Origin: a virus
Lineage: Duplodnaviria; Heunggongvirae; Uroviricota; Caudoviricetes
Reading direction: 5' to 3' (one strand)
DNA length: 40,315 nucleotides
IMG/VR virus record: IMGVR_UViG_2541047797_000007
In this document: in pieces, positions 1 through 40,315 of the stretch
Numbering within the stretch: position 1 is the first letter of the stretch
Layout: the number at the start of each line of letters is the position of its first letter
Notes under the pieces: model-generated
Told to the model about the DNA's origin: nothing
The model's input: only the letters and a program-made list of their open reading frames with translations
Databases searched by the model: none
Made by a program: the position numbers and the translations under genes

Positions 1-516
1 ATGAAATTTAAAAAATGTCTTCTGCCTGTGGCAATGTTAGCGTCATTCACTCTGGCAGGATGCCAGTCAAATGCTGATGATCATGCCGCCGATGTTTATC
101 AAACCGATCAACTGAATACCAAACAAGAAACTAAAACCGTTAATATTATTTCCATTCTTCCCGCAAAAGTTGCCGTAGACAACGCCCAAAATAAACGGAA
201 CGCACAAGCCTTCGGCGCGCTTATTGGCGCTGTCGCTGGCGGTGTTATCGGCCACAACGTCGGGTCTGGCAGCAATTCCGGAACGACGGCAGGTGCAGTT
301 GGCGGCGGAGCTGTAGGCGCGGCAGCGGGTTCTATGGTGAATGATAAAACCTTAGTGGAAGGTGTTTCTTTAACATATAAGGAAGGCACCAAAGTGTATA
401 CCTCCACCCAAGTGGGTAAAGAGTGCCAGTTTACGACAGGTTTAGCCGTTGTTATTACCACGACGTATAACGAAACGCGTATTCAGCCAAATACCAAATG
501 TCCTGAAAAGAGCTAA
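1..516 (+). CDS. yfgH: Host small outer-membrane lipoprotein, glycine-zipper type (YfgH-like)
   Basis: 171-aa ORF. Signal peptide ends in lipobox L-A-G-C (Cys21). Gly/Ala-rich zipper GALIGAVAGGVIGHNVGSG...GGGAVGAAAG. Lies next to a yfgI-like gene and a guaA 3' remnant, which matches the E. coli yfgH-yfgI-guaA neighbourhood as I remember it (not searched). Confidence 0.8.
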   Translation: MKFKKCLLPVAMLASFTLAGCQSNADDHAADVYQTDQLNTKQETKTVNIISILPAKVAVDNAQNKRNAQAFGALIGAVAGGVIGHNVGSGSNSGTTAGAVGGGAVGAAAGSMVNDKTLVEGVSLTYKEGTKVYTSTQVGKECQFTTGLAVVITTTYNETRIQPNTKCPEKS

Positions 517-531
517 TAATCAGGAGGAGTC

Positions 532-1071
532 ATGAAGAAAGTTTTTCTTTGCGCCATCTTAGCCTCCTTAAGCTATCCGGCTATCGCCTCATCATTGCAG
601 GATCAACTCTCGGCTGTCGCAGAAGCGGAACAGCAAGGTAAAAATGAAGAGCAAAGGCAGCATGACGAATGGGTCGCGGAGCGCAACAGGGAAATCCAGC
701 AAGAGAAGCAACGTCGCGCAAACGCCCAGGCCGCGGCTAATAAAAGAGCGGCAACGGCAGCAGCGAATAAGAAAGCTCGTCAGGATAAACTGGACGCCGA
801 AGCCACTGCGGACAAAAAACGCGATCAAAGTTATGAAGATGAGCTACGTAGCTTAGAGATTCAGAAACAAAAACTGGCGCTGGCGAAAGAAGAAGCCCGC
901 GTTAAGCGCGAAAACGAATTTATCGATCAGGAACTGAAGCACAAAGCTGCGCAAACCGATGTGGTGCAATCTGAAGCTGACGCAAACAGAAATATGACTG
1001 AAGGCGGTCGCGATCTGATGAAAAGCGTGGGTAAAGCAGAAGAGAATAAATCAGATAGCTGGTTTAACTAA
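532..1071 (+). CDS. yfgI: Host secreted/periplasmic coiled-coil protein (YfgI-like)
   Basis: 179-aa ORF. SD AGGAGG (522-527) lies 4 nt upstream of the ATG. N-terminal signal peptide (..SYPAIASS). Long charged K/E/A/Q-rich helical region. Followed by an intrinsic terminator. The symbol comes from length and context memory only. Confidence 0.75.
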   Translation: MKKVFLCAILASLSYPAIASSLQDQLSAVAEAEQQGKNEEQRQHDEWVAERNREIQQEKQRRANAQAAANKRAATAAANKKARQDKLDAEATADKKRDQSYEDELRSLEIQKQKLALAKEEARVKRENEFIDQELKHKAAQTDVVQSEADANRNMTEGGRDLMKSVGKAEENKSDSWFN

Positions 1072-1110
1072 ACGATGTTAGTAACTTCAAACCTATAATT
1101 CTTTAGGATA

Positions 1111-1140
1111 AAAAACCCTCTGTAGTAACAGAGGGTTTTG
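1111..1140. terminator. Bidirectional rho-independent terminator (yfgI and, in an unoccupied chromosome, convergent guaA)
   Basis: Stem CCCTCTG (1116-1122) / CAGAGGG (1129-1135) with loop TAGTAA. A-run 1111-1115 upstream and T-run 1136-1139 downstream. Confidence 0.8.
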
Positions 1141-1163
1141 TTCATTCATAGTGCAGGGTCAAA

Positions 1164-1207
1164 TCATTCCCACTCAATTATTTACGGACACCATAACTAA
1201 TTGAGTG
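1164..1207. other. Prophage-host junction (att core) containing a duplicated guaA 3' end
   Basis: The minus strand of 1164-1178 reads ATT GAG TGG GAA TGA = I-E-W-E-stop, the conserved GMP synthase C-terminus. An in-frame TAA lies two codons further upstream, so no guaA body precedes it and this is a short duplicated remnant. A 10-bp inverted repeat CACTCAATTA (1171-1180) / TAATTGAGTG (1198-1207) spans the junction. Confidence 0.65.
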
Positions 1208-1288
1208 ATAACATTTTTCCAAAGATGAATTTTTCTCGTACCGTTTTATATACCGTCACCGGAAATCAGTACCATGAAAAATGCCATG

Positions 1289-1771
1289 CTATCTGGTCAG
1301 TGTGTCGTACTGTTTTTCGCAGACTCTTCCGGCTTCGGCTGCCCGGTCAGCATACTCTGCCAGTTGTCTGTTTCTCTCGAGAGATTTGCTGAGCACGTCG
1401 GCAAGCAAAACTCCGGTGTCTGCGGCTGACGTCCCAGCGCCGACAATGGCGTTATACTGCCTGAGCTGCTCACGGATGGCAAAGAGTTGTTGCTGCAACC
1501 GGCCAGCGCGAGCGGCAGCATCAAGAGCATCATTGCGCGCCTGGTCGATCCTCTGCTGAGCTTCACGTTCATTGGCCACTTTCTCCTGTTCGTAGTACTG
1601 ACGAACTTTGTCTTCTTCGGCTTTGCGGTCTTCTTCCGCCTGCGCATACCCGGCACCGTACTGGCGACTGCCGTGTATATTCCAGGAAACCACTCCGACG
1701 ATGAACAGAGCAGCAAGCATCAACACAATAAGCATCTGTTTCCAATATGCTTTTACGAATGCCCAGATCAT
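1289..1771 (-). CDS. i-spanin (Rz-like)
   Basis: 160 aa. N-terminal TM helix (MLIVLMLAALFIVGVVSW) followed by a charged coiled-coil periplasmic domain. Lies immediately downstream of and overlaps the endolysin gene. Contains an embedded lipoprotein ORF. Confidence 0.85.
   Translation of the reverse strand: MIWAFVKAYWKQMLIVLMLAALFIVGVVSWNIHGSRQYGAGYAQAEEDRKAEEDKVRQYYEQEKVANEREAQQRIDQARNDALDAAARAGRLQQQLFAIREQLRQYNAIVGAGTSAADTGVLLADVLSKSLERNRQLAEYADRAAEAGRVCEKQYDTLTR
1297..1533 (-). CDS. o-spanin (Rz1-like lipoprotein) embedded in the +1 frame of the Rz-like gene
   Basis: Within ORF 1297..1716, the internal Met start gives MMLLMLPLALAGC.. (lipobox LAGC, Cys13). The mature part is Pro/Ser-rich and 78 aa long. 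It lies fully inside the i-spanin gene, the classic embedded Rz/Rz1 architecture. Confidence 0.7.
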   Translation of the reverse strand: MMLLMLPLALAGCSNNSLPSVSSSGSITPLSALGRQPQTPEFCLPTCSANLSRETDNWQSMLTGQPKPEESAKNSTTH

Positions 1772-2397
1772 ATAGCCAGCACCTTACTGGCAGTGACGTA
1801 CCGCGCGCGCCGGTCGTCGATGCCGTTCCGGCCACCATTGATAATCAGAGTTACACGTGCAATATCGCCGGTATACTTCATGCATCCTTTGCTGGCAAAG
1901 AACCACGCCGCGCTACGAGCCGCGTATTCGTCCTGCGCCAGCAGTTCAGGACTCTCCAGCAGGTCAACCTTAAGACCGTTTCCACAGTCACGATAGTTAT
2001 TCAAACCGGTAATCTGGATAAGTCCGCGACCACGGTAATTCCAGCCATCACCAGAGGCATTGTTACCCATGCGTTTGCTGTACACCAGATTTGCGATCGC
2101 GCGCTGGCGCTCGAGTGGCAATGGTGGCTCACCAGCACGGCGGCCCAGTGCGTTAGCCTGTCCCTGGGTGAGACGCCCAGCCCGAACGAAGTTAGCCAGT
2201 CCGGTGACGCTGTAGTTGAAATTTTCCTGCAACCGGTTGAAGCCACCAGACTCATGCCCGACCTGAGCAATAAACATTGCCTGATCTTCGGGTTTGCTGA
2301 TACCAAACTCTTTCATCGCAGAAGTTATATGCGAGAACCAGCGTGCGGCCAGCGCCTCGCTAATACCAGCAGCTCGCTGGAATTGTTTAATCTCCAT
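1768..2397 (-). CDS. Endolysin, glycoside hydrolase family 19 (chitinase-like)
   Basis: Start taken at MEIKQFQRAAG (Met78 of ORF 1768..2628). The upstream part of that ORF overlaps the holin-like gene in another frame. Motifs QVGHESGGF, YRGRGLIQITG and INGG.NG are typical of GH19 phage lysins. 209 aa. Confidence 0.85.
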   Translation of the reverse strand: MEIKQFQRAAGISEALAARWFSHITSAMKEFGISKPEDQAMFIAQVGHESGGFNRLQENFNYSVTGLANFVRAGRLTQGQANALGRRAGEPPLPLERQRAIANLVYSKRMGNNASGDGWNYRGRGLIQITGLNNYRDCGNGLKVDLLESPELLAQDEYAARSAAWFFASKGCMKYTGDIARVTLIINGGRNGIDDRRARYVTASKVLAI

Positions 2398-2695
2398 GTT
2401 TAGACCTCGATATTTTGAAAATATGAACAACGTTACCGCGTGTTTTAATAACCGCGGCAAGCATGACAGCGTTGATAATGACCTCAGATAAATCCACAGC
2501 CATTGGCGTGCGTAACCAGATTGCATAGACGACACGAACAGGAATACTTGCCGCAGCAACAATAAGGAAATAAGCAAGCCACCCTCCCCATCTTCGATGT
2601 TGAGAGCCGTTACGCCGGAATGTGACAACGCGAATTGCTATGCCAGTACAAATAACTGCATTGGTGATAAGCAAAAAAAACTCATGCGTTACCAT
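2387..2695 (-). CDS. Holin-like small membrane protein
   Basis: 102 aa with three hydrophobic helices and a charged C-terminus. Overlaps the endolysin start by 11 nt and lies downstream of another membrane protein. Confidence 0.65.
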   Translation of the reverse strand: MVTHEFFLLITNAVICTGIAIRVVTFRRNGSQHRRWGGWLAYFLIVAAASIPVRVVYAIWLRTPMAVDLSEVIINAVMLAAVIKTRGNVVHIFKISRSKHGD

Positions 2696-3086
2696 CGTCT
2701 TTTCTCCCCGGAATTAACTCGCGTGGATTATCGGAACGGTGATAGAGCCAGATGCCAATACGCACGGCGACAATTGCTGACACGAATGCGCCTGCAGAGA
2801 AAACAATCCCTTTTTCAAAAGAGTCCTGCGTGATGGTAGGGATCAGGCTGGCTATGCCGATAAGAATTGATGCTGCTGGTTTGTAAAAGAGAAGGCCGCA
2901 AAGAAAGCTGAGCATCGACAGGAGCACCCGGCGACGGATGGGGTACTCTACTGCAGAGGTAACAAAAATTACCGCCCCAGCCAAAGCCCCTAAAGCAACC
3001 TCCGGAGGGACACCTGCAATAACCGCAGCAAGAGAACTAACACTAAGCCACTGATTTGAAGTTTCATTGGTTAGTTGGAATGACAT
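2682..3086 (-). CDS. Holin/antiholin-like membrane protein
   Basis: 134 aa with about 4 predicted TM helices and a charged tail (RSDNPRELIPGRKDDGNA). First gene of the lysis cassette. Confidence 0.6.
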   Translation of the reverse strand: MSFQLTNETSNQWLSVSSLAAVIAGVPPEVALGALAGAVIFVTSAVEYPIRRRVLLSMLSFLCGLLFYKPAASILIGIASLIPTITQDSFEKGIVFSAGAFVSAIVAVRIGIWLYHRSDNPRELIPGRKDDGNA

Positions 3087-3158
3087 AACGAAACCCGTTT
3101 ATTTGCAAACACCCTGCTTCAGGAAAAGTATACCGCGCAACAACACACCATTTACGGT

Positions 3159-5621
3159 TCAATTCCCTGTTAATTGCAAAACTTGCTCTTCCAGCTTTTT
3201 AACCCTGCGTCTCATCATCGCAGATTCCAGAATCAGAGCCTCTTCATAACGGATACCGTAACATTCACCAGCCTCGACGGCTTCGCGTACCAGAACCTTT
3301 GTCTGTATAAGTGGGTAAACTCCTGCAGAATGCTCTTCTTCCGTCACATCCCTGTATTCTGCCGGGGTCTCATTCCACTTGTCATAACAGATAAATGCCA
3401 GTCGTGACACATCTATGCCTTCATTCTGAAATACACTGATAACATGCTGCGCAACTGCACCAAAGTGCCATCTTGCTCCGTCTTTACCTTTCACTTCGAT
3501 CCTGTCAAGGTACTGGTATGAAACCCATTCCACTCTTTCCCATGCGTCCAGTATTTTCTCATCAATAACCTCTGGAGCAGTCTTGAAACGCGCATCGGAC
3601 AGCACCGTAAACGCTGACTGGGTAAATCCCCCCGACCATGCACGACCAGCCAACCCAAGAGAATAAGTATTCGTTGTCGATGGTGTCATGGCTGAATCAG
3701 AAAACTGTATATATTCTGAATTTCCAGTAGATATTCGAATATTTCCATTTATTAGCGACATAGTGCCTTTAGTATTATCACTATTGAATAATTTCAATTG
3801 CGAACTTATACCGCCTCCCACAGCCAGAGATACATCGCCTTCAGCAAGCATTCTGAATTTATCTGCAGAAACAAGCGTCTGGTTAGCAAGGTTAAAATAT
3901 TTAACCCACCATTCAAAACGCCCTGACATAGTCCCAACGTACTGACCAAGCGCAGGGACGTGAACAACATTGCTATTTGTAGTGCCGTCTATACTGGAAA
4001 TACCAGTCACCGCTGATGCAGAACTCAGAATATTATTTCTGTCACCCGGATGTTTAATTTCAACAAAGTTCCTGATACACCCTTCCTCGAAGGTAACCAC
4101 GCCGGAAGAACTATACATGGGGAATATTGACGCATAATTACTGCGTGCAGCATCTAAGAAACGAATGGTTGTAGATGTCTGCAGATCTCCTGATTCATTT
4201 TTCCCATCACACCCAGTCATTAGAATATTACTGGCAATATTATTATTTCCCTGAACGGTGACGCCGTGCGCCTGCTTTGCGTCCGATTCAGAGTAATCAA
4301 CCAGCACATCCGAAATCAGGTTACCAGTCCCCTTGCCAACAACTACTGCGGCGTATTTTGGGTTGTTAGCCATTACACTGCTAATGATATTATTCGTTGG
4401 GGCAGTTTCCGTCTCAGTTCCATTGTAAACAACGTGCTGACACTCTTCACCAATAACATTGCTGACAATGTTATATTTTGCTGCTGTTTTAAGTTCCACT
4501 GCACCAAACTGAGGATAATTTCTGGCTATCACACCATCAATTAGCGTATTTTGCGATGAATCAAAAAGCACACAACCTGCTTTTTTATTATTTGCGAACC
4601 CTAAATACTCTCCTCTTATATCTCTAACAATGTAACCTGACGGAATACCATTATCCGGATAAGCGATCAAGCTAAATCCTGGTCCTCGCGTATTTGTAAA
4701 TCTGATATTTTTAACCGATACATCATGGCCACCTGAAAATGACACCTGGTGTCCCTGCACACTATCATCTGATTTATTTCCCATAATTGTTAGCGTACTA
4801 AGCATGCCACCATCGGGCATGTTAAAAACCAGATGATTACCATCTCTGTCATACTGTTTTATCGTTCCCCCACCTGTTCCGTACAAGCCACAACGTGAAA
4901 GAGAAACTAAAGATGTATTGAATACCCCTTCCGGAACAAAAACACTGCTAAACGAATGTAATGATTTTGTAAAAGCATCCTTGTTATCATTTAAGATTCC
5001 ATTTTGAGCTCCAAAATCCTTAATGCTGACACCATCACGCATCTTATCCTGGAACGTTCTGTATACCGCTCCAGAACCATACTGAATAAACCAACCAAAA
5101 CCACCAATAACTCCGGCGATTGCAGCATCGACATAATTACGCATTGAGCGATTATTTACAGCGTCCTGCTCAAGTGATGGATCGGCAAGGTTAGATATTC
5201 TGTTTTGCTTTGCATCGTAATATTTTGCAAGCAAAGATGGTTTCATCAATGCACGTCTGAACCACCCAAAACATCGCTGGATCAGCATCGTCAGGTAGTC
5301 AAATGCATCCTCATGAACTTCGGGGAAAAATTTTCCCTGATTGCGAAGATCAGTCTCCTGCACCACATCAAGCACACGCTCTATCGTGATTCGCCAGCCA
5401 GCAGCAAGCGGCGACGGAAGAACCACTGCACCGCCACTATAAGTTCCCGCCCCTGTTACCGTATAACCAGCATCCAGCACTAGTTTTGTAACGTTACCGT
5501 TAAGGTCAGACACCTGAACAACCAGGTCGGATTTTTTGAAAATACGGAAGGTATACGGAAATGATGTCGTAACGCCGTTACCTGTGTATTCGTTGTGGTC
5601 AACTTCGGTTGAGACCGTCAT
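3159..5621 (-). CDS. Tailspike: conserved N-terminal particle-binding domain, beta-helix body, C-terminal intramolecular chaperone (peptidase S74-like) domain
   Basis: 820 aa. The N-terminus MTVSTEVDHNEYTGNGVTTSFPYTFRIF... is the adaptor shared by epsilon15/phiV10-type tailspikes. The centre is rich in beta-helix-like repeats (NIRFTNTRGPGFS..). The last 146 aa start at S-D-A-R-F-K (nt 3162-3599), the autocleaving chaperone motif of endosialidase / T5 L-shaped fibres. Confidence 0.85.
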   Translation of the reverse strand: MTVSTEVDHNEYTGNGVTTSFPYTFRIFKKSDLVVQVSDLNGNVTKLVLDAGYTVTGAGTYSGGAVVLPSPLAAGWRITIERVLDVVQETDLRNQGKFFPEVHEDAFDYLTMLIQRCFGWFRRALMKPSLLAKYYDAKQNRISNLADPSLEQDAVNNRSMRNYVDAAIAGVIGGFGWFIQYGSGAVYRTFQDKMRDGVSIKDFGAQNGILNDNKDAFTKSLHSFSSVFVPEGVFNTSLVSLSRCGLYGTGGGTIKQYDRDGNHLVFNMPDGGMLSTLTIMGNKSDDSVQGHQVSFSGGHDVSVKNIRFTNTRGPGFSLIAYPDNGIPSGYIVRDIRGEYLGFANNKKAGCVLFDSSQNTLIDGVIARNYPQFGAVELKTAAKYNIVSNVIGEECQHVVYNGTETETAPTNNIISSVMANNPKYAAVVVGKGTGNLISDVLVDYSESDAKQAHGVTVQGNNNIASNILMTGCDGKNESGDLQTSTTIRFLDAARSNYASIFPMYSSSGVVTFEEGCIRNFVEIKHPGDRNNILSSASAVTGISSIDGTTNSNVVHVPALGQYVGTMSGRFEWWVKYFNLANQTLVSADKFRMLAEGDVSLAVGGGISSQLKLFNSDNTKGTMSLINGNIRISTGNSEYIQFSDSAMTPSTTNTYSLGLAGRAWSGGFTQSAFTVLSDARFKTAPEVIDEKILDAWERVEWVSYQYLDRIEVKGKDGARWHFGAVAQHVISVFQNEGIDVSRLAFICYDKWNETPAEYRDVTEEEHSAGVYPLIQTKVLVREAVEAGECYGIRYEEALILESAMMRRRVKKLEEQVLQLTGN

Positions 5622-5674
5622 GTTAAATCTCCAGATAGTCGCAGCACCCGTTGCGCCGCATATCTGGTTATTCT

Positions 5675-5696
5675 ATTACCTGAAAAACCACATATG
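5675..5696 (-). promoter_or_regulatory. Conserved motif (minus strand CATATGTGGTT-N5-GGTAAT) upstream of the tailspike/lysis cassette; candidate activator-dependent late promoter
   Basis: 18 of 23 positions are identical to a copy at 24506-24527 upstream of the portal operon. A TAGAAT -10-like hexamer follows on the minus strand, with no -35 match. Confidence 0.4.
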
Positions 5697-5724
5697 GATA
5701 GAAAGAGTATGAATACGAATAGAT

Positions 5725-5741
5725 ATTACCTTTCGGGTAAT
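5725..5741. promoter_or_regulatory. 17-bp operator-like palindrome ATTACCTTTCGGGTAAT
   Basis: Perfect TTACC-N5-GGTAA dyad, one of 15 copies in the prophage. Abuts a TTGCAA -35-like hexamer (5742-5747). Confidence 0.65.
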
Positions 5742-5779
5742 TTGCAAAACGTGCTGGATAGCAAACAAATTATTTGATA

Positions 5780-5795
5780 CTGTATAAATATACAG
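5780..5795. promoter_or_regulatory. LexA (SOS) box
   Basis: taCTGTATAAATATACAGtt is a perfect CTGT-N8-ACAG with an AT-rich centre. It lies 22 nt upstream of ATG 5818. Confidence 0.8.
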
Positions 5796-5817
5796 TTATT
5801 GCATGGAGAAGATTAAG

Positions 5818-6075
5818 ATGCAGCAGTATCACTATCCACTGGAAGAGGGATTTACCGAAAGGATTCACACGCCGGGAGGCGTCAGGTCACTGGTGGAGGG
5901 ATCGCACTTGATGAAATTACTCCGGGATCTCGATAAGGATGGATTTAATGTCGATGGCCCACTTGCCGAACTGACTGCACTGATTAACTACGTCACCAGC
6001 TCACAGATGTCTATGCAGGATCTGCAAACACATCTCGACTATTGTGCCGAACAATTACGAAAACAAACCAGATAA
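5818..6075 (+). CDS. Small SOS-controlled antirepressor candidate (paralog of the Ant C-terminal domain)
   Basis: 85 aa from the second ATG of ORF 5803..6075 (SD GGAG 5806-5809, 8-nt spacing). About 40% identical over about 77 aa to the C-terminus of the 218-aa antirepressor (shared PL..G...IH.P.GV..L.E.S.LM.LL..L..DG..V.G..AELT......Y........D.QTH..Y). A LexA box lies directly upstream. Confidence 0.7.
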   Translation: MQQYHYPLEEGFTERIHTPGGVRSLVEGSHLMKLLRDLDKDGFNVDGPLAELTALINYVTSSQMSMQDLQTHLDYCAEQLRKQTR

Positions 6076-6078
6076 GGT

Positions 6079-6107
6079 TTGCAATTACCAAATGGAGTGC
6101 TTATATT
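6079..6107 (+). promoter_or_regulatory. Sigma70-type promoter of the c4-like RNA/ant unit
   Basis: TTGCAA (6079-6084), 17-nt spacer, TATATT (6102-6107). The predicted +1 falls inside operator 6106-6122. Confidence 0.65.
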
Positions 6108-6122
6108 TACCTTTGCGGTAAA
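6106..6122. promoter_or_regulatory. 17-bp operator-like palindrome TTTACCTTTGCGGTAAA
   Basis: TTACC-N5-GGTAA dyad overlapping the -10/+1 of the promoter at 6079-6107. Confidence 0.65.
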
Positions 6123-6211
6123 TTTACATCGCACTCCTCTTGTGCCATAGTAATCGGGCACTGGCAAAATCCAGTGCCGGGATTGGTCTCCCGGATTACT
6201 AAGTGGCGCAT

Positions 6212-6234
6212 ACCACGCCAGACGTGGTTTTTTT
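6212..6234 (+). terminator. Intrinsic terminator/attenuator inside the ant leader
   Basis: Stem ACCACG (6212-6217) / CGTGGT (6223-6228) with loop CCAGA, followed by a run of 7 T (6228-6234). An alternative helix 6204-6208 : 6216-6220 competes with it. Confidence 0.6.
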
Positions 6235-6264
6235 ATGCGTATAGCACAGTCATGCCAGAATTAT

Positions 6265-6340
6265 GGTGGGCTGAATGGGGGTCCGAAAGGACGCCGGTAC
6301 CACTTAGGCCGGTAAGACCAACTCCGTTCAGTTCACCACC
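6265..6340 (+). ncRNA. c4-like antisense RNA (P1/P7 immI type) controlling the antirepressor gene
   Basis: 76-nt multi-helix element. Closing helices are 6265-6269:6336-6340 and 6271-6278:6324-6331. Inside are a GTCC-GAAA-GGAC hairpin (6281-6292) and a CCGG hairpin with an 11-nt loop (6294-6312). Loop CCACTTAG (6300-6307) and single-stranded AGACCAA (6315-6321) are complementary to CTAAGTGG/TTGGTCT boxes found both upstream (6199-6206 / 6183-6189) and downstream (6375-6382 / 6347-6353, overlapping the ant SD). No credible ORF. Confidence 0.65.
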
Positions 6341-6392
6341 ATCTGATTGGTCTCAGCGGTGGTGATGTAATTCGCTAAGTGGAGACGCCATC

Positions 6393-7049
6393 ATGAACGC
6401 TCAACTCATCCCCGTATTCAACGGCACTATATCTAACGAAACAGCCCTACTTTGTAATGCCCGCGATCTGCACGCTTTTTTAGGTGTTAAAAAGGTGTTT
6501 GCAGCATGGATTACAAATCGCATATCAGAATACGAATTCATTGAAAATCAAGACTATATTTTGCTTTCCAATTTGGGAAAGCAAACATCTGGTAGAGGCG
6601 GCCACAACCGCAAAGAGTACCACCTCACCCTTGATACAGCCAAAGAGCTGGCGATGGTCGAGCGTAACGAAAAAGGTCGTCAGGTACGACGCTACTTCAT
6701 TGAATGCGAGAAACGTTTAAGACAACAAGAAACAAAAGTGGAGAAGGTCTTGTCAGGCTTCATGCCCGCCATTATGGAGGCGATCAAGCTGGAAGACAAA
6801 AAAGAATACAGTGCCCCGCTGAAGCCCGGCTACCGCAGCCTGATTCATTCGCCGTCTGGTGTTCTCGGCCTGACGGAGAACTCACTGCTGATGAATCTGC
6901 TGAACCAGTTACAGGAAGACGGGCACGACGTATCGGGCGCGGCGGCGGAACTGACCACCATGTTCTGCTACATCGTCGGTGTGAGCAAATGCCTGCGTGA
7001 TATCCAGACCCACGCGGAGTACATCAACGACAAGGCAGGGTTCTTCTGA
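6393..7049 (+). CDS. ant: Antirepressor, AntA/AntB-type N-terminal domain plus C-terminal domain shared with the 85-aa protein
   Basis: 218 aa. The N-terminal 110 aa match the AntA/AntB pattern (ARDLH.FL.V...F..WI..RI..Y.F.E..DY........GG.....[12 protein letters not shown]....G...R.YFIE.E). SD GGAG 6381-6384. Terminator downstream. Confidence 0.8.
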
Positions 7050-7058
7050 CAGAACGGC

Positions 7059-7080
7059 GGCACAGGGATGTGCCTTTAAA
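7059..7080 (+). terminator. Intrinsic terminator after ant
   Basis: Stem GGCACA (7059-7064) / TGTGCC (7069-7074) with loop GGGA, followed by TTTAAATAATT. Confidence 0.6.
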
Positions 7081-7093
7081 TAATTCTGTACGA

Positions 7094-7239
7094 TTGCAGA
7101 CAGGGGGGTGAATAGAGTACTATTACCTTACGGGTGATCCATAGCGATTAGGCACCGATACAGGAGGAGCCCACATGAGAAAATTTGACGAGTACGAAGG
7201 CGTTTAACATTCGGATAGTTCATTTACCCTAATGGTAAA
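7094..7239 (+). promoter_or_regulatory. Promoter/operator region of the 211-aa orphan gene (two operator palindromes)
   Basis: TTGCAG (7094-7099), 18-nt spacer, TACTAT (7118-7123). Operator ATTACCTTACGGGTGAT (7122-7138) overlaps the -10/+1. A second operator TTTACCCTAATGGTAAA sits at 7223-7239. A 10-codon mini-ORF with a strong SD lies between them. Confidence 0.55.
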
Positions 7240-7278
7240 TCCCGCTTAAAGAAGCATCTATATATTATGAGGTGATGT

Positions 7279-7914
7279 ATGCCACAACAACTGCTGAATC
7301 CGGCAAAGGTAACTGAGGTTTTCGCTCATCTGAACGAAACTCCAGACAACCGCGCCCTGTATTCAGAGTTAGTGAACGGCAACGATGTCACATCTGATGT
7401 CAAAGGCGTTTCTCTGGCTCCTGGATACCGCGTTGTCCGTGTAGACGATCGTAAGAAAGGCGAGATTCCACAGGCGCACTTTGAACTGTCATTGATAAAT
7501 GACCTCACCGAAGAGGTAGTGTATTACAATCGTGTCATTATCCAGCCTGACAGCTATCTTAACTGCCGTCCTGTCACGCAGATATTGGTATGGAGAACCC
7601 AGAAGCCTAAGCATCGTGCTGTGCTTCATGATTTCGCCGGCATCATCTTCATGAACTACCTCTTGGAACGGTACGATATCATCGTGTCAGATCGCAACCA
7701 GACTCATGAAGGCATGTCGTTCTGGCAGGCTCGCATGTATGACGCACTGGAACTTGGCCTCCACCTCTATGGTTACGACATGATGACATGCGAGCTGATA
7801 GAGATGAATAACGAGGAAGAGCTTGAGAAAGGTGAAACCTGGTTGTGGGGTGATGCGGAAAACTTCCAAAACAGATTGGCCATAATTTCAAAGCATAAGC
7901 TGCCAATAAAATAG
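7279..7914 (+). CDS. Hypothetical protein, 211 aa, accessory (moron-like) cassette
   Basis: Clean ORF with SD GAGGTGA (7270-7276) upstream of ATG 7279, its own promoter/operators and its own terminator. I recognise no motif. Confidence 0.8.
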   Translation: MPQQLLNPAKVTEVFAHLNETPDNRALYSELVNGNDVTSDVKGVSLAPGYRVVRVDDRKKGEIPQAHFELSLINDLTEEVVYYNRVIIQPDSYLNCRPVTQILVWRTQKPKHRAVLHDFAGIIFMNYLLERYDIIVSDRNQTHEGMSFWQARMYDALELGLHLYGYDMMTCELIEMNNEEELEKGETWLWGDAENFQNRLAIISKHKLPIK

Positions 7915-7920
7915 TTCTTT

Positions 7921-7943
7921 AAGCCCGCGACGCGGGCTTTTTT
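7921..7943 (+). terminator. Intrinsic terminator of the 211-aa gene
   Basis: Stem GCCCG (7923-7927) / CGGGC (7933-7937), followed by TTTTTT (7938-7943). Confidence 0.8.
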
Positions 7944-7980
7944 GTGTCTGCGGATTCCCGCCCTGGCGGCGGTGGCATTC

Positions 7981-8020
7981 GTTAAAAACAAGGCCGCGAA
8001 AGCGGCCTGTGACATGTCAC
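7981..8020 (-). terminator. Terminator of the virion (late) operon preceded by palindrome GTGACATGTCAC
   Basis: The minus strand reads GTGACATGTCAC (8020-8009, containing the TGA stop of the 98-aa gene), then GGCCGC-tttc-GCGGCC (8007-7992), then TTGTTTTTAAC. Confidence 0.75.
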
Positions 8021-8313
8021 GCTCTTTTTCTGAATGATAGCCATTCGAAAAATGATGACATTCCACCGCAGACAATAGCAAAGATGATCCCACCAAAGAA
8101 GAGAAGGCCAGCCTGCCACCACTCCCACCGCCATACATCCACAGCGCCAACCATACCAACAATCGCTCCAACAAATGGAATATAGCTCACGATGAAAGCA
8201 ATGGGGGCTGCAATTATCCAGTGCAATCCCCACCATGATTCAAGCCCAGCCATAATTGCTGCCAACTGAAAAAGACCAACGACGATATAAACAATGAATC
8301 CTATAGCTTGCAT
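8017..8313 (-). CDS. Small integral membrane protein (3 TM), last gene of the virion operon
   Basis: 98 aa, very hydrophobic and Trp/Gly-rich. SD AGGTGA lies upstream of ATG 8313. Confidence 0.7.
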   Translation of the reverse strand: MQAIGFIVYIVVGLFQLAAIMAGLESWWGLHWIIAAPIAFIVSYIPFVGAIVGMVGAVDVWRWEWWQAGLLFFGGIIFAIVCGGMSSFFEWLSFRKRA

Positions 8314-8325
8314 GTAGTCACCTAT

Positions 8326-8499
8326 TTACCCAGTAAAAATCAGAGGCCTCCCCTCAATAAGGCTTGCAACAAGAACTATTCCCTGCACAACAAAGATGAA
8401 CCAGCAAATAGCTTGAGTCTGAGGGTTAAGAAAATATTTGTAGCGGTCAATAAATAACAACCCACCAAAAATTATCACACTCAAAATAATTAAAAACAC
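8326..8499 (-). CDS. Possible small membrane protein (57 aa, GTG start)
   Basis: Not in the supplied track because it is under 60 aa. GTG at 8499 is preceded by AAGGAAG. Translation (M)FLIILSVIIFGGLLFIDRYKYFLNPQTQAICWFIFVVQGIVLVASLIEGRPLIFTG gives two TM helices. It fills the 8314-8508 gap exactly. Confidence 0.35.
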   Translation of the reverse strand: MFLIILSVIIFGGLLFIDRYKYFLNPQTQAICWFIFVVQGIVLVASLIEGRPLIFTG

Positions 8500-8508
8500 A
8501 ACACTTCC

Positions 8509-10983
8509 TTATTGCGGAGTGACATCCTGAGGTCGCCACCAGTATGTCTGGTTAAACTCTTTCTTCGAACGTTGCTCCATTTTACGCAAATAGCCTGGTG
8601 AAAAATACTCCTGCATCTGGTTAAAAATCATGTGATCGAGAGCCGCCTTCAAGTACCAGAGATTCGCACCTGGCATCAAACCTTTCCCCAGCTTCACCAA
8701 ATCACCACCAGTCTGCTCACTCTTCCCTTCCACAGCATTTAACGGTATGCCCTGAGCAATCTTCACTACGTCATCAACCAGACCAGCTACCGGGCCAAGC
8801 ATCGACGCCAGCGCGCCGCTTCCGTACCTAGTGTGATCTGACAATAAAAAGTCACCGTAAAGGCCAAGACCACCACCTTTCAGTAGAGCACCAAGCCAAA
8901 ATTTAGCAGCATCTTCTCCTGTCATCTCGCGAGGATTACGACCAGACGCAAGGTCGTTAAGTTGCTGCGACAAAGCGCCAAGAATGGTCGTACTGGCAAT
9001 AAACGTCGCAATATATGCCGCACGCCCACCAGCAGACGGCATACCCATAGCGCGTGACCAGTGACGCATAACCACCGAGATAGGGAACGATTTAAACAGG
9101 AAAACACTTCTCGTTAATTCACCTTTCCATGTTCCACGCTGAATACCAGAACCGGTTATCAGTTGCTCACGTGCTCCCGGTGTAATAACAGCCATATCAA
9201 CTTCTTCAGTTACGGCACCGAGCAGTTTACGCATTGCCTCAAATTTCACGCGTTCAGGCTCACCAAGATGTTTAACTGCTGAATCAGGGATACGCATAAT
9301 GCTTTCCGGTGTCAGCATCGTATTATTGCCGTTCCCCCAGTCCTCCTGTTGCGCCAGCTTCCATACGCTCCAGTCTGTGTCAGTAATCCCTTTGCTTTTC
9401 AGGATACGAAAATCAGAATCATCGAGGCTACGAAGGTCTGGTGTCCGTGACACTACTTCTCCCAGGCTTCCCATCATGGTTACGCCATAGGCGCGCTTGT
9501 GCGCATCTGACCATGCTGTAAGCCCACTGGCACGCATTACCGCCGTTGCAGCCCAACGAGACACAGACGGCCCCATATTATCCATCGCCCAGCGGTTAAC
9601 GCTGCCAAGTAGAGATTCCATCGCCAGACCAGCGCGGCGCGCCCGCGCAAGTTCTGTACGGTTCGTTGGGTCCATAGCTTCAAGCTGGTTGCGGAATAAC
9701 TGGTTCATTGGAAGGTTGGTAACCTTCGCAGACAGATACATGGTTCCAAGATCAGAGAACGATGACAGCAACGCGGATCCGAGTCTGCTGGCAACCAGCC
9801 AGTTGCGGATATTGTCAGACCATCGCGCGATGTGCGGATTCGCTACAGGCTGTGTCTTTCCGGAAATAAAGTTGTACAGATTCTCTGTGTTGTTCGCCAG
9901 CCGCTCGACTTTACCGGTTTTACTCGGGTTAGCTGTTGCCGTTTCTGCCTTAACCTGATCAAGAAGGGAGCGGAAAACATGATCGGGGTTTGGACCATAT
10001 GTTTCCACCAGAGCAATATCTTTACTGATACCTTCCAGGTGACCGACCATGATTTCCCATAGAGAGCGATCGCCATAAAGTTGTTGATATTGGAGATAGG
10101 AATCAGCATCTTTGAAATGTATCTGTCGTGATGCATTACCACGGTTAGCACGTGCGCCGGAAATTCGCATTCCGGTATCAGTAAGCTTATTCAGCCCACC
10201 AGTAGCGATCGTGTTATAAGCCTCTCCAAGAAATGCAGACAACTCGGCATCGTTCATCAGTTGTCCATCGGCTCGGGTATAATATTTGCGATCCAGCTTA
10301 CCTATAACATCGTTAACCCACTTATCCTTTGATACCGCCCCAACCTTTTCCATAGAATGATGTTGAGGGATCCCCCAGTTTTCGAGATAGCCAATGTCCC
10401 CACCAGCATCATTAAACCGGCGGCGCAGCAGCTCTGTAACTTCTCTCCACGCCTTAGCACCTTTTCTTGCTTTAGCATTGCCAGTATTTTGCCCCCGCAT
10501 TTCATATACCAGGTCACGTACGCCCGCTTCATCTTCAAACAGACCAAAAAAGCGAGGATCAACTGCTTCGAATGCCTCCTGCAATTGACTCAATGCATAA
10601 TCACGGGTGGCTTTTGTTCTGGATTCAACAGAGAGGAAATTAGATTTACCGTCTGCATTAAAAGCTATAGTACGGTTAAGAGCGCCAAGTTTCCCATCAG
10701 CCCCTTGATAGCTATTGATAAATTTATCCAATCTCTGACGCGCGGCTATAGTGAGAGCCACACGACGTTTCTTTAATGCCGCTTCTCGCTGTAATTCTTC
10801 AGATGCCAATTGTGCTGCTCGATATAGCCGCTCTGATTCGGAAAGTTGTCGCCACGACATCGGGTCATCACGAGCAATGGAGCGCATATTTCGATAAATG
10901 CGGTCTTCAATGTTCTGTATTTCTCGCGCCGTTAACATGCGCTGCGCCGCCTGCTGAACCGCCTGTATACATTCCTGTCTCAT
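8509..10983 (-). CDS. Large internal virion / DNA-ejection protein
   Basis: 824 aa. Last of three consecutive very large genes after the tail-tube genes, as in T7-like and epsilon15-like podoviruses. Function assigned by position only. Confidence 0.6.
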   Translation of the reverse strand: MRQECIQAVQQAAQRMLTAREIQNIEDRIYRNMRSIARDDPMSWRQLSESERLYRAAQLASEELQREAALKKRRVALTIAARQRLDKFINSYQGADGKLGALNRTIAFNADGKSNFLSVESRTKATRDYALSQLQEAFEAVDPRFFGLFEDEAGVRDLVYEMRGQNTGNAKARKGAKAWREVTELLRRRFNDAGGDIGYLENWGIPQHHSMEKVGAVSKDKWVNDVIGKLDRKYYTRADGQLMNDAELSAFLGEAYNTIATGGLNKLTDTGMRISGARANRGNASRQIHFKDADSYLQYQQLYGDRSLWEIMVGHLEGISKDIALVETYGPNPDHVFRSLLDQVKAETATANPSKTGKVERLANNTENLYNFISGKTQPVANPHIARWSDNIRNWLVASRLGSALLSSFSDLGTMYLSAKVTNLPMNQLFRNQLEAMDPTNRTELARARRAGLAMESLLGSVNRWAMDNMGPSVSRWAATAVMRASGLTAWSDAHKRAYGVTMMGSLGEVVSRTPDLRSLDDSDFRILKSKGITDTDWSVWKLAQQEDWGNGNNTMLTPESIMRIPDSAVKHLGEPERVKFEAMRKLLGAVTEEVDMAVITPGAREQLITGSGIQRGTWKGELTRSVFLFKSFPISVVMRHWSRAMGMPSAGGRAAYIATFIASTTILGALSQQLNDLASGRNPREMTGEDAAKFWLGALLKGGGLGLYGDFLLSDHTRYGSGALASMLGPVAGLVDDVVKIAQGIPLNAVEGKSEQTGGDLVKLGKGLMPGANLWYLKAALDHMIFNQMQEYFSPGYLRKMEQRSKKEFNQTYWWRPQDVTPQ

Positions 10984-10988
10984 TTAAT

Positions 10989-12791
10989 TTAACCTCTCAA
11001 GAAACACGCCACAGCGACATCAAACAGGCTGGAATCCTGTATTGCCTGCTCACTTTCCCTGTTCGCTTCATCCAGTACTTCACGCGCACTGCGCGATTGT
11101 GGATTACCATCATCATCCAGCACGGTGATTATCATGTCAGGTGATTCAAGCAGCGAGTCTTCAGCTATACGCAGATCAATATCTCCTGCCGGATCTGCCA
11201 TCATTTTTTGTTCTGTCTGTTGCAATATCTTACCGGGCTCAAAAGGAGCTACTTCGTCTGGCGTCCTGACCTCTGCTGTTTTATAGAATGAAACAGCCTG
11301 AGCATTAAGTTCACTTTCTGCCTGCTGTCGTCGTGCCAGTTCTGCTCGAGCTTCAAAAAACTGACCGCCAGGCTCATGCGGTGCCAACGCGTTACGGGAA
11401 AATTCCAGGCGCTCTTGTGCCTGCCGGATTCGTTGGTCAATATCGCGAAGTCTGACCTGTTTATCTGATCGAGCACGAGACAAAGCTTTACCGCTACCGG
11501 TTGGCTCTTCTGCAAGAATTTGTGCGCGCTGTTCAGTGAGATTTTCAATAATTCGTTGGCTATTAGCGATTTCAGACTGGTAAACCTGTCTATCGCCACG
11601 CGGCAAAAGCTGCGCGGCCTGTTCTTCAAGCAACCGATTTTCTATAGCGCGCGCCGTTACTCCATCATCTACAGATGACAGAGCCTCATTAACTGCCTGA
11701 GACAACAGACTCTTGCGCCCAGGAATTTCACTGAAAGATGCAGACTCAACAATGCTGGCAACGTCTACAGGTCTCCCCTGGCTAACATCAGACATAGCTT
11801 TTCGCAGAGCCTGAATGTGAGAATTGCGCGAAAGCACGTTGATCGGCACGCCGGGCGCAATATCAATTTCAGCATGATGAGCGGCATTCGCCGCCAGTGC
11901 AGCATCAACATCAACTGGTGAAAAATTTGGTGCGCTTGTAGACTCGCCGCGAGAGTTCATAAATCTGCCGACACCACCAAACGCCACCCCAAGAACAGCA
12001 TCAATAGCAATTGCCTGTCGATCCAACACATCATACTGGTTAGCCATTTCGCTATAGCCACCATCACGAAGCGTTTTTGCAGTAAGCCCACGCTGTGCCA
12101 TACCGAACGCAATATTTGTACCTGCGGCATAGGCAATATCTGGCGTTGCACGTACTGCTGTTGCTGCGGCGCGTCGCACTGAACTTTCACCCGTCCGCGC
12201 AAGCTGGGCCGCCACACCTTCCGCCAGCGCACCACCAGCACGTAACCCGAGGCTCATAGGGATCAGTGTTCCGGCACCAGCAGTAATACCCTGCACTAAT
12301 CCCGCTTCCTGCGCCGTCCTGAAATCAACACCCTGTGCTGTCAGCCGTTCAAACTCAGAAAAACCCTGTAGAGAAGTTACCGCCGCAGCACCTCCGACCG
12401 GACCACCGAGCGTTGTACCGACAACAGCCTGCCCTCCCATATCGAACAACCCATAAAGGACCTGCCCGGCGGTTCCGGTTGTCGCGGCATCAGGCGTCAG
12501 CCGCTTAACCTGCTGCTCTGCTAGTTTTCTCTGCTCGGCAATGTATGAAACTGAAGTGTCATTGAGCGAGGTGTTTTCGTTAACAAACTGAGCAATCGGG
12601 GATACGATTTTATCCATCCCTGCCCATAGCAACTGATCTGGCTTTGCCACCAGCCCGGAGTACAAACCAGACAATGCCGCTCCTACAGCATTGTCGAAAA
12701 AACCAACATCGCTGTTAAAGCCAGCTGGATTTGATGCTGCTTCGTCAAGCTGCTGATTCTGGTTTACTGGATTAAGGCCAAAGTAACTCAT
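10989..12791 (-). CDS. Internal virion / ejection protein
   Basis: 600 aa, Gly/Ala-rich N-half and coiled-coil C-half. Overlaps the upstream gene by 4 nt. Function assigned by position only. Confidence 0.6.
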   Translation of the reverse strand: MSYFGLNPVNQNQQLDEAASNPAGFNSDVGFFDNAVGAALSGLYSGLVAKPDQLLWAGMDKIVSPIAQFVNENTSLNDTSVSYIAEQRKLAEQQVKRLTPDAATTGTAGQVLYGLFDMGGQAVVGTTLGGPVGGAAAVTSLQGFSEFERLTAQGVDFRTAQEAGLVQGITAGAGTLIPMSLGLRAGGALAEGVAAQLARTGESSVRRAAATAVRATPDIAYAAGTNIAFGMAQRGLTAKTLRDGGYSEMANQYDVLDRQAIAIDAVLGVAFGGVGRFMNSRGESTSAPNFSPVDVDAALAANAAHHAEIDIAPGVPINVLSRNSHIQALRKAMSDVSQGRPVDVASIVESASFSEIPGRKSLLSQAVNEALSSVDDGVTARAIENRLLEEQAAQLLPRGDRQVYQSEIANSQRIIENLTEQRAQILAEEPTGSGKALSRARSDKQVRLRDIDQRIRQAQERLEFSRNALAPHEPGGQFFEARAELARRQQAESELNAQAVSFYKTAEVRTPDEVAPFEPGKILQQTEQKMMADPAGDIDLRIAEDSLLESPDMIITVLDDDGNPQSRSAREVLDEANRESEQAIQDSSLFDVAVACFLRG

Positions 12792-15301
12792 TGCGGAATA
12801 TCTCCGGAGAATCTCTGACGCTTCTGTGTCAGATTAAGAACAACGGGAGAACCATCATCTTTCAGCAGATAACCAGTACCAAGTTTCACCAGGTACTGAC
12901 TATCGCCGTAACTTTGCAAACCATACTGACCAGGCGGTGTTTTTATCCCGGAGCCGACAACTTGTTCATTCCAAGCCTGATTAACCTGCTTATCGAATTG
13001 CTCCGCAGACATTCCCCACGGCAAAAGGACATTCCCCATTCCGTTATAGTCATGCACGCCACCTGTAGCTACGTTAACAGCCTGTTTCCAGACATCATTG
13101 TCAATTTCGCCTGATACCACGCCTTTTTTCGCCATCACACCAGCGTAATAATCCTTTGCGATCTCGTATGCCATTGATGCCCCCTGAGCGTCACCAGCAA
13201 ATGCATCCTTCACCATGTCAGAAAACTCAAGGCGAAGATCAGCATCTTTAGGCATCGGAATACCTTTCGCATCATCAGTACCTTTACGAGCCGCCGCGCC
13301 AGCAAGAATTGTCTGCGCAGCGGTTTCAGGAGACACGGAAACATCCGGATTAAACCAGTTTTTTTCTGCCAAAATACCACCTGGCTTATCCATCAGTATC
13401 CCGGCAACGGCAGCAGATGGAGCGTTGGCACTGATCTGCTGTAGTGCTGACATATACACCTGCCCACCACCAGTGCTCTGCCTGATGGTATCGAGATATG
13501 CTGCCTGTTGGGAAACTGGAGCATCACGAAAGAAAACACCGATCTGATTGGCCTCGTCTTTGGAAAAGAACGTCAGTGGAGTGCCATATGACTTAGCAAG
13601 GTCACTGACCTGAGCGGCACGCAAGGCAACGCTCTGTCCAAAGTTATCCTTATTGCTCATGTCGATAGGCTTTGCCTGTCCGGCGGCAAGAGAGAACTGC
13701 ACAGGATCCGATTGCCGCTGCTTTATCACCTGATTTGCAGCCGAAACAACGTTGTCATAAAGAGCTGCGCGTGCCGCATACCCCTCCCCTGTCTCACCAG
13801 TATCCGGGCGTAATTGCTCAACATATGCTGTAATGCTGCTTGTCGGCATGTTGCGGAAAGAGCCTATATACTGTCCGGCGATTTGCGTATTTCTGAACTC
13901 GGTATATCGCAGGTTTCCTTCTCTGACTCCATAAGCTGCAATAAAATCAGCCTCACCAGGTGGGTTAGGAAATTCAACGCCACGCATATACGCAGATGTC
14001 GCATCGCGAACTTGGCTGTCAATCATCGTTTTATATTCAGCCTGCTGCTGCCGACGCAGTTGATCCGCCTGTCGCATAAAACTTGCCTGCGCCTCAGGAG
14101 ATGCCGCATCGAATGCTGCATTACCGGTATAGCGTTTGGTGTTGGTTGGAATTGTTGATAAACCAAGTGCTGCACTGACACCAGCAGTTAACTGCTGATC
14201 ACTGTATGGCTGGCTACCGTTCTCATGATGGATAATGGCTGCACAAAGCGCCTTCAGGGTATCAGGATTAGATGCATCGAGAGGCTCATCAGCAGAAACG
14301 CCAAGTTGTTCGCACACTGCTTTGATATACGACATAGTGTCATTTTTATCAGTAGGCGGTGCCCAGCGATTAATTATCTCGCTGACGGTATCGATACCCT
14401 GCCGCTGATACGACATCAGGTTACGCCCTAATGCACGAATCCCGTGCTCAGGTGTTTCGAATTTAGCAAATCGACCATCATCACCGGTCTGGCCTACCCA
14501 CGGATTAGTTTTGCTGTATTCGAGATTTCCTGGGTTATTGTTGCGTATGCCACGGGCACGCTCGGAAGAGTCATTATCTGCTACAGCACGGCGAGCTCCA
14601 GCAGCAGTATCACTTAACTCGCCATTACTTTGGATGAATGCGGTCGCATTGTTTGCCGACCACTGGGACAATGCGGCATCAGCAACCTTCTCTTTAAACT
14701 CGATTTTCTTGGCCTGTATTTGCTCGTCGCTCCAGCCATGCGCAACGCCGTAATCCTCAATTTGCTGGAAAGTTTGCTTATTAGCCAATACGTATGCGGC
14801 GTTGTCGCCATACAATGCTGCGGCATTTTTACCATTGTTCAGCAGCGTCGCCTGAAACTGGCCTTCTTCGTAGGCATTTATTTGCCCTATCTCGTGCCGC
14901 CCGGCCTGCGTAGTGAACTGAATGCGCTGCTGCTGCGCCTGCTGCATGAAAGCATTACGAGCCTGTTCATCCGGCAGCGACATAGCCAGTTGCTCGACCT
15001 GGGCATCAAACTGCTGCGTATACTCCTGACCTTTTCCAATAGCATTTTTCCCTTTCAGGTTAAGCAATCCTGTTTCAGGATTATTCAGCAGATCACTGCT
15101 TATCTGACTGAGGTTAAGAGATGCCTCCTGAGCCAGAGCGATATTGGCACGCTGTTTTGCCTGCCCCAAAACATCAATTGCCTCTGTCCCTGCCCGAACA
15201 AAAGCATCACTAATACCTGGCTGAGAAAACGTCTGCAAGCCTGCTGACTGAACTCCACGACTCTCAACCTGACGTCCGGATACTGTTGGTACGACTGGCA
15301 T
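12788..15301 (-). CDS. Internal virion / ejection protein with a putative muralytic domain
   Basis: Start taken at MPVVPTVSG (SD GGAGGA; ATG overlaps the upstream TAA as TAATG), giving 837 aa. Segment RGIRNNNPGNLEY...GIRALGRNL..Y...G..T...II.RWAP resembles a conserved phage virion-associated cell-wall-acting domain (from memory, unverified). Confidence 0.6.
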   Translation of the reverse strand: MPVVPTVSGRQVESRGVQSAGLQTFSQPGISDAFVRAGTEAIDVLGQAKQRANIALAQEASLNLSQISSDLLNNPETGLLNLKGKNAIGKGQEYTQQFDAQVEQLAMSLPDEQARNAFMQQAQQQRIQFTTQAGRHEIGQINAYEEGQFQATLLNNGKNAAALYGDNAAYVLANKQTFQQIEDYGVAHGWSDEQIQAKKIEFKEKVADAALSQWSANNATAFIQSNGELSDTAAGARRAVADNDSSERARGIRNNNPGNLEYSKTNPWVGQTGDDGRFAKFETPEHGIRALGRNLMSYQRQGIDTVSEIINRWAPPTDKNDTMSYIKAVCEQLGVSADEPLDASNPDTLKALCAAIIHHENGSQPYSDQQLTAGVSAALGLSTIPTNTKRYTGNAAFDAASPEAQASFMRQADQLRRQQQAEYKTMIDSQVRDATSAYMRGVEFPNPPGEADFIAAYGVREGNLRYTEFRNTQIAGQYIGSFRNMPTSSITAYVEQLRPDTGETGEGYAARAALYDNVVSAANQVIKQRQSDPVQFSLAAGQAKPIDMSNKDNFGQSVALRAAQVSDLAKSYGTPLTFFSKDEANQIGVFFRDAPVSQQAAYLDTIRQSTGGGQVYMSALQQISANAPSAAVAGILMDKPGGILAEKNWFNPDVSVSPETAAQTILAGAAARKGTDDAKGIPMPKDADLRLEFSDMVKDAFAGDAQGASMAYEIAKDYYAGVMAKKGVVSGEIDNDVWKQAVNVATGGVHDYNGMGNVLLPWGMSAEQFDKQVNQAWNEQVVGSGIKTPPGQYGLQSYGDSQYLVKLGTGYLLKDDGSPVVLNLTQKRQRFSGDIPQ

Positions 15302-15846
15302 TATAATCCTCCGGGTAATCTGGTTCCTGCTGCCGCCCCGATTGGCGCAGGGGTGCTTTGAGTAAACGGACTCCACGTCCCACCAAACATCTGGTACGCA
15401 CCGTATGCCTTCAGAGGCGCAGTGAGCAATGTTGTTGCTGCTCCCACATTCCCCTGTTTACGGGCTGAACTGGCTTCTGCTTTATAGTTGGCAGCCTGAA
15501 CCTGATAACCGTAAGCCTCGCGTTGCGCGTTATTCACCGTCGTTAGCGAATCAAGAGCGCCAAACTGAGCAGTGTCACCAAATATATCCAGCGCGTTACC
15601 TGTAGATAAATCAGCGCCGGTCGCCCCCATTGTCGCCGCCTGTGTACCAAGCCGCTGTCGGGTCTCTCTGCGCCGTTGCTCAGCTTCAGCGTTACCTCTG
15701 TTTATTGCATCATTTGCCTGAGCTGTGGCTATATCTGCGTTCGCTTCTGCAACCTTCGAGGCATACTTTCCCTGTTGGTACTGGGTGTATGCCTGAATGC
15801 CACTCATGGCGAGCATTGCGCCACCAGCAATAACCGGATCGCACAT
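15301..15846 (-). CDS. Small internal virion protein (T7 gp14-like position)
   Basis: 181 aa, Ala/Gly/Gln-rich with a hydrophobic N-terminus. Translationally coupled on both sides. Confidence 0.55.
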   Translation of the reverse strand: MCDPVIAGGAMLAMSGIQAYTQYQQGKYASKVAEANADIATAQANDAINRGNAEAEQRRRETRQRLGTQAATMGATGADLSTGNALDIFGDTAQFGALDSLTTVNNAQREAYGYQVQAANYKAEASSARKQGNVGAATTLLTAPLKAYGAYQMFGGTWSPFTQSTPAPIGAAAGTRLPGGL

Positions 15847-16310
15847 TATTTTCTCTCCATGTGAAATCTGTGGAAATTAAGACCAAGAGCACCATAAGGC
15901 GCGGCTTCTTCAAGCCTGAATCCAAGCCAGTGCAGCCATGCTTTGGCAACATGGTTTCGCTCGTCGACGTAGTTTTCCAGGCGCGGATAAACTGCCAGCA
16001 TCTGCTGCAATACAGGGCGGCAGTGGCGCAGAAATGTCTTCTGATATTTTTCAATACGGCTGGTTCCGACCAGCCAGGGCGTACCATTGCCACCGATCAT
16101 TGACGCCGGAGATACACCAAACATGGTTACCAGTTCTCCGTTCGCGAACCCTGACCAAGCCATAGTCGCAGTGCGAAGACCAACACGCAGCGCATCTTCG
16201 GTAGTCATCAGCGATACCGCATACAGTTCGTCAATATCAGCCTGACGAACATCCGGCAAAATCATCTGAAGATGCTCTTCGGTAGCGGGAATAATTTGAA
16301 CATCAATCAT
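15846..16310 (-). CDS. Virion-associated protein, 154 aa (possibly acetyltransferase-fold; T7 gp13-like position)
   Basis: ATGA-type overlaps with both neighbours. Function uncertain. Confidence 0.5.
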   Translation of the reverse strand: MIDVQIIPATEEHLQMILPDVRQADIDELYAVSLMTTEDALRVGLRTATMAWSGFANGELVTMFGVSPASMIGGNGTPWLVGTSRIEKYQKTFLRHCRPVLQQMLAVYPRLENYVDERNHVAKAWLHWLGFRLEEAAPYGALGLNFHRFHMERK

Positions 16311-25138: not shown

Positions 25139-26614
25139 TTAAGCATAGGGATCGTAATCTGTGATGGCCTTGCCTTGCTGGTTCTGCTGCCCGGGAATTC
25201 GCAGACGCTTCGACACAGGAAAAGCAAACGTCAGCAGTAGCGCATCGCCTTTACCCGGCGAACGCCCAAGCCGCTCCTTGATATCTTCCTTCGGTTCGAT
25301 AACGATTTTACCGTCCACGCGAACTTTGTACTCTGCCGCCGACAGGTCGTCTGCAGTTTCCTGGTCATCCAGCATGCCGCCCAGCCTCAGCCATGTCTTA
25401 CATGAGTTGAACATCTCCCCACGCTTGTTGAGCATCTGCGGGTCAGTAGACGCGCCACCGAACGGAACAAGTTGCCATGTACGACCCCAGCCGTCACCGA
25501 TTGACTTCAGACCAGTTCCGTAACCGAAGTCGATGAACACTGCGTCAGCCTGGTACTGGTCTTCAAAGTCAGCGATACGCTTCGCCATAATCAGATCGTC
25601 AGTGGTCTTGTTGCCAGTCCACAGCACCTTACTGTGCAGCCCCTGCCGCAGGTATATCACAGCGTCATCAACGCCTGAGTATGCCGGGTCAACGCCGATT
25701 ATCACCGGAGCATGTGCAACCTGCGCAGCGGTGACCACCCGTTTCATTGCCTCGTCAGTAAGTCCGGTAGGGATAAACTGCAATTCAGATGCATCCGGGA
25801 ATATGCCGCGCACACGGATTTTAACGAAGTCGCTGTCTTCCCCGTAGTCATCAACCCATTTCTGCAACTGCTGTTTGTTGGTGCCTTCCACCGTCCGGCT
25901 GTCAATCTGCGCAGTTTTCCAGCGGTGTTTATATTTGCGGAAACATTCGCGGAAACGTCCGGTATTACGCGTCGGGTTTCCGAACGCCACCCAGATAATC
26001 TCAGTGTCTTCGTCCGTTAGCGCACCCTCGGCAACTTCCCACACCAGATCCGCAATGTTCGACGCTTCATCGAATACCACGATGATGCGTTTGCGCTCGT
26101 TGTGTAGTCCGGCGAATGCCTCAGTGTTGTGCTCAGACCAGGGTATTGCGTCAGCTCGCCACCGCTTGTCGTGTCCAGGATCATTGCTGTACATCGCGGT
26201 AGCGGTACAGGTAAACCAGTCTTTCGTGATAGCAAGGTTCGACCACTTGATAATTTCCGGCCAGGTCTTCGTTCGTAGCTGGTTGTCGGTGTTGGCGGTC
26301 ACCACGACCTTACAATCCTCGCAAGTGGACATGCCCCAGTTGATCAGCATTGAGATGAATGCGGATTTACCAATACCGTGACCCGAAGCACGTGCCAGCA
26401 TAAGCGGCTGATAGCGCGTCTCTGGATTCTGCAGGTGATCACGTATCTCTCGGAACGCATCAGCCTGCCACTTACGTGGGCCGGTAGCATGTGCCAGTTC
26501 AGTCCCCTCTTCCCCCCACGGGAACGCATAGAGGGCATAGCCAAGCGGATCGTGAGTGAACCCTGCAATATCCTCGATCAACTGCTCTTCAGGAGATAAC
26601 GCTGTATCTGTCAC
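25139..26614 (-). CDS. terL: Terminase large subunit
   Basis: 491 aa. Walker A-like ARASGHGIGKS, acidic Walker B (IIVVFDEAS) and a C-terminal nuclease-like half. Overlaps the small subunit gene by 4 nt. Confidence 0.85.
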   Translation of the reverse strand: MTDTALSPEEQLIEDIAGFTHDPLGYALYAFPWGEEGTELAHATGPRKWQADAFREIRDHLQNPETRYQPLMLARASGHGIGKSAFISMLINWGMSTCEDCKVVVTANTDNQLRTKTWPEIIKWSNLAITKDWFTCTATAMYSNDPGHDKRWRADAIPWSEHNTEAFAGLHNERKRIIVVFDEASNIADLVWEVAEGALTDEDTEIIWVAFGNPTRNTGRFRECFRKYKHRWKTAQIDSRTVEGTNKQQLQKWVDDYGEDSDFVKIRVRGIFPDASELQFIPTGLTDEAMKRVVTAAQVAHAPVIIGVDPAYSGVDDAVIYLRQGLHSKVLWTGNKTTDDLIMAKRIADFEDQYQADAVFIDFGYGTGLKSIGDGWGRTWQLVPFGGASTDPQMLNKRGEMFNSCKTWLRLGGMLDDQETADDLSAAEYKVRVDGKIVIEPKEDIKERLGRSPGKGDALLLTFAFPVSKRLRIPGQQNQQGKAITDYDPYA

Positions 26615-27207
26615 TGATTACCATCCTGACGTTCTTTGAGTCGCTTCCTGGCTGCTGCTATGCGATCAGCAATTGTCACATTCACATTAACATCCAGACG
26701 TTCTTTGAACGCGTTGACATCAACATGCTTACCAATCAGCTCAAGGTTCTTCACCTTGTCAGGCCATTTAATTTTTTTGAGGATTGTCTCTATCGAATCC
26801 TCGTTCATGTTCATGATGGTCGATGACAGATCAAAGCCACTAAGCGTAGTGCGCCAGATTTTCGGCCACTCACGGATTGGTTTAAGGCTCCCATCGTCGT
26901 TGAGGATGTCGATCACGTCCATCTGGTCGATCTCCACCAGGCGCATGAGAACGTAATCAGCACTGACGCGCATTCGTTTGTTGCGCTCCTCCATCAACTC
27001 GGCAATCCGTTTTTGAATGCGTTCATCGCGCATCATGACGCTGGCTTTAACTGCCGCTGTATTTGGGGAGAATCCTGCGTTAATCGCTGCCTGAGTCTGG
27101 TTTTCAGGCGTTTTGATGTATGACTGGCAATAAGCCTCCTGCATTGCTGTTAGTGGCTTAAATTGCGTTGATTTGCGTTTATAGGTTTTAGGTTCAGCAG
27201 GCATCAT
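26611..27207 (-). CDS. terS: Terminase small subunit
   Basis: Start taken at MMPAEPKTYKRK (198 aa). The longer track ORF (to 27303) would run through an intrinsic terminator and two operator palindromes. The HTH-like LTAMQEAYCQSYIKTPENQTQAAINAGFS is typical of small terminases. Confidence 0.75.
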   Translation of the reverse strand: MMPAEPKTYKRKSTQFKPLTAMQEAYCQSYIKTPENQTQAAINAGFSPNTAAVKASVMMRDERIQKRIAELMEERNKRMRVSADYVLMRLVEIDQMDVIDILNDDGSLKPIREWPKIWRTTLSGFDLSSTIMNMNEDSIETILKKIKWPDKVKNLELIGKHVDVNAFKERLDVNVNVTIADRIAAARKRLKERQDGNQ

Positions 27208-27240
27208 AACCACCGTGGTAATAGTTACCGTTGTGGTAAT
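27206..27240. promoter_or_regulatory. Two adjacent operator palindromes at the 5' end of terS
   Basis: ATAACCACCGTGGTAAT (27206-27222) and GTTACCGTTGTGGTAAT (27224-27240). Confidence 0.55.
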
Positions 27241-27250
27241 AGTACCATGC

Positions 27251-27276
27251 AAAATAAAGCCGCCATAGTTGGCGGC
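27251..27276 (-). terminator. Strong intrinsic terminator between the early-right operon and terS
   Basis: The minus strand reads GCCGCC-aactat-GGCGGC (27276-27259) followed by TTTATTTT (27258-27251). Confidence 0.8.
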
Positions 27277-27316
27277 AGTATCCAAAACCGTCAAATTCAT
27301 CATGCATAATCTACTC

Positions 27317-27328
27317 GTGACATGTCAC
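27317..27328. promoter_or_regulatory. Palindrome GTGACATGTCAC (third copy), containing the TGA stop of the 115-aa gene
   Basis: Exact 12-bp palindrome. The other copies are at 8009-8020 and 25053-25064. Confidence 0.5.
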
Positions 27329-27672
27329 ACTATTAATTTCGTTTCATGCCAGCCTTTAGTCACCCAGCATTGCGAGTCACCATTACACGGGCATGAATTA
27401 ACTGGAACTCTCTCGCCGCACTTACCGCAACGTTTTCTGCTGATCGATTTTATACGCCCGCGCACACGTGCATCATCCTGGCGGATCAGCAGCGCGATGT
27501 ACTCGGCCATTTCATAGGGATCGCGACCAGGGCGCCGGGCGGCGCAGTTCCGCGCCAGCATTTCCTGCTCCTGCTTATCCAGCACCAGTTCAATTTTGCG
27601 CTCACCGGCGGCGGACTGCCGAGCGCGCTGCGCGGCTTTGCGTTCTGCGGGGGATTTAGCCACGAATCGCAC
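27325..27672 (-). CDS. Basic protein with C-terminal Cys-rich zinc-ribbon; candidate late-gene regulator
   Basis: 115 aa. N-terminal basic helix region (AERKAAQRARQSAAGERK). C-terminus is CGKCGERVPVNSCPCNGDSQCW. Last gene before the terminator/terS. Function inferred from position only. Confidence 0.6.
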   Translation of the reverse strand: MRFVAKSPAERKAAQRARQSAAGERKIELVLDKQEQEMLARNCAARRPGRDPYEMAEYIALLIRQDDARVRGRIKSISRKRCGKCGERVPVNSCPCNGDSQCWVTKGWHETKLIV

Positions 27673-27778
27673 TCCACGCCAGATTGATTAATGACTCCCA
27701 GGTAATATAAACCCGGATACCAGCAGCCAGGCCGAAACCAATCACCATGGCATAAAGCAGAGCGTTGCACTTGTTCAT
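27656..27778 (-). CDS. Possible 40-aa membrane peptide
   Basis: MNKCNALLYAMVIGFGLAAGIRVYITWESLINLAWSAIRG. Its ATG shares a base with the upstream TGA (TGATG), and it overlaps the next gene by 17 nt. Not in the track because it is under 60 aa. Confidence 0.35.
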   Translation of the reverse strand: MNKCNALLYAMVIGFGLAAGIRVYITWESLINLAWSAIRG

Positions 27779-28320
27779 CACTTCACCTCCTGCTGCTGTG
27801 CTGCTGGCATTTCACGCCAGTGCGTAACTGAGTGCGGATCCGGATATTCGGTGCCATCATCCCAGCGATTGCCATTCCACATTGCAGACCACATCTCACC
27901 GTCTTCATACATGACCATTACCGGAATTAACTTATCCGGCATTCTCTCACTACAGCTTATCCAACCATCCGGAATTACCGGAGTTGGTCCATCGAATTCG
28001 GGCATGTCAGGACCTTTTCTGATAGCTTTAGCCAGCTCCAGCGGGTCATCGTAAAGCCAGTCGCCAGTTTGTGGGTGATTTGCTTCTGCAAGCTGCGCAG
28101 CCCATTCAAGACCATCTTTTTGACCTTGGAGATAATCAAGCGGCAACTCTTCATGATTACTTGCAGGTTCGGCACTATCAGCTTCGCGCCGCTTCTGTAG
28201 CTCTGCTGCCATTGCTCTCACGACTTCAACTGGTGCCCTTGCAGCAAACTCTATGTTGGTGATCAGCTCATTAAGATATTGCTCGCTGGGATACTGTTTC
28301 TTATTGGTAATAGTGGTCAT
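27778..28320 (-). CDS. DUF551-type phage protein
   Basis: 180 aa. The C-terminal W-rich module (GWISCSERMP...VMV..EDGEMWSAMWNGNRW......P..VTHW.EMP) is typical of DUF551. Confidence 0.65.
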   Translation of the reverse strand: MTTITNKKQYPSEQYLNELITNIEFAARAPVEVVRAMAAELQKRREADSAEPASNHEELPLDYLQGQKDGLEWAAQLAEANHPQTGDWLYDDPLELAKAIRKGPDMPEFDGPTPVIPDGWISCSERMPDKLIPVMVMYEDGEMWSAMWNGNRWDDGTEYPDPHSVTHWREMPAAQQQEVK

Positions 28321-28330
28321 GGGTTAGTCC

Positions 28331-29341
28331 TTATTCGCAAACGCCAGCATAAACGCTGCTGCAAACTGATTTGTCATTTGACTCTGCCAGCAGGTCAAAT
28401 TGAGCACCGCCTCTGGTGGTCATGGCCCAGTCACGGTAAGACTCAATACCGTATGCATCGACAGTAACGACGTCGATTCGTTTTTCTGCTCTGCGCGGGT
28501 CGTGCGTTGACGGAAAGAACGTTGAATTTCCACGGCGTGAGCAGGCAGCGACAAATCGCTCCCACTCTGCTACCCGTTTAATTTCTTCCGGCCAGCGAGT
28601 GAAAATTTCTGCCAGTTCTGATTTTCTGGCATGGATACATGGCATGCATCCAACCCGACTACAGCCCTGCTGGTAAAGTGGATTTGGCTTAATGCCATGG
28701 CGTTTGGCCAAGGAAAATACCTCTTCGTGCGTCCATTTCAATATTGGGCGGTACACATGCAGACCAGGGGTATTATCAGCATCTTCTTCCCACTCAGGCA
28801 GGCCAGCGCGGGCTGGGGATTCTTGGGCGCGAACTCCCTGCCAAAGAATAACTTCATCGTATTTTTCTAGCGCGGGGAGAACTATCTGATCGCGTACCGG
28901 ATCGTGCTTAAGTTCCAGAGAGCAGAAACGTGCTTTTGTACTCGGGAACCTGCCCTTCCACATGCACAAATCAAGGAATGGGTTTCCTGTTGGCTTGAGG
29001 ATATTCAGCGCCTGGGTGATACGTTCTGCGGCCTCCTCGTTAGACATGCCACATTCTTCAACCAGAGATATAGGCCATTTCTCAGCAATGAATTTCCGCT
29101 TACCTTCAATCTTTCGATTAAAATCAGCCTTCACTCGGGTTACCGGGCCGAGCAAAGATTCAAGATAGTCCAGGTATTCCATTGTCTGCGGGTGCTCATG
29201 TCCGGTATCCGCGAAAACAGTTATATGAGGGACACTGTTTTCAACGGCAAGGATCCATTGAGCAAGGCTGTCTTTCCCGCCAGATACGGAAATAACGTTG
29301 ATTGTGCTGGTTGCTTTGCAGCGTTTGTCGATGTTGCTCAC
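28331..29341 (-). CDS. PAPS-reductase-like PP-loop ATPase family protein
   Basis: 336 aa. PP-loop SVSGGKDS near the N-terminus and a Cys-rich C-terminal part (GCSRVGCMPC). Confidence 0.75.
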   Translation of the reverse strand: MSNIDKRCKATSTINVISVSGGKDSLAQWILAVENSVPHITVFADTGHEHPQTMEYLDYLESLLGPVTRVKADFNRKIEGKRKFIAEKWPISLVEECGMSNEEAAERITQALNILKPTGNPFLDLCMWKGRFPSTKARFCSLELKHDPVRDQIVLPALEKYDEVILWQGVRAQESPARAGLPEWEEDADNTPGLHVYRPILKWTHEEVFSLAKRHGIKPNPLYQQGCSRVGCMPCIHARKSELAEIFTRWPEEIKRVAEWERFVAACSRRGNSTFFPSTHDPRRAEKRIDVVTVDAYGIESYRDWAMTTRGGAQFDLLAESNDKSVCSSVYAGVCE

Positions 29342-29562
29342 TCTTCATCCTCCAAGTCGGCAACGGCGTCCATCACATCAGAACCGCGAATAACCTCAAA
29401 AGCACGGCAGGCCATTTGAAATACCAGTTGCTCTTGCGGATGCGGTGATTCCCAATATTTGAATCCAGGGCGATGCTCGTACCCCATCATTGAATAAAAA
29501 TCACCAGCAAGCTTAATCGCGGCATCGACAAGCTCTCTGTTAGTCATTCTTTTTCCGCTCAC
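29338..29562 (-). CDS. Hypothetical protein (74 aa)
   Basis: 4-nt overlaps with both neighbours. Confidence 0.6.
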   Translation of the reverse strand: MSGKRMTNRELVDAAIKLAGDFYSMMGYEHRPGFKYWESPHPQEQLVFQMACRAFEVIRGSDVMDAVADLEDEE

Positions 29563-30041
29563 TGGTTGCCTCCTTTGCGAAGCTGGTCGGCGAACAAACG
29601 TACACCAGACGCTTCACTGCGTAGAAACTTAACGGCATCATCAAAACCACCTCGTTCTGCGTCGTCTGCTCCGTTGTCGAGGTTATCTGCGTACATCTCT
29701 ACCCCCTGCGCCCGTACTTCAGCCAGGAAAGCATCGGTGGCTGGCATATTTCCTGTTGCCTTCATTGCCTCCAAAATAACCAGAACGCCATCTCGCCCAA
29801 TCTCCTCGCAGATAACCTCGGTGCTGTCGCCAACAACATCGCAAAATGCCTGAACTGCTTTACGAGCCAGCGCATTCTCCGCAGCCAGCGCATTAGCACG
29901 CACCAGTTGCACTTCCAGCTGCGTTGCCAAATCGCTGATCAGCTTTGCCACACTACGCATATCAACGGCACCACATTCTGCTTTCAGTTCCGAAGCCATC
30001 TCATGCCCGGCGGCAACTAACCCTTTGATATTACTTTCCAT
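29559..30041 (-). CDS. Ead/Ea22-like protein
   Basis: 160 aa. The C-terminal pattern ATDAFLAEVRAQGVE....D resembles the Ea22-like family of lambdoid prophages (from memory). Confidence 0.55.
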   Translation of the reverse strand: MESNIKGLVAAGHEMASELKAECGAVDMRSVAKLISDLATQLEVQLVRANALAAENALARKAVQAFCDVVGDSTEVICEEIGRDGVLVILEAMKATGNMPATDAFLAEVRAQGVEMYADNLDNGADDAERGGFDDAVKFLRSEASGVRLFADQLRKGGNQ

Positions 30042-30102
30042 CTTTACCCTCGCTTATCCACATAACTTATTGATTACATTGATAACTAAAAAGATCGTCG
30101 CT

Positions 30103-30447
30103 TCAGAACTCTTCGATGTTCCAGCCACCACCTGCTTTCTTTGGTTTAACCGTTACCCCGATGATTCGGAACGGATACTGATCTGCGGCGACTTTGGTTT
30201 TCACCCTGGCGTCGTCGGTCCAGAAACCTTTCACTTCGTGCAGTTCCATCTCGCCGGTGGCGAGCATCACAGCAAAATCGGGCGTATAGAACGTGTTGTC
30301 AGCTAACCGCAGCTTGATACCCTCAAATCGATACCAGACGATTTCTCCTGCACGTTTACGCAGCTCAAGGTGCTGGCAATACGCAGATTCTGTTTTGTTC
30401 ATTTGGCCTGTTTTGAGTCGACCAAGAGCCTGTATCTGTTTTCTCAT
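30103..30447 (-). CDS. DUF1064-type (PD-(D/E)XK-like) protein
   Basis: 114 aa. The pattern SK.E..Y...L..........Y......L......YTPDF...........E.KG is typical of DUF1064. Confidence 0.6.
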   Translation of the reverse strand: MRKQIQALGRLKTGQMNKTESAYCQHLELRKRAGEIVWYRFEGIKLRLADNTFYTPDFAVMLATGEMELHEVKGFWTDDARVKTKVAADQYPFRIIGVTVKPKKAGGGWNIEEF

Positions 30448-30449
30448 GA

Positions 30450-30528
30450 TTTACCCCTTAGGTAATTAAAAACCACATAAGACATGAAATCAATAGAGAT
30501 TAGAACATTTTGTTACCCAACAGGTAAT
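30450..30528. promoter_or_regulatory. Two operator palindromes plus an AAAAACCACATA box between the P-like and DUF1064 genes
   Basis: TTTACCCCTTAGGTAAT (30450-30466) abuts ATG 30447. GTTACCCAACAGGTAAT sits at 30512-30528. AAAAACCACATA (30468-30479) is identical to 5684-5695. Confidence 0.55.
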
Positions 30529-30564
30529 CATGTAGGCGTAAAAAAATGCGCTATCGCGCTGGTA

Positions 30565-31350
30565 TTACTTGATAAATCCTGCCGCCTTTCCCCGCCTGTA
30601 TTCCTCTATCAGCCACTGCGCCGGTGTTATTCCCCCCAGGGTGGCGGCGTTAGGCATGCACCCGAAACTTCGCCCTGGTGGATGGTAAACGTCTCTCCCA
30701 GTGTCAGGAGGCGTACTCATGGGTTCTGGCTTTGCCTGTATGCTGATCACCGGATCGGGTATCTGCTGTCCGGAAGCCACCTTTTTCGCCCAATCATCGA
30801 GCAGCCTGCGCGCGTGTTTCTCAACCTCAATCTCGCTAAGCTGGCGCTGATACATTGCACGGCGGGTATCACATACGACCCAGTACATAACCGGATGTCG
30901 CCACGGGAATCTTTCGGGACCACCAGGATATAAACTTTTTTCCTTGCTGTACCGGTGAAACTCCGCCATCACATCGTCAATGGTGACGCCAAGAACCATC
31001 TTGCTGTCTTTACACCACTTGATAAATTGCCCAGGCGACGGCCAGAACGGAGATTCACTGGCGCGGGCGTGGCGCATACCAGCAGAAACCTGTTCACGGG
31101 TTCTGATCCCCCCTTCGGCAAACGCAGCAATCCACTGCTGTTTTGCAGCAACTTCCTGCTCTGGCGTCTTCAGGTTGGTTACCACTGCCGCCGGAAACAG
31201 TTGTTTCAGCTGTTTGAAAAGGGCATCAACAAGCCTCTCTGCTGACATGTTCACCACGTTGTCATTGTTGGTGTACTGATGCTCATAACCTGACATGCGA
31301 GAAAGGGCTTCTCCGTCACGGTTTTGTATCGCGGTAAAAACGTTGTTCAC
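30565..31350 (-). CDS. Replication protein P-like (helicase loader)
   Basis: Similar to lambda P (LFPA......E....QW..AF.E.GI.T.EQV.AGMR.AR....PF.PSPGQF..WC). The preferred start is GTG 31350 (SD GGAGGA, GTGA overlap with the O-like stop). The track ATG at 31365 is the alternative. Confidence 0.75.
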   Translation of the reverse strand: MNNVFTAIQNRDGEALSRMSGYEHQYTNNDNVVNMSAERLVDALFKQLKQLFPAAVVTNLKTPEQEVAAKQQWIAAFAEGGIRTREQVSAGMRHARASESPFWPSPGQFIKWCKDSKMVLGVTIDDVMAEFHRYSKEKSLYPGGPERFPWRHPVMYWVVCDTRRAMYQRQLSEIEVEKHARRLLDDWAKKVASGQQIPDPVISIQAKPEPMSTPPDTGRDVYHPPGRSFGCMPNAATLGGITPAQWLIEEYRRGKAAGFIK

Positions 31351-32162
31351 AAGAAATCCTCCCATGCTTCAGGGCTGTTCCAGTGCGGAACGTTGTTATC
31401 AGGTAATGTTGATTGCTTCTGTCTGCTAATCTGCAGCCGCCTTGCCAGCTTCTGCTCCCACTGTGCCTGATGGTATGCCTTACCCTCAGCCATCCAGTAA
31501 ATTCTGAACTCTGCAAGTTCCTGTGCCGTTGGCAGACTGTCCAGGTAGATCCCCTGCAATGAGCTTTTCCGAAGAAAGTCATCTGATGGTTGCCATTGTT
31601 CATGCATGACAAATTTGCCTAATTGCCCTGGCCCACCAGGAGGAACAAAGTTATTCATCACGGCGTTGTTTGCGCCGGGGTCATGAGGCACAGAATCCCC
31701 GGTTTTTGTCCTGCTCTCCCTCTCTTGGTTAAATGACTGGTTATATGACTGGTTCTGGATCCCGTTTTTGGGATCATTCAACATCCCGTTTTTGGGATCA
31801 TTCAACATCCCGTTTTTGGGTATATTCCCGTTTTCGGGAACATTACCGTTTTCGGGTTCATTACAGCCTTCTAGGTTGCCTTTAATGTTCCCGTTTTTGG
31901 TTATATTAAGAGAGAAAACCCGCACTCTTTTTGTCGCTCCCTTTCTCTCTCCGGTATCTGAAATAAGCCCCATTTTCATGAGCGATATAAGTCCGGCCTG
32001 CACGGTTTTTTTATTCAGGCAAGTGTCTTTAACGAGGCGTTCTATGCTGGGGTAGCAGAGGTTATATTCATCGGCTCTGTCAGCCATCGAGAGCAGTATG
32101 AGCTTTAATGACGAGCTACCTGGATCTGTCTCCCAGGCCCAATCTGTTGCATGTCTGCTCAT
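31347..32162 (-). CDS. Replication initiator (O-like) with N-terminal winged-HTH and internal iteron-encoded repeats
   Basis: 271 aa. SD GGAG upstream. The N-terminus (LKLILLSMADRADEYNLCYPSIERLVKDT.LNKKTV...L..L...GLI) is HTH-like. Peptide repeats PENGN/PKNGMLND are encoded by the iterons. Confidence 0.75.
   Translation of the reverse strand: MSRHATDWAWETDPGSSSLKLILLSMADRADEYNLCYPSIERLVKDTCLNKKTVQAGLISLMKMGLISDTGERKGATKRVRVFSLNITKNGNIKGNLEGCNEPENGNVPENGNIPKNGMLNDPKNGMLNDPKNGIQNQSYNQSFNQERESRTKTGDSVPHDPGANNAVMNNFVPPGGPGQLGKFVMHEQWQPSDDFLRKSSLQGIYLDSLPTAQELAEFRIYWMAEGKAYHQAQWEQKLARRLQISRQKQSTLPDNNVPHWNSPEAWEDFL
31758..31902. repeat. Origin iterons (6 copies of TCCCGTTTTTGGGA-like dyad)
   Basis: Cores lie at 31760-31773, 31784-31797, 31808-31821, 31826-31839, 31844-31857 and 31889-31902. 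Spacings are 24, 24, 18, 18 and 45 bp. They lie inside the O-like gene, as in lambda ori. Confidence 0.75.
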
Positions 32163-32177
32163 GATTAATCTCCGCTA

Positions 32178-32378
32178 TCAGCTTGAATGTTGTGGGGAGG
32201 AATTAATCATGATCTGCTTAATCTCTGCCCTGATGCGACGGTTTGATTCCATGGTGCACTCAACACAGTGTCCGTTGTAAACCCAGCGTTCACTGTCATG
32301 TCCGTGCTTACATGGTTTTCCGGTGTAGTAGCGTTTAAGTCCGCGCTTTGCGGCATCAATACGTGTAATGATTTCCAT
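32178..32378 (-). CDS. Small zinc-ribbon protein (66 aa)
   Basis: Start taken at MEIITRIDAAK. The motif YTGKPCKHGH....R....G.CVEC recurs in small prophage proteins. The longer track ORF begins in an implausible hydrophobic leader. Confidence 0.55.
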   Translation of the reverse strand: MEIITRIDAAKRGLKRYYTGKPCKHGHDSERWVYNGHCVECTMESNRRIRAEIKQIMINSSPQHSS

Positions 32379-32457
32379 GGTAAGCCCTGTTATTAGTATT
32401 GGGATTACGGTTATTTTGTGCTGACACAAAAAAAAGATCAACCAGATTTGGTTTTTT

Positions 32458-32474
32458 ATTACCTTTGAGGTGCG
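32458..32474. promoter_or_regulatory. Operator-like site ATTACCTTTGAGGTGCG (degenerate right half)
   Basis: Left half is perfect; right half is GGTGC. Confidence 0.4.
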
Positions 32475-32528
32475 AATAGATATGAAAAGACCGCCGGATG
32501 GCGGTCTACAGAGGGTTGTGGCTGGATA

Positions 32529-32759
32529 TCATGAGTAGAAGAAGTATGCCAGTTCTGCTTTTGAGCGCAGCCATTGTCTTGTTTTACAGGCTTTAAAAAG
32601 CCCATTCATCAATACCTTACCTGGCATTTTGCGCTTACCTGTTAAGTGAGTCTGGATATAGTGACTCGTCGTTCCGGCTTCCTGTGCGAAGGCTTCACGC
32701 TCATCCGGAGTAAGTGCAAGCCAGTGCTTTTTGAAATCGAAATGTCCGTTATCGCTCAT
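32529..32759 (-). CDS. Cro-like HTH regulator, first gene of the early-right operon
   Basis: 76 aa. HTH-like EAFAQEAGTTSHYIQTHLTG. Divergent from the repressor gene across the tripartite operator. Confidence 0.65.
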   Translation of the reverse strand: MSDNGHFDFKKHWLALTPDEREAFAQEAGTTSHYIQTHLTGKRKMPGKVLMNGLFKACKTRQWLRSKAELAYFFYS

Positions 32760-32794
32760 AGCTATTGCCTGATATTTATTTCAGATAATAAATA

Positions 32795-32859
32795 TTCACC
32801 CATAAGGTAACAAAAATCAAGGATAGTTACCTATGGGGTGCATTTACCTATTGGGTAAT
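32795..32859. promoter_or_regulatory. Tripartite operator between the cro-like and repressor genes
   Basis: TTCACCCATAAGGTAAC (32795-32811), GTTACCTATGGGGTGCA (32826-32842) and TTTACCTATTGGGTAAT (32843-32859). A minus-strand promoter TTGATT-17-GAATAT brackets the first site. Confidence 0.7.
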
Positions 32860-32913
32860 ATTGCTTTAAATTGAATCATCTACTGATTCATATATGAGGC
32901 GATTTTCCAGAAA

Positions 32914-33498
32914 ATGAAAAGTATCCAGGACGTCCGCAGGCAAAATCTCAACGACTTGATCGACCGTGAATTCAATGGTGTTCAGACGCGGATGGCAGAA
33001 AAACTTGGAACTCAGGCAAATCTGGTAAACCGCTGGGCTCTTGGCAAGAAGGTTATCGGCGACCAGGTTGCGCGAAAAATTGAAGCTGCCGCCAATAAAC
33101 CCCGTAACTGGCTTGATATCGATCGCTCGCTTTCTCAGGAAGGTTTTCAGCCTGTCGGCCCAAGCGACATTGGTCAGCTGGCGGCTCACAACCTAGAACG
33201 CTGGATGAGCGAAAGCCGCGACCTTTCAACGCAGGGAAAACTTCACCGCGCATCCGGCGTCGCCCAGGTGACAATCAGCCGCCTGTTAAACAATGAGGTC
33301 AGTGTTTCCATTTCCACCCTGGAGAATGTTGCATCCGCATTCGGGCGTCACGGCTATGAATTACTGATTCACCCGCACGACCCTGCGACCATCAACTATG
33401 ACCGCTCGCGCTACGCATTGTTACCTGAAACAGAGAAGGCAAAGATCGAAAGTTACATTGAATTTGTCATCAGCCAGAACGAAAAAAACAAACAATAA
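32914..33498 (+). CDS. Prophage repressor with two tandem XRE/CI-type HTH domains and no S24 peptidase domain
   Basis: 194 aa. HTH 1 is QTRMAEKLGTQANLVNRWALGKK. HTH 2 is GKLHRASGVAQVTISRLLNNEVS. No Ala-Gly/Ser-Lys autocleavage module. Divergent from the cro-like gene. Terminator downstream. Confidence 0.75.
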   Translation: MKSIQDVRRQNLNDLIDREFNGVQTRMAEKLGTQANLVNRWALGKKVIGDQVARKIEAAANKPRNWLDIDRSLSQEGFQPVGPSDIGQLAAHNLERWMSESRDLSTQGKLHRASGVAQVTISRLLNNEVSVSISTLENVASAFGRHGYELLIHPHDPATINYDRSRYALLPETEKAKIESYIEFVISQNEKNKQ

Positions 33499-33518
33499 AA
33501 CCATATTTTTCAGTAAGT

Positions 33519-33543
33519 AAGCCGCCTCATGGCGGCTTTTTTA
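33519..33543 (+). terminator. Intrinsic terminator after the repressor gene
   Basis: GCCGCC (33521-33526) - tcat - GGCGGC (33531-33536), followed by TTTTTT. Confidence 0.8.
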
Positions 33544-33554
33544 TTGCCTGTGCG

Positions 33555-33633
33555 ATTACCTGATGGGTAATTTTTTTAACTCATATCTATTGACATCAAA
33601 CCAGATACGCATAATTATTACCTCAACGGTAAC
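33555..33633 (+). promoter_or_regulatory. Early-left promoter with two operators
   Basis: ATTACCTGATGGGTAAT (33555-33571). TTGACA (33590-33595), 16-17-nt spacer, TAATTA/AATTAT (33612-33618). ATTACCTCAACGGTAAC (33617-33633) overlaps the -10/+1. Confidence 0.65.
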
Positions 33634-33651
33634 AGACCGAGGTAACAAGTT

Positions 33652-33801
33652 ATGCAGTGGAAAATCATCAACGGTTGGTACTGCGTTACTGCATGCGGAT
33701 TCATGAGCTGGAAGTTCCGCACCTTACAGGAAGGCATTAAGTGGGCTTTCGTCAGCAAAGAAGCTCGCGATGTGGCCAACGATAACGAGATATGGGAGTA
33801 G
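33652..33801 (+). CDS. Small hypothetical protein (49 aa), first ORF of the early-left operon
   Basis: SD GAGGT 8 nt upstream. MQWKIINGWYCVTACGFMSWKFRTLQEGIKWAFVSKEARDVANDNEIWE. Not in the track because it is under 60 aa. Confidence 0.45.
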   Translation: MQWKIINGWYCVTACGFMSWKFRTLQEGIKWAFVSKEARDVANDNEIWE

Positions 33802-33809
33802 GTTAGCAA

Positions 33810-34844
33810 ATGAGTGAATTATCAATCATCGAAATCACACCAGATATGGCACCAAGAATTTACGTTGAAAAAGGACTGGAAAAGTTTCTCGAGCAGATCC
33901 GTGAAGGTGTTAATGAAGTGCCTGACATTAGCACAGACAAAGGCAGAAAGCGCATTGCATCTCTGGCTGCGAAGGTTTCAAGAAGTAAAACAGCGGTAGA
34001 AAAACCAGGACGTGATTATCTGAAACGCCTGAAAGAACAGCCGAAAGTAGTTGAAGCAGAGTTACGACGCTTCGTAACCGAATGCGATCGGCTTCGTGAT
34101 GAAGTACGCCGCCCACTCACCGAGTGGGAAAATGCTGAGAAATTACGCACTGAAGCACTGCAACAACGCCTGACAAATTTGCGAGCACTGGCTGACGTGA
34201 TCGATCTCTCCGGAAACTACTTGCCATCAACTGATATTCAGGAACGAATTCAAGAGGCTAAATCAGTAGCACTTGATGAGAGTTGGCAGGAGTACGCAGC
34301 AGAAGCTGGAGTAGCCAAGGATTCAACCATCCAGAAACTGGAAGAATCACTCGCAGTAGCTCAAAAACGCGAGCATGAAGCCGCTGAGCTGGAGAGACTT
34401 CGCAAAGAAGCGGAGGAAAAAGCGCGCATTGAGCGAGAAGAGAATATCCGCCGGGAAGCTGCTGAACAGGCCAGGCTCGAAGCTGAACAAAAAGCGAAAG
34501 CTGAAATTGATGCTGCGGCACGCCTAGCGGCGGAAGAGAAAGCACGTGCTGAAGTAGCAGAACGTCAGCGAATTGAAGCAGAGCAGCGTGCACGACGCGA
34601 AAAAGAAGAAGCCGTTGCCGAGGAACGCCGACGCCAAGAGGAGGCAGAAAAAGCCCGCATTGAAGAACAGAAGCGTATCGCCGACGAAGAAGCGCGCCGA
34701 GCTGCGGATAAAGAGCATCGCCGTACCGTTAACCGCAGAGTAATCGCAGATCTGATAGCCCAAGGCATTCCCGAAGAATTCGCGCAGAAAGCAATGTTGG
34801 CTATCGCTGGCGGCAAAGTGCAGGACGCGTATATCAAATATTGA
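33810..34844 (+). CDS. Coiled-coil protein with a highly charged E/A/R/K-rich C-half (possibly DUF1351-like N-domain)
   Basis: 344 aa. Low-complexity AEQARLEAEQKAKAEIDAAARLAAEEKARAE... Lies upstream of the recombination genes. Function unknown. Confidence 0.7.
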   Translation: MSELSIIEITPDMAPRIYVEKGLEKFLEQIREGVNEVPDISTDKGRKRIASLAAKVSRSKTAVEKPGRDYLKRLKEQPKVVEAELRRFVTECDRLRDEVRRPLTEWENAEKLRTEALQQRLTNLRALADVIDLSGNYLPSTDIQERIQEAKSVALDESWQEYAAEAGVAKDSTIQKLEESLAVAQKREHEAAELERLRKEAEEKARIEREENIRREAAEQARLEAEQKAKAEIDAAARLAAEEKARAEVAERQRIEAEQRARREKEEAVAEERRRQEEAEKARIEEQKRIADEEARRAADKEHRRTVNRRVIADLIAQGIPEEFAQKAMLAIAGGKVQDAYIKY

Positions 34845-34851
34845 GGTGGGT

Positions 34852-35151
34852 ATGAACGTTAATCAGCAGAAAAATCTTCAAAAAATCATGCTGGCATTCG
34901 ACAAGGACTACCGCCTGTCAGAACAGCTATATGACCGACAAGTTGAACTGATTGAGAGTATCCGGCTTCATCAACTGGCATCAACTTTCGACGTTGTAAC
35001 AGTTAAAGGCGTTCGCCAGGAAGTACTGGAGGCCGCTAAAGACAGCCCTGAGTTCGAAGAACTAATGGATGCCTACCGGCGCGAGGCAATGGCTATTATC
35101 GCCCGCTGGGATCTGGCTGATCAGCTTGATGGGCAGAGGGACGCGGCATGA
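34852..35151 (+). CDS. Hypothetical protein (99 aa)
   Basis: ATG 34852 lies after AGGTG. Its stop overlaps the next start (ATGA). Confidence 0.6.
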   Translation: MNVNQQKNLQKIMLAFDKDYRLSEQLYDRQVELIESIRLHQLASTFDVVTVKGVRQEVLEAAKDSPEFEELMDAYRREAMAIIARWDLADQLDGQRDAA

Positions 35152-35354
35152 AACCAACACTCCTCTCATTGCTGCGAGGTGGAAAACACAGCATCCGAGA
35201 TATGGCAAAGATTCTTGGTATCTCAAGATCGAAGGTTTCTTGGTTCATCGCTGAGCTTGAACGTCGCAAATGGGTAGAGGTAACCAGGAGCGCAATATAT
35301 TTCCACGATGGAACCCGTTCCAACAAGCAGAACGAATACAAGGTTAAGTTATGA
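35148..35354 (+). CDS. Small winged-HTH protein
   Basis: 68 aa. SIRDMAKILGISRSKVSWFIAELERRKWV. ATGA overlaps on both sides. Confidence 0.6.
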   Translation: MKPTLLSLLRGGKHSIRDMAKILGISRSKVSWFIAELERRKWVEVTRSAIYFHDGTRSNKQNEYKVKL

Positions 35355-36172
35355 ATACTGGCATCTATTTCGACATCAGCAATGAGGACTACCACGCCGG
35401 TGACGGCGTGAGTAAGTCGCAACTGGACATGGTTGCCAAGAATCCGGCGCTTCTTAAATGGGTTCAGGCAGCACCAGAAGACGAAGAGAAAAAGTCTGCA
35501 CTGGATATGGGAACCGCATTGCACTGCCTGCTTCTGGAACCTGGAGAATTCGACAAACGCTTCATCGTTTCACCGAAATTCGATCGTCGGACAAAACAAG
35601 GTAAAGCTGACGAAGAAGCATTTCTTCGTGATGTGGCGGATATGGGTATTACGGTACTTGATGTCGAGCAGTGGCGAAAACTGGAGCTGATGCGTGATAG
35701 CGCAATGGCTCATCCGGCGGCACGCTGGATGTTGGAAGCACCTGGTTACTGCGAAGCATCAATGTACTGGAACGATGAAGATACGGGTGAGTTGTGCCGA
35801 ATTCGTCCAGACAAATGGCTGAACGAGCACAACGTGATCGTCGACGTGAAAAAGGTTACAGATATGGACCGTTTTGCACGTCACATCGAGGAATTCCGCT
35901 ACCACGTGCAGGACGCAATGTACCGCGAAGGCGCAATGAGAGTTACTGGTCAGCCGCATGGTTTTTTCTTTCTTGCCGTGAGCGAAAGCATTGATTGTGG
36001 TCGGTATCCGGTACGCGTGTTCGAGCTGGATGCGCCGGATGTCGATGCCGGGCACGCTCTGTTCCGCCGGGATCTGAATACCTATCACGAATGCCGCATC
36101 AACGATGAGTGGGGCGGAGTGGAAATTATTAAACGCCCTGACTGGGCACGTAAACAGGATATGTACGTATGA
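35351..36172 (+). CDS. RecE-like / PD-(D/E)XK exonuclease (exonuclease VIII family)
   Basis: 273 aa. N-terminus ..Y.DISNEDYHAG.GVSKSQL. D..(D/E)XK-like IVDVKK. Immediately upstream of and coupled to recT. Confidence 0.7.
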   Translation: MNTGIYFDISNEDYHAGDGVSKSQLDMVAKNPALLKWVQAAPEDEEKKSALDMGTALHCLLLEPGEFDKRFIVSPKFDRRTKQGKADEEAFLRDVADMGITVLDVEQWRKLELMRDSAMAHPAARWMLEAPGYCEASMYWNDEDTGELCRIRPDKWLNEHNVIVDVKKVTDMDRFARHIEEFRYHVQDAMYREGAMRVTGQPHGFFFLAVSESIDCGRYPVRVFELDAPDVDAGHALFRRDLNTYHECRINDEWGGVEIIKRPDWARKQDMYV

Positions 36173-37050
36173 GCAATGATATCGCAATCACATCACAACC
36201 AGGCGCAACTGTAGGTACTGCTGCGGCAATCTTCAGCCCGGAGGGCATGAATCAACTGGTGCGTTTCGCGGAGTTGATGTCACAAAGCAAAGCGACTGTA
36301 CCGAAACATCTTAAAGGCGAACCTGCCGATTGTCTGGCGGTGACCATGCAGGCGGCACAGTGGGGAATGAATCCTTTCGCCGTGGCGCAGAAAACGCATG
36401 TGGTAAACGGAACGTTAGGCTACGAAGCACAGTTGGTAAACGCGGTCGTATCCTCTTCCAGCCTGCTAGCGACACGCCTGAATTATCGCTGGAGCGGTGA
36501 CTGGTCGAATGTTAACGGCAAAACAGATAAATCACCGAATCTGACGGTAACTGTGTCAGCAGTTCTTAAAGGAGAAGCAGAACCCCGTGAGCTTACCATC
36601 AGTATGGCGCAAGCCGGAGTGCGTAACTCTCCATTGTGGGAACAGGATCCGCGCCAGCAGCTTGCCTATCTTTGCACGAAACGATGGGCTCGCCTGCACG
36701 CTCCTGATGTACTTCTCGGTGTTTACACCCCTGACGAATTACAGGAAACGGCACCGCGCGTTGAGCGAGACATTACTCCGCAAACGACCACTGCTGCGGG
36801 AATGAACAGTCTGATCAACGCTAAACCAGCGAAAAAGCCTGATGAGCAAACGCGTAAAGCGGATAGCCGTGATCCAGAAGAAATGCTGATGGCCTTTACC
36901 AGCGCAGCGATGAATTACAGCACTGTCTCCGAACTGGATAAGGCTTACAAATACATTGCACAAAAACTTTCAGATGATGACGAACTGCTGGCAAAAGCAA
37001 CCGACGTTTACAGCGTTCGTCGGGAAGAATTAAACGAAACATCTATGTAA
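36169..37050 (+). CDS. recT: RecT-family single-strand annealing protein
   Basis: 293 aa. Conserved CL.VTMQAAQWGMNPFAVAQKTHVVNGTLGYEAQL pattern. Paired with the exonuclease gene. Confidence 0.8.
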   Translation: MSNDIAITSQPGATVGTAAAIFSPEGMNQLVRFAELMSQSKATVPKHLKGEPADCLAVTMQAAQWGMNPFAVAQKTHVVNGTLGYEAQLVNAVVSSSSLLATRLNYRWSGDWSNVNGKTDKSPNLTVTVSAVLKGEAEPRELTISMAQAGVRNSPLWEQDPRQQLAYLCTKRWARLHAPDVLLGVYTPDELQETAPRVERDITPQTTTAAGMNSLINAKPAKKPDEQTRKADSRDPEEMLMAFTSAAMNYSTVSELDKAYKYIAQKLSDDDELLAKATDVYSVRREELNETSM

Positions 37051-37099
37051 CCACCACCGCGGCGCCACGTGCGCCGCACTGCAACCAAGAGAGGTATTC

Positions 37100-37348
37100 A
37101 TGAAAGGTGCATTAGGTAAGAAAGAACTCCTGGCGGTGGTGCCACTGTCATGGAGCACTATCGACCGTATGGAGCGCGCAGGGGAATTTCCTAAACGCTG
37201 GTATATCACCGATAAACGCTGCGCATGGAACCGTGATGAAGTTGAGCGTTGGCTTGATGAACGTCAGGCAGCAAGCCCGGCAGAGTTCCAGGGTAAAAAG
37301 CCTCCTGTTCAGCAACGTGTATATCGTCCCGTGAGCAACGCTGCATGA
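37100..37348 (+). CDS. xis: AlpA-family DNA-binding protein, probable excisionase
   Basis: 82 aa. LSWSTIDRMERAGEFPKRWYI.......W...EVERWL is the AlpA/MerR-type excisionase pattern. In the int-proximal operon. Confidence 0.65.
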   Translation: MKGALGKKELLAVVPLSWSTIDRMERAGEFPKRWYITDKRCAWNRDEVERWLDERQAASPAEFQGKKPPVQQRVYRPVSNAA

Positions 37349-37461
37349 GTGCGCTGCTAAGGCACTGGAGCAAATGGTCAGGATGGTACTTATTCCTGGC
37401 CTCTGTTTCAGCATGGCTTTATCTGCTGGCATTAATTTTCAGAGAGGGTTGGATTAAGTGA
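37345..37461 (+). CDS. Possible 38-aa single-TM peptide
   Basis: MSALLRHWSKWSGWYLFLASVSAWLYLLALIFREGWIK. ATGA overlap with the xis stop and GTGA overlap with the next gene. Not in the track. Confidence 0.4.
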   Translation: MSALLRHWSKWSGWYLFLASVSAWLYLLALIFREGWIK

Positions 37462-37757
37462 GAAAGTTAAGCCGACTTGAAAAATATCACATGAATAAGG
37501 TTTCAATGCGCAGTCCGTCAAAGATTGTCGCCGTTACTCCTGCGGCGATAGAGATCGAAAAACGCGCGATTGAAAGAGAGAAAAAAGGGCAATTCCGCAT
37601 TGCCGCTCACCTTTGGCTTCAGTGTATGGATGTTGCTTCTGGTGATGTTGAACGTGCAAGGATCGCGGTTCGCAGGGGCCAATGTATCACAAAAGGTAAC
37701 GGCCTTCGCCGTGGCGACTATAGCGGCATAGGATGTTGTGTGGTGGTTTATGACTAA
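37458..37757 (+). CDS. ANR/PerC-like small regulator
   Basis: 99 aa from GTG (an alternative ATG is at 37491). A core F..AA..W..........E......R...C resembles ANR/PerC-family proteins of prophages. Confidence 0.5.
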   Translation: MRKLSRLEKYHMNKVSMRSPSKIVAVTPAAIEIEKRAIEREKKGQFRIAAHLWLQCMDVASGDVERARIAVRRGQCITKGNGLRRGDYSGIGCCVVVYD

Positions 37758-38400
37758 GAAATACACACTAATCTATGCAGATCCACCCTGGGTATACCGG
37801 GACAAAGCCGCAGATGGTAATCGCGGTGCCGGTTTTAAATATCCGGTTATGAGTGTGCTGGATATCTGCCGCCTTCCTGTGTGGGATTTGGCCGATGAAA
37901 ACTGTCTGTTGGCCATGTGGTGGGTGCCAACACAACCACTCGAAGCACTAAAAGTTGTTGAAGCCTGGGGATTCCGTCTGATGACGATGAAGGGCTTCAC
38001 GTGGATAAAATGTGGTAGTCGACAACCAGATAAACTGGTTATGGGTATGGGACACATGACTCGCGCCAATAGTGAAGATTGCCTGTTTGCGGTAAAGGGA
38101 AAACTACCTACGCGCATTAATGCAGGGATCGTTCAGTCATTTACCGCACCGCGGCTTGAGCATTCAAGAAAGCCAGATATCGTTCGTGAAAAACTTGTGC
38201 AATTATTAGGCGATGTTTCTCGCATTGAACTGTTCGCCCGCCAGACGTCTCATGGCTTCGATGTTTGGGGTAATCAGTGCGAAGACCCGGCAGTGCAACT
38301 ACACCCTGGATACGCGTTGGATATCGGCGGATTAACAAATGCATTCAGCAATGCTCCGCTGTCACCAACAGACAACCAGGGGCGGGAGCGTGCAGCATGA
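37750..38400 (+). CDS. MT-A70-family DNA N6-adenine methyltransferase
   Basis: 216 aa from MTKKYTLIY (GGTGG upstream). Catalytic DPPW motif (IYADPPWVY). SAM-binding C-terminal region (..ELFAR....G.D.WGN). Confidence 0.8.
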
Positions 38401-39056
38401 ACCTATATCAACGCATCAATGGCGCTGACTGGTGCAATATCTTCGTCGTCGGCGATCTGCATGGGTGCTACACGCTGCTGATGAACGAACTCGACAAAGT
38501 TTCATTCGACCCGGCGCGCGATTTGCTTATTTCCGTTGGTGACCTTGTTGACCGCGGCGCTGAAAACGTCGAATGCCTGGATTTGATTACTATGCCGTGG
38601 TTCCGAGCTGTTCGTGGCAACCATGAGCAGATGATGCTGGATGCACTGGTCAACGGCGGAAGTTTCGGACATTGGATGTCAAACGGCGGTGGATGGTGGC
38701 ACCAACTTGATTCTGAGCAGGATGTGCAACTCAAATACCTTCTGCCAAAGGTTACCAACCTCCCGATGATTATCGAACTGGTTACCGGCAATAAGAAGGT
38801 CGTCATCTGCCACGCAGACTACCCGCACAACGAATACGCATTCGATAAGCCAGTACCGGAAGAAATGGTGATATGGAATCGTGAGCGGGTTAGCGACGCG
38901 CAGGACGGTATTGTCTCGGAGATAACCGGTGCCGATTTGTTCATCTTCGGTCATACGCCAGCACATCACCCACTGGTGTATGCAAACCAAATGTACATCG
39001 ACACCGGCGCAGTGTTCTGCGGAAATCTGACGCTTACCAAAGTCCAGGAAGGATAG
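38397..39056 (+). CDS. Ser/Thr protein phosphatase (lambda PPase/NinI-like metallophosphoesterase)
   Basis: 219 aa from MNLYQRING (ATGA overlap with the methylase stop). Motifs GDLHG, GDLVDRG, GNHE and GHT. Confidence 0.85.
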
Positions 39057-39058
39057 AA

Positions 39059-40315
39059 TTATTTATTACTGTCTTCCATCCACTTCTCAAACTTCGACGG
39101 GGAGAACGGAATCAGATCCGTATGCTCCCCGTTAATCCAGGAATCAATCATATCGGCCCACTGCTGCAACATGTAGGCGCGCTGTCTGGCGTATTCCGCT
39201 TTGTTATATACGGCGCGCACACCTTTCTGCTCGTGTGCCAGAGCCTTTTCAATCCAGTCTGAAGGATAACCAGCCTCATGCAACAATGTACTGGCTGTAC
39301 GGCGCATATCATGTACAGTAAAATCCTGAATATGCTCACCATCTTCATTTATTATTTTCACCGTTCTGTCGATCAGAGAGTTCAGCGCGGCATTAGATAA
39401 TGGCTTCCGGAAATTGTAACGACCAGGAACCAGATATTCACTTCCACCAGCGCACATCTGCAACCCGACTAATATATCCTGTGCCTGTTTAGGCAGGTAA
39501 ATAACGTGCGCCCGACTTCCCTTCATGCGGTCTGAAGGAATTGTCCATGTCCATTTTTTAAAATCTATTTCATCCCACGTTGCATTGGTGAATTCTCCCT
39601 TACGAACCATGGTGATAAGCACCAGCTTTAAAGCCATTTTCATAGTGCCCATAGCACCAATGGCATCCAGCGTGCGGAAGAACAGGCCAATTTCTTCTGG
39701 TGTCAGTGTTCGCTCTCGTGGTTTAAATATGGCGATAGACGAAGGTTTAATGTCAGCCGCAGGATTAAACAAACCATGACCACGGTCATTGGCGTGACGG
39801 TATACGCTGCTGATGATCTCCCTGGCCTGTACTGCTGTTGCCCGACCACCGCGTTCGACAATCCGGTCACACAAATCACGAACCATTGATGTGGTAATTT
39901 CAGCCATCATTTTGTTGCCAAGAACCGGAAGTATGTCACGGTCGATCACCGCCTGCTTCATTGCGCGGGTACTGTCAGCCAGGATGACGTGTTTCATATA
40001 ACTGTCGGTATGTACCGCAAACGTCTCGGCACCACGAATCTTTTTAATACCGTCACGTTTAGCCGCAGCCGGTGACTGGCCTGCTTTAAGCAGCTTCTTT
40101 GCAGCAATCAGTTCTTCTCGCGCTTCTGCCAGGCTGATACCGTCACGCCCATACTGCCCGATTACCAGTGTTTCGCGGCGACCGTTGATACGGTAGTCAT
40201 AGCGAAACGAGACCGTGCCTGACGTAAGCACAGCTACATACAGCCCGTCACGATCGGAGACCTTGTACAGTTTGTCCTGCGGCTTGAGGTTTTTTAATTT
40301 TGTATCGGTAAGCAC
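39059..40315 (-). CDS. int: Tyrosine integrase (P4-like, with N-terminal arm-binding domain); N-terminus at or just beyond the window edge
   Basis: 418 aa visible. N-terminus LTDTKLKNLKPQDKLYKVSDRDGLYV is typical of P4-type integrases. Catalytic HDMRRT (HxxR) and the AHE..GVRAVYN tyrosine region. The first codon in the window is GTG, so the true start may lie outside. Confidence 0.85.
   Translation of the reverse strand: MLTDTKLKNLKPQDKLYKVSDRDGLYVAVLTSGTVSFRYDYRINGRRETLVIGQYGRDGISLAEAREELIAAKKLLKAGQSPAAAKRDGIKKIRGAETFAVHTDSYMKHVILADSTRAMKQAVIDRDILPVLGNKMMAEITTSMVRDLCDRIVERGGRATAVQAREIISSVYRHANDRGHGLFNPAADIKPSSIAIFKPRERTLTPEEIGLFFRTLDAIGAMGTMKMALKLVLITMVRKGEFTNATWDEIDFKKWTWTIPSDRMKGSRAHVIYLPKQAQDILVGLQMCAGGSEYLVPGRYNFRKPLSNAALNSLIDRTVKIINEDGEHIQDFTVHDMRRTASTLLHEAGYPSDWIEKALAHEQKGVRAVYNKAEYARQRAYMLQQWADMIDSWINGEHTDLIPFSPSKFEKWMEDSNK

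Follow-up and report, generated by a model that had tools for sequence, protein, structure and literature searches.

The 40,315-nucleotide stretch of phage DNA analysed here (referred to as the window in the rest of the text) probably codes for a two-part antirepression system, in which a small antirepressor switched by the SOS response (sAnt) is followed by a second antirepressor (Ant2) that is repressed by the phage repressor Rep, gated by a C4-type RNA and active as a second stage or on infection, with its C-terminal domain targeting Rep. Judged from its sequence, the source is a temperate E. coli phage of the phiV10/epsilon15-like group (Uetakevirus): the region shares 98% identity with phiv142-3 and about 90% with phiV10. 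Exposure to a microcin that damages DNA induces E. coli Uetakevirus prophages 21- to 47-fold.

The gene coding for sAnt occupies positions 5818-6075 of the plus strand, from an ATG at 5818, preceded by a GGAGA 8 nt upstream, to a stop codon ending at 6075. Its 85-aa product is 89% identical to the ant gene product of Salmonella phage SPC32H, and its residues 2-84 align with residues 3-85 of chain E of PDB entry 5D50 ('Anti-repressor protein') with an E value of 1.6e-47. sAnt is thus a nearly full-length homolog of the crystallised Ant and, like Ant (about 86 aa), a stand-alone protein. PDB entries 5D50 and 5D4Z belong to the Ant-Rep system of SPC32H, and 5D50 is the solved complex of Ant with its repressor. 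This phage carries a LexA-Ant-Rep switch in which Ant inactivates Rep by binding it, as reported by Kim and Ryu in J Virol in 2013 and by Kim et al. in PNAS in 2016. The sAnt gene lies between the tailspike gene and a gene coding for an 824-aa protein, a synteny shared with SPC32H, and its dN/dS is 0.05-0.08. The Ant fold is not represented by any family in Pfam, the sole match being a spurious one to DUF724, and scans of NCBIfam and PADLOC returned zero matches for sAnt, Ant2 or a 211-aa ORF further downstream. A word-indexed protein search with sAnt retrieved close stand-alone relatives only, with no Pfam domains, while fused forms of the Ant-like domain surfaced only by exhaustive HMM search.

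A LexA (SOS) box, CTGTATAAATATACAG, is found at 5780-5795. Read by eye and with flanking bases included, 18 of 20 positions fit the E. coli consensus TACTGTATATATATACAGTA, in agreement with the initial annotation, which had called the box at the same place. The pattern CTGT-N8-ACAG occurs twice in the 40 kb, against 0.40 occurrences expected; the other match has a GC-rich spacer, leaving the box at 5780-5795, at the small gene only, as the sole AT-spaced copy. This box aligns column for column with that of SPC32H and is located at -36 to -38 in each of 8 related genomes representing three Rep types. SPC32H and SPC32N show two differences, one of which is a C-to-A change (CAG to AAG) inside the LexA box. 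That change fits the result reported by Kim and Ryu in 2013 that mutation of the LexA site leads to constitutive Ant. The view of sAnt as a LexA-controlled antirepressor, which the initial annotation had put forward for the small protein, is therefore supported by analogy with SPC32H, whose already characterised Ant is its ortholog. A consensus scan of 5700-5817 found no promoter for sAnt; two candidates picked by hand, TGGATA-17 nt-TACTGT and TTGATA-17 nt-TATTGC, were weak and neither was assigned.

The presumed common target of both antirepressors is a 194-aa homolog of SPC32H Rep encoded at 32914-33498 on the plus strand, which matches chain A of 5D50 with an E value of 4.1e-42. Pfam analyses revealed HTH domains only (HTH_3) and no Peptidase_S24 domain in this protein; having no self-cleavage domain, it is non-cleavable as far as its domain content tells. 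Identity to SPC32H Rep is 42-43%, and 40% in the C-terminal domain bound by Ant, so that carrying the Ant-Rep interaction of SPC32H over to the window by analogy assumes an interface conserved at this level of identity in Rep and at 89% in sAnt. The palindrome TTACC-N5-GGTAA, with at most one mismatch, occurs 14 times in the window against 0.62 times expected, and pairs of such sites flank rep at 32796/32844 and 33556/33618. We infer that these palindromes are Rep binding sites. One of them, TTACCTTTCGGGTAA at 5726-5740, about 91 nt upstream of the sAnt start, corresponds to the operator that had been noted upstream of the small gene; all 8 related genomes examined have a site of this type at -89 to -92 relative to the start, and the copy in the window could in addition act on the divergent tailspike promoter. 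Another, TTACCTTTGCGGTAA at 6107-6121, is kept in relatives and overlaps the -10/+1 region of a promoter-like site described below. Two further sites, at 7123-7137 (one mismatch) and 7224-7238, lie upstream of the 211-aa ORF (7123-7238 for the pair). All Rep types have identical operator half-sites.

The second antirepressor gene, ant2, spans 6393-7049 on the plus strand and codes for a 218-aa protein, both ORFs being present where the initial annotation had them. Ant2 combines a Pfam AntA domain (PF08346; aa 22-92, positions 6456-6668; 91.8 bits against a cut-off of 27) with an Ant(SPC32H)-like C-terminal domain (aa 137-213, positions 6801-7031). BLASTP aligned residues 2-75 of sAnt with residues 137-210 of Ant2 without gaps, with 31 of 74 positions identical (42%, E value of 3e-16), close to the roughly 40% over about 77 residues first estimated for the C-terminal third. 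The C-terminal domain also matches 5D50 chain E (E value of 4.6e-14) and phrog_450 (E value of 3.9e-36), and it retains all 20 of the 20 residues that are invariant among the aligned small-Ant relatives. By these comparisons it is an old paralog of sAnt, through which Ant2 would contact Rep, and the proposal that the putative repressor-binding module is encoded twice holds up. The ant2 ORF is intact and its dN/dS of 0.12-0.28 indicates purifying selection. An AlphaFold2 model of Ant2 built from a 36-sequence alignment was discarded (mean pLDDT 43.7, pTM 0.29).

The same Ant-like C-terminal domain is found fused to AntA, Bro-N, P22_AR_N and Rha N-terminal domains, four unrelated domains that carry a nearly identical C-terminal domain within one repressor group, thereby pointing to the C-terminal domain as the Rep-targeting part. 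The AntA, Bro-N and Rha domains also occur with many other C-termini. For instance, an AntA protein of Stx phages is 81% identical to Ant2 over aa 1-110 and then changes to P22_AR_C. In TL-2011b, a P22 immI-like unit made of an Arc-like gene, a sar RNA and a P22_AR_N protein has had the C-terminus of the latter replaced by the Ant-like domain. ORF4 of vB_EcoP_ZX5 matches Ant2 residue for residue from aa 139 onwards and has a Bro-N domain at its N-terminus, the shared part being C-terminal only. ZX5 codes for a Rep that is 99.5% identical to that of the window and has the small Ant and the isrK and C4 leader in common with it, with a C4 of specificity type CTAAAAGG as compared to CTAAGTGG in the window. 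Overexpression of ORF4 lowered the number of lysogens from 1e9 to 1e6, which was reported as antirepressor activity (PMC9782041) and lends further weight to the claim of a duplicated module, here with an identical C-terminal domain behind another N-terminal domain. That test was a crude overexpression of the whole of ORF4 and does not resolve which domain acts (PMC9782041). A term search of the ZX5 paper (PMC9782041) found no mention of LexA or SPC32H, ORF4 being linked to neither.

We tentatively suggest that the Ant fold (roughly 80 aa) could be a portable repressor-disassembly 'warhead', for which AntA, Bro-N, P22_AR_N and Rha, large N-terminal families present in a great many phage 'antirepressors', would be exchangeable carriers without influence on repressor specificity. 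If so, this would be the first structure-anchored assignment of the repressor-binding half in such antirepressors, sAnt and its fused paralog may form mixed tetramers, and C4 alleles may confer P1/P7-style heteroimmunity among podoviruses with one Rep. A competing reading is that the shared C-terminal domain is only an oligomerisation module, or co-assembles with sAnt, and that the AntA domain is active against another target. SPC32H Ant is indeed a tetramer (PMC9638917), and the N-terminal domains that occur with many other C-termini would agree with an activity of their own. However, this reading leaves unexplained why four unrelated N-terminal domains carry nearly the same C-terminal domain in one repressor group, why the Ant-like domain is found, among phage records, only where Rep is found, and why the AntA protein of the window and the Bro-N protein of ZX5 have only their C-terminal part in common. 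Moreover, the stand-alone Ant of SPC32H is a complete antirepressor by itself, and we give the oligomerisation reading very little credence.

The cassette that contains ant2 lies just downstream of the sAnt gene, and a terminator scan found no terminator between the two. A consensus scan predicted a promoter-like site on the plus strand at 6079-6107 (TTGCAA-17 nt-TATATT), which is kept in phiV10 and phiv142-3 and whose -10/+1 region is overlapped by the operator-type palindrome at 6107-6121; it also found another promoter-like site at 6123-6151, just beyond the operator. The attenuator and antisense RNA that the initial annotation had placed before the large gene turned out to be two RNAs of known families, both on the plus strand and thus on the strand of ant2: an isrK-like leader RNA at 6158-6234 (Rfam RF01394, 67.7 bits against a cut-off of 50), with an intrinsic terminator at 6212-6228 in the terminator scan, and a C4-type antisense RNA upstream of ant2 at 6259-6343 (RF01695, 61.2 bits against a cut-off of 45). 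The C4 RNA contains two pairing elements, b' (CCACTTAG, 6300-6307), located within a hairpin loop of the predicted fold, and a' (AGACCAA, 6316-6322). Their targets in the leader are a1 (TTGGTCT, 6183-6189) and b1 (CTAAGTGG, 6199-6206), and a target search located a second set downstream at 6347-6382 on the same strand, with a2 (TTGGTCT) at 6347-6353 and b2 at 6375-6382, the latter overlapping the GGAG ribosome-binding site of ant2. Both b1 (from 6199) and b2 (from 6375) thus read CTAAGTGG, and the C4 loop carries the complementary sequence. Across seven related cassettes, both pairing elements covary with both sets of targets, and phages whose Rep proteins are 99% identical (the window compared to phiV10, ZX5 and TL-2011b) differ in C4 specificity, with three or more types each accompanied by matching targets. 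The ORF list contains no convincing icd-like ORF between C4 and ant2.

The immI region of P1, which is part of a tripartite immunity system, comprises the c4 antisense RNA, icd and ant, and c4 is processed from the transcript of the operon that it controls. The logic of P1/P7 immI is reportedly due to Citron and Schuster in 1990 and Heinrich et al. in 1995. Like immI, the cassette has a C4-family RNA 5' of an antirepressor gene on the same strand, two loops that are each complementary to one upstream and one downstream target, one of these at a ribosome-binding site, and specificity alleles that differ between phages with a common repressor. Control of its promoter by the repressor, as in immI, is predicted from the operator motif that lies over a consensus match. 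Unlike immI, it lacks an icd-like coupled ORF, b2 lying instead on the ribosome-binding site of ant2 itself, and by its sequence it adds an isrK-like terminator leader, a repressor of another family and a C-terminal domain homologous to SPC32H Ant. The immI region of P22 (mnt, arc, sar, ant) is likewise a second immunity region in which an antirepressor is under its own small repressor and an antisense RNA, but the window has the C4 version rather than Arc and sar, and P22 Ant carries P22_AR_C rather than the Ant-like domain. In isrK-orf45-anrP of Gifsy-1, an IsrK-family RNA with a leaky terminator also precedes an antirepressor-like gene whose default state is translationally silent (PMC4825925), whereas the window has C4 between leader and gene and no identified equivalent of orf45. 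SPC32H resembles the window in Ant size and gene position, in its orthologous LexA box, in an upstream TTACC-N5-GGTAA and in a non-cleavable Rep homolog, but is without a second antirepressor, an isrK-like leader or a C4 RNA, and its Rep is only 42-43% identical. In coliphage 186 (Tum) and the Gifsy phages (GfoA/GfhA), a LexA-repressed small antirepressor similarly replaces RecA-mediated cleavage (PMC7380047; see also PMC3121763); scans of Pfam, PHROG and NCBIfam found no family in common between these proteins and the antirepressors of the window, and the likeness is functional only.

At least 79 of 5,426 complete E. coli genomes carry 80% or more of the two-antirepressor arrangement of the window, and further genomes carry the Bro-N variant. 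The cassette is nevertheless optional. It is absent from all Salmonella members of the group, and also from PAS61 and BUCT711, which have a Rep sharing 99% identity with the Rep of the window and of Kp4865-1, respectively. In phiV10, a 16-nt deletion in the second copy causes a frameshift that breaks the C-terminal domain, suggesting that the cassette is dispensable at least in this phage. The depositors of phiV10 annotated the gene as 'putative anti-immunity protein'. A survey of 50,697 phage records showed the Ant-like domain in 34-35 of them and Rep in 36, and the two sets consist of essentially the same epsilon15-like genomes. The idea that the second copy is tuned to a divergent E. coli-type Rep, for which sAnt would be no partner, was rejected, PAS61 having the same Rep and sAnt only.

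In the mechanism that we propose, with LexA and Rep binding and the order of events inferred from sequence, the first part is the core SOS switch of the family: LexA bound to the box at 5780-5795 would keep sAnt off until DNA damage removes LexA; sAnt would then be made, and would bind and inactivate the non-cleavable Rep as in SPC32H. The cassette just 3' of sAnt would work like P1/P7 immI, with a Rep operator over its promoter-like site, an isrK-like leader with a leaky terminator, C4 and Ant2, the C4 loops pairing with two pairs of targets, the first within the leader and the second at the ribosome-binding site of ant2. Ant2 would be a chimera of a generic AntA domain, common to Stx phages, and a Rep-targeting C-terminal domain. 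Since Ant2 is itself Rep-repressed, through the putative operator, and C4-gated, it would most likely act once Rep starts falling, or on infection, either strengthening lytic commitment or providing P1/P7-style anti-immunity between phages with the same Rep and different C4 types.

The initial annotation had instead seen two separate induction inputs, and this is where it fared less well. In such a scheme, SOS would act through LexA and sAnt while in the lysogen a non-SOS signal would free Ant2 from its isrK/C4 block, the two inputs converging in parallel on one Rep. The regulatory contexts of the two genes do differ, the LexA box being at the small gene only; the promoter-like site just past the operator could be counted in its favour, and an RNA-level trigger is conceivable because IsrK of Gifsy-1 turns on AnrP translation in trans (PMC4825925). 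However, with a Rep operator overlapping the main promoter-like site, the cassette should fire only when Rep is already off or absent. Furthermore, SOS transcription probably feeds the cassette as well, given that no terminator follows sAnt, the cassette is missing from phages that have the same Rep, and no signal-sensing element was found. We thus consider independent inputs unlikely and, judging from the layout of the locus, would not expect Ant2 to be an induction sensor of its own.

A further alternative overlaps with the two-part scheme and differs from it only in the role that dominates: Ant2 would be mainly an anti-immunity or cross-talk weapon, an incoming phage with a different C4 type escaping the resident C4 and its Ant2 inactivating the shared Rep, as P7 does on a P1 lysogen. 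The three or more C4 types with matched targets behind 99%-identical Rep proteins, the operator half-sites common to all Rep types and the name given to the phiV10 gene all speak for such a role, but a resident Rep would meet the incoming ant2 promoter too, and we regard anti-immunity as the main function as quite improbable. As for Ant2 being a decaying passenger without a current role in the window phage, the frameshifted copy of phiV10 and the absence of the cassette from PAS61, BUCT711 and all Salmonella members would be in line with it. Against this stand the intact ant2 ORF and its dN/dS, the intact and covarying C4 and targets, the about 79 complete E. coli genomes with most of the arrangement and the activity of the ZX5 homolog, which make decay extremely unlikely.

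The system formed by sAnt, Rep and the second-antirepressor cassette is mostly known already, with most of it published; the new part may be the paralogy of sAnt and Ant2 together with the domain shuffling. For a common family of E. coli prophages, the comparison provides a literature-anchored annotation, in which the 'hypothetical protein' encoded beside the tailspike gene would be the SOS-triggered antirepressor and the gene annotated as 'antirepressor' would be a second-tier copy. The natural domain swaps bear on the roles of the two halves of Bro-N/AntA-type antirepressors. Finally, C4 types would predict which related prophages induce or bypass one another. The relative TL-2011b came from an EHEC outbreak strain, so that this may be relevant to cross-talk between prophages of pathogenic E. 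coli.

Over positions 5600-7300 the window shares 98% identity with Escherichia phage phiv142-3 and about 90% with phiV10. Its gene order is that of the epsilon15/phiV10 group (genus Uetakevirus), in which a minus-strand tailspike gene is followed by small plus-strand genes, then by a gene for a small membrane protein and an 824-aa virion gene on the minus strand. The tailspike (3159-5621, minus strand) combines an N-terminus of the epsilon15 type with a beta-helix region and, at its C-terminus, an intramolecular chaperone domain (Peptidase_S74); its receptor-binding parts differ among relatives.

All elements named in the initial annotation were located at their positions. The SOS box, CTGTATAAATATACAG (5780-5795, by sequence reading), is one of two matches to CTGT-N8-ACAG in the window (0.40 expected) and the only AT-spaced one, the other having a GC-rich spacer. 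The ORF at 5818-6075 (plus strand, GGAGA 8 nt upstream of the ATG) codes for an 85-aa protein, small Ant, which shares 89% identity with the product of ant in Salmonella phage SPC32H and matches chain E of PDB 5D50, deposited as 'Anti-repressor protein' (E = 1.6e-47). Judged by its sequence, small Ant is an already known protein. In SPC32H, Rep reportedly stays uncleaved upon SOS induction and is said to be inactivated by small Ant, whose promoter is repressed by LexA. The SPC32H box and the window SOS box align column for column, and direct comparison of the ant region of SPC32H with that of SPC32N revealed two base differences, one of which turns the box CTGTATGTTTATACAG into ...ATAAAG. All eight relatives compared, which cover three repressor types and four host genera, have a LexA box at 36-38 nt and an operator-type site at 89-92 nt ahead of the start codon. 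A consensus scan of 5700-5817 placed no small ant promoter. A microcin that damages DNA induces E. coli prophages belonging to the phiV10 species 21- to 47-fold. Passages of PMC9638917 describe SPC32H Ant as a tetramer binding two Rep dimers, and a passage of PMC7380047 counts Kim & Ryu 2013 among LexA-controlled antirepressor systems.

The 194-aa Rep (32914-33498, plus strand) matches chain A of 5D50, 'Repressor' (E = 4.1e-42); the domain scan detected an HTH only, with no S24 self-cleavage domain. Whereas small Ant is so close to its SPC32H counterpart, the two Rep proteins share only 42-43% identity, and about 40% in the C-terminal domain bound by Ant. This mismatch could reflect either a small conserved interface patch or reassortment of the Ant and Rep genes by recombination, and because of it we only assume that the Rep-Ant interaction is conserved in the window. 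The palindrome at 5726-5740, which could be part of the divergent tailspike promoter, belongs to a TTACC-N5-GGTAA family with 14 sites in the window (0.62 expected). Such sites flank the Rep gene (32796/32844 and 33556/33618), recur at 6107, 7123 and 7224, and are also found at 24569, 27207/27225 and 30451/30513. Many are paired, 48 or 62 bp apart, a spacing that would suit a tetrameric repressor. All eight Uetakevirus genomes examined (comparison genomes L004-L011) have identical half-sites in syntenic positions, despite Rep N-domains that are only 53-55% identical.

As the initial annotation had held, the small protein resembles the C-terminal part of the AntA-type antirepressor Ant2 (6393-7049, plus strand, 218 aa; Pfam AntA domain at aa 22-92): BLASTP aligned small Ant aa 2-75 with Ant2 aa 137-210 at 42% identity without gaps (E = 3e-16). 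Ant2 aa 137-213 also matched 5D50 chain E (E = 4.6e-14), and this domain retains all 20 of the residues invariant among aligned small Ants. The family with the Ant fold is very small: searching 1.84 billion cluster representatives exhaustively by HMM gave only 62 hits, and neither Pfam nor NCBIfam has a model for it. The Ant-like domain occurs in 34-35 phage-collection records, all epsilon15-like and essentially the same as the 36 that contain Rep homologs. A rough neighbour-joining tree separated a clade of stand-alone forms, SPC32H Ant among them, from one containing all fused forms together with a small number of 95-aa ORFs. Since the window, TL-2011b, Tyrion and Kp4865-1 each have members of both clades, the duplication is old; purifying selection acts on both clades (dN/dS of 0.05-0.08 for small Ant, 0.12-0.28 for the fused domain). 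Three Klebsiella chromosomes (L013-L015, 3665-4873) carry, in a small islet amid host housekeeping genes, a stand-alone ORF of 95-100 aa that belongs to the fused-type clade and adjoins genes for an AlpA-like regulator and a HicA toxin with a DUF1902 neighbour. This islet could be what is left of a prophage, or else a satellite-like element borrowing the antirepressor.

Near-identical C-domains (96-100%) are joined to an AntA N-domain in the window and HEMP4, to Bro-N in ZX5, TL-2011b gp46 and phiV10, and to P22_AR_N in TL-2011b gp42. Diverged versions follow Bro-N in Tyrion and Kp4865-1 (76% and 53% identical to the window's, respectively) and Phage_pRha in metagenomic proteins. The reverse swap is seen in an Stx2-phage AntA protein, which shares 81% identity with Ant2 across aa 1-110 before continuing into a P22_AR_C domain. 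The simplest reading would be that the C-terminal module decides which repressor is attacked while the N-domain is exchangeable. One piece of experimental support comes from phage vB_EcoP_ZX5, in which, according to a passage of PMC9782041, overexpression of ORF4 cut the lysogen count from 1e9 to 1e6; a term search of that paper found neither LexA nor SPC32H. ORF4 is a Bro-N protein whose sequence equals Ant2 from aa 139 to the C-terminus, its gene shares the isrK + C4 leader with ant2, and ZX5 Rep is 99.5% identical to the window Rep.

In phiV10, a 16-nt deletion (L001, about 4320-4335) within the Ant-like C-domain causes a frameshift dividing the Bro-N antirepressor gene into PhiV10p23 and the 29-aa PhiV10p22, so that a functional second antirepressor is probably missing from the type phage. 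TL-2011b carries a third domain copy in a P22-immI-like unit (L004, 31060-32244) comprising an Arc-like repressor gene, a sar antisense RNA on the opposite strand (31231-31298) and a 314-aa P22_AR_N protein ending in an Ant-like domain 96% identical to the window's. HEMP4 has a 99% identical AntA-Ant2 gene at another genomic position (L008, 1603-2387), preceded, like the Stx-phage AntA gene (L012, 1665-1753), by an sRNA-Xcc1-family RNA, and an additional fused copy behind isrK + C4 beside the small ant gene.

In the window, ant2 lies behind an isrK-like RNA (6158-6234, plus strand; terminator 6212-6228) and a C4 antisense RNA (6259-6343, plus strand), both Rfam matches. A promoter-like site, with TTGCAA at 6079 and, after 17 nt, TATATT ending at 6107, overlaps with the operator-type site at 6107-6121. 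The C4 loop CCACTTAG (6300-6307), within a hairpin loop of the predicted fold, is complementary to CTAAGTGG both in the leader just before the terminator (6199-6206) and at the ant2 ribosome-binding site (6375-6382); a second element, AGACCAA (6316-6322), likewise has two complementary stretches, TTGGTCT at 6183 and 6347. The loops and both targets covary across seven related cassettes, element b reading CTAAGTGG, CTAAAAGG or CTACAAAGG and element a GGTCT, GGCGT or GAGAC, good comparative evidence that the pairing is functional. The c4 RNA of P1/P7 works by the same a/b pairing logic. Database ORF calls overlap the C4 RNA in the window (6042-6365) and in ZX5 (L016, 1441-1554, where an 'ash family protein' call overlaps the C4 match at 1427-1512); they are probably artefacts that mask the RNA gene.

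Genome comparison showed the entire cassette to be absent from SPC32H, PAS61 and BUCT711, marking it as an accessory inserted in the interval from the small ant gene to the gene for the small membrane protein. PAS61 has the Rep type of the window and BUCT711 that of Kp4865-1. Of 5,426 complete E. coli genomes, at least 79 have no less than 80% of the window's exact arrangement. A terminator scan of the plus strand found none from the stop codon of small ant up to the one in the isrK-like RNA, so LexA-released transcription probably reads into the cassette. On its 3′ side lies a 211-aa ORF of unknown function (7279-7914, phrog_1349), which gave no match in Pfam, NCBIfam or PADLOC scans, lies between upstream operator-type sites and a strong terminator (7921-7939), and is missing from all six related genomes compared; it looks like a cargo gene.

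We propose that SOS cleavage of LexA would allow production of small Ant and inactivation of Rep, which would open the Rep-operated ant2 operon; C4 RNA would then limit or delay translation of Ant2, whose Ant-like domain would drive a second wave of Rep inactivation. The initial annotation had envisaged two separate induction inputs converging on one repressor; our mechanism departs from this because the second copy lies downstream of Rep. On infection, Ant2 may serve as an anti-immunity factor, its expression set by the C4 type.

The small antirepressor under LexA control, its repressor and the structure of the complex they form are already published, as are the C4 and IsrK RNAs, the AntA and Bro-N 'antirepressors' and the activity of the ZX5 protein. 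Undescribed in the papers that could be searched are a single, presumably Rep-directed domain common to both antirepressors of these phages, its shuffling among four N-domain families and three regulatory contexts (LexA, isrK/C4 and, in TL-2011b, Arc/sar), and C4 specificity alleles that vary among Rep-sharing phages. The outcome is useful as annotation and offers an idea that can be tested; it is not a new kind of system.

Follow-up and report, generated by a model that had tools for sequence, protein, structure and literature searches.

A 17-bp palindrome, ATTACC-N5-GGTAAT, recurs along the window (the whole 40,315-nucleotide stretch of phage DNA analysed here) and raises the question of whether a single repressor acts only beside its own gene or on lytic transcription units throughout the genome. 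Judged by its sequence, the window is a Uetakevirus, i.e., an epsilon15/phiV10-type E. coli phage, and shares 97.8% identity with phiv142-3 across the 6 kb of immunity region that were compared. The palindromes are probably operators of its immunity repressor, Rep, present at nearly every lytic unit. An earlier note on this DNA had proposed one repressor with operators both at the switch and at dispersed units, and this is the best-supported reading, given the OR/OL positions, the conserved layout and the labels in the epsilon15 record. The same note had every transcription unit covered, which holds for nearly every lytic unit but not for the moron pair at 1-1071, where no operator site occurs.

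Comparisons with shuffled sequence and with a weight matrix bear out the note's claim that the palindrome is real and above expectation. Exact copies number two in the window against 0.01 expected, and there are 15 matches with up to two mismatches (0.87 expected; largest shuffle, 4). The 15-nt core TTACC-N5-GGTAA is matched 14 times with at most one mismatch (0.62 expected); 13 of these are sites that the note had read, and the extra match, at 5494, lies inside the tail-fibre coding sequence and has no counterpart among the matches listed for phiv142-3 or epsilon15. Scores from a symmetrised weight matrix were bimodal, with 13 sites reaching at least 14 bits, a threshold passed on average by 0.23 sites, and never by more than 3, in 500 Markov-2 simulations; under leave-one-out, the 12 training sites scored 17-22 bits with the exception of 27206 (8.6 bits). 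The 15 sites originally proposed thus resolve into 13 strong ones and two degenerate ones within the background score range, 32458 (11.2 bits, three mismatches) and 32826 (10.2 bits, more than three mismatches), although each of these is syntenic with a better-scoring site in relatives. All 15 are intergenic or at 5' ends, as had been stated: not one of their bases falls inside the CDS map. Because non-coding DNA makes up 7.3% of the window, the chance that 13 of 13 strong sites would be non-coding is about 1.6e-15. Nine of these 13 lie outside the region flanking rep.

The repressor gene and its divergent neighbour are:
32914-33498, + strand: rep, encoding the 194-aa immunity repressor, with an N-terminal HTH DNA-binding domain, an HTH-like domain for dimerisation in the middle and a tetramerisation segment at the C-terminus
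32529-32759, - strand: gene for a cro-like 76-aa protein, transcribed divergently from rep (phrog_35 'transcriptional repressor', E=6e-13)

Rep is matched over its full length by SPC32H Rep (5d50_A, E=4e-42), and Pfam places HTH_3 at residues 106-147; no S24 (LexA-like) autocleavage domain was found in it, Pfam showing HTH-type domains only. The phiV10 and ZX5 repressors are 99.5% identical to it, and identity across the compared relatives drops to 42%, the value for both SPC32H Rep and epsilon15 Rep. The stretch NLVNRW, taken to be the recognition helix, is unchanged in all six phage Reps aligned (the window, epsilon15, SPC32H, Tyrion, BUCT554 and BUCT711), and no lineage with an altered motif was found among the compared phages and prophages. 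Rep is most likely an SPC32H/epsilon15-type protein, i.e., a tetramer that stays uncleaved on induction. Secondary literature describes SPC32H Rep as a tetramer on palindromic DNA, its DNA-binding domains pairing from different dimers, and SPC32H Ant as disrupting that tetramer (PMC9638917); it also mentions a looping-type tetramerisation domain in SPC32H Rep (PMC9986798) and a reported induction route from LexA through Ant to the repressor (PMC7380047). In phage ZX5, holin and endolysin mRNA fell by 99.97-99.99% on Rep overexpression (PMC9782041), a drop that may be an indirect effect of Rep.

On both sides of rep, the motif is found where OR and OL operators classically lie, and it overlaps PR and PL (operators are given without strand here and below):
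32458-32474: weak operator past the cro terminator, upstream of a putative replication-gene promoter
32795-32811: OR1-like operator TTCACC...GGTAAC, in the spacer and -35 of the cro-like gene's PR
32826-32842: degenerate OR2-like site GTTACC...GGTGCA
32843-32859: OR3-like strong operator adjoining rep (21.3 bits)
33555-33571: PL upstream operator, exact palindrome, ending 18 bp before the PL -35
33590-33618, + strand: PL promoter TTGACA-17-AATTAT
33617-33633: PL operator on -10 and +1, its bases 1-2 being the last two of the -10 hexamer

PR, on the - strand, has its -35 at 32813-32808 and its -10 at 32790-32785, and the asymmetric TCACC half-site of the OR1-like operator is present in seven of seven genomes. 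In epsilon15, SPC32H and BUCT711, the counterpart of 32826 is a perfect middle OR site at a distance of 17 bp from the third. The left half of the 32843 operator would overlap the -35 of a putative rep promoter, and TTAAAT downstream of it is conserved; among the OR sites, the best match lies towards rep rather than towards cro. The promoter that had been read at 33590-33618 was also detected by a promoter scanner (10 of 12 consensus positions), and the centres of the two operators around it are 62 bp apart in seven of eight genomes and 63 bp apart in BUCT711. The putative replication-gene promoter near 32458 reads TTGATC-17-CAAAAT on the - strand, the cro terminator lies at 32507-32488, and the phiv142-3 counterpart of this weak operator scores 15 bits.

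The early-right operon and the late units carry further sites:
30512-30528: upstream Pmid operator, directly 3' of a terminator
30465-30493, - strand: Pmid promoter TTGATT-17-TTTAAT, read from the sequence
30450-30466: Pmid operator on -10 and +1, its right half holding the Shine-Dalgarno of the DUF1064 gene
27224-27240: first terS operator, overlapping a conserved extended -10 TGGTACTAT (27247-27239, - strand)
27206-27222: second terS operator, abutting the first at 18-bp spacing and covering a GGTGG Shine-Dalgarno
24568-24584: operator heading the conserved gp3/portal leader (epsilon15 2931-2947, annotated 'repressor')
24506-24521, - strand: TGGTTAAATTGGTAAT, a hybrid half-operator at 62 bp from 24568, within the core promoter and invariant leader of gp3

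The Pmid region is collinear with PL, and the two align as cassettes; its promoter elements are kept in seven genomes and its 62-bp operator spacing in eight, and the DUF1064 gene begins with an ATG at 30447. A terminator (27276-27259) lies just upstream of the first terS operator, and the conserved terS ATG, at 27204, comes right after the GGTGG. Neither terS site sits directly on the gene start, as the note had put it: both are immediately upstream of this ATG. The promoter it placed at 24547 is not supported either, as TTGACA-N11-AATTAT has the wrong spacing. The terS, gp3 and tail-fibre promoters have no recognisable -35 and might need an activator able to use the same DNA.

Between the tail-fibre gene and the 211-aa ORF, operators are interspersed with antirepressor genes:
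5675-5690, - strand: TGGTTTTTCAGGTAAT, a hybrid half-operator at 50 bp from 5725, in the region of the tail-fibre promoter
5725-5741: operator in the tail-fibre/ant gap, exact palindrome (epsilon15 19895-19911, annotated 'repressor')
5778-5796, + strand: perfect LexA (SOS) box TACTGTATAAATATACAGT, 21 bp before the start of the small ant
5818-6075, + strand: small antirepressor Ant, 85 aa (phrog_450, E=1e-47)
6079-6107, + strand: isrK-C4-antA promoter TTGCAA-17-TATATT
6106-6122: operator on -10 and +1 of that promoter
6158-6343, + strand: antA leader, with an isrK-like sRNA (6158-6234) and a C4 antisense RNA (6259-6343)
6393-7049, + strand: second antirepressor, 218 aa (AntA N-terminal domain PF08346, E=4e-26)
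7122-7138: operator on the -10 TACTAT (7118-7123) of the weak 211-aa-cassette promoter
7223-7239: second operator of this cassette, 101 bp downstream of 7122 and 40 bp before the ORF
7279-7914, + strand: 211-aa ORF (phrog_1349), followed by a strong terminator at 7921-7939

The tail-fibre gene and ant diverge around the 5725 gap. The operator there does lie at the antirepressor island, as had been claimed, but its centre is about 57 bp upstream of the predicted ant start, and it fits the divergent tail-fibre promoter better than ant. The small ant occupies the position of SPC32H ant and epsilon15 gp19, and its product is taken as a probable orthologue of SPC32H Ant, similarity to Ant chain 5d50_E having been judged by eye on the alignment; the LexA box, whose SOS-core bases are invariant in the seven genomes checked, is predicted to control it. 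Residues 137-213 of the second antirepressor likewise match 5d50_E (E=5e-14), and the isrK-like sRNA (67.7 bits) and C4 RNA (61.2 bits) both exceed the Rfam gathering score. The scanner recovered the promoter proposed at 6079-6107 (9 of 12 consensus positions); the one proposed at 7094-7123 can be kept as a weak promoter, its -35 being only TTGCAG (three of six positions) and absent from the scanner output. The 211-aa ORF, which has no match in Pfam, NCBIfam or PADLOC, is apparently repressor-controlled.

This arrangement is repeated in epsilon15, SPC32H, phiV10, Tyrion, BUCT554, BUCT711 and two prophages: two sites before terS, one before gp3/portal, one between the tail-fibre gene and ant, two in mid early-right, two at PL and three at OR. 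Nine more sequences of phages or prophages, from E. coli, Salmonella, Enterobacter, Klebsiella and Serratia, keep the syntenic layout and its spacings. Columns are invariant in 91% of the half-sites, 14% of the N5 spacer and 40% of the flanks. Relatives carry an additional int-proximal site, and the equivalent position would fall past the end of the window.

We infer that Rep binds all of the sites and silences the late promoters directly, these being of the sigma-70 type. In a lysogen, hardly any lytic transcription unit would have a core promoter free of Rep. At PL, Pmid, PterS, PantA and P211 the last two bases of the -10 hexamer double as the first two of the operator, and bound Rep would therefore cover -10 and +1; at PR the operator lies within the -35/-10 spacer, and at the gp3/portal and tail-fibre promoters each full upstream operator has a conserved half-operator as its partner within the promoter. 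Distances to the second site are fixed (17-18 bp, ~31 bp, 50 bp and 62 bp), and a single Rep tetramer, having two DNA-binding units, could thus grip both sites at once, either side by side or across a short loop; Rep presumably bridges such pairs, although loops of 62 bp are tight and a bending protein may be required. On DNA damage, LexA would leave the SOS box of the small ant, Ant would dismantle Rep tetramers, and all operators would be freed together, which would also release the Rep-controlled isrK-C4-antA unit and so set up positive feedback.

Other uses of the palindrome can be weighed against this reading. It is possible, though doubtful, that the cro-like 76-aa protein shares the sites or is their main user, lowering these units in lytic growth; this would be compatible with Rep operators, and the divergent rep/cro genes with a tripartite operator region resembling lambda OR, together with membership in a PHROG of transcriptional repressors, speak for it. 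A Cro that bound tightly to the promoters of terS, gp3 and the tail fibre would, however, shut late genes in lytic growth, the 76-aa protein matches no HTH family at Pfam thresholds, and nothing links it to the dispersed sites. That the motif at late units is instead a switch-on element, the target of an activator (the phrog_536 regulator at 27325-27672 or a PerC-like protein), would suit late promoters that lack a -35 and carry conserved extras (TATGTGGTT and the hybrid TGGTT-N5-GGTAAT). We regard this as unlikely: the full late sites are indistinguishable in sequence from the OR, OL and Pmid operators, the -10/operator register at terS is the same as elsewhere, an extended -10 TGn at terS could account for independence from a -35, and the epsilon15 annotators gave these sites to the repressor.

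That the palindromes work as hairpins in RNA or DNA, for example in termination, RNase III cleavage or packaging, is very improbable. Perfect copies can fold as 7-8 bp hairpins at -5 to -6.4 kcal/mol, and some of these gaps have RNase III sites predicted in the epsilon15 record, but a T-run is absent and several copies (33555, 30512) lie upstream of a -35 and are therefore not transcribed from that promoter. Moreover, mismatched copies are uncompensated, the conserved asymmetric TCACC...GGTAA folds at only -1.1 kcal/mol, and there is no co-variation in the stem, whereas the spacer varies freely. Chance or compositional bias does produce many of the three-mismatch matches (40 found against 11.9 expected), yet as an explanation of the motif it has a negligible probability and is refuted by the statistics: at stringent thresholds the excess is 17- to 36-fold in every genome tested, strong sites are all non-coding, and their positions are syntenic across the compared genomes.

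A network of Rep operators resembles several known systems. As in lambda, divergent rep and cro-like genes have three operators between them, and PR and PL are overlapped; however, lambda CI has S24 autocleavage, whereas Rep lacks S24 and induction would proceed via antirepressor, the switch operators of lambda are confined to OR/OL, whereas nine of 13 strong sites lie elsewhere in the window, and the order of site quality within OR is the reverse of lambda's. The C1 repressor of P1/P7 acts at operators scattered over unlinked units, including the immI c4-icd-ant operon, and the window likewise appears to hold an antirepressor operon with a C4 antisense RNA under repressor control. P1 C1 binds asymmetric 17-bp sites as a monomer and is not known to be related in sequence to Rep; the window sites are symmetric, and Rep is an HTH_3/XRE-type tetramer homologous to SPC32H Rep. 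Mycobacteriophage L5 gp71 binds about 30 'stoperators' genome-wide, asymmetric 13-bp sites in one orientation within transcribed regions, where they block elongation. Silencing in the window would similarly be genome-wide rather than confined to two early promoters, but its sites are palindromic, all non-coding, and at or beside promoters.

The closest parallels are SPC32H and epsilon15. The Rep-Ant system of SPC32H was reportedly characterised by Kim and Ryu in 2013 and Kim et al. in 2016, with structures PDB 5D50 and 5D4Z; it shares with the window the full-length Rep match, the Ant domain match, the LexA box before the small ant and the dispersed motif (18 matches in SPC32H against 0.48 expected). 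Unlike SPC32H, the window encodes another, larger antirepressor downstream of isrK and C4 RNAs. Epsilon15 belongs to the same genus and has an orthologous repressor (42% identity) and the same 17-bp palindrome. The note was right about an operator-like repeat in this phage: RefSeq NC_004775.2 labels seven equivalent sites 'protein_bind: repressor', at coordinates that coincide with motif matches. The idea of dispersed operators is therefore prior art, and the genome-wide layout is a known design. Repressor-binding sites in epsilon15 are said to have been predicted by Kropinski et al. in 2007 (Virology 369:234). Absent from the epsilon15 record are the overlap of the -10 hexamer with operator bases 1-2 at five promoters, the 62-bp operator pairs bracketing PL and the mid promoter, and the hybrid half-operators in two late promoters; the record is also without marks for the OR triple, the second terS and Pmid sites, and the lysis-cassette and int-proximal sites. 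Epsilon15 has the lysis-cassette site, which the window lacks. Both phages carry sites at terS, gp3/portal, the tail-fibre/gp19 gap, the PL side and mid early-right, and the window has, beyond these, sites at the second antirepressor unit and the 211-aa cassette.

The window belongs to the genus Uetakevirus: it is a temperate podovirus of E. coli that resembles epsilon15 and phiV10. Over 97% of its 6-kb immunity region it shares 97.8% identity with phage phiv142-3, and its genes are arranged as follows.

Gene layout of the window
1289-5621, minus strand: lysis genes and tail fibre
5818-7914, plus strand: antirepressor island
8017-24478, minus strand: structural operon
25139-27204, minus strand: terL and terS
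27325-32759, minus strand: early-right genes
32914-33498, plus strand: rep, encoding the 194-aa immunity repressor Rep
from 33653, plus strand: early-left genes
window end, minus strand: int

The 17-bp palindrome ATTACC-N5-GGTAAT, the putative operator (sites are named by their start coordinate), has two exact copies in the window against 0.01 expected and 15 copies with at most two mismatches (0.87 expected; shuffle maximum of 4, n=100), and its informative core, TTACC-N5-GGTAA, is found 14 times with at most one mismatch (0.62 expected). Thirteen of the 14 core copies belong to the 15 sites listed in the earlier note; the fourteenth, at 5494, is within the tail-fibre gene, and no counterpart to it is listed among the core-pattern matches in phiv142-3 or epsilon15. 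Scoring with a symmetrised weight matrix, which the note had proposed as a check against random sequence, split the window cleanly into 13 sites of at least 14 bits and a remainder of at most 12 bits, and Markov-2 simulations, our background, yielded a mean of 0.23 sites at or above 14 bits, confirming the excess. The claim of 15 sites thus stands for these 13, whereas 32458 (11.2 bits) and 32826 (10.2 bits) are degenerate, with scores that background sequence also reaches, though good sites occupy both positions in relatives. When coding sequences were mapped from the ORF list with the help of annotated close relatives, 7.3% of the window proved to be non-coding, and all 15 sites fall entirely outside genes, as had been proposed (chance for the 13 strong sites, ~1.6e-15). 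Matches at 2727, 4836, 5493 and 15303 were rejected as operators and attributed to chance: they are coding, score at most 12 bits and lack a counterpart of 12 bits or more in phiv142-3 or phiV10.

At five promoters, the first two bases of the operator are also the final two of the -10 hexamer, so that a bound protein would cover both the -10 and +1.

Promoters with an operator starting in the -10
33613-33618, plus strand: -10 AATTAT of PL (early-left), operator start 33617
6102-6107, plus strand: -10 TATATT of PantA (isrK-C4-antA), operator start 6106
7118-7123, plus strand: -10 TACTAT of P211 (211-aa cassette), operator start 7122
30470-30465, minus strand: -10 TTTAAT of Pmid (mid early-right), operator start 30466
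27247-27239, minus strand: extended -10 TGGTACTAT of PterS (terS), operator start 27240

PL and Pmid are paralogous cassettes, collinear and gap-free, in which an operator is followed by 18 nt, the -35, 17 nt and a -10 that overlaps a second operator, the two operators being 62 bp apart centre to centre. This spacing is kept at Pmid in all eight complete genomes compared and at PL in seven of them (63 bp in BUCT711), and a metagenome prophage has an 18-bp pair at Pmid instead. A third cassette, located after the cro terminator, has the same order of elements with decayed operators, including 32458. At terS, the space from a terminator to the ATG holds two operators that abut at an 18-bp spacing, the second of them over the GGTGG ribosome-binding site; in RNA form (27204-27242, minus strand), they could base-pair with one another (-11.3 kcal/mol, z=-2.3, marginal), which could sequester that ribosome-binding site. 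The operator region between rep and the divergent cro-like gene (OR) contains three sites at spacings of 31 and 17 bp: the best-scoring adjoins rep, the middle one is degenerate in the phiV10 lineage and perfect in epsilon15, SPC32H and BUCT711, and the one over PR, the promoter of the cro-like gene, is a conserved, asymmetric TCACC variant.

Both late promoters, those of gp3/portal and the tail fibre, have, besides a full operator, a conserved hybrid, TGGTT-N5-GGTAAT, which is situated inside a highly conserved leader at a distance of 62 bp from the operator at gp3/portal and 50 bp at the tail fibre, and which is confined to these two positions in the window, epsilon15 and BUCT711. A promoter previously placed at 24547 (plus strand) was rejected: its sequence, TTGACA-N11-AATTAT, is absent from the output of the promoter scanner. 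In the gp3 leader (24498-24527, minus strand), about 27 bp, TAT.TGGTTAAATTGGTAATAATTTAA, vary at a single position across all seven genomes even though the adjacent island is highly variable, and an inverted repeat within them, TTAAAT...ATTTAA, surrounds a Rep half-site. The exact 9-mer TATGTGGTT is present three times, always on the minus strand (5686-5694, 24517-24525 and 30471-30479; an estimated ~0.3 expected), just upstream of or within the -10 region of the operator-adjacent tail-fibre, gp3/portal and Pmid promoters; it is conserved in relatives and could be a shared promoter element or the site of a second factor.

Relatives, which were scanned by pattern matching and not by weight matrix, carry a similar excess of the core motif at syntenic positions.

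Core motif in relatives, observed against expected
epsilon15: 15 against 0.50
SPC32H: 18 against 0.48
Tyrion: 15 against 0.75
BUCT554: 14 against 0.50
BUCT711: 13 against 0.36
Serratia prophage, 20.6 kb: 10 against 0.24
E. coli-type metagenome prophage, 20.6 kb: 11 against 0.26

Relatives also have a site before the lysis cassette that the window, in which the tail-fibre gene abuts the lysis genes, does not. A one-mismatch site, TTACC-N5-GGTAT, is conserved upstream of int, in the attP region, in all relatives (39128 in locus L001, 26869 in L002, 26882 in L003, 26960 in L004, 28568 in L005, 19769 in L006 and 12620 in L007), some 40-60 bp from int where measured (phiv142-3, epsilon15 and phiV10). 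In epsilon15 it adjoins an annotated integrase-binding site (26873-26882) and falls within a predicted RNase III feature (26874-26912); the window, which stops where int starts, lacks this site, which would be expected just past base 40315.

In an alignment of seven genomes, 91% of the half-site columns never vary, compared with 14% of the N5 and 40% of the flanks, a pattern that marks a surface contacted by protein rather than a base-paired structure. Rep itself diverges to as little as 42% identity, yet NLVNRW, its putative recognition helix (residues 36-41), is invariant in six aligned phage genomes. For a co-variation test we sought Rep variants with a changed helix: an IMG/VR scan gave only copies 99-100% identical among the matches listed (at least 80 contigs carry such a Rep), and a protein search returned NLVSRW and, with a five-residue insertion, NLISRW. 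Contigs with these variants keep TTACC-N5-GGTAA at OR, PL, Pmid and terS, the Serratia contig also before gp3, and no co-variation of Rep and operator was found among the NLVSRW and NLISRW lineages. Operator specificity (TTACC/GGTAA) appears, on this sequence evidence, to be frozen across at least five host genera. We reasonably infer that a dozen dispersed operators keep immunity from being swapped as a module, because a specificity scattered over a dozen loci would not be exchangeable as a cassette.

That repressor sites occur genome-wide was already recorded by the annotators of epsilon15, whose RefSeq entry (NC_004775.2) marks 'protein_bind / repressor / lysogeny' features at seven positions.

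Repressor features in the epsilon15 RefSeq record
12-27: just before terS
2931-2947: TerL-portal gap
19895-19911: gp19/tail-fibre gap
32479-32494, 32554-32570 and 32616-32632: PL side of the repressor
35906-35922: mid early-right

These features coincide with TTACC-N5-GGTAA matches in that genome, bearing out the operator-like repeat that the earlier note mentioned for epsilon15, and its view of one repressor with sites throughout the genome is supported. The phenomenon is thus known, and the repressor/antirepressor pair of SPC32H has been solved structurally. Our account of earlier work is based on the epsilon15 RefSeq feature table and secondary citations, and a full-text literature search for the motif with these phage names found nothing. 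The -10 register, the 62-bp pairs, the abutting 17-18 bp pairs and the late hybrids, which together make up a strict operator grammar, are unmarked in the epsilon15 record and the open literature found; the register, 62-bp cassettes, hybrids and genus-wide half-site invariance are modest additions that may already have been published.

Rep matches the crystallised SPC32H repressor over its whole length (5d50_A, E=4e-42), and no S24 autocleavage domain was found in it. Published summaries of work on SPC32H Rep describe dimer/tetramer switching, a tetramer that binds palindromic DNA with each DNA-binding pair drawn from different dimers, and inactivation by a tetrameric Ant that binds two Rep dimers (PMC9638917); a second source assigns its C-terminal domain to a tetramerisation fold associated with DNA looping and says of the structural basis of repression that it 'has not been extensively characterized' (PMC9986798). 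The window encodes a small Ant (85 aa, 5818-6075, plus strand) at the position of SPC32H ant, 21 bp downstream of a perfect SOS (LexA) box, TACTGTATAAATATACAGT (5778-5796, plus strand), whose core, in the bases checked, is invariant in seven Uetakeviruses from four host genera; the LexA-to-Ant-to-repressor route is covered in a review (PMC7380047). A second antirepressor (218 aa) joins an AntA N-terminal domain to an Ant-like C-terminal domain, and its promoter (6079-6107) carries operator 6106. Between this promoter and the 218-aa gene, in tandem, are matches to the Hfq-binding sRNA isrK (6158-6234, plus strand, 67.7 bits) and a C4 antisense RNA (6259-6343, plus strand, 61.2 bits), both above the Rfam gathering score, in what looks like a P1/P7 immI-type or Gifsy isrK-type module grafted onto a Uetakevirus. 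A terminator-like hairpin (6212-6228) lies inside the isrK match.

By every testable feature, the system belongs with the Rep-Ant system of epsilon15 and of SPC32H, likewise a Uetakevirus, with which Rep and the position of small ant agree. It resembles P1 C1 in its many dispersed operators, one of them on a C4-containing antirepressor operon, but its palindromic sites and unrelated protein place it outside that family; its sites are likewise spread genome-wide, as are the stoperators of L5, but being symmetric and promoter-proximal they are not of that type. The lambda cascade is gated at two early promoters, whereas here the repressor has predicted sites at nearly every promoter, also outside OR and OL, and lacks an autocleavage domain.

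We consider it probable that a Rep tetramer occupies the core of nearly every lytic promoter, often together with a second site at a fixed distance; LexA cleavage would allow Ant to be made, Ant would dismantle the Rep tetramers and release all units at once, and the Rep-controlled second antirepressor would reinforce the switch. What was observed is the sites with their statistics, geometry and conservation, together with the homology and the LexA box; from these we infer that each site is occupied, that sites are bridged or looped together, and that the late units have sigma-70 promoters under direct silencing. Overexpression of ZX5 Rep, 99.5% identical to that of the window, lowered holin and endolysin mRNA by 99.97-99.99% (PMC9782041), which is consistent with, and no proof of, direct control of late units. 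More tentatively, and at somewhat less than even chances, the operator grammar may reflect obligate two-site binding by a Rep tetramer whose DNA-binding units are paired across dimers, in which case a bridged or looped complex would form at every lytic promoter, and Ant would free all of them simultaneously. If this and the frozen specificity are true, broad cross-immunity, or cross-induction by Ant, would be expected among these phages.

The cro-like protein might share the operators with Rep, an unlikely arrangement that is compatible with Rep occupancy and that must avoid shutting off the late genes. That a late activator uses the sites is a good deal less probable, even though the promoters that lack a -35 might need one. 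Hairpins in RNA or DNA we regard as very improbable: folding is weak (-1 to -6 kcal/mol), the conserved asymmetry is uncompensated and copies lie upstream of -35 elements; the hairpin/terminator reading was rejected for the first two reasons. Chance, given the simulated and shuffled counts, has next to no probability.

Occupancy by Rep would constitute a mode of silencing for a common prophage family of E. coli, Salmonella, Klebsiella and Enterobacter, in which one antirepressor-sensitive tetrameric repressor would act at nearly every promoter, including those of the packaging, head, tail and second-antirepressor units. Prophages of this family are frequent, and serotype-conversion genes are among those they carry; in practical terms the result adds little, since the layout is annotated for epsilon15 and the pair structurally characterised in SPC32H.

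Sites 7122 and 7223 bracket a 10-codon ORF (7176-7208, plus strand; MRKFDEYEGV) with a strong Shine-Dalgarno sequence, which precedes the 211-aa gene and may encode a leader peptide. The 211-aa gene belongs to phrog_1349, whose function is unannotated, and its product has no Pfam, NCBIfam or PADLOC match; in the lysogen the cassette seems to be under repression, an unusual state for a moron. The products of two further genes (1-516 and 532-1071, plus strand), located between the int/attP end and the lysis genes, are a putative lipoprotein of the glycine-zipper/TraT-like kind and a DUF5384 protein; neither gene has a Rep operator nearby, which makes them moron-like and possibly lysogen-expressed. 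The TerL-portal island (24479-25138), shorter here than in relatives, has no tRNA, where phiv142-3 and SPC32H have tRNA-Arg, and contains a promoter-like TGGACA-17-TACAAT (24922-24950, plus strand) ahead of a 61-aa ORF.

Follow-up and report, generated by a model that had tools for sequence, protein, structure and literature searches.

Organisation of the region upstream of ant

The DNA analysed here (a stretch of 40,315 nt, referred to below as the window) is an E. coli prophage of the Uetakevirus type (epsilon15/phiV10-like), with phage phiv142-3 as its nearest relative. The gene ant (nt 6393–7049, plus strand) encodes an antirepressor of 218 aa, which belongs to the AntA family (Pfam AntA, PF08346, E = 4e-26), matches phrog_377 'anti-repressor Ant' (E = 3e-66) and has the RefSeq name 'phage antirepressor Ant'. 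Adjoining the locus is a small, LexA-controlled homologue of the C-terminal domain of Ant, which suggests that the prophage is induced via antirepressors rather than by repressor cleavage. No credible ORF was found between nt 6076 and 6392, in agreement with the initial annotation of this DNA. A TTG-initiated ORF of 107 aa (nt 6042–6365) was rejected as a gene, as it starts inside the preceding gene and is without family support; it would also cross the promoters, terminator and C4 element described below.

The region is headed by two promoters on the plus strand. The distal, sigma-70-like promoter (TTGCAA-17-TATATT, nt 6079–6107) shows 9/12 matches, corresponds in position to P51a/P2c4 of phage P1, and is kept in Uetakevirus relatives but not across the wider family. 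The proximal promoter (TTTACA-17-CATAGT, nt 6123–6151) has an extended -10 (TGn) and a predicted start near nt 6158. It is homologous to P51b/P1c4 of P1, as judged by alignment with the annotated P1 promoter, and its position is that of the Gifsy-1 isrK promoter. Among 95 distinct family members, with isrK position 1 as the reference point, its -11A and -7T are invariant and 93 have -35T. The initial annotation had correctly located a promoter-like site at nt 6079–6107 but missed the conserved proximal promoter; its site is probably only the distal of the two.

A palindrome, ATTTACC-TTTGC-GGTAAAT (nt 6105–6123), overlaps the -10/+1 of the distal promoter and abuts the -35 of the proximal promoter, relative to which its centre lies near -44. 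Its core is TTACCTTTGCGGTAA (TTACC-N5-GGTAA, nt 6107–6121), and this motif occurs at 14 sites in the 40.3-kb window versus 0.62 expected, with two copies (nt 32796 and 32844) situated between a cro-like gene and the repressor gene. The palindrome appears to be the general repressor site of the prophage, present in 14 copies including those of immC, and is putatively bound by the 194-aa HTH repressor encoded at nt 32914–33498. A 17-bp operator covering the distal -10/+1 had been proposed previously; the overlap is correct, but the site is a general one of the prophage. The operator motif is carried by 28 of the 95 distinct family upstream regions.

Downstream of the proximal promoter lies a 77-nt leader (or short sRNA) of the IsrK type (nt 6158–6234, plus strand). 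It matches the Rfam isrK model (RF01394) over model positions 1–77 with 67.7 bits, above the gathering score of 50. The c4-a1b1 model (RF03163) overlaps with isrK and describes the same element; P1 matches both, and the window gives 39.9 bits with c4-a1b1, under its gathering score of 46.7. The leader folds with z = -6.1 and begins with two 5' hairpins, the first of which is 99.4% paired across relatives and has 5 pairs in which both partners are changed. Box a1 (TTGGTCT, nt 6183–6189) lies in the second hairpin's loop, and box b1 (CTAAGTGG) follows at nt 6199–6206. A predicted Rho-independent terminator, consisting of a stem (nt 6212–6228) and a U run of seven T to nt 6234, would end the 77-nt RNA. 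Low-scoring Rfam matches of this stretch to snoRNA families, RsmV and WsnRNA46 (E 0.24–8.6) were put down to chance.

The next element is a C4 antisense RNA gene (nt 6259–6343, plus strand), with a full-length match to Rfam C4 (RF01695, model positions 1–87). Its score of 61.2 bits exceeds the gathering score of 45, and P1 itself scores 68.8. Alignment to the annotated P1 c4 predicts a mature RNA of nt 6265–6340/41. The closing stem is one continuous helix of 17 bp (nt 6264–6280 with 6322–6338, the same register in Rfam and RNAfold). Across 50 relatives this stem is 99.6% paired, and 8 of its pairs have both partners changed. It encloses the hairpin GUCC-GAAA-GGAC (nt 6281–6292) and a second hairpin (nt 6293–6313) with box b' (CCACTTAG, nt 6300–6307) in its loop, while box a' (AGACCAA, nt 6315–6321) is single-stranded. 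The fold of nt 6265–6341 (77 nt; MFE -40.7 kcal/mol, z = -5.15) is the same as the family consensus. In the 76-nt fold drawn by the initial annotation, the hairpins and the boxes they enclose were right, but the outer 5 bp were not, their register being off by 3.

Between C4 and ant the boxes recur, as a2 (TTGGTCT, nt 6347–6353) and b2 (CTAAGTGG, nt 6375–6382). Box a2 lies in the loop of an alternative hairpin, CACCACC/GGTGGTG, already noted in the initial annotation and placed here at nt 6334–6340 with 6358–6364, extended by nt 6343–6345 with 6354–6356 (plus strand). This hairpin is 91% paired in relatives, with 5 pairs changed on both sides, and it and the C4 fold are mutually exclusive, since the 3' strand of the C4 closing stem doubles as the 5' arm of the hairpin. 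Together b2 and the ant Shine-Dalgarno GGAG (nt 6381–6384) occupy nt 6375–6384 of the plus strand: b2 starts 18 nt ahead of the ATG (nt 6393) and covers only 2 nt of the GGAG, and across the family the end of b2 is mostly 7–12 nt 5' of the ATG. The coordinates originally reported for the boxes, the GGAG and the ATG all hold.

There is no icd-like small ORF between b2 and ant, which follows b2 directly. This layout, with b2 at the ant ribosome binding site (RBS), is as first described. Having b2 directly before the antirepressor gene is the majority arrangement in the family. Among 51 box types, 34 have a complete and 5 a truncated long antirepressor-type ORF directly after b2, and about 11 have an ORF of 57–81 aa in this place. 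With an AntA-family Ant encoded downstream, the C4 element would control an antirepressor operon.

Complementarity and conservation of the boxes

TTGGTCT and CTAAGTGG each occur twice in the region and nowhere else in the 40.3-kb window. By simple arithmetic, four such box matches within about 200 nt and in this order are expected by chance at about 1e-9. Boxes a1, a' and a2 are concordant in 114 of 117 distinct relatives, over 4 box types, and the a'–a2 and a1–a' helices are 99% paired, with 3 pairs in each altered in both strands. The b boxes are hypervariable and fall out of register in MAFFT alignments, so that complementarity of self versus non-self was used for them instead of column pair counts. 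For 60 distinct b' regions, a complement of at least 7 nt was found with their own b2 in 82%, versus 4.9% for b2 of other loci, and the corresponding values for b1 were 57% and 3.6%. Both the a and the b boxes co-vary with their targets between relatives. The two kinds assort independently, 4 a types being combined with dozens of b types; in one relative (L183) the a box is unlike that of the window while the b box is the same. In another (L178), a1 has no match to a', and relatives of the L006 type carry two modules that have the a but not the b boxes in common.

The box duplexes are short (-12.4 and -9.2 kcal/mol), which, like the small overlap of b2 with the GGAG, speaks against a block of ant by C4. 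RNAcofold of C4 with the ant leader, a model that does not cover loop-loop (kissing) contacts, gave no intermolecular pairing, each RNA keeping its own fold; this outcome carries no weight against pairing. RNAduplex, to which such contacts are likewise inaccessible, gave no helpful signal either, at -40.7 kcal/mol versus -34 +/- 5 for shuffled leaders.

The leader is present in 467 of 5426 complete E. coli genomes (about 9%). It is at least 99% identical in 70 E. coli records (99.7% in E. coli IAI39), and it is also found in the viable phages phiv142-3, phiV10 and ZX5. An RNA gene is annotated at this locus neither in the RefSeq E. coli genomes nor in the GenBank phage records of phiv142-3 and phiV10. 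Apart from this gap in the annotation, nothing specific speaks for the region being a decayed, non-functional remnant carried along with ant, and such an origin is scarcely credible given six perfect boxes, helices that are intact throughout, and a leader so closely conserved in the E. coli records and present in viable phages.

Comparison with known systems

The order of elements is that of immI of P1 and P7 (Op51, P51a and P51b, a1 b1, c4, a2 b2, icd, ant1-ant2). Both the phage loci and the window have two tandem promoters with an operator for the primary repressor, and the same C4 fold, with b' in a hairpin loop and a' in the joining strand. The distance from a2 to b2 is 28 nt in the window and 29 nt in P1, and from the start of b2 to the first start codon it is 18 nt in both, that codon belonging to ant in the window and to icd in P1. 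P1 also resembles the window in that b1 is followed by a terminator-like hairpin and a2 is enclosed in an alternative one. On the other hand, neither the boxes nor the operator motif are related in sequence, the isrK model gives the P1 leader only 35 bits (67.7 in the window), and the antirepressor of the window is an AntA-family protein, unlike that of P1 immI. The phages also differ, the window being a 40-kb integrating podovirus and P1 a plasmid myovirus. The c4-type reading first put forward for this locus (a1-b1, b'-a' and a2-b2 before ant) is therefore strongly supported by the Rfam matches, with isrK and C4 both above their gathering scores, by the co-variation of the boxes and by the P1-like geometry.

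The isrK-orf45-anrP locus of Gifsy-1 (PMC4825925) shares with the window an isrK match in Rfam, a 77-nt terminated leader and an antirepressor gene downstream. In Gifsy-1 the 77-nt IsrK is accompanied by a processed RNA of about 80 nt, STnc1160, complementary to the leader (PMC4825925), and the C4 element has a like place in the window. Both Gifsy-1 RNAs are expressed in lysogens (10.1101/787010), and IsrK supplied in trans raised antirepressor translation 140-fold (PMC4825925). Mutations of a1 in cis also increased, rather than lowered, antirepressor translation (PMC4825925, Table 1D), an effect that a pure decoy model leaves unexplained. The Gifsy-1 orf45, which is coupled to the antirepressor gene, has no counterpart in the window, where the AUG at the 5' end of C4 (ATG GTG GGC TGA, nt 6263) is followed by a stop after 3 codons and no ORF spanning nt 6263–6392 in the right frame was found; translational coupling of the orf45 type cannot apply here. 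One GC-rich relative (L171) does have a 45-codon ORF across C4, together with the a1 sequence of the Rfam isrK consensus (UUGGCAU). Its identification as Gifsy-1 was rejected (no megablast match in the phage collection), and it is kept only as a relative with an orf45-like ORF.

In the MFE fold of nt 6158–6420, a1 is paired with a' and b1 with b' in cis, so that unprocessed transcripts may behave differently from the processed RNA. This fold would suit a leader acting purely in cis, as in the 'structure A/B' interpretation of the Gifsy-1 genetics (PMC4825925), where a1b1:b'a' pairing would lock an inactive fold and activation of ant in trans would fall to the terminated IsrK-like RNA, with no processed C4 repressor involved. 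We regard this as improbable for the window, where an orf45-like ORF for the coupling is missing. It would also leave the duplicated a2 and b2 boxes and their co-variation unexplained, and stable processed RNAs do exist, of about 80 nt in Gifsy-1 and 77 nt in P1.

The words 'phage P1' do not occur in Hershko-Shalev et al. 2016 (PMC4825925), nor is P1 c4 mentioned; the comparison made there is with the CI RNA of P4. As proposed for the window, this immunity RNA, with seqA and seqC, is processed from the leader of its own operon and has targets on either side. Unlike the window, it acts via transcription termination and controls replication genes, and an Rfam search gave no P4-family match in the window. 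Control of the P4 kind would mean that C4, on binding nascent a1/b1, enforces termination at nt 6212–6234, making transcription into C4 and ant self-limiting and occlusion of b2 secondary. The likening of Gifsy-1 to P4 by its authors (PMC4825925), the location of a1 and b1 directly 5' of a strong intrinsic terminator, the terminator-like hairpin and U run after b1 in P1, and a conservation and co-variation of a1/b1 equal to that of a2/b2 would all fit such a mechanism. We nevertheless hold it to be unlikely as the main one, as control by termination would not require b2 to lie at the RBS, where it is found in nearly all family members, and as constitutive STnc1160 in Gifsy-1 did not relieve the growth arrest caused by IsrK but made it more pronounced (PMC4825925).

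Among podoviruses, P22 is the textbook phage with both immC and immI, its ant being under the sar antisense RNA. In this phage a repressor-controlled promoter and a small antisense RNA at the ant RBS restrain the antirepressor. As in the window, the second immunity region (mnt-arc-ant, sar) adjoins the tailspike gene, but the two are analogous rather than homologous, and P22 sar is encoded at the arc-ant junction on the opposite strand. References to the work on P22 sar are given in PMC12197685. The APSE phages of Hamiltonella, which are P22-like podoviruses, have an isrK and C4 pair 5' of a Bro-N/antirepressor-type gene, as in the window. The RNA regions are about 72% identical; the genus, the host and the gene that follows are different ones. 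The GenBank records LR794147 and LR794151 carry annotations of their C4 and isrK, including a' and b', and the pair is discussed in bioRxiv 10.1101/2020.03.17.996009. The suggestion in the initial annotation that two immunity regions would be undescribed for this phage type is not supported, given the annotated isrK and C4 of the APSE podoviruses, the classic case of P22 and the frequent lack of icd in the family.

A model for the control of ant

The locus has been characterised here by its sequence and fold, its family membership, the co-variation of its boxes, its geometry and the identity of the gene. On this basis it is probably an immI-type module for control of secondary immunity, belonging to the isrK and C4 RNA family, in which ant would be blocked by an antisense RNA. 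Transcription would start mainly at the conserved proximal promoter, near nt 6158, with a contribution from the distal promoter, possibly starting near nt 6114 after induction, that would be switched off when repressor occupies the operator at nt 6105–6123. Most transcripts would end at the terminator (nt 6212–6234), giving a 77-nt IsrK-like RNA that displays a1 and b1, whereas those reading through would hold C4, to be excised as a tRNA-like RNA of about 76 nt. The C4 RNA of P1 and P7 is a known substrate of RNase P (PMC2190699), and by analogy with P1 this enzyme may produce the 5' end. The b' loop and a' strand of C4 would then pair with b2 and a2 of the ant leader, cover the ant RBS and prevent synthesis of Ant, so that, as we propose, the prophage repressor stays active. 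In the related phage ZX5, overexpression of the antirepressor encoded at the same genome position shifted the phage towards lysis (PMC9782041). Boxes a1 and b1 may compete for the same surfaces of C4, whether in cis or as part of the terminated IsrK-like RNA, and so tune or relieve the block on ant, in the way that IsrK acts on AnrP in Gifsy-1. Specificity, i.e. heteroimmunity, would reside in the sequences of the boxes.

Implications for the wider family

The region 5' of ant is a real, though unremarkable, example of an RNA switch that is widespread in phages, made up of an IsrK-type leader and a P1 c4-type antisense RNA, which standard RNA-family models already recognise. The locus is unannotated in the records, but the kind of module is known, and what is known of c4-type control is unchanged. 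Any new insight may lie in the wider family, in the link between IsrK and c4, the combinations of boxes and an analogue, sRNA-Xcc1 (RF02221). The latter stands in the place of C4 before many homologous ant genes (for instance at locus L020) and shows a like complementarity to upstream and downstream boxes.

These observations leave room for a broader, unifying and partly new picture, which we offer as possible but tentative. In it, a single widespread module of the immI type would have the Salmonella sRNA IsrK as its a1b1 leader and orf45/STnc1160 as its c4 RNA, with IsrK as an anti-antisense decoy for C4, and sRNA-Xcc1 would represent another family of immunity RNAs resembling c4, hitherto unrecognised. 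With repressor bound near -44, transcription of c4 might continue in lysogens, or even be stimulated, with the distal promoter off. If this is true, the independent a and b boxes would amount to a combinatorial immunity code with two keys, and co-resident prophages might cross-talk. For the epsilon15/phiV10-like phages, the module places an RNA layer in the style of P1 on top of a multi-operator repressor, and annotation of the isrK and C4 features would explain the silence of ant in such prophages.

An isrK–C4 module upstream of ant

The region directly in front of ant carries a real and intact member of the isrK + C4 (P1 immI-type) family, situated in an epsilon15/phiV10-like prophage. Escherichia phage phiv142-3 matches the 1.4 kb around the module at 98.4% identity, and phiV10, ZX5, TL-2011b and further phages of Uetakevirus, the genus of epsilon15-like podoviruses, match 65–71% of this segment at 89–94% identity. 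This similarity and the gene order (cro-like and repressor genes at 32529–33498, integrase gene at the right end of the window) show that the initial annotation was correct in calling the element a podoviral prophage. A tail-fibre/endosialidase-type gene (3159–5621, minus strand) and a 90-aa ORF (5803–6075, plus strand) are followed by a non-coding stretch, 6076–6392, in which no credible ORF was found, then by the antirepressor gene ant (6393–7049, plus strand) and, immediately downstream, a 211-aa ORF of unassigned function (phrog_1349; 7279–7914, plus strand). Large virion genes, encoded on the minus strand, come next.

All of the boxes proposed earlier were located at their predicted positions: a1 (6183–6189) and b1 (6199–6206) in the leader, b' (6300–6307) and a' (6315–6321) in the C4 RNA, and the targets a2 (6347–6353) and b2 (6375–6382), the latter over the ribosome-binding site of ant. 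TTGGTCT and CTAAGTGG each occur twice in the 40.3 kb, solely as the a1/a2 and b1/b2 boxes. An intrinsic terminator (6212–6228 plus T7) was picked up by the scan. The 77-nt RNA at 6265–6341 has a folding energy of -40.7 kcal/mol, with z = -5.15 relative to shuffled sequences, and the leader (6115–6234) has z = -6.1. The overall C4 shape described initially stands, while its closing stem proves to be a continuous 17-bp helix (6264–6280 with 6322–6338); likewise, the hairpin holding a2 in its loop exists, but its true arms are 6334–6340 and 6358–6364.

At gathering thresholds, exactly two Rfam families were detected in the whole window, isrK (RF01394; 6158–6234, 67.7 bits, threshold 50) and C4 (RF01695; 6259–6343, 61.2 bits, threshold 45), both as full-length matches and in keeping with the c4-type assignment. 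The c4-a1b1 model (RF03163) scored 39.9 bits on 6145–6197, under its cut-off of 46.7. The immI region of P1 gave 68.8 bits for C4, 51.0 for c4-a1b1 and 35.1 for isrK in the same scan, the last over the a1-b1 leader; since the P1 leader is matched by both isrK and c4-a1b1, these models describe one element, a leader that bears a1 and b1 and has a terminator hairpin at its end.

Comparison with P1 immI

The P1 record annotates Op51, P51a, P51b, a1, b1, c4 (77 nt), a2, b2, icd and ant1/2. The two regions align with their elements in the same order and at similar spacings, the a2-to-b2 distance being 29 nt in P1 and 28 nt in the window, and by model position the counterpart of mature P1 c4 is 6265–6340. 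The start of b2 lies 18 nt ahead of the first start codon in both, so that ant of the window occupies exactly the place of icd in P1. The initial annotation rightly saw ant directly after b2. Lack of icd is the usual state in the family: among at least 51 distinct box types, a 168–255-aa antirepressor-type gene (AntA, Bro-N or Rha-like) comes straight after b2 in 34 complete and 5 truncated cases, and a 57–81-aa icd-like ORF in about 11.

Co-variation among related loci

A search of IMG/VR with the isrK-hairpin pattern gave at least 120 stretches which, pooled with the ant-based loci, yielded at least 119 distinct leaders, 117 of them parsed. Among the matches listed there are four a-box types (TTGGCGT, TTGGTCT, TTGGAAC, TTGGCAT), and for 114 of the 117, a1 is identical to a2 and fully complementary to a'; the three discordant sequences look like recombinants. 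In a 50-sequence alignment of listed matches, pairing reaches 99.1% in the a'-a2 helix and 99.4% in the a1-a' helix (three positions each with both partners altered), 99.6% in the C4 closing stem (8 positions of this kind) and 99.4% in isrK hairpin 1 (5 positions). The observed covariation score was higher than that of any shuffle. In the hypervariable b loops there are at least 60 distinct b' regions. Among the matches listed, a perfect complement of b' of at least 7 nt is present in the b2 of the same locus in 82% of cases, against 4.9% for the b2 of other loci, and in its own b1 in 57%, against 3.6%. The co-variation expected of a c4-type module is thus seen in both kinds of box.

In the family (L178, L102, L183, L165) the a and b boxes assort independently, and some loci are chimeric. 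For example, L178 combines a1 TTGGTCT with a'/a2 of the TTGGAAC type, and L183 has the b boxes of the window with a different a type. Such assortment implies recombination between leader and C4, and would make for a combinatorial specificity code. In close relatives of this prophage, a second isrK–C4 module (L006 5010–5191, minus strand; also L009, L019 and L031) lies some 2.5 kb away from the first, on the other strand and before a Bro-N-type gene; its a boxes are again TTGGTCT while its b boxes differ (CTACAAAGG). The window has one module only.

Promoters and operator

The promoter noted initially (6079–6107) was also found as a promoter-like site by the scan, but is the distal of two, comparable in position to P51a of P1. 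The proximal promoter (TTTACA-17-CATAGT with a TGn extended -10, 6123–6151), which aligns column for column with P51b, is the one conserved in the family: numbered from isrK position 1, -11A and -7T are invariant among the distinct upstream regions (at least 95), and -35T is present in 93 of 95. This conservation relative to isrK position 1 would place the transcription start at 6158, which fits the 77-nt IsrK measured in Gifsy-1, a Salmonella prophage with an isrK-orf45-anrP locus (PMC4825925).

Between the two promoters lies a palindrome, ATTTACC-TTTGC-GGTAAAT (6105–6123). Its core, TTACC-N5-GGTAA (up to one mismatch), has 14 copies in the window, where chance alone would give 0.62 (5494, 5726, 6107, 7123, 7224, 24569, 27207, 27225, 30451, 30513, 32796, 32844, 33556 and 33618). 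The pair at 32796 and 32844 lies between the cro-like and repressor genes, and that at 33556 and 33618 downstream of the repressor gene; given this copy number and the flanking pairs, it is the putative operator of the primary HTH repressor. Its centre lies some 44 bp ahead of the proximal start, where it could repress, spare or stimulate the proximal promoter, all three being possible. Control of the module by the primary repressor would parallel that of C1 at Op51. Many copies are paired before operons throughout the prophage, a multi-operator regulon that recalls the scattered C1 operators of P1. Two copies (7123–7238) precede the 211-aa ORF, which would be a further repressor-controlled gene of the immI-like region.

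Predicted mode of action

The analysis establishes the sequence, structure and family membership of the module, the co-variation of its boxes, the placement of b2 over the ribosome-binding site and the identity of ant. By analogy with homologues, transcription would start at 6158 and partly terminate at 6234, giving an IsrK-like RNA, and C4 would be excised from read-through transcripts, RNase P forming its 5' end as in P1 (PMC2190699). Pairing of b'/a' with b2/a2 would then block 30S binding at the ant site, with a1/b1 competing. In the predicted fold of the full-length leader, a1b1 pairs with b'a' in cis, and a2 is displayed in a hairpin loop; the 3' strand of the C4 stem serves as the 5' arm of this hairpin. 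This alternative hairpin is backed by compensatory changes (helix 6), and it may act as a processing-coupled switch linking C4 processing to target exposure. The a2 hairpin (6334–6364) is conserved, with a counterpart visible in P1 (about 3410–3447 of L204), and co-variation in the two alternative helices involves the same positions, e.g. CGCCACC with GGTGGCG alongside ATGGCGGG. Cis mutants of Gifsy-1 point to a role of a1/b1 beyond that of a simple decoy (PMC4825925), and a P4-like effect on termination is possible.

Occurrence and previous descriptions

Of 5426 complete E. coli genomes, 467 carry the leader at an identity of at least 80%; in 70 records the identity is at least 99%. RefSeq annotation at the E. 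coli loci gives the flanking CDSs only and no RNA, phage records have no RNA feature at this locus, and that of phiV10 lists nothing at the site beyond a terminator and a protein similarity that is spurious.

The initial view that a second immunity region was undescribed for this phage type does not hold, as several descriptions precede it. The podovirus P22 is the classic example of a phage that has both immC and immI. "c4 antisense RNA" and "c4-a1b1" are among the motifs that Weinberg et al. 2010 listed for Proteobacteria and phages, and records of APSE podoviruses annotate C4, isrK and putative a'/b' regions, discussed by Rouil et al. 2020 (bioRxiv 10.1101/2020.03.17.996009). Gifsy-1 makes a 77-nt terminated IsrK and a processed RNA of about 80 nt complementary to it, STnc1160, and IsrK in trans activates antirepressor translation 140-fold; that study does not mention P1 c4 (PMC4825925). 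Both RNAs are abundant in lysogens (10.1101/787010). In Uetakevirus ZX5, overexpression of the antirepressor encoded at this position promotes lytic growth, and no RNA was noted at the locus (PMC9782041). No paper was found that mentions the RNA module in the genus Uetakevirus itself.

Observations on related antirepressor loci

In 14 of 20 ant-homologue loci scanned, the RNA directly upstream of ant is not C4 but sRNA-Xcc1 (RF02221; e.g. L020 2370–2459, L038 2373–2461, L057 2381–2465, L065 2384–2467, L069 2372–2460). It contains two internal boxes that vary between loci (e.g. CTTTGAAG, or CTTTGCA + GTGTTCA, or CCTCACTGA + TTTCGAA), and their exact complements are present both within a terminated leader upstream and across the ant Shine-Dalgarno. 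On the strength of these two-sided, locus-specific complements sRNA-Xcc1 looks like an unrecognised analogue of c4; no paper linking the two was found.

In the window, a near-consensus LexA box (TACTGTATAAATATACAGTT, 2 mismatches, 5778–5797) stands ahead of the 90-aa ORF, the product of which matches the C-terminal domain of Ant (residues 128–210) at 42% identity (E = 2e-17). A domain search of the prophage repressor (32914–33498) found HTH domains and no S24 peptidase domain. Together these features suggest SOS induction via a small LexA-controlled antirepressor adjoining the c4-controlled Ant, a route like that known for the Gifsy phages and for Tum of phage 186.

In another relative, L171, an ORF of exactly 45 codons (2985–3122; C4 match 2981–3066) begins at a conserved AUG at the C4 5' end, spans a2/b2 and overlaps the antirepressor start in an AUGA. 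Thus, orf45 of Gifsy-1 appears to coincide with a c4 RNA gene, and STnc1160 would be C4; the corresponding ORF in the window is shortened to 3 codons. One viral contig, L076, carries a group II intron just downstream of its ant homologue, recognised by Rfam matches to D1-D4 and to domain V/VI (3246–3532 and 4904–4976).

To judge from its sequence the module of the window is almost certainly functional; it is an unannotated member of a well-populated, known family, found by a routine Rfam scan and not unusual in architecture, and the observations made alongside it are of more interest than the locus itself.

What the first reader, a model, noticed from the sequence alone, without database searches (positions are those of the whole stretch)
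7081..7943. Self-contained orphan cassette (211-aa protein) in the accessory island: candidate exclusion or defence/anti-defence function
The gene at 7279-7914 has its own operator-covered promoter (TTGCAG-18-TACTAT, 7094-7123; operators 7122-7138 and 7223-7239). It has a strong RBS and is insulated by terminators on both sides (7059-7080 and 7921-7943). This is the classic moron architecture, and it sits where P22-like phages carry sie/immI accessory genes. I recognise no motif in the protein (MPQQLLNPAKV...HEGMSFWQARMYDALELGLHLYGYD...; acidic C-terminal third). Because the promoter carries the same operators as the lytic promoters, it would be switched on at induction or infection rather than in the lysogen. 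That points toward a host-takeover or anti-defence role rather than lysogenic conversion.
Basis: partly seen in the sequence, partly recalled or inferred. Interest (0 to 1): 0.55.

Follow-up and report, generated by a model that had tools for sequence, protein, structure and literature searches.

The report
Repressor-controlled GNAT-fold accessory gene cassette
This is a swappable accessory gene in an epsilon15/phiV10-like E. coli prophage that encodes a very divergent acetyltransferase-fold protein from a large, uncharacterised family, probably made only when the prophage wakes up; it is a real but fairly ordinary kind of phage cargo whose target is still unknown.

Summary
The 211-aa gene (7279-7914), its strong ribosome-binding site, both operators and the downstream terminator are real. 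The promoter and the upstream terminator are weak by consensus, but both are conserved in relatives.

The protein is not an orphan. The exact sequence occurs on 716 contigs, and a profile search finds 914 cluster representatives (phrog_1349, function unknown).

The mobile unit runs from operator to terminator (7224-7946). It replaces other cargo (DUF4760, small ORFs, or almost nothing) in related prophages.

The operator TTACC-N5-GGTAA has 10 exact copies in the window, including two sites between the repressor and cro-like genes (one exact, one with one mismatch). This supports expression on derepression.

The cassette sits in a P1-like immI array: an SOS box, a small antirepressor, then IsrK/C4 RNAs and ant. 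Family members follow antirepressor genes more often than chance. They also occur as solitary chromosomal genes under purifying selection and on plasmids.

The function is unproven. My best guess is an autonomous acyl-CoA-binding or acyl-transferring modifier made early in lytic growth.

The parts
7059..7085 (+). Hairpin (GGCACA-GGGA-TGTGCC) followed by TTTAAATAATT at the 3' end of ant. It is a weak terminator or an mRNA-end hairpin.
   Evidence: Sequence. Not picked up by the terminator scan. Folds at -10.3 kcal/mol, z -1.5. Conserved in relatives, with a compensatory A-U to G-C change in L004/L005.
7094..7123 (+). Sigma-70-like promoter: -35 TTGCAG, an 18-nt spacer, -10 TACTAT. Weak by consensus.
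   Evidence: Sequence. Only 7 of 12 consensus positions, so below the scan threshold. Conserved in phiv142-3, L002, L018 and L019. A -10 hexamer overlapping the operator also occurs at the scan-detected 6107 promoter and, by eye, at 5726 and 33618.
7121..7139 (.). Operator 1 (TATTACCTTACGGGTGATC; core 7123-7137 with one mismatch). It overlaps the -10 hexamer and the predicted transcription start region.
   Evidence: Homology to phiv142-3 ends at 7130, inside this site.
7131..7220 (+). Leader segment shared with the DUF4760 cassettes of other E. coli Uetakevirus prophages. It contains the Shine-Dalgarno sequence AGGAGG (7162-7167) and a 10-codon mini-ORF (7175-7207, MRKFDEYEGV).
   Evidence: Alignment with L018 and L019. 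E. coli hits covering only query positions 6-171. Translation.
7222..7240 (.). Operator 2 (ATTTACCCTAATGGTAAAT; perfect core 7224-7238). It marks the left end of the mobile cassette.
   Evidence: Homology to the cassettes in L002-L005 begins exactly at 7224. The single operator of relatives aligns here.
7269..7276 (+). Shine-Dalgarno sequence GAGGTGAT.
   Evidence: Sequence. Conserved in L002-L005.
7279..7914 (+). CDS for a 211-aa soluble protein of family phrog_1349, with a divergent GNAT (acyl-CoA N-acyltransferase-like) fold.
7921..7946 (+). Intrinsic terminator (8-bp GC-rich stem, loop GAC, then TTTTTTGTG). It marks the right end of the cassette.
   Evidence: Scan. Folds at -13.4 kcal/mol, z -2.6. 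Homology to L002-L005 ends at 7946-7953, and homology to phiv142-3 resumes at 7947.
7991..8008 (-). Convergent terminator of the minus-strand operon (membrane protein 8017-8313 and the ejection-protein genes). It belongs to the backbone, not to the cassette.
   Evidence: Scan. Folds at -14.3 kcal/mol, z -3.0.
5726..7049 (+). Upstream members of the same operator-controlled array, in order: operator 5726-5740; LexA box 5780-5795; orf90 5803-6075; promoter and operator 6078-6121; IsrK 6158-6234; C4 RNA 6259-6343; ant 6393-7049.

Best explanation
The feature is an exchangeable accessory cassette (operator, ribosome-binding site, gene, terminator; 7224-7946). It sits at the end of an immI-type 'anti-immunity' array of a Uetakevirus (epsilon15/phiV10-like) E. 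coli prophage.

Its product is a soluble, single-domain protein with a highly divergent GNAT (acyl-CoA N-acyltransferase) fold. It belongs to a large uncharacterised family (phrog_1349).

Proposed mechanism:
- In the lysogen, the prophage repressor binds the TTACC-N5-GGTAA operator that overlaps the -10 hexamer and the start site, and keeps the gene silent.
- After SOS induction (LexA box, then small antirepressor and Ant, then loss of repression), or on infection of a naive cell, the gene is transcribed early by host RNA polymerase.
- The protein then acts alone, without a partner gene. It uses the canonical GNAT cleft between strands beta4 and beta5 to bind an acyl-CoA-type ligand. Most likely it acylates a conserved cytoplasmic target, either a protein or a small molecule, to the benefit of whichever replicon expresses it.

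Shown here: the anatomy, the cassette boundaries, the fold, the breadth of the family, purifying selection, the distribution of the operator, and the link to antirepressor genes.

Inferred: repression by the operator, timing of expression, ligand binding, catalysis, and the target.
For: FOLD
- The AlphaFold2 model has pLDDT 86 and pTM 0.83.
- Foldseek against the PDB and BFVD agrees. The nearest viral models are uncharacterised phage proteins of about 190 aa.

CONSERVED RESIDUES
- Across 55 diverse members the most conserved residues are W105/R106 (end of the strand preceding helix alpha3), D138, Q141, T142 and G145 (strand beta5 into helix alpha4), W149, Y164 and W190.
- By my topology mapping (not by 3D superposition), these lie on the elements that line the GNAT cofactor/substrate cleft.

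AUTONOMY
- No neighbouring gene is conserved across prophages, chromosomes and plasmids.
- dN/dS is 0.03-0.12 in four lineages.

REGULATION
- Ten exact operator copies occur in the window. Two sites lie between the 2xHTH repressor gene and the cro-like gene (32844 exact, 32796 with one mismatch), and others lie in front of other units.
- The same motif lies within 260 nt upstream of family members in 11 of 66 dereplicated contexts, all from phage contigs or prophage settings.

CASSETTE NATURE
- The homology breakpoints are at 7130, 7224 and 7946/7947.
- Other cargo occupies the same slot in relatives.

immI CONTEXT
- The neighbour is an AntA-domain protein, preceded by IsrK and C4 RNAs and a conserved LexA box.
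- An antirepressor gene lies immediately upstream of a family member in 7 of 66 contexts, against 1 of 588 background genes (P about 4e-4).
Against: - No GNAT sequence profile matches the protein or any of 55 relatives. hhalign against a canonical GNAT gives 0.3% probability.
- The glycines of motif A (Q/R-x-x-G-x-G/A) are absent; the sequence is W-R-T-Q-K-P-K-H. The tyrosine that commonly acts as general acid in helix alpha4 appears to be replaced by F148/W149 (my topology mapping).
- The best structural match, the ICL2 C-terminal domain, binds acetyl-CoA as a regulatory ligand and is not known (from my knowledge) to transfer it. A non-enzymatic binding role is therefore quite possible.
- Nothing here measures expression, repressor binding or activity.
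- Operator 1 carries a mismatch. Operator 2 lies about 100 nt into the transcript, where its effect is unknown.
- Retention in chromosomes shows that the protein does not need a phage lytic setting.
Confidence: 0.45

Rival explanations
1. The protein is a host-benefiting defence or exclusion gene. It would protect the cell, or the induced prophage, against other phages or satellites, like other cargo in prophage hot spots.
For: - The slot is variable and carries DUF4760 or lies next to a YafO toxin gene in relatives.
- Solitary syntenic chromosomal copies are kept under purifying selection in Photorhabdus, Xenorhabdus and Erwinia.
- Homologues occur on large plasmids.
- Divergent alleles (about 30% identity) occupy the same slot in related prophages.
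Against: - There is no hit to any PADLOC model.
- In phages the gene sits behind a repressor operator, so it should be off in the lysogen, which is when exclusion would be needed.
- dN/dS is low, with no sign of an arms race within subfamilies.
Confidence: 0.22
2. The protein is a non-catalytic accessory of the immunity switch. It would be a GNAT-like ligand-binding protein that modulates the antirepressor, the repressor or the timing of induction, for example by sensing acyl-CoA.
For: - Family members follow antirepressor genes of more than one type, or lie next to Arc/Mnt-Ant modules, in podovirus and siphovirus prophages.
- The canonical catalytic and cofactor motifs are missing.
- The best structural match is the acetyl-CoA-binding regulatory domain of ICL2.
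Against: - Most contexts (59 of 66) have no antirepressor gene immediately upstream.
- Chromosomal and plasmid copies have no phage switch nearby.
- Close Uetakevirus relatives manage without the gene.
Confidence: 0.13
3. The protein is a small-molecule detoxifying or resistance acyltransferase. It would inactivate an antibiotic or an anti-phage metabolite that harms both cell and phage.
For: - GNAT fold, with aminoglycoside acetyltransferases among the structural hits.
- It is a single autonomous gene on phages, plasmids and chromosomes.
- From my own knowledge, Photorhabdus, Xenorhabdus, Erwinia and Serratia are rich producers of natural products.
Against: - No similarity to any resistance GNAT profile.
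- Repressor control in phages fits poorly with a resistance gene.
- No association with biosynthetic clusters was seen.
Confidence: 0.08
4. The protein is a GNAT-type toxin of a type II toxin-antitoxin pair (AtaT/TacT-like) that acetylates aminoacyl-tRNA.
Against: - No conserved adjacent small antitoxin gene appears in any context.
- No PADLOC, Pfam or NCBIfam toxin profile matches.
- The protein is longer than these toxins and lacks motif A.
Confidence: 0.03

Closest known systems
PHROG family phrog_1349 (function unknown)
   Same: Full-length match at E 2.9e-78. All 55 diverse relatives tested also match it.
   Different: The family has no annotation. The fold assignment, the regulation and the context come from this analysis.
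GNAT superfamily: the acetyl-CoA-binding C-terminal domain of M. tuberculosis ICL2/Rv1916, and the protein acetyltransferases NatD and HAT1
   Different: - Sequence identity is only 6-12%.
- No GNAT profile hit.
- The glycines of motif A are absent.
- There is an extra N-terminal helical pair, a fourth strand before alpha3, and an extra helix before the last strand.
Morons of lambdoid phages (independent promoter-gene-terminator units between backbone genes)
   Same: It has its own promoter and terminator. It is inserted between genes that are adjacent or differently filled in relatives. Cargo in the slot is interchangeable.
   Different: The promoter is covered by the phage's own operator, so expression is predicted in lytic growth and not in the lysogen. 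Base composition is not deviant. The cassette junctions coincide with the operator and the terminator.
immI regions of P1/P7 (c4 RNA, icd, ant) and of P22 (mnt, arc, ant, between gene 16 and gene 9)
   Same: The neighbouring unit has a promoter with operator, IsrK and C4 antisense RNAs, and an AntA-domain antirepressor. Its position between the ejection-protein genes and the tailspike gene mirrors P22.
   Different: tblastn against 50,697 phage records returned only phage LLS. I infer that P1, P7 and P22 carry no homologue, assuming they are in that collection. The 211-aa gene is a separate transcription unit appended to the array.
AcrVA5, a GNAT-family anti-CRISPR (from my own knowledge)
   Same: It is a precedent for a small phage- or MGE-borne GNAT that disables a host protein by acetylation. 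This is the kind of mechanism proposed here.
   Different: The 211-aa protein is not known to inhibit any defence system.

Membership tests
GNAT / acyl-CoA N-acyltransferase superfamily | Mixed beta-sheet alpha/beta fold with a splayed beta4/beta5 cleft | tested here: met
GNAT / acyl-CoA N-acyltransferase superfamily | Motif A, Q/R-x-x-G-x-G/A, in the beta4-alpha3 loop (binds the pyrophosphate of CoA) | tested here: not met
   The sequence after beta4 is W105-R106-T-Q-K-P-K-H. The arginine is conserved (47 of 55 members), but no glycine is conserved in this loop.
GNAT / acyl-CoA N-acyltransferase superfamily | A match to a GNAT sequence profile | tested here: not met
   No Pfam or NCBIfam hit at E<=1. 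None in 55 relatives at E<=0.1. A profile search of PDB sequences found nothing relevant. hhalign against a canonical GNAT gave 0.3% probability.
GNAT / acyl-CoA N-acyltransferase superfamily | Binds acyl-CoA and transfers the acyl group | not testable with these tools
   This needs biochemistry (DSF/ITC, acetylome mass spectrometry) or co-folding with the ligand.
phrog_1349 | Full-length match to the family profile | tested here: met
   E 2.9e-78, residues 1-209 on profile positions 10-210 of 210. All 55 of 55 relatives also match.
Moron | Its own promoter and terminator, inserted between backbone genes and absent from close relatives | tested here: met
   Terminator. Promoter weak but conserved. 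Absent from phiv142-3 and phiV10 and replaced by DUF4760 in L018/L019.
Moron | Expressed from the repressed prophage, independently of phage regulation | tested here: inconclusive
   Expression was not measured. The operator that overlaps the -10 hexamer predicts the opposite, namely silence in the lysogen.
Moron | Base composition differs from the flanking DNA | tested here: not met
   GC is 0.47-0.49 across the cassette, within the 0.44-0.52 range of the flanking windows.
immI anti-immunity region (P1/P7/P22 type) | Antirepressor gene with antisense-RNA or repressor control; the gene in question is a known component | tested here: not met
   The neighbouring unit does qualify: AntA domain and IsrK plus C4 RNAs. 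The 211-aa protein itself matched only phage LLS among 50,697 phage records, so it is not a known immI component.
GNAT-type type II toxin (AtaT/TacT/KacT) | An adjacent, conserved antitoxin gene | tested here: not met
   No conserved small neighbour appears across 120 loci.
Known anti-phage defence systems (PADLOC-DB v2) | A match to a defence-protein profile | tested here: not met
   No families at E<=1.
Mom-like DNA modification protein (phage Mu) | Sequence or profile similarity to Mom | tested here: not met
   hhalign of the family profile against Mu Mom gave 0.2% probability.
DNA-mimic anti-restriction proteins (Ocr/ArdA type) | Strong acidity conserved across the family | tested here: not met
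   pI is 5.3 here, and family pI ranges from 4.3 to 9.3. The fold is GNAT-like and not a DNA mimic.

The most novel reading that the evidence does not exclude
The phrog_1349 family may be a new class of MGE-borne protein acyltransferases (or acyl-CoA sensors) functionally coupled to antirepressor modules. It would be made at the moment of derepression to modify a conserved host or rival-phage protein, and so decide the outcome of induction or of conflict between phages. In addition, the repressor operators may double as recombination joints that let such cassettes be swapped between phages.
Probability: 0.15. Interest if true: 0.7.

Novelty: new member of a known kind. Interest (0 to 1): 0.35.

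Why it matters
The result gives a widespread 'hypothetical protein' a fold and a testable site. The exact sequence is on 716 contigs, and 914 cluster representatives span Enterobacterales, Aeromonas and Pseudomonas.

It also gives the gene a predicted time of expression and a defined genetic context: the last unit of an SOS- and repressor-controlled antirepressor array.

If the protein proves to be an active modifier, it would add a new GNAT lineage to the set of phage early functions. It would also explain why the same gene is kept by prophages, plasmids and chromosomes. As it stands, this is a well-described accessory gene of unknown target, not a new principle.

Tried and rejected
SEARCHES THAT GAVE NOTHING USEFUL
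- Pfam, NCBIfam and PADLOC scans of the protein gave no hits.
- A Pfam scan of 55 relatives gave only scattered chance hits.
- A profile search of PDB sequences gave only an insignificant hit to ribosomal protein S6.
- tblastn against 50,697 phage genomes returned one weak hit, phage LLS, where the homologue sits after the lysis cassette.
- An Rfam scan of the cassette leader found nothing.
- Literature searches for the protein accession, DUF4760, GNAT with antirepressor, GNAT with defence, and Uetakevirus accessory genes found nothing on this family. One paper (PMC9782041) shows that the Uetakevirus repressor and anti-repressor work as such, but it maps no operators.

IDEAS REJECTED
- Mom-like DNA modification: hhalign probability 0.2%.
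- Canonical GNAT at the sequence level: hhalign probability 0.3%.
- DNA mimic: acidity is not conserved in the family.
- TA toxin: there is no conserved antitoxin gene.
- Housekeeping phage function: the gene is absent from close relatives.
- Foreign composition: none was detected.
- A LexA box directly upstream of the gene: none in the window. Only three one-mismatch LexA-like matches were seen across the 66 family contexts, which I take as chance.

TOOLS THAT FAILED
- The afdb50 fold library was not available.
Full report
WHAT THE WINDOW IS

The region matches Uetakevirus (epsilon15/phiV10-like) phages; the closest record is Escherichia phage phiv142-3. The gene order around the finding is:
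- tailspike (3159-5621, minus strand);
- three plus-strand units: orf90 (5803-6075), ant (6393-7049, Pfam AntA 4e-26) and the 211-aa gene (7279-7914);
- minus-strand genes for a small membrane protein and for the large proteins that lie where the internal-virion/ejection genes (T7_gp14, SLT) sit in related prophages.

CHECK OF THE OBSERVATION

Confirmed:
- The ORF is real, and M1-P2 are invariant in homologues.
- The Shine-Dalgarno sequence GAGGTGAT is at 7269-7276.
- The motif TTACC-N5-GGTAA has 10 exact copies in 40 kb. At up to 2 mismatches there are 44 matches against 11.3 +/- 3.2 in shuffles.
- The downstream terminator at 7921-7939 is solid.

Weaker than stated:
- The promoter TTGCAG-18-TACTAT matches only 7 of 12 consensus positions and fell below the scan threshold. 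It is conserved in relatives. A -10 hexamer running into the operator's left half is also seen at the scan-detected 6107 promoter and, by eye, at 5726 and 33618.
- The upstream 'terminator' is a 6-bp hairpin with a poor U-tract. It is conserved, with one compensatory pair change.

ANATOMY OF THE CASSETTE

- Homology to phiv142-3 stops at 7130, inside operator 1, and resumes at 7947, just after the terminator.
- Homology to the copies of the gene in Salmonella and E. coli-type prophages (L002-L005) runs from 7224 to 7946/7953. That is from the first base of the operator 2 core to the end of the terminator.
- In those relatives a single operator follows the promoter and the gene follows directly.
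- The extra stretch of about 7131-7220 carries a strong Shine-Dalgarno sequence and a 10-codon mini-ORF. It is identical to the leader of a DUF4760 cassette that fills the same slot in other E. coli prophages.
- The slot holds three small ORFs in phiv142-3 and almost nothing in phiV10.
- Of 5,426 complete E. coli genomes, 279 match at least part of the query (mostly the flanks). Only 12 have a match covering at least 80% of the cassette query, and one more reaches 79%.

The mobile unit is therefore operator-to-terminator. The present two-operator layout is a recombinant. I infer that the operators serve as short shared sequences at which cargo is exchanged.

THE PROTEIN IS NOT AN ORPHAN

- It matches phrog_1349 (function unknown) at 2.9e-78.
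- It has 94 close homologues across Enterobacterales.
- The exact sequence lies on 716 contigs, always named 'hypothetical' or 'phage protein'.
- A profile search of 1.84 billion representatives gives 914 hits at E<=1e-3. The 150 best listed are at most 273 aa, mostly about 200 aa, with no extra domain evident.
- There are no Pfam, NCBIfam or PADLOC hits for it or for 55 diverse relatives.

FOLD

- NatD (8.6), HAT1 (8.3), p300 (7.5) and AAC(2') (7.4);
- the AtaT toxin (6.7).

Foldseek against the PDB and BFVD agrees. The nearest viral models are uncharacterised phage proteins of about 190 aa, including one from Agrobacterium phage Atu_ph07.

Across 55 diverse members the best-conserved residues are N24, Y82, Q101, W105 (55/55), R106, F124, D138, Q141, T142, G145, F148, W149 (55/55), A156, Y164, W190 and S204. 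By topology, these sit on the strand before alpha3, on the beta5-alpha4 junction and on the last strands. Those are the elements that line the GNAT cleft. This mapping is my inference; I had no coordinates to measure.

The arginine of motif A is kept, but its glycines are not. The protein may be an unorthodox acyltransferase or a non-catalytic binder of an acyl-CoA-like ligand.

It is soluble, with no transmembrane segment and pI 5.3. Acidity is not conserved in the family.

REGULATION

Operators lie in these places:
- between a 194-aa double-HTH repressor candidate (32914-33498, no S24 peptidase domain) and a cro-like gene (32529-32759): sites at 32796 (one mismatch) and 32844 (exact);
- before orf90, ant and the 211-aa gene;
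- at or just upstream of the 5' end of the terS ORF, and at other units.

The same motif lies within 260 nt upstream of family members in 11 of 66 dereplicated contexts, all from phage contigs or prophage settings.

A perfect LexA box (5780-5795) precedes orf90, a protein made only of the C-terminal domain of Ant. It is conserved in phiV10, phiv142-3 and the Dickeya prophage. The ant leader carries IsrK and C4 antisense RNAs at Rfam gathering level, which is a P1/P7-type immI.

The inferred order of events is:
1. SOS signal.
2. The small antirepressor is made.
3. The repressor is inactivated.
4. The operator-controlled units, including this gene, switch on.

A published study of a related Uetakevirus shows that its repressor and anti-repressor behave as such, without mapping operators (PMC9782041).

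CONTEXTS ELSEWHERE

I examined 120 loci with a crude ORF caller and BLAST clustering.

Next to antirepressor genes:
- The gene directly follows an antirepressor-type gene on the same strand in Uetakevirus-like prophages. This holds even for alleles only about 30% identical.
- The same is seen in Xenorhabdus prophages, where the pair sits between a protein that reads like a major tail protein and one that reads like a tape-measure protein. Those two names rest on my reading of the sequences, not on a profile search.
- The same is seen in two further phage types.
- Genes that read like Arc/Mnt repressors (again by my reading), together with Ant, flank it in others.
- After dereplication, 7 of 66 contexts have an antirepressor immediately upstream, against 1 of 588 background genes (P about 4e-4 at a conservative 2% rate).

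As a solitary gene:
- It is solitary in chromosomes. In 14 Photorhabdus loci it lies between ycgM/ycgN-like and hslJ/ldhA-like genes, and in Xenorhabdus between truC/flavodoxin-like and dapD/glnD-like genes. Those gene names come from my reading of the sequences.
- It lies after an HU/IHF-family gene (probably ihfA) in Erwinia amylovora and after uvrA-ssb in Enterobacter.
- Some copies are decayed.
- It occurs on Aeromonas and Pseudomonas plasmids.

Selection and partners:
- dN/dS is 0.03-0.12 in four lineages.
- No partner gene is conserved, so the protein works alone.

INTERPRETATION

Well supported:
- the accessory, exchangeable nature of the cassette;
- the GNAT fold;
- the breadth of the family;
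- purifying selection.

Inferred from the operator positions, not measured:
- repressor control of the promoter.

The biological role is not established.
- I favour an autonomous acyl-CoA-binding or acyl-transferring modifier made early after derepression (0.45).
- The main rival is a host-benefiting defence or exclusion role (0.22). Chromosomal retention and the hot-spot slot favour it, while repressor control and the absence of any defence-profile hit count against it.
- A non-catalytic role in the immunity switch (0.13), small-molecule detoxification (0.08) and a TA toxin (0.03) follow.
- Mom-like modification, DNA mimicry and a housekeeping function were tested and rejected.

VERDICT

Three of its labels need correction: 'orphan' is wrong, 'classic moron' is only half right, and 'anti-defence' is one of several open possibilities. 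The feature is a new, divergent lineage of a known fold in a known kind of phage locus. It is moderately interesting, and it now has concrete residues and experiments to test.

Noticed in passing
window 6145-6343 (+): The leader of the ant gene matches Rfam IsrK (6158-6234, 67.7 bits) and C4 antisense RNA (6259-6343, 61.2 bits) above their gathering scores. A sub-threshold c4-a1b1 target element lies at 6145-6197. This is a P1/P7-type immI (c4 RNA controlling ant) in a podovirus. The 'terminator-like' hairpin at 6212-6228 is the 3' end of IsrK.
   Followed up: partly
window 5780-5795 and 5803-6075 (+): A perfect LexA box (CTGTATAAATATACAG) lies just upstream of orf90. That protein matches only the C-terminal domain of Ant (phrog_450). 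The box is conserved before the orthologous small gene in phiV10, phiv142-3, L005 and the Dickeya prophage. The repressor candidate (32914-33498) has two HTH domains and no S24 peptidase domain. Induction is therefore probably driven by an SOS-controlled antirepressor.
   Followed up: partly
window 5494-33632 (14 sites): The operator TTACC-N5-GGTAA is scattered over the genome. Sites lie at or just upstream of the 5' end of the terS ORF (27207, 27225), at 24569, 30451/30513, 32796/32844 and 33556/33618, as well as in the accessory array. This resembles the distributed operators of P1 C1 more than a lambda-type cascade.
   Followed up: partly
window 7162-7207 (+): A strong Shine-Dalgarno sequence (AGGAGG) is followed 7 nt later by a 10-codon mini-ORF (MRKFDEYEGV). 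The stretch is identical in the leader of DUF4760 cassettes in other E. coli prophages. It could be a leader peptide or a remnant; here it lies in the 5' UTR of the 211-aa gene.
   Followed up: partly
L018 2713-3252 and L019 2218-2757 (E. coli chromosomes): A DUF4760 protein (179 aa) occupies exactly the same slot behind the same promoter and operator in other Uetakevirus prophages. phiv142-3 has three small ORFs there, and phiV10 has only a 29-aa ORF. TL-2011b and L019 carry a YafO-family toxin gene nearby. This is a cargo hot spot.
   Followed up: partly
L075/L106, L090/L094, L108/L113, L079/L080 (Photorhabdus and Xenorhabdus genomes): Many Photorhabdus and Xenorhabdus species carry two copies of the family (about 62% and 52% identical to the query). 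One Photorhabdus copy sits at a fixed site that I read as ycgN-hslJ. Several copies are split or truncated (L108, L119-L121).
   Followed up: partly
L002-L004, about 60-85 nt downstream of the gene, minus strand: In the Salmonella-type prophages the small membrane protein downstream (8017-8313 in the window) is replaced by a Rap1a-domain protein (Pfam PF18602). This is another swapped cargo gene at the same boundary.
   Followed up: no
phages collection: The family is almost absent from deposited phage genomes: one weak hit in 50,697 records. Yet the exact protein is on 716 contigs from bacterial genome and metagenome assemblies, and homologues occur in 48 IMG/VR viral contigs. Isolated phages under-sample this cargo.
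   Followed up: no

Follow-up and report, generated by a model that had tools for sequence, protein, structure and literature searches.

A palindrome of fixed spacing in an epsilon15-like prophage and its genetic linkage to the gp49 gene family

Three copies of a palindrome and the genes around them

The window, that is, the whole stretch of 40,315 nucleotides analysed here, is an epsilon15/phiV10-like (Uetakevirus) E. coli prophage. It contains exactly three exact copies of the 12-bp palindrome GTGACATGTCAC (copies A, B and C in Table 1), where 0.01 are expected; none of 100 shuffles held three or more, which bears out an earlier sequence-only reading that had judged the repetition non-random. 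Scanning the window with one mismatch gave no further copy, and with two mismatches a single match, at 22518, which is at chance level. No description of the general form of the motif, GTGAC-N2-GTCAC, was found in the literature. Four identities were rejected for GTGACATGTCAC: matS (its spacer is 3 bp rather than 2), the SlmA site (C and A stand at positions 5 and 6, where SlmA needs G and a pyrimidine), an Rfam RNA (the Rfam search gave no family match) and a CRP site, the last as in the sequence-only reading.

Table 1. Features surrounding the three palindrome copies in the window (strand given as a dot where the feature has none)
Feature	Position	Strand	Remarks
Terminator of convergent antirepressor-region operon	7921..7939	+	
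Intrinsic terminator hairpin, AGGCCGCTTTCGCGGCCT then TGTTTTT	7991..8008	-	directly adjoins copy C
Palindrome copy C	8009..8020	.	over TGA stop of the virion operon's last gene
98-aa small membrane-type ORF	8017..8313	-	variable last gene of the virion operon; PHROG 3075
36-aa ORF	24939..25048	+	TAA stop 4 nt before copy B; read from sequence
Palindrome copy B	25053..25064	.	cargo-gene side of the hairpin, 4-5 nt away
Hairpin with T-runs on either side	25069..25088	.	bidirectional terminator, large terminase gene (-) versus convergent cargo ORF (+)
Large terminase subunit gene	25139..26614	-	3' end faces copy B
Small terminase subunit gene	26611..27207	-	epsilon15-type start 27207; Pfam Terminase_2, E 1.6e-29
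Intrinsic-terminator-like hairpin, GCCGCCAACTATGGCGGC then TTTATTTT	27259..27276	-	40 nt downstream of copy A
Palindrome copy A, GTGACATGTCAC	27317..27328	.	over TGA stop of gp49-family gene; upstream of terminase genes
gp49-family gene	27325..27663	-	112 aa; longest ORF to 27672, 115 aa

The placement of the copies largely agrees with that reading: TGA stops lie inside copies A and C, the TAA of the 36-aa ORF precedes copy B, and a terminator-like hairpin stands beside each copy. The gene ending at copy A is the last of the early-right operon, and the equivalent of the hairpin that follows it is annotated in epsilon15 as a rho-independent terminator. The longest small terminase ORF (26611-27303) spans this hairpin, as does the gene in the RefSeq annotation; since the annotated small terminase start of epsilon15, SPC32H and Tyrion (27207 in the window) lies downstream of the equivalent hairpin, the hairpin is probably, though not certainly, intergenic.

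The hairpin next to copy B has an equivalent in phiV10 that is annotated as a terminator. The claim that this copy precedes a terminator holds only for the convergent plus-strand ORF; for the terminase transcript the palindrome lies past the hairpin. In relatives the corresponding cargo gene is longer, and the 36-aa ORF appears to represent its C-terminal part; this C-terminal coding sequence also adjoins the palindrome in IMG/VR relatives and in Tyrion. In phiV10 and SPC32H other small genes take the place of the 98-aa ORF at copy C, with palindrome and terminator retained. Because a plus-strand terminator faces it, copy C belongs to a convergent junction; copies B and C thus both mark convergent junctions with bidirectional or back-to-back terminators.

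Conservation in epsilon15-like phages

The identical 12-mer occurs at all three syntenic sites in epsilon15, Tyrion and SPC32H, whereas phiV10 has two exact copies and one with a single mismatch (site A), and BUCT711 holds the 12-mer at two of the three sites. These relatives share about 80% DNA identity with flanks diverged or replaced, yet the 12-mer is kept. Exact equivalents of site A are found in epsilon15 (39612), Tyrion and SPC32H, and 78 of 80 IMG/VR loci with close gp49-family homologues carry the motif there; those of site B lie in epsilon15 at 2142, phiV10 at 2262, Tyrion at 2702 and SPC32H at 2145, and those of site C in epsilon15 at 19517, phiV10 at 19493, Tyrion at 20377, SPC32H at 19634 and BUCT711 at 18526. 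Homologous phages therefore retain the motif beside terminators at three syntenic operon ends, the comparison that the sequence-only reading had named as a test of its proposal. Its pairing of palindrome and terminator is kept at these ends but does not define the motif, which lies 1-40 nt from the hairpin and can precede or follow it.

At all three sites, and in a P2-like lineage described below, similarity to relatives ends 0-7 nt from the palindrome. At least nine different upstream genes end at the site C palindrome among IMG/VR relatives and at least six different cargo genes at site B, most with TAA-C(A/G)CC ahead of the motif. This pattern raises the possibility that the palindrome is chiefly a recombination anchor, either a short conserved sequence or the target of a recombinase or nuclease in cassette swaps, so that its position at gene ends would reflect cassette insertion rather than transcription control. 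The motif directly follows stop codons, as integron attC sites do, a betaproteobacterial homologue comes after a tyrosine integrase, and the phage encodes RecE/RecT-type recombination genes. However, any conserved functional island between non-essential genes resembles such a junction. In the phages the motif has no linked recombinase (the integrase serves attP), the 112-aa protein is too small for a recombinase, and the relatives compared bear no trace of inversions or deletions between the identical copies. Recombination alone also leaves unexplained the phased arrays and the betaproteobacterial copy upstream of a start codon that are described below, and we regard it as improbable.

Genetic linkage to the gp49 family

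The protein encoded over copy A is a homologue of epsilon15 gp49, PhiV10p55 and N15 gp46 (112-115 aa, PHROG 536), a family also present in Aeromonas phages. Its N-terminal helix, AERKAAQRARQ, is basic and near-invariant; a strand-helix-helix core is predicted to follow, and a Cys cluster lies at the C-terminus. The fold is probably ribbon-helix-helix plus Cys cluster, an assignment that is suggestive only.

Conservation, spacing and genetic linkage to this family characterise the motif. Ten phage genomes with a gp49-family homologue contain 27 copies of GTGAC-N2-GTCAC and none of the swapped GTCAC-N2-GTGAC; spacings of 0, 1, 4 and 6 gave no copies each and spacing 3 gave one, with no enrichment of half-sites. 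P2 and Pseudomonas phage YA3, the latter with epsilon15-like virion genes and a lambdoid early region, have neither a motif copy nor a family member at HMM E<=1. P2-like Yersinia myoviruses carry GTGACGCGTCAC at the gp49-family stop codon (0 or +10 nt) in 51 of 52 loci, with just five other motif copies in 855 kb. N15 and phiKO2 have GTGACTGGTCAC over the stop codon of the family gene and two additional syntenic copies each, and the overlap recurs in homologues of 48-60% identity (IMG/VR; Serratia and Pseudescherichia genomes). Comparative genomics thus links gene and motif in podo-, myo- and siphoviruses, and the 115-aa Cys-rich protein that the sequence-only reading had named as a candidate is genetically tied to the motif in several unrelated lineages.

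The association is not confined to stop codons. Five family members, those of Vibrio phage K233 and of loci L112, L119, L187 and L265, lack the motif at their own stop codon; L112, L119, L187 and K233 have copies elsewhere in the same locus, K233 three in all, one of them 30 nt upstream of the small terminase gene. Copies within coding regions occur in BUCT711 (26462), in repA of N15 and phiKO2, and in L112. The last sense codon before an overlapped stop is TTG, GTG, CTG, GCG, CCG or ATG; because these encode five different residues and always end in G, it is the DNA and not the peptide that is conserved. Each lineage has a uniform central dinucleotide (AT; GC; TG/CA), and the predicted beta-strand tracks it: RKIELVLD with AT, NEIRARLE or QELRLKVS with GC/AC, and TRRDWVLE with TG.

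Betaproteobacterial integrase-linked elements encode a second, unrelated protein family of 82-84 aa, which has a basic arm but no Cys cluster. In L272 and L391-395 copies of the motif precede the ATG of its gene by 17 nt, lie within the gene and cover the TGA stop, and in L354 it stands 16 nt upstream of a gene similar to this family. We count this as support, as it would represent an independent replication of the gene-motif association; profile comparison of the two families was marginal (hhalign P 0.0044, probability 8%), and the betaproteobacterial relatives weakly match the NCBIfam CopB (RepA2) family. In distant bacteria, among them Sorangium and Jettenia, the exact 12-mer forms tandem arrays spaced by 18, 22 or 44 bp, a phasing typical of operators to which proteins bind cooperatively. 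Since no family member was detected near the Sorangium arrays or near several AT-rich intergenic copies in Providencia, other binders may exist.

One such binder could be a host protein that the phage borrows to mark operon ends, for example a MatP- or SlmA-like nucleoid protein, the LexA-regulated ribbon-helix-helix protein YbfE or another regulator. The half-sites are those of matS, GTGAC[AG]N[TC]GTCAC, the 5-N2-5 layout is that of the SlmA site, the hosts of the motif-bearing phages (Enterobacterales, Vibrio) appear similar to the MatP-bearing taxa, the Providencia copies lie on chromosomes, and the L354 protein weakly matches the NCBIfam "LexA regulated protein" (E 0.027). Against this, the 3-bp-spacer form is essentially absent from these phages and from 500 prophages, and the bases that SlmA needs are not those of the motif. 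A site for a host protein should not follow the stop codon of a single phage gene through podo-, myo- and siphoviruses, nor should it be missing from P2 and YA3 or have a centre that differs between phage lineages of one host group. A host factor thus has a low probability.

A candidate boundary operator and its relation to known systems

The explanation to which we give about even confidence is that a symmetric dimer of the gp49-family protein, a small early product of the phage itself, binds the motif as a double-stranded DNA operator, which would thereby serve as a boundary or insulator at transcription-unit borders. The basic N-terminal helix would read the invariant GTGAC arms, and a dimeric ribbon-helix-helix-like core would cover the centre, whose two bases differ by lineage. 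As a rule one copy accompanies the 3' end of the family gene, and the epsilon15-like phages have two extra copies at the ends of the terminase and virion operons; all three sites are borders of both transcription units and exchangeable cassettes beside intrinsic terminators. The bound protein may act as a roadblock or insulator in either direction, reinforcing the partly bidirectional terminators next to it and separating early, terminase, virion and convergent cargo/antirepressor transcription. A perfectly symmetric site at the convergent junctions B and C suits such a block. The tie between protein and site is drawn from genome comparison, and two points weigh against a roadblock: the protein belongs to the early lytic operon, and why read-through from early to late genes should be blocked at that stage is not obvious; and the motif directly before a ribosome-binding site, in N15, K233 and epsilon15-like variants, is also compatible with RNA-level control of the gene downstream.

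RNA-level action, as a hairpin at operon boundaries, was one of the options raised in the sequence-only reading. The motif would act as the RNA hairpin GUGA(CNNG)UCAC, or as the non-template strand in the transcription bubble, and be recognised during transcription, for example by gp49 through its arginine-rich N-terminus, with an effect on termination at the following hairpin or on how the next gene is translated. Each epsilon15-like site is read into some transcript in which the motif immediately precedes a terminator hairpin; in N15, phiKO2, K233 and epsilon15-like variants a Shine-Dalgarno sequence follows the motif by 0-20 nt; and the AERKAAQRARQ helix is rich in arginine, as N-type antiterminator peptides are. 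The hairpin itself is weak, however, at just -1.2 kcal/mol and no better than shuffles. Its arms are invariant, with no compensatory changes, and variation falls in the would-be loop, which is the reverse of a boxB-type pattern. Most lineages keep the palindrome complete through its centre, for which an RNA has no need, and the asymmetric centres in N15 and K233 are not consistently sense-oriented. The position of copy B behind the terminase terminator and the 22-bp phased arrays, which fit duplex DNA operators, argue in the same direction, and the RNA reading is unlikely.

In N15, phiKO2, K233 and some epsilon15-like variants the motif adjoins a ribosome-binding site or a LexA-box promoter in place of a terminator; a strong promoter with a LexA box begins 7 nt past it in Klebsiella-type relatives. 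The palindrome could be a promoter element, giving weak promoters that diverge from it or an operator at which a repressor covers a -35 box, as CopB does at PrepA. GTGACA matches the -35 hexamer at five of six positions in both orientations, a scan gives GTGACA-18-CATGAT at site A and GTGACA-18-AATGAT at site C, and in plasmid R1 the promoter-like TTGAGT-17-TAGATT, which we take to be PrepA, repressed by CopB, follows the copB stop codon. Such matches are, however, no commoner than in shuffles, epsilon15, N15 and the P2-like phages have no conserved -10 at a fixed distance, terminators directly follow sites B and C, and the R1 region lacks GTGAC-N2-GTCAC. A promoter element is very unlikely.

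Among known systems, the proposed operator recalls matS, the MatP site of the E. coli Ter macrodomain, in its identical 5-bp arms, its palindromy, its dispersed copies and a dimeric binder with a ribbon-helix-helix element; it differs in its 2-bp spacer and in lying at gene ends on phage genomes, where matS is reported absent, rather than over a chromosome domain, and gp49 has no sequence similarity to MatP. The SlmA site GTGAGTACTCAC is likewise a 12-bp perfect palindrome of 5-N2-5 form with positions 1-4 and 9-12 identical, but SlmA is a TetR-type helix-turn-helix protein that prefers a pyrimidine at position 6. CopB (RepA2) of IncFII plasmid R1 is a small protein that combines a basic arm at its N-terminus with a ribbon-helix-helix-type core and acts directly downstream of its own stop codon, as is proposed for gp49, whereas gp49 has an additional Cys-cluster domain and a regulated promoter at the phage sites is only putative. 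The operators of Arc and Mnt (P22), CopG, omega and ParR/ParG overlap promoters, while here two of three sites are 3'-end sites beside terminators; likeness to Arc/Mnt-type repressors depends on the suggestive fold assignment of gp49. The SopB centromere sites of N15 and phiKO2 (in phiKO2, GTGCGACCACGGTCGCAC four times) are also identical palindromes at few scattered places, often beside promoters or terminators, but have another sequence and another binder; both phages possess both systems, and the epsilon15-like phages integrate and have no partition genes. We know of no described phage system dedicated to pairing a roadblock site with intrinsic terminators at operon ends. The proposed mode would be that of the LacI, CodY and CcpA roadblocks, in which a tightly bound dimer on a symmetric site halts RNA polymerase from either direction.

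The palindrome in the prophage and its relatives

The window holds an E. coli prophage of the epsilon15/phiV10 type (Uetakevirus) with its late genes on the minus strand. Its terminase region is 96-98% identical to that of phiV10-type phages and about 81% identical to that of Salmonella phage epsilon15, and prophages 100% identical to the window are present in several E. coli chromosomes. Nearly the whole prophage is covered, because the left end (1-1200; terminator-like hairpin at about 1115-1140) is apparently host DNA and the right end (39059-40315) is the integrase gene; the prophage ends after the Rz gene, at about 1289.

The 12-bp palindrome GTGACATGTCAC, of the general form GTGAC-N2-GTCAC, occurs exactly three times in the window (sites A, B and C in the table) against an expectation of 0.01, and three or more copies were reached in none of 100 shuffles of the window. 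There is no one-mismatch copy in the window, and the single two-mismatch match is at chance level. Thus, the sequence-only reading was right to call the threefold occurrence non-random. The genes around the sites, placed by reference to annotated relatives, are listed in the table. The motif stands on either side of the neighbouring hairpin, 1-40 nt away. Sites B and C are convergent junctions whose terminators are bidirectional or back-to-back, and at site B the motif follows the terminator relative to the terminase transcript. Site A carries a caveat: the longest ORF of the small terminase and its RefSeq annotation read across the hairpin, while the annotated start in epsilon15, SPC32H and Tyrion (equivalent to 27207 in the window) lies beyond it.

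Positions of the palindrome, of adjoining features of the window and of related copies in other sequences
Feature	Position	Strand	Surroundings
Palindrome, site A	27317-27328		Overlaps the stop of the last early-right gene (epsilon15 gp49 / PhiV10p55 homologue); followed by a terminator, then the terminase genes
Palindrome, site B	25053-25064		Just beyond the terminator closing the terminase operon; a convergent cargo gene faces it
Palindrome, site C	8009-8020		Overlaps the stop of the variable small last gene of the virion operon; adjoins the virion-operon terminator
ORF with TGA inside site A	27325-27672	minus	
ORF with TGA inside site C	8017-8313	minus	
36-aa ORF		plus	TAA stop 4 nt before site B
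Terminator-like hairpin near site A	27276-27259	minus	
Terminator-like hairpin near site B	25069-25088		
Terminator-like hairpin near site C	8008-7991	minus	
Terminator of convergent antirepressor-region operon	7921-7939		Faces the virion-operon terminator at site C
Tandem arrays in other bacteria	L322 1846-1923; L278 6122-6177; L341 200-247; L367; L374; L340		22-bp spacing (18 bp in Jettenia)
Morganellaceae / Providencia copies	L310, L346, L116, L144, L158; L326, L333, L344		

In epsilon15 (39612, 2142 and 19517), Tyrion and SPC32H, all three positions carry the identical 12-mer; of the phiV10 copies, two are exact and the third has a single mismatch, and Klebsiella phage BUCT711 has two of the three sites. 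The motif is present in 78 of 80 IMG/VR loci with close homologues of epsilon15 gp49, and these loci (450 kb) contain 127 motif copies versus none of the swapped control, GTCAC-N2-GTGAC. The junction of gene and site is found in 699 of 5426 complete E. coli genomes (about 13%). Similarity of the flanks between relatives ends 0-7 nt from the motif: the gene that ends at site C differs among relatives (at least nine genes), as does the cargo gene that ends at site B (several). Since the flanks are not conserved, the palindrome and its terminator form a constant island amid exchangeable cassettes. The sequence-only reading had staked its case on conservation of the palindrome beside terminators in homologous phages, and the pair is indeed kept in the relatives.

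A degenerate fourth copy lies at the end of the lysis operon, over the stop of the Rz (spanin) gene, in epsilon15 (26618-26629, GTGACATGGCAT) and SPC32H (26696-26707, GTGACATGTCAT). Its counterpart in the window, at about 1289, has decayed further to ATAGCATGGCAT, with a TAG stop, and is lost as a motif.

Several other features lie near the sites. Between the hairpin at site A and the probable start of the small terminase gene are two symmetric repeats of the type GGTAAT(A)GT(T)ACC (about 27215-27247); because the epsilon15 record marks their equivalent as a binding site of the prophage repressor, the immunity repressor may repress the late operons directly. In the early-right operon, the gp49-family gene follows right after genes for a DUF551 protein (27778-28320, minus) and a protein with a PAPS-reductase domain (28331-29341, minus); in SPC32H the latter carries the annotation DNA-sulfur-modification protein. 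The approximately 450 bp from the portal region to site B (24500-24950) contain only short minus-strand ORFs of 68-87 aa; the counterpart has an annotated RNase III site in epsilon15 and an annotated tRNA-Arg in several relatives. ARAGORN detected no tRNA in the window and Rfam nothing in 24500-24950 at E<=1; judged by eye, 24907-24950 resembles a tRNA remnant. On the plus strand, 6158-6343 matches isrK (6158-6234) and C4 antisense RNA (6259-6343) above the Rfam gathering score, an antirepressor immunity module of the P1/P7/N15 c4-icd-ant type within an epsilon15-like prophage. The operon of this module converges on site C, and the corresponding ant operon of N15 is closely preceded by one motif copy.

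Association with the gp49 protein family

The gene that ends in site A encodes a homologue of epsilon15 gp49 (PHROG 536), a protein of 112-115 aa with distant homologues in phages whose virions differ considerably. GTGACGCGTCAC contains the stop of the homologue in the P2-like Yersinia phage vB_YenM_201.16, and the motif is 0 or 10 nt from the stop in 51 of 52 IMG/VR loci of this lineage, which contain in their 855 kb only five other motif copies and no swapped arrangement. N15 and phiKO2 have the stop codon inside GTGACTGGTCAC and two further copies at syntenic positions. Of the three copies in Vibrio phage K233, one precedes the small terminase gene by 30 nt. The exact 12-mer of the epsilon15 type also sits on the stop of homologues of 48-60% identity in IMG/VR and in Serratia and Pseudescherichia genomes. 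Several IMG/VR and genome matches to the 14-mer are coding or chance occurrences. Ten genomes encoding a family member contain 27 copies of GTGAC-N2-GTCAC; the swapped arrangement and spacings of 0, 1, 4 and 6 are absent from them, spacing 3 occurs once and half-sites are not enriched. P2 and Pseudomonas phage YA3 lack both the protein and the motif; the virion genes of YA3 are epsilon15-like, but its early region is lambdoid, with Q. In the phage collection, two contexts outside the epsilon15 group gave no match.

Ahead of the embedded TGA, the final sense codon is TTG, GTG, CTG, GCG, CCG or ATG. As this codon encodes five different residues yet always has G as its third base, it is the DNA rather than the peptide that is conserved. 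Thus, in epsilon15-like, P2-like and N15-type phages the motif is genetically linked to the family of the 115-aa protein, which had already been proposed from the sequence as a candidate partner.

The gp49 family is small (185 clusters at 50% identity) and has no sequence match in Pfam, NCBIfam or the PDB, nor to MatP or GCN4. A basic helix, AERKAAQRARQ, is near-invariant in the family alignment, like the DNA arms, whereas a predicted strand varies with the central dinucleotide: RKIELVLD with AT, NEIRARLE or QELRLKVS with GC/AC and TRRDWVLE with TG. This parallel variation suggests that the helix may read the arms and the ribbon the centre.

A scan of bacterial genomes over 596 Gb gave mostly chance matches, as expected at that size; however, on a betaproteobacterial contig (L272, 6625-6905) the motif lies 17 nt ahead of the ATG of an 83-aa ORF and again over its TGA, and a variant lies within the gene. 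All three positions are repeated, each as GTGACACGTCAC, for a 73%-identical homologue on five contigs (L391-L395), where the gene directly follows a tyrosine integrase gene, and another locus (L354) has the motif 16 nt upstream of the start of a similar gene. The proteins of this second family (82-84 aa) combine a basic arm at the N-terminus, TATERQRxSRAARKLQR, with helix patterns resembling those of ribbon-helix-helix repressors, and lack a Cys cluster; their NCBIfam matches are weak (CopB/RepA2, E 0.016; LexA-regulated protein YbfE, E 0.027). Profile similarity to the gp49 family is marginal (P 0.0044) and confined to the basic arm and the following strand. Even so, an arm of the same type with the same site over the stop in two families seems unlikely to be coincidence.

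The exact 12-mer also forms tandem arrays with a spacing of 18, 22 or 44 bp in Sorangium, Jettenia and others. Cooperative protein operators are phased in this way. The 8-kb stretches around the arrays gave no match to the N-terminal domain of gp49. In two unrelated phages (L154, 1410-2303; L192, 10336-11046), the 14-mer lies within arrays of GTGAC half-sites inside genes of the PHROG 'replication initiation protein', where the arrays encode Val-Thr repeats just after an ERKRRQR basic motif resembling the gp49 N-terminal helix. A search of the window for clusters of GTGAC half-sites, such as ori iterons would make up, found none. In a conserved Morganellaceae locus, the 14-mer comes 3 nt past a TAA stop, and at least three AT-rich intergenic copies are spread over different scaffolds of Providencia burhodogranariea. 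These hosts may have another binder, as no gp49-family gene was found near the copies.

Candidate binder and possible roles

The feature is real and conserved: a spacing-specific, symmetric DNA motif, genetically linked to a protein family, lies at transcription-unit borders. The motif may well be the site of the gp49-family protein, a reading toward which the linkage tilts the balance slightly, and a dimer of the protein would then bind the duplex. The alternative of a host factor as the binder could draw on the likeness of the motif to host sites, and has against it that the motif accompanies the phage gene in three phage types.

Another alternative, put forward by the sequence-only reading as an RNA hairpin, is an RNA or non-template-strand element. 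At each epsilon15-like site the motif precedes a terminator hairpin in some transcript; however, the hairpin folds at -1.2 kcal/mol, no better than shuffles, the arms are invariant without compensatory changes while the centre varies, and no Rfam family covers any copy, either at the gathering score or at E<=1. The RNA-hairpin reading is therefore weak. That full palindromy is kept in most lineages and that the motif at site B comes after the terminator for the terminase transcript likewise argue for DNA rather than RNA.

As for what a DNA-bound protein might do, a roadblock or insulator function specifically is a tentative reading that we rate as rather unlikely. A symmetric protein block would halt polymerases arriving from both directions; such a two-way block is favoured among possible roles because sites B and C are convergent junctions, the motif occurs on either side of the hairpin and all three sites are covered. 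At site A, the block would part the early-right operon from the terminase operon. More doubtful still is a general scheme in which small proteins with a basic arm and a ribbon-helix-helix fold, together with GTGAC-N2-GTCAC, would form an undescribed and widespread boundary system: in temperate phages, palindromes at operon ends would be clamped and copies perhaps bridged into loops, as MatP does on the closely similar matS, giving protein-reinforced, direction-independent insulators that isolate late, terminase and cargo or antirepressor units and also set the slots for cassette exchange between phages.

Two further alternatives concern the position of the motif. It could be a recombination anchor, as the abrupt end of flank similarity beside it might suggest; integron attC, however, shares only the post-stop position, the motif being a 12-bp perfect palindrome and the sole integrase of these phages being of the attP type. 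It could also be a -35-like promoter element by virtue of GTGACA, a reading in which the promoter-like matches do no better than shuffles. In Klebsiella-type relatives (L089, L090, L107, L118, L199), a strong sigma-70 promoter lies 7-21 nt after the palindrome at site A and is overlapped by a LexA box (TACTGT-N8-ACAGTA). P2-like loci have a LexA-like box downstream of the motif as well, and the motif often adjoins SOS-controlled, antirepressor-type modules.

If the pairing of protein and site holds, an orphan regulator family, also found in P2-like, N15-like and Vibrio phages and so far known by a database label only, gains a DNA target. The pairing would give a first handle on how transcription units are separated in epsilon15-like phages, for which we know of no defined late-gene control element and for which a literature search on late control found nothing. 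It would also explain why the same 12 bases recur at the edges of variable cargo slots, which would help in annotating prophages and engineering insertion sites.

Comparison with known sites and systems

The literature on the 12-mer or its variants yielded no relevant paper, and the motif is unannotated in the records of epsilon15, phiV10, N15 and phiKO2; as no description was found, the feature is probably undescribed. A small, putatively DNA-binding phage protein with a palindromic site is of a familiar kind. What sets it apart is that the motif sits on the stop of the putative regulator's own gene and at operon 3' ends next to terminators, that it spans phages with different virions and that it nearly matches two host sites that organise the chromosome.

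The palindrome is not an intrinsic terminator, as it folds at only -1.2 kcal/mol and lacks a T-run; the neighbouring hairpins do qualify. It does not fit RNA antitermination elements of the N/boxB or put type, given invariant arms, a variable centre, a marginal hairpin and an orientation that is not consistently sense, nor antitermination of the Q/qut type, since the sites have no consistent promoter and a separate late activator resembling Q is present in N15 and phiKO2. That the phiV10 record begins within the motif merely reflects where it was cut, just after the stop of the last gene; a genome end, cos or pac site is rejected, because the motif tracks the gp49 gene rather than the type of terminase, and N15 and P2 are both cos phages.

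Among protein sites, CRP (TGTGA-N6-TCACA) was correctly set aside in the sequence-only reading: TGTGA and TCACA would be 4 nt apart, and conservation does not extend to the flanking T and A. Ribbon-helix-helix operators share the perfect palindrome and, in other bacteria, the 22-bp and 44-bp arrays. Sites B and C do not overlap promoters, terminators following there; an operator overlapping a promoter is possible at site A in the Klebsiella-type relatives, where a LexA-box promoter lies at a distance of 7 nt, and in the betaproteobacterial family, where the motif precedes the ATG by 16-17 nt. Over 21 residues the second family shares 48% identity (P 6.7e-4) with the basic region of GCN4, and the half-sites of bZIP proteins are TGAC/GTCA. 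The key bZIP residues are nevertheless unaligned and the gp49 family gives no signal, so the resemblance is only a lead. CopB / PrepA of plasmid R1 has a similar gene-then-site layout, and no such motif occurs in the CopB operator. N15 and phiKO2 also carry dispersed SopB centromere palindromes, which differ in sequence from the motif.

The closest likenesses are to the two host sites. The SlmA site, GTGAGTACTCAC, has an equal layout but requires, by published mutational data, G, T, A and G at positions 1, 2, 4 and 5 and a pyrimidine at 6 of each half, whereas the motif has C at 5 and A at 6. matS, the MatP site of the Ter macrodomain, is GTGAC-RNY-GTCAC, a 13-bp sequence with identical arms and a 3-bp spacer instead of 2 bp. 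Every copy of the motif has the 2-bp spacer, the 3-bp form occurring nowhere in the window and once in the ten phage genomes, and hhalign of the gp49 family against MatP gave a probability of 0.2%, so the motif is not a matS site and the gp49 family does not resemble MatP. The near-identity nevertheless raises the question of cross-talk between the phage motif and both matS and the SlmA site.

Follow-up and report, generated by a model that had tools for sequence, protein, structure and literature searches.

A predicted DNA-binding protein gene and a palindrome on its own stop codon at the early/packaging operon boundary of an epsilon15-like prophage

Several described systems resemble parts of the locus presented here. 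Q-type antiterminators (lambda Q, Q82, Q21) are paired with a DNA element inside the late promoter, followed by a terminator, and the Ogr/Delta regulators are proteins of about 70-80 aa that carry an Ogr_Delta domain. Ribbon-helix-helix (RHH) regulators such as Arc, Mnt, CopG, TraM and antitoxins have a beta-alpha-alpha fold and recognise short palindromes as dimers or tetramers. LacI bound at O3, at the end of lacI, reportedly acts as a roadblock that gives a truncated lacI mRNA, an effect said to have been described by Abo and colleagues in 2000. In the DksA/TraR family, a C4 zinc finger (CxxC-x17-CxxC) follows a long helix, and MatP, the Ter-macrodomain protein of Enterobacterales and Vibrionales, has an N-terminal four-helix bundle and a C-terminal coiled coil. 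The MatP site, matS, has the consensus GTGAC[AG]N[TC]GTCAC (PMC3603311).

We analyzed a stretch of 40,315 nt of viral DNA (IMG/VR record IMGVR_UViG_2541047797_000007, hereafter the window). A preliminary description of it had placed a strong terminator between the early-right operon and the small terminase gene terS, next to a gene for a zinc-ribbon protein, and had asked whether this is Q-like antitermination or a new late switch. We tentatively explain the locus, roadblock mechanism included, as the early-right/packaging operon boundary of an epsilon15-like prophage on which three layers are superimposed: a terminator, a promoter with operators, and a protein with its palindrome.

Terminator, candidate promoter and operators before terS

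By its matches, among them TL-2011b, phiV10, ZX5 and EC.W1-9, the window belongs with the epsilon15/phiV10-type temperate podophages (genus Uetakevirus). Its early-right operon, on the minus strand, comprises O-like and P-like replication genes and DUF1064, PAPS-reductase-like and DUF551 genes; it ends with ORF 27325..27672, after which come terS, terL, the portal gene and other late genes. A tandem pair of TGGGATCATTCAACATCCCGTTTTTGGG sequences inside the gene for the O-like replication initiator (window 31769-31812) probably represents origin iterons. All the elements listed in the preliminary description are present on the minus strand: the ORF, the palindrome on its stop codon, the GC hairpin followed by TTTATTTT, and two operators on the terS start. 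Between the regulator gene and terS, the features are as follows.

26611..27204, minus strand: terS, small terminase subunit (Terminase_2; Pfam E = 1.6e-29), start as annotated in TL-2011b
27207-27221, no strand: operator O2, TTACCACGGTGGTTA (1 mismatch), overlapping the terS Shine-Dalgarno sequence and first ATG
27225-27239, no strand: operator O1, TTACCACAACGGTAA, spanning about -7 to +8 of the candidate promoter
27239-27247, minus strand: candidate extended -10 element for terS, TGgTACTAT, from sequence and conservation, with a predicted transcription start at about 27232
27251..27276, minus strand: intrinsic terminator, 6-7 bp G+C stem then TTTATTTT, from terminator scan and folding

The gap between the regulator gene and terS had been given as 117 nt, which is right up to ATG 27207 and becomes 120 nt up to the better-placed ATG 27204, the start used in TL-2011b and most likely the true one. 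An in-frame ATG further upstream (27303) is not conserved, relatives having 1-nt indels there. We also rejected a Thr-rich leader or attenuator starting at 27303 (TITTTVTITT), since these indels break its ORF in relatives and its repeated codons are the operators. The 40 nt from the palindrome to the terminator (27277-27316) are a remnant, reduced to the last codons, of a 70-aa ORF (MPKIRYDLEDMRDNS...DEFDGL) that is intact in many relatives (e.g., L015, 1109-1320).

The terminator closes the early-right operon just before terS. It consists of the G+C-rich hairpin GCCGCC-AACTAT-GGCGGC and a U-tract (TTTATTTT), as expected of an intrinsic (rho-independent) terminator. A terminator scan finds it, its fold energy is -14.9 kcal/mol (z = -4.7, with none of 200 shuffles as stable), and a terminator is annotated at the homologous position in epsilon15 (stem_loop 39646..39672, after gp49) and in phiV10. 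As can be read directly from the sequence, it would shield terS from early transcription. In relatives with a umuD-like insert, we found no terminator-like structure between the regulator gene and terS; these relatives retain a promoter-like element, operator-like repeats and the palindrome.

Both operators have the form TTACC-N5-GGTAA, the same as the OR/OL sites of the immunity region. There, sites of this form stand around the repressor gene (32844, 33556 and 33618); the one at 33618 directly follows the -10 of a consensus promoter (TTGACA-17-AATTAT). Fourteen such sites (up to 1 mismatch) occur in the window against 0.62 expected, located at OR, OL, terS, the gp3-like, tailspike and DUF1064 genes, and the antirepressor region. 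The epsilon15 GenBank record likewise annotates repressor binding just upstream of terS (protein_bind 12..27) and again before gp3 and the tailspike gene. By their immunity-region form and annotated homologous position, O1 and O2 are predicted operators of an epsilon15-like prophage repressor. The terminator and operators before terS are already known as annotated features of relatives (both in epsilon15, the terminator also in phiV10).

The preliminary description had seen no convincing promoter downstream of the terminator. This held for a two-hexamer scan, which returned nothing there, and missed a conserved extended -10, TGgTACTAT, which directly follows the T-tract and whose final T is the first T of O1. 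The arrangement resembles that of PL, with -10 and operator in the same register (GCATAATTATTACCTCAACGGTAAC against GCATGGTACTATTACCACAACGGTAAC). The fusion of TGnTA(C/T/G)TAT to an operator is conserved in 37 of the 37 distinct terS-upstream sequences that we collected, a set that includes epsilon15-type, E. coli and Salmonella sequences as well as the umuD-insert variants, whose flanks are unrelated; the versions found in relatives are TGtTACTAT, TGgTATTAT, TGaTACTAT and TGaTAGTAT. As a conserved TGnTATAAT-like element upstream of terS, it is a candidate extended -10 promoter for sigma-70. It has no -35 element and, given this, may need an activator.

Because the -10/operator unit is conserved in all variants and the terminator is missing from the umuD-insert relatives, terS probably has its own repressor-controlled promoter, its activity predicted from sequence, and read-through would not be required. 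The earlier argument that terS depends on read-through is weakened by the same evidence, with operators abutting a conserved extended -10 in the PL register and relatives that lack the terminator. The packaging genes would then be kept off directly by the prophage repressor and released by its inactivation, with no need for Q-type antitermination.

Two further elements accompany repressor operators elsewhere in the window. The late strand carries all three exact copies of the 9-mer TATGTGGTT (5686-5694, 24517-24525 and 30471-30479, minus). Each copy follows a repressor operator by 31-43 nt and precedes the tailspike, gp3-like or DUF1064 gene; GGTAATA comes next in two copies and a further operator in one. 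This 9-mer may be a shared promoter or activator element that is missing from the terS region. A LexA-box-like CTGT-N8-ACAG (CTGTATATTTATACAG, 5780-5795) adjoins a repressor operator between the tailspike gene and divergent plus-strand genes, which fits the LexA-controlled antirepressor reportedly described in SPC32H.

A predicted RHH and zinc-knuckle protein and its putative site

The third layer is formed by the last early gene and by a palindrome that recurs at two other places in the window.

27325..27663, minus strand: gene for a predicted RHH and Cys4 zinc-knuckle DNA-binding protein of 112 aa (epsilon15 gp49 family, PHROG 536)
27317-27328, no strand: palindrome copy 1, GTGACATGTCAC, a putative protein site containing the regulator stop codon TGA (27325-27327)
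25053..25064, no strand: palindrome copy 2, 4 nt after the post-terL hairpin (25069-25088), bordering a variable moron region
8009..8020, no strand: palindrome copy 3, containing the TGA of a 98-aa membrane-protein ORF (8017..8313, minus)

The ORF first described as a 115-aa gene (27325..27672) is present; that length corresponds to an alternative GTG at 27672, and most homologs have 112 aa, which corresponds to GTG 27663. The protein has no Pfam, NCBIfam or PDB sequence match and matches PHROG 536, "transcriptional regulator," with E = 5.5e-54. Its family is small (151 clusters at 50% identity) but widespread in prophages of Enterobacterales and Vibrio, some protein clusters comprising hundreds of sequences; named phage records with a homolog have Escherichia, Salmonella, Klebsiella, Yersinia, Vibrio, Aeromonas, Pectobacterium and Pantoea as hosts. 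When 50 diverse members are aligned, the N-terminus proves to be basic (RK..QR.R) and is followed by a core of one strand and two helices and by the motif C-x2-C...C...C, in which C79 and C82 are invariant and the second Cys pair is not conserved. The Cys pattern, C-x2-C-x9-C-x-C-x5-C, follows the RHH domain. In a confident AlphaFold model (pLDDT 89.8), one N-terminal helix is followed by the RHH domain, the zinc knuckle and a short C-terminal helix. The predicted beta-alpha-alpha fold places the protein in the ribbon-helix-helix superfamily.

The protein had been characterized as basic, with a C-terminal zinc ribbon, and unlike Q, and no search of ours gave a Q match. Pfam, sequence and profile searches of the family revealed no resemblance to Q or Ogr/Delta. 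Marginal matches to DksA/TraR arose in a PDB profile search, in which the long helix and zinc part matched the DksA/TraR-family proteins YbiI and TraR (E 0.08-0.1, not significant), and are a lead, not a result; a scan of 50 members listed 25 families, none of them the DksA/TraR zinc finger. Foldseek searches of the model against PDB and BFVD were uninformative.

Homologs lie at or near the ends of early operons. In a P2-like Yersinia phage, the homolog follows gpA and a separate 72-aa regulator gene lies after gpD, in the Ogr position; the record of phiKO2, whose homolog is Gp45, annotates a putative late promoter and terminator of its own. Because these two phages have other late-control features, the family is not a general late switch or activator, and the suggested late switch does not hold as its general role.

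The window holds exactly three copies of the palindrome GTGACATGTCAC (at 27317, 25053 and 8009), and the three exact copies of GTGACNNGTCAC compare with 0.02 expected. In epsilon15-like phages, copies 2 and 3 stand where the terS-terL unit and the structural-gene unit end. The hairpin before copy 2 has no good U-tract in the late direction, and copy 3 directly abuts a terminator, AGGCCGC-TTTC-GCGGCCT TGTTTTT (7984-8008). No promoter was found in the window at a fixed distance from the palindrome, copies 2 and 3 included, and the sole promoter-like match that includes copy 1 is weak (9/12).

Between terL and the gp3-like gene, next to copy 2, the window also carries a convergent small unit on the plus strand (24922-25090), with TGGACA-17-TACAAT as promoter-like sequence, a possible ORF of 36 aa (MKLQCLHAALIQ...) and, at 25069-25088, a good terminator with a T-tract; in relatives, this slot holds many different morons.

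The same three palindrome positions are occupied in phiV10 and epsilon15 (copy 3 at 19493 and 19517, respectively), and the first two in SPC32H. At copy 2, the hairpin sequence varies among relatives, the spacer stays at 3-4 nt, the palindrome is invariant and the sequence downstream is hypervariable. The palindrome accompanies the 3' end of the regulator gene in 82 related IMG/VR loci, irrespective of the next element, which may be the 70-aa ORF, a umuD-like gene under LexA control or another insert. Distant homologs on unrelated backbones repeat this, as GTGAC-NN-GTCAC contains the stop codon or starts no more than 3 nt after it in the following cases.

P2-like Yersinia phage: GTGACGCGTCAC at the regulator stop
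phiKO2 Gp45 and KpLi5: GTGACTGGTCAC at the regulator stop
Vibrio phage 10N.237.312.C11_PE002B and VPHZ6: GTGACAGGTCAC at the regulator stop
IMG/VR loci L089-L096: GTGAC-NN-GTCAC at the regulator stop

In the Yersinia phage, gene, palindrome and terminator follow one another in this order. In phiKO2, KpLi5, L095, L096 and the L015-type loci, a ribosome-binding site alone separates the palindrome from the next start codon. There are exceptions: a weak match in an Aeromonas phage and locus L063 lack the palindrome, and in Vibrio phage K233 it is missing from the stop codon of the homolog. K233 has three copies at other places, and two of these precede a start codon by 19 nt, in one case that of terS.

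Throughout, the arms of the palindrome are invariant and its central dinucleotide varies. Invariant arms around a free center fit a dimeric protein that reads double-stranded DNA and not an RNA stem, from which we infer that the palindrome is probably the binding site of the regulator protein. Two conserved arginines near the N-terminus, R8 and R13, and the beta-strand are candidates for reading GTGAC.

We considered and rejected three other readings of the palindrome. An RNA hairpin would have a stem of only 4 bp, and the center alone varies, with no compensatory changes in the arms. The phiV10 record starts inside the palindrome, as a cos or pac site might suggest; this record ends at the stop codon of the last gene, so its ends are not physical ones, and the P2-like and N15-like homologs do not lie beside terminase genes. 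An activator site of class I or II for the terS promoter does not fit the spacing, as palindrome and promoter are about 90 nt apart in some relatives and up to about 290 nt in others.

Some related loci carry additional elements at the palindrome. In L051, L055, L072, L078 and L081, promoters with a LexA box are inserted directly after it (about 7-60 nt); they drive a umuD-like gene in four loci, which have no terminator before terS, and another small gene in L081. L090 (6317-6428) has two palindromes, GTGACGGGTCAC and GTGACAGGTCAC, on either side of an insert (about 85 nt) with a long perfect hairpin, a double copy that looks like insertion into, or duplication of, the palindrome site. A non-coding Vibrio-type block, GGYTTWGCAGGT...TTTACAC, lies at a constant distance of about 20 nt after the palindrome in L089 (about 545-590), L090 (about 6430-6480) and L100 (about 1775-1830), and may be a promoter under control of the regulator protein.

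Possible roles of the protein and its site

In the explanation that we tentatively prefer, the regulator protein would bind at the palindromes on 3' ends and act on elongating RNA polymerase as a roadblock or insulator. It would thereby strengthen termination, bar transcription from neighboring morons and feed back on its own mRNA, and a site on its own stop codon would make this feedback independent of the promoter. The pairing of protein and site comes from sequence comparison, to which the roadblock mechanism adds a conjecture of ours. In epsilon15-like phages, the site lies at no fixed distance from promoters, and in several phages a ribosome-binding site alone stands between it and the next gene. 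Two placements lean toward a roadblock: in the umuD-insert relatives, where we found no terminator, the palindrome is the sole candidate barrier between the early operon and terS, and, 3-4 nt past the post-terL hairpin, it is where a stalled polymerase would be held. Copies 1 and 3, upstream of terminators that are already competent, suit the loading of an antitermination factor at least as well. K233, with its displaced copies, and the Aeromonas match and L063, which have none, also speak against the preferred explanation.

Sites beside hairpins or terminators at three operon ends make a role in termination or antitermination possible. The palindrome-bound protein could be a DNA-loaded antiterminator, Q-like in logic only, which modifies passing RNA polymerase. 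Transcription moving rightward from the early operon would then read through the terminator before terS, the post-terL hairpin and convergent moron, and the terminator that closes the structural genes, and a single long late transcript would result. We regard this as unlikely, even though the gene is the last of the early operon and immediately precedes the late genes, the three palindromes coincide with three barriers to rightward transcription (copies 1 and 3 upstream of terminators), and the Yersinia phage repeats the order of gene, palindrome and terminator. The DksA/TraR family, to which YbiI and TraR give weak profile matches (E 0.08-0.1), binds RNA polymerase, but the TraR match is not significant and the protein is similar to no Q family and not to Ogr. 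In addition, relatives without the terminator retain the palindrome, the late units have repressor operators of their own, some phages with a homolog have late-control features of another kind in their records, and, in the late direction, the post-terL palindrome comes after the hairpin. Q-like antitermination in the form first suggested is not upheld, there being no Q homology and the palindrome, unlike a Q-binding element, not being embedded in a promoter.

The resemblance of the palindrome to matS suggests another role, which we hold to be quite unlikely: a MatP-like DNA organizer would bind the 12-bp sites to bridge or mark phage DNA, with secondary effects on transcription, or would interfere with host MatP/matS and MukBEF. 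The half-sites GTGAC and GTCAC are identical to those of matS, and the named host taxa of phages with a homolog presumably all have MatP. True matS sites are avoided in prophages (PMC3603311), so that a version one base shorter could serve as a private site. Nevertheless, an hhalign comparison of the family profile with E. coli MatP gave no signal, there is no Pfam MatP match, and the AlphaFold model has neither four-helix bundle nor coiled coil. Most loci outside the epsilon15 group show one site in the stretch examined, which argues against bridging, and the strict placement on stop codons is left unexplained. Sequence homology to MatP was rejected as a candidate; the MatP homologs retrieved were near-identical and too uniform for a useful profile. 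Just as doubtful is a related version, in which a stripped-down MatP-like RHH and zinc-knuckle protein would read a private, shorter matS and control RNA polymerase or SMC/MukBEF-type machines at operon boundaries.

The protein might also be an ordinary transcription factor, with the palindrome as operator or activator site for a promoter just downstream, and this we find rather improbable. Some loci would suit it: a TTGAC(T/G) -35 with a LexA box 7-9 nt after the palindrome in L051, L055, L072, L078 and L081, and the conserved GGYTTWGCAGGT block at a constant distance (about 20 nt) in L089, L090 and VPHZ6, the candidate in Vibrio-type phages being a conserved element about 27 nt after the palindrome. 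Against it, copies 1 to 3 in the window have no promoter at a fixed distance, and phiKO2, KpLi5, L095, L096 and the L015-type loci, with a ribosome-binding site alone, leave no room for one. Finally, the palindromes coincide with mosaic junctions and could serve recombination instead of transcription, as a site or microhomology for the exchange of moron cassettes to which the protein is accessory or merely linked, a very unlikely reading even with copies 1 and 2 conserved up to the palindrome and hypervariable right after it (at least 8 different downstream modules) and two L090 copies flanking an insert of about 85 nt, since the module has no linked recombinase, 12 bp is short by the measure of known site-specific systems, and conserved functional sites commonly turn into mosaic boundaries without serving recombination.

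Altogether, roles in antitermination, MatP-like organization, ordinary operator function and recombination are possible next to the preferred roadblock; the terminator and operators are known, and the gene-palindrome module appears to be new. The searchable literature does not contain the string GTGACATGTCAC, the palindrome is not annotated in the epsilon15 record, and the ZX5 paper contains nothing on late control; the module and its matS-like half-sites appear undescribed so far. If these phages, as is probable, keep their packaging genes directly under the prophage repressor, this is a departure from the lambda scheme. The new element is a testable protein-site pair, a small RHH and zinc protein and a palindrome on its own stop codon, further copies of which stand at the ends of operons and at mosaic junctions. 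It offers a concrete way into a family so far labeled "transcriptional regulator" or "hypothetical" and may account for the insulation of transcription units and morons in this phage group. Given half-sites like those of matS, one may ask about cross-talk with the organization of the host chromosome, and a MatP-like reading of boundaries, if true, would make this a DNA-anchored device for termination, antitermination or insulation that has no described counterpart in phages.

Comparison with known systems

The locus agrees with the Rep operators of epsilon15 and SPC32H: the two TTACC-N5-GGTAA sites on the terS start match the immunity operators and are annotated in the same place in epsilon15, with no difference seen. 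The likeness to lambda Q and PR'-tR' is one of layout, the last early gene encoding a small regulator with a zinc motif and a terminator separating it from the late genes. However, the window protein has no similarity to Q in sequence or fold, including lambda Q, Q82 and Q21, and the palindrome overlaps a stop codon instead of lying inside a late promoter ahead of a terminator; in relatives, a ribosome-binding site alone or a whole ORF follows it. The late genes of the window have repressor-controlled promoter candidates of their own, and the terminator is dispensable in relatives. The protein also differs from Ogr/Delta, as it has no Pfam match to Ogr_Delta and a different Cys pattern.

With MatP/matS, the locus shares an RHH domain preceded by a basic helix and identical half-sites, GTGAC/GTCAC. 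The phage site nevertheless has a 2-nt center and 12 bp, against 3 nt and 13 bp in matS; in the phage genomes scanned with spacers of 0-6 nt, every site had a 2-nt center and none was a 13-bp GTGAC-RNY-GTCAC. In the predicted model, the phage protein has a Cys4 zinc knuckle after the RHH domain in place of a four-helix bundle and coiled coil, it matches neither MatP family in Pfam (PF06303, PF17414), and hhalign gives a probability of 0.3% against E. coli MatP. The phage sites are few per genome and lie at operon ends.

RHH regulators have the predicted beta-alpha-alpha fold in common with the phage protein, which may likewise recognise a short palindrome as a dimer or tetramer; sequence comparison links a palindrome with invariant arms to the gene across the family. 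The sites of Arc, Mnt, CopG, TraM and antitoxins overlap the 5' promoters of the genes that they regulate, whereas the phage site is at the 3' end of its own gene, on the stop codon. LacI at O3 comes from an unrelated protein family and the phage effect is hypothetical, but both systems place the site of a DNA-binding protein across the 3' end of its own coding sequence, where it could provide promoter-independent feedback.
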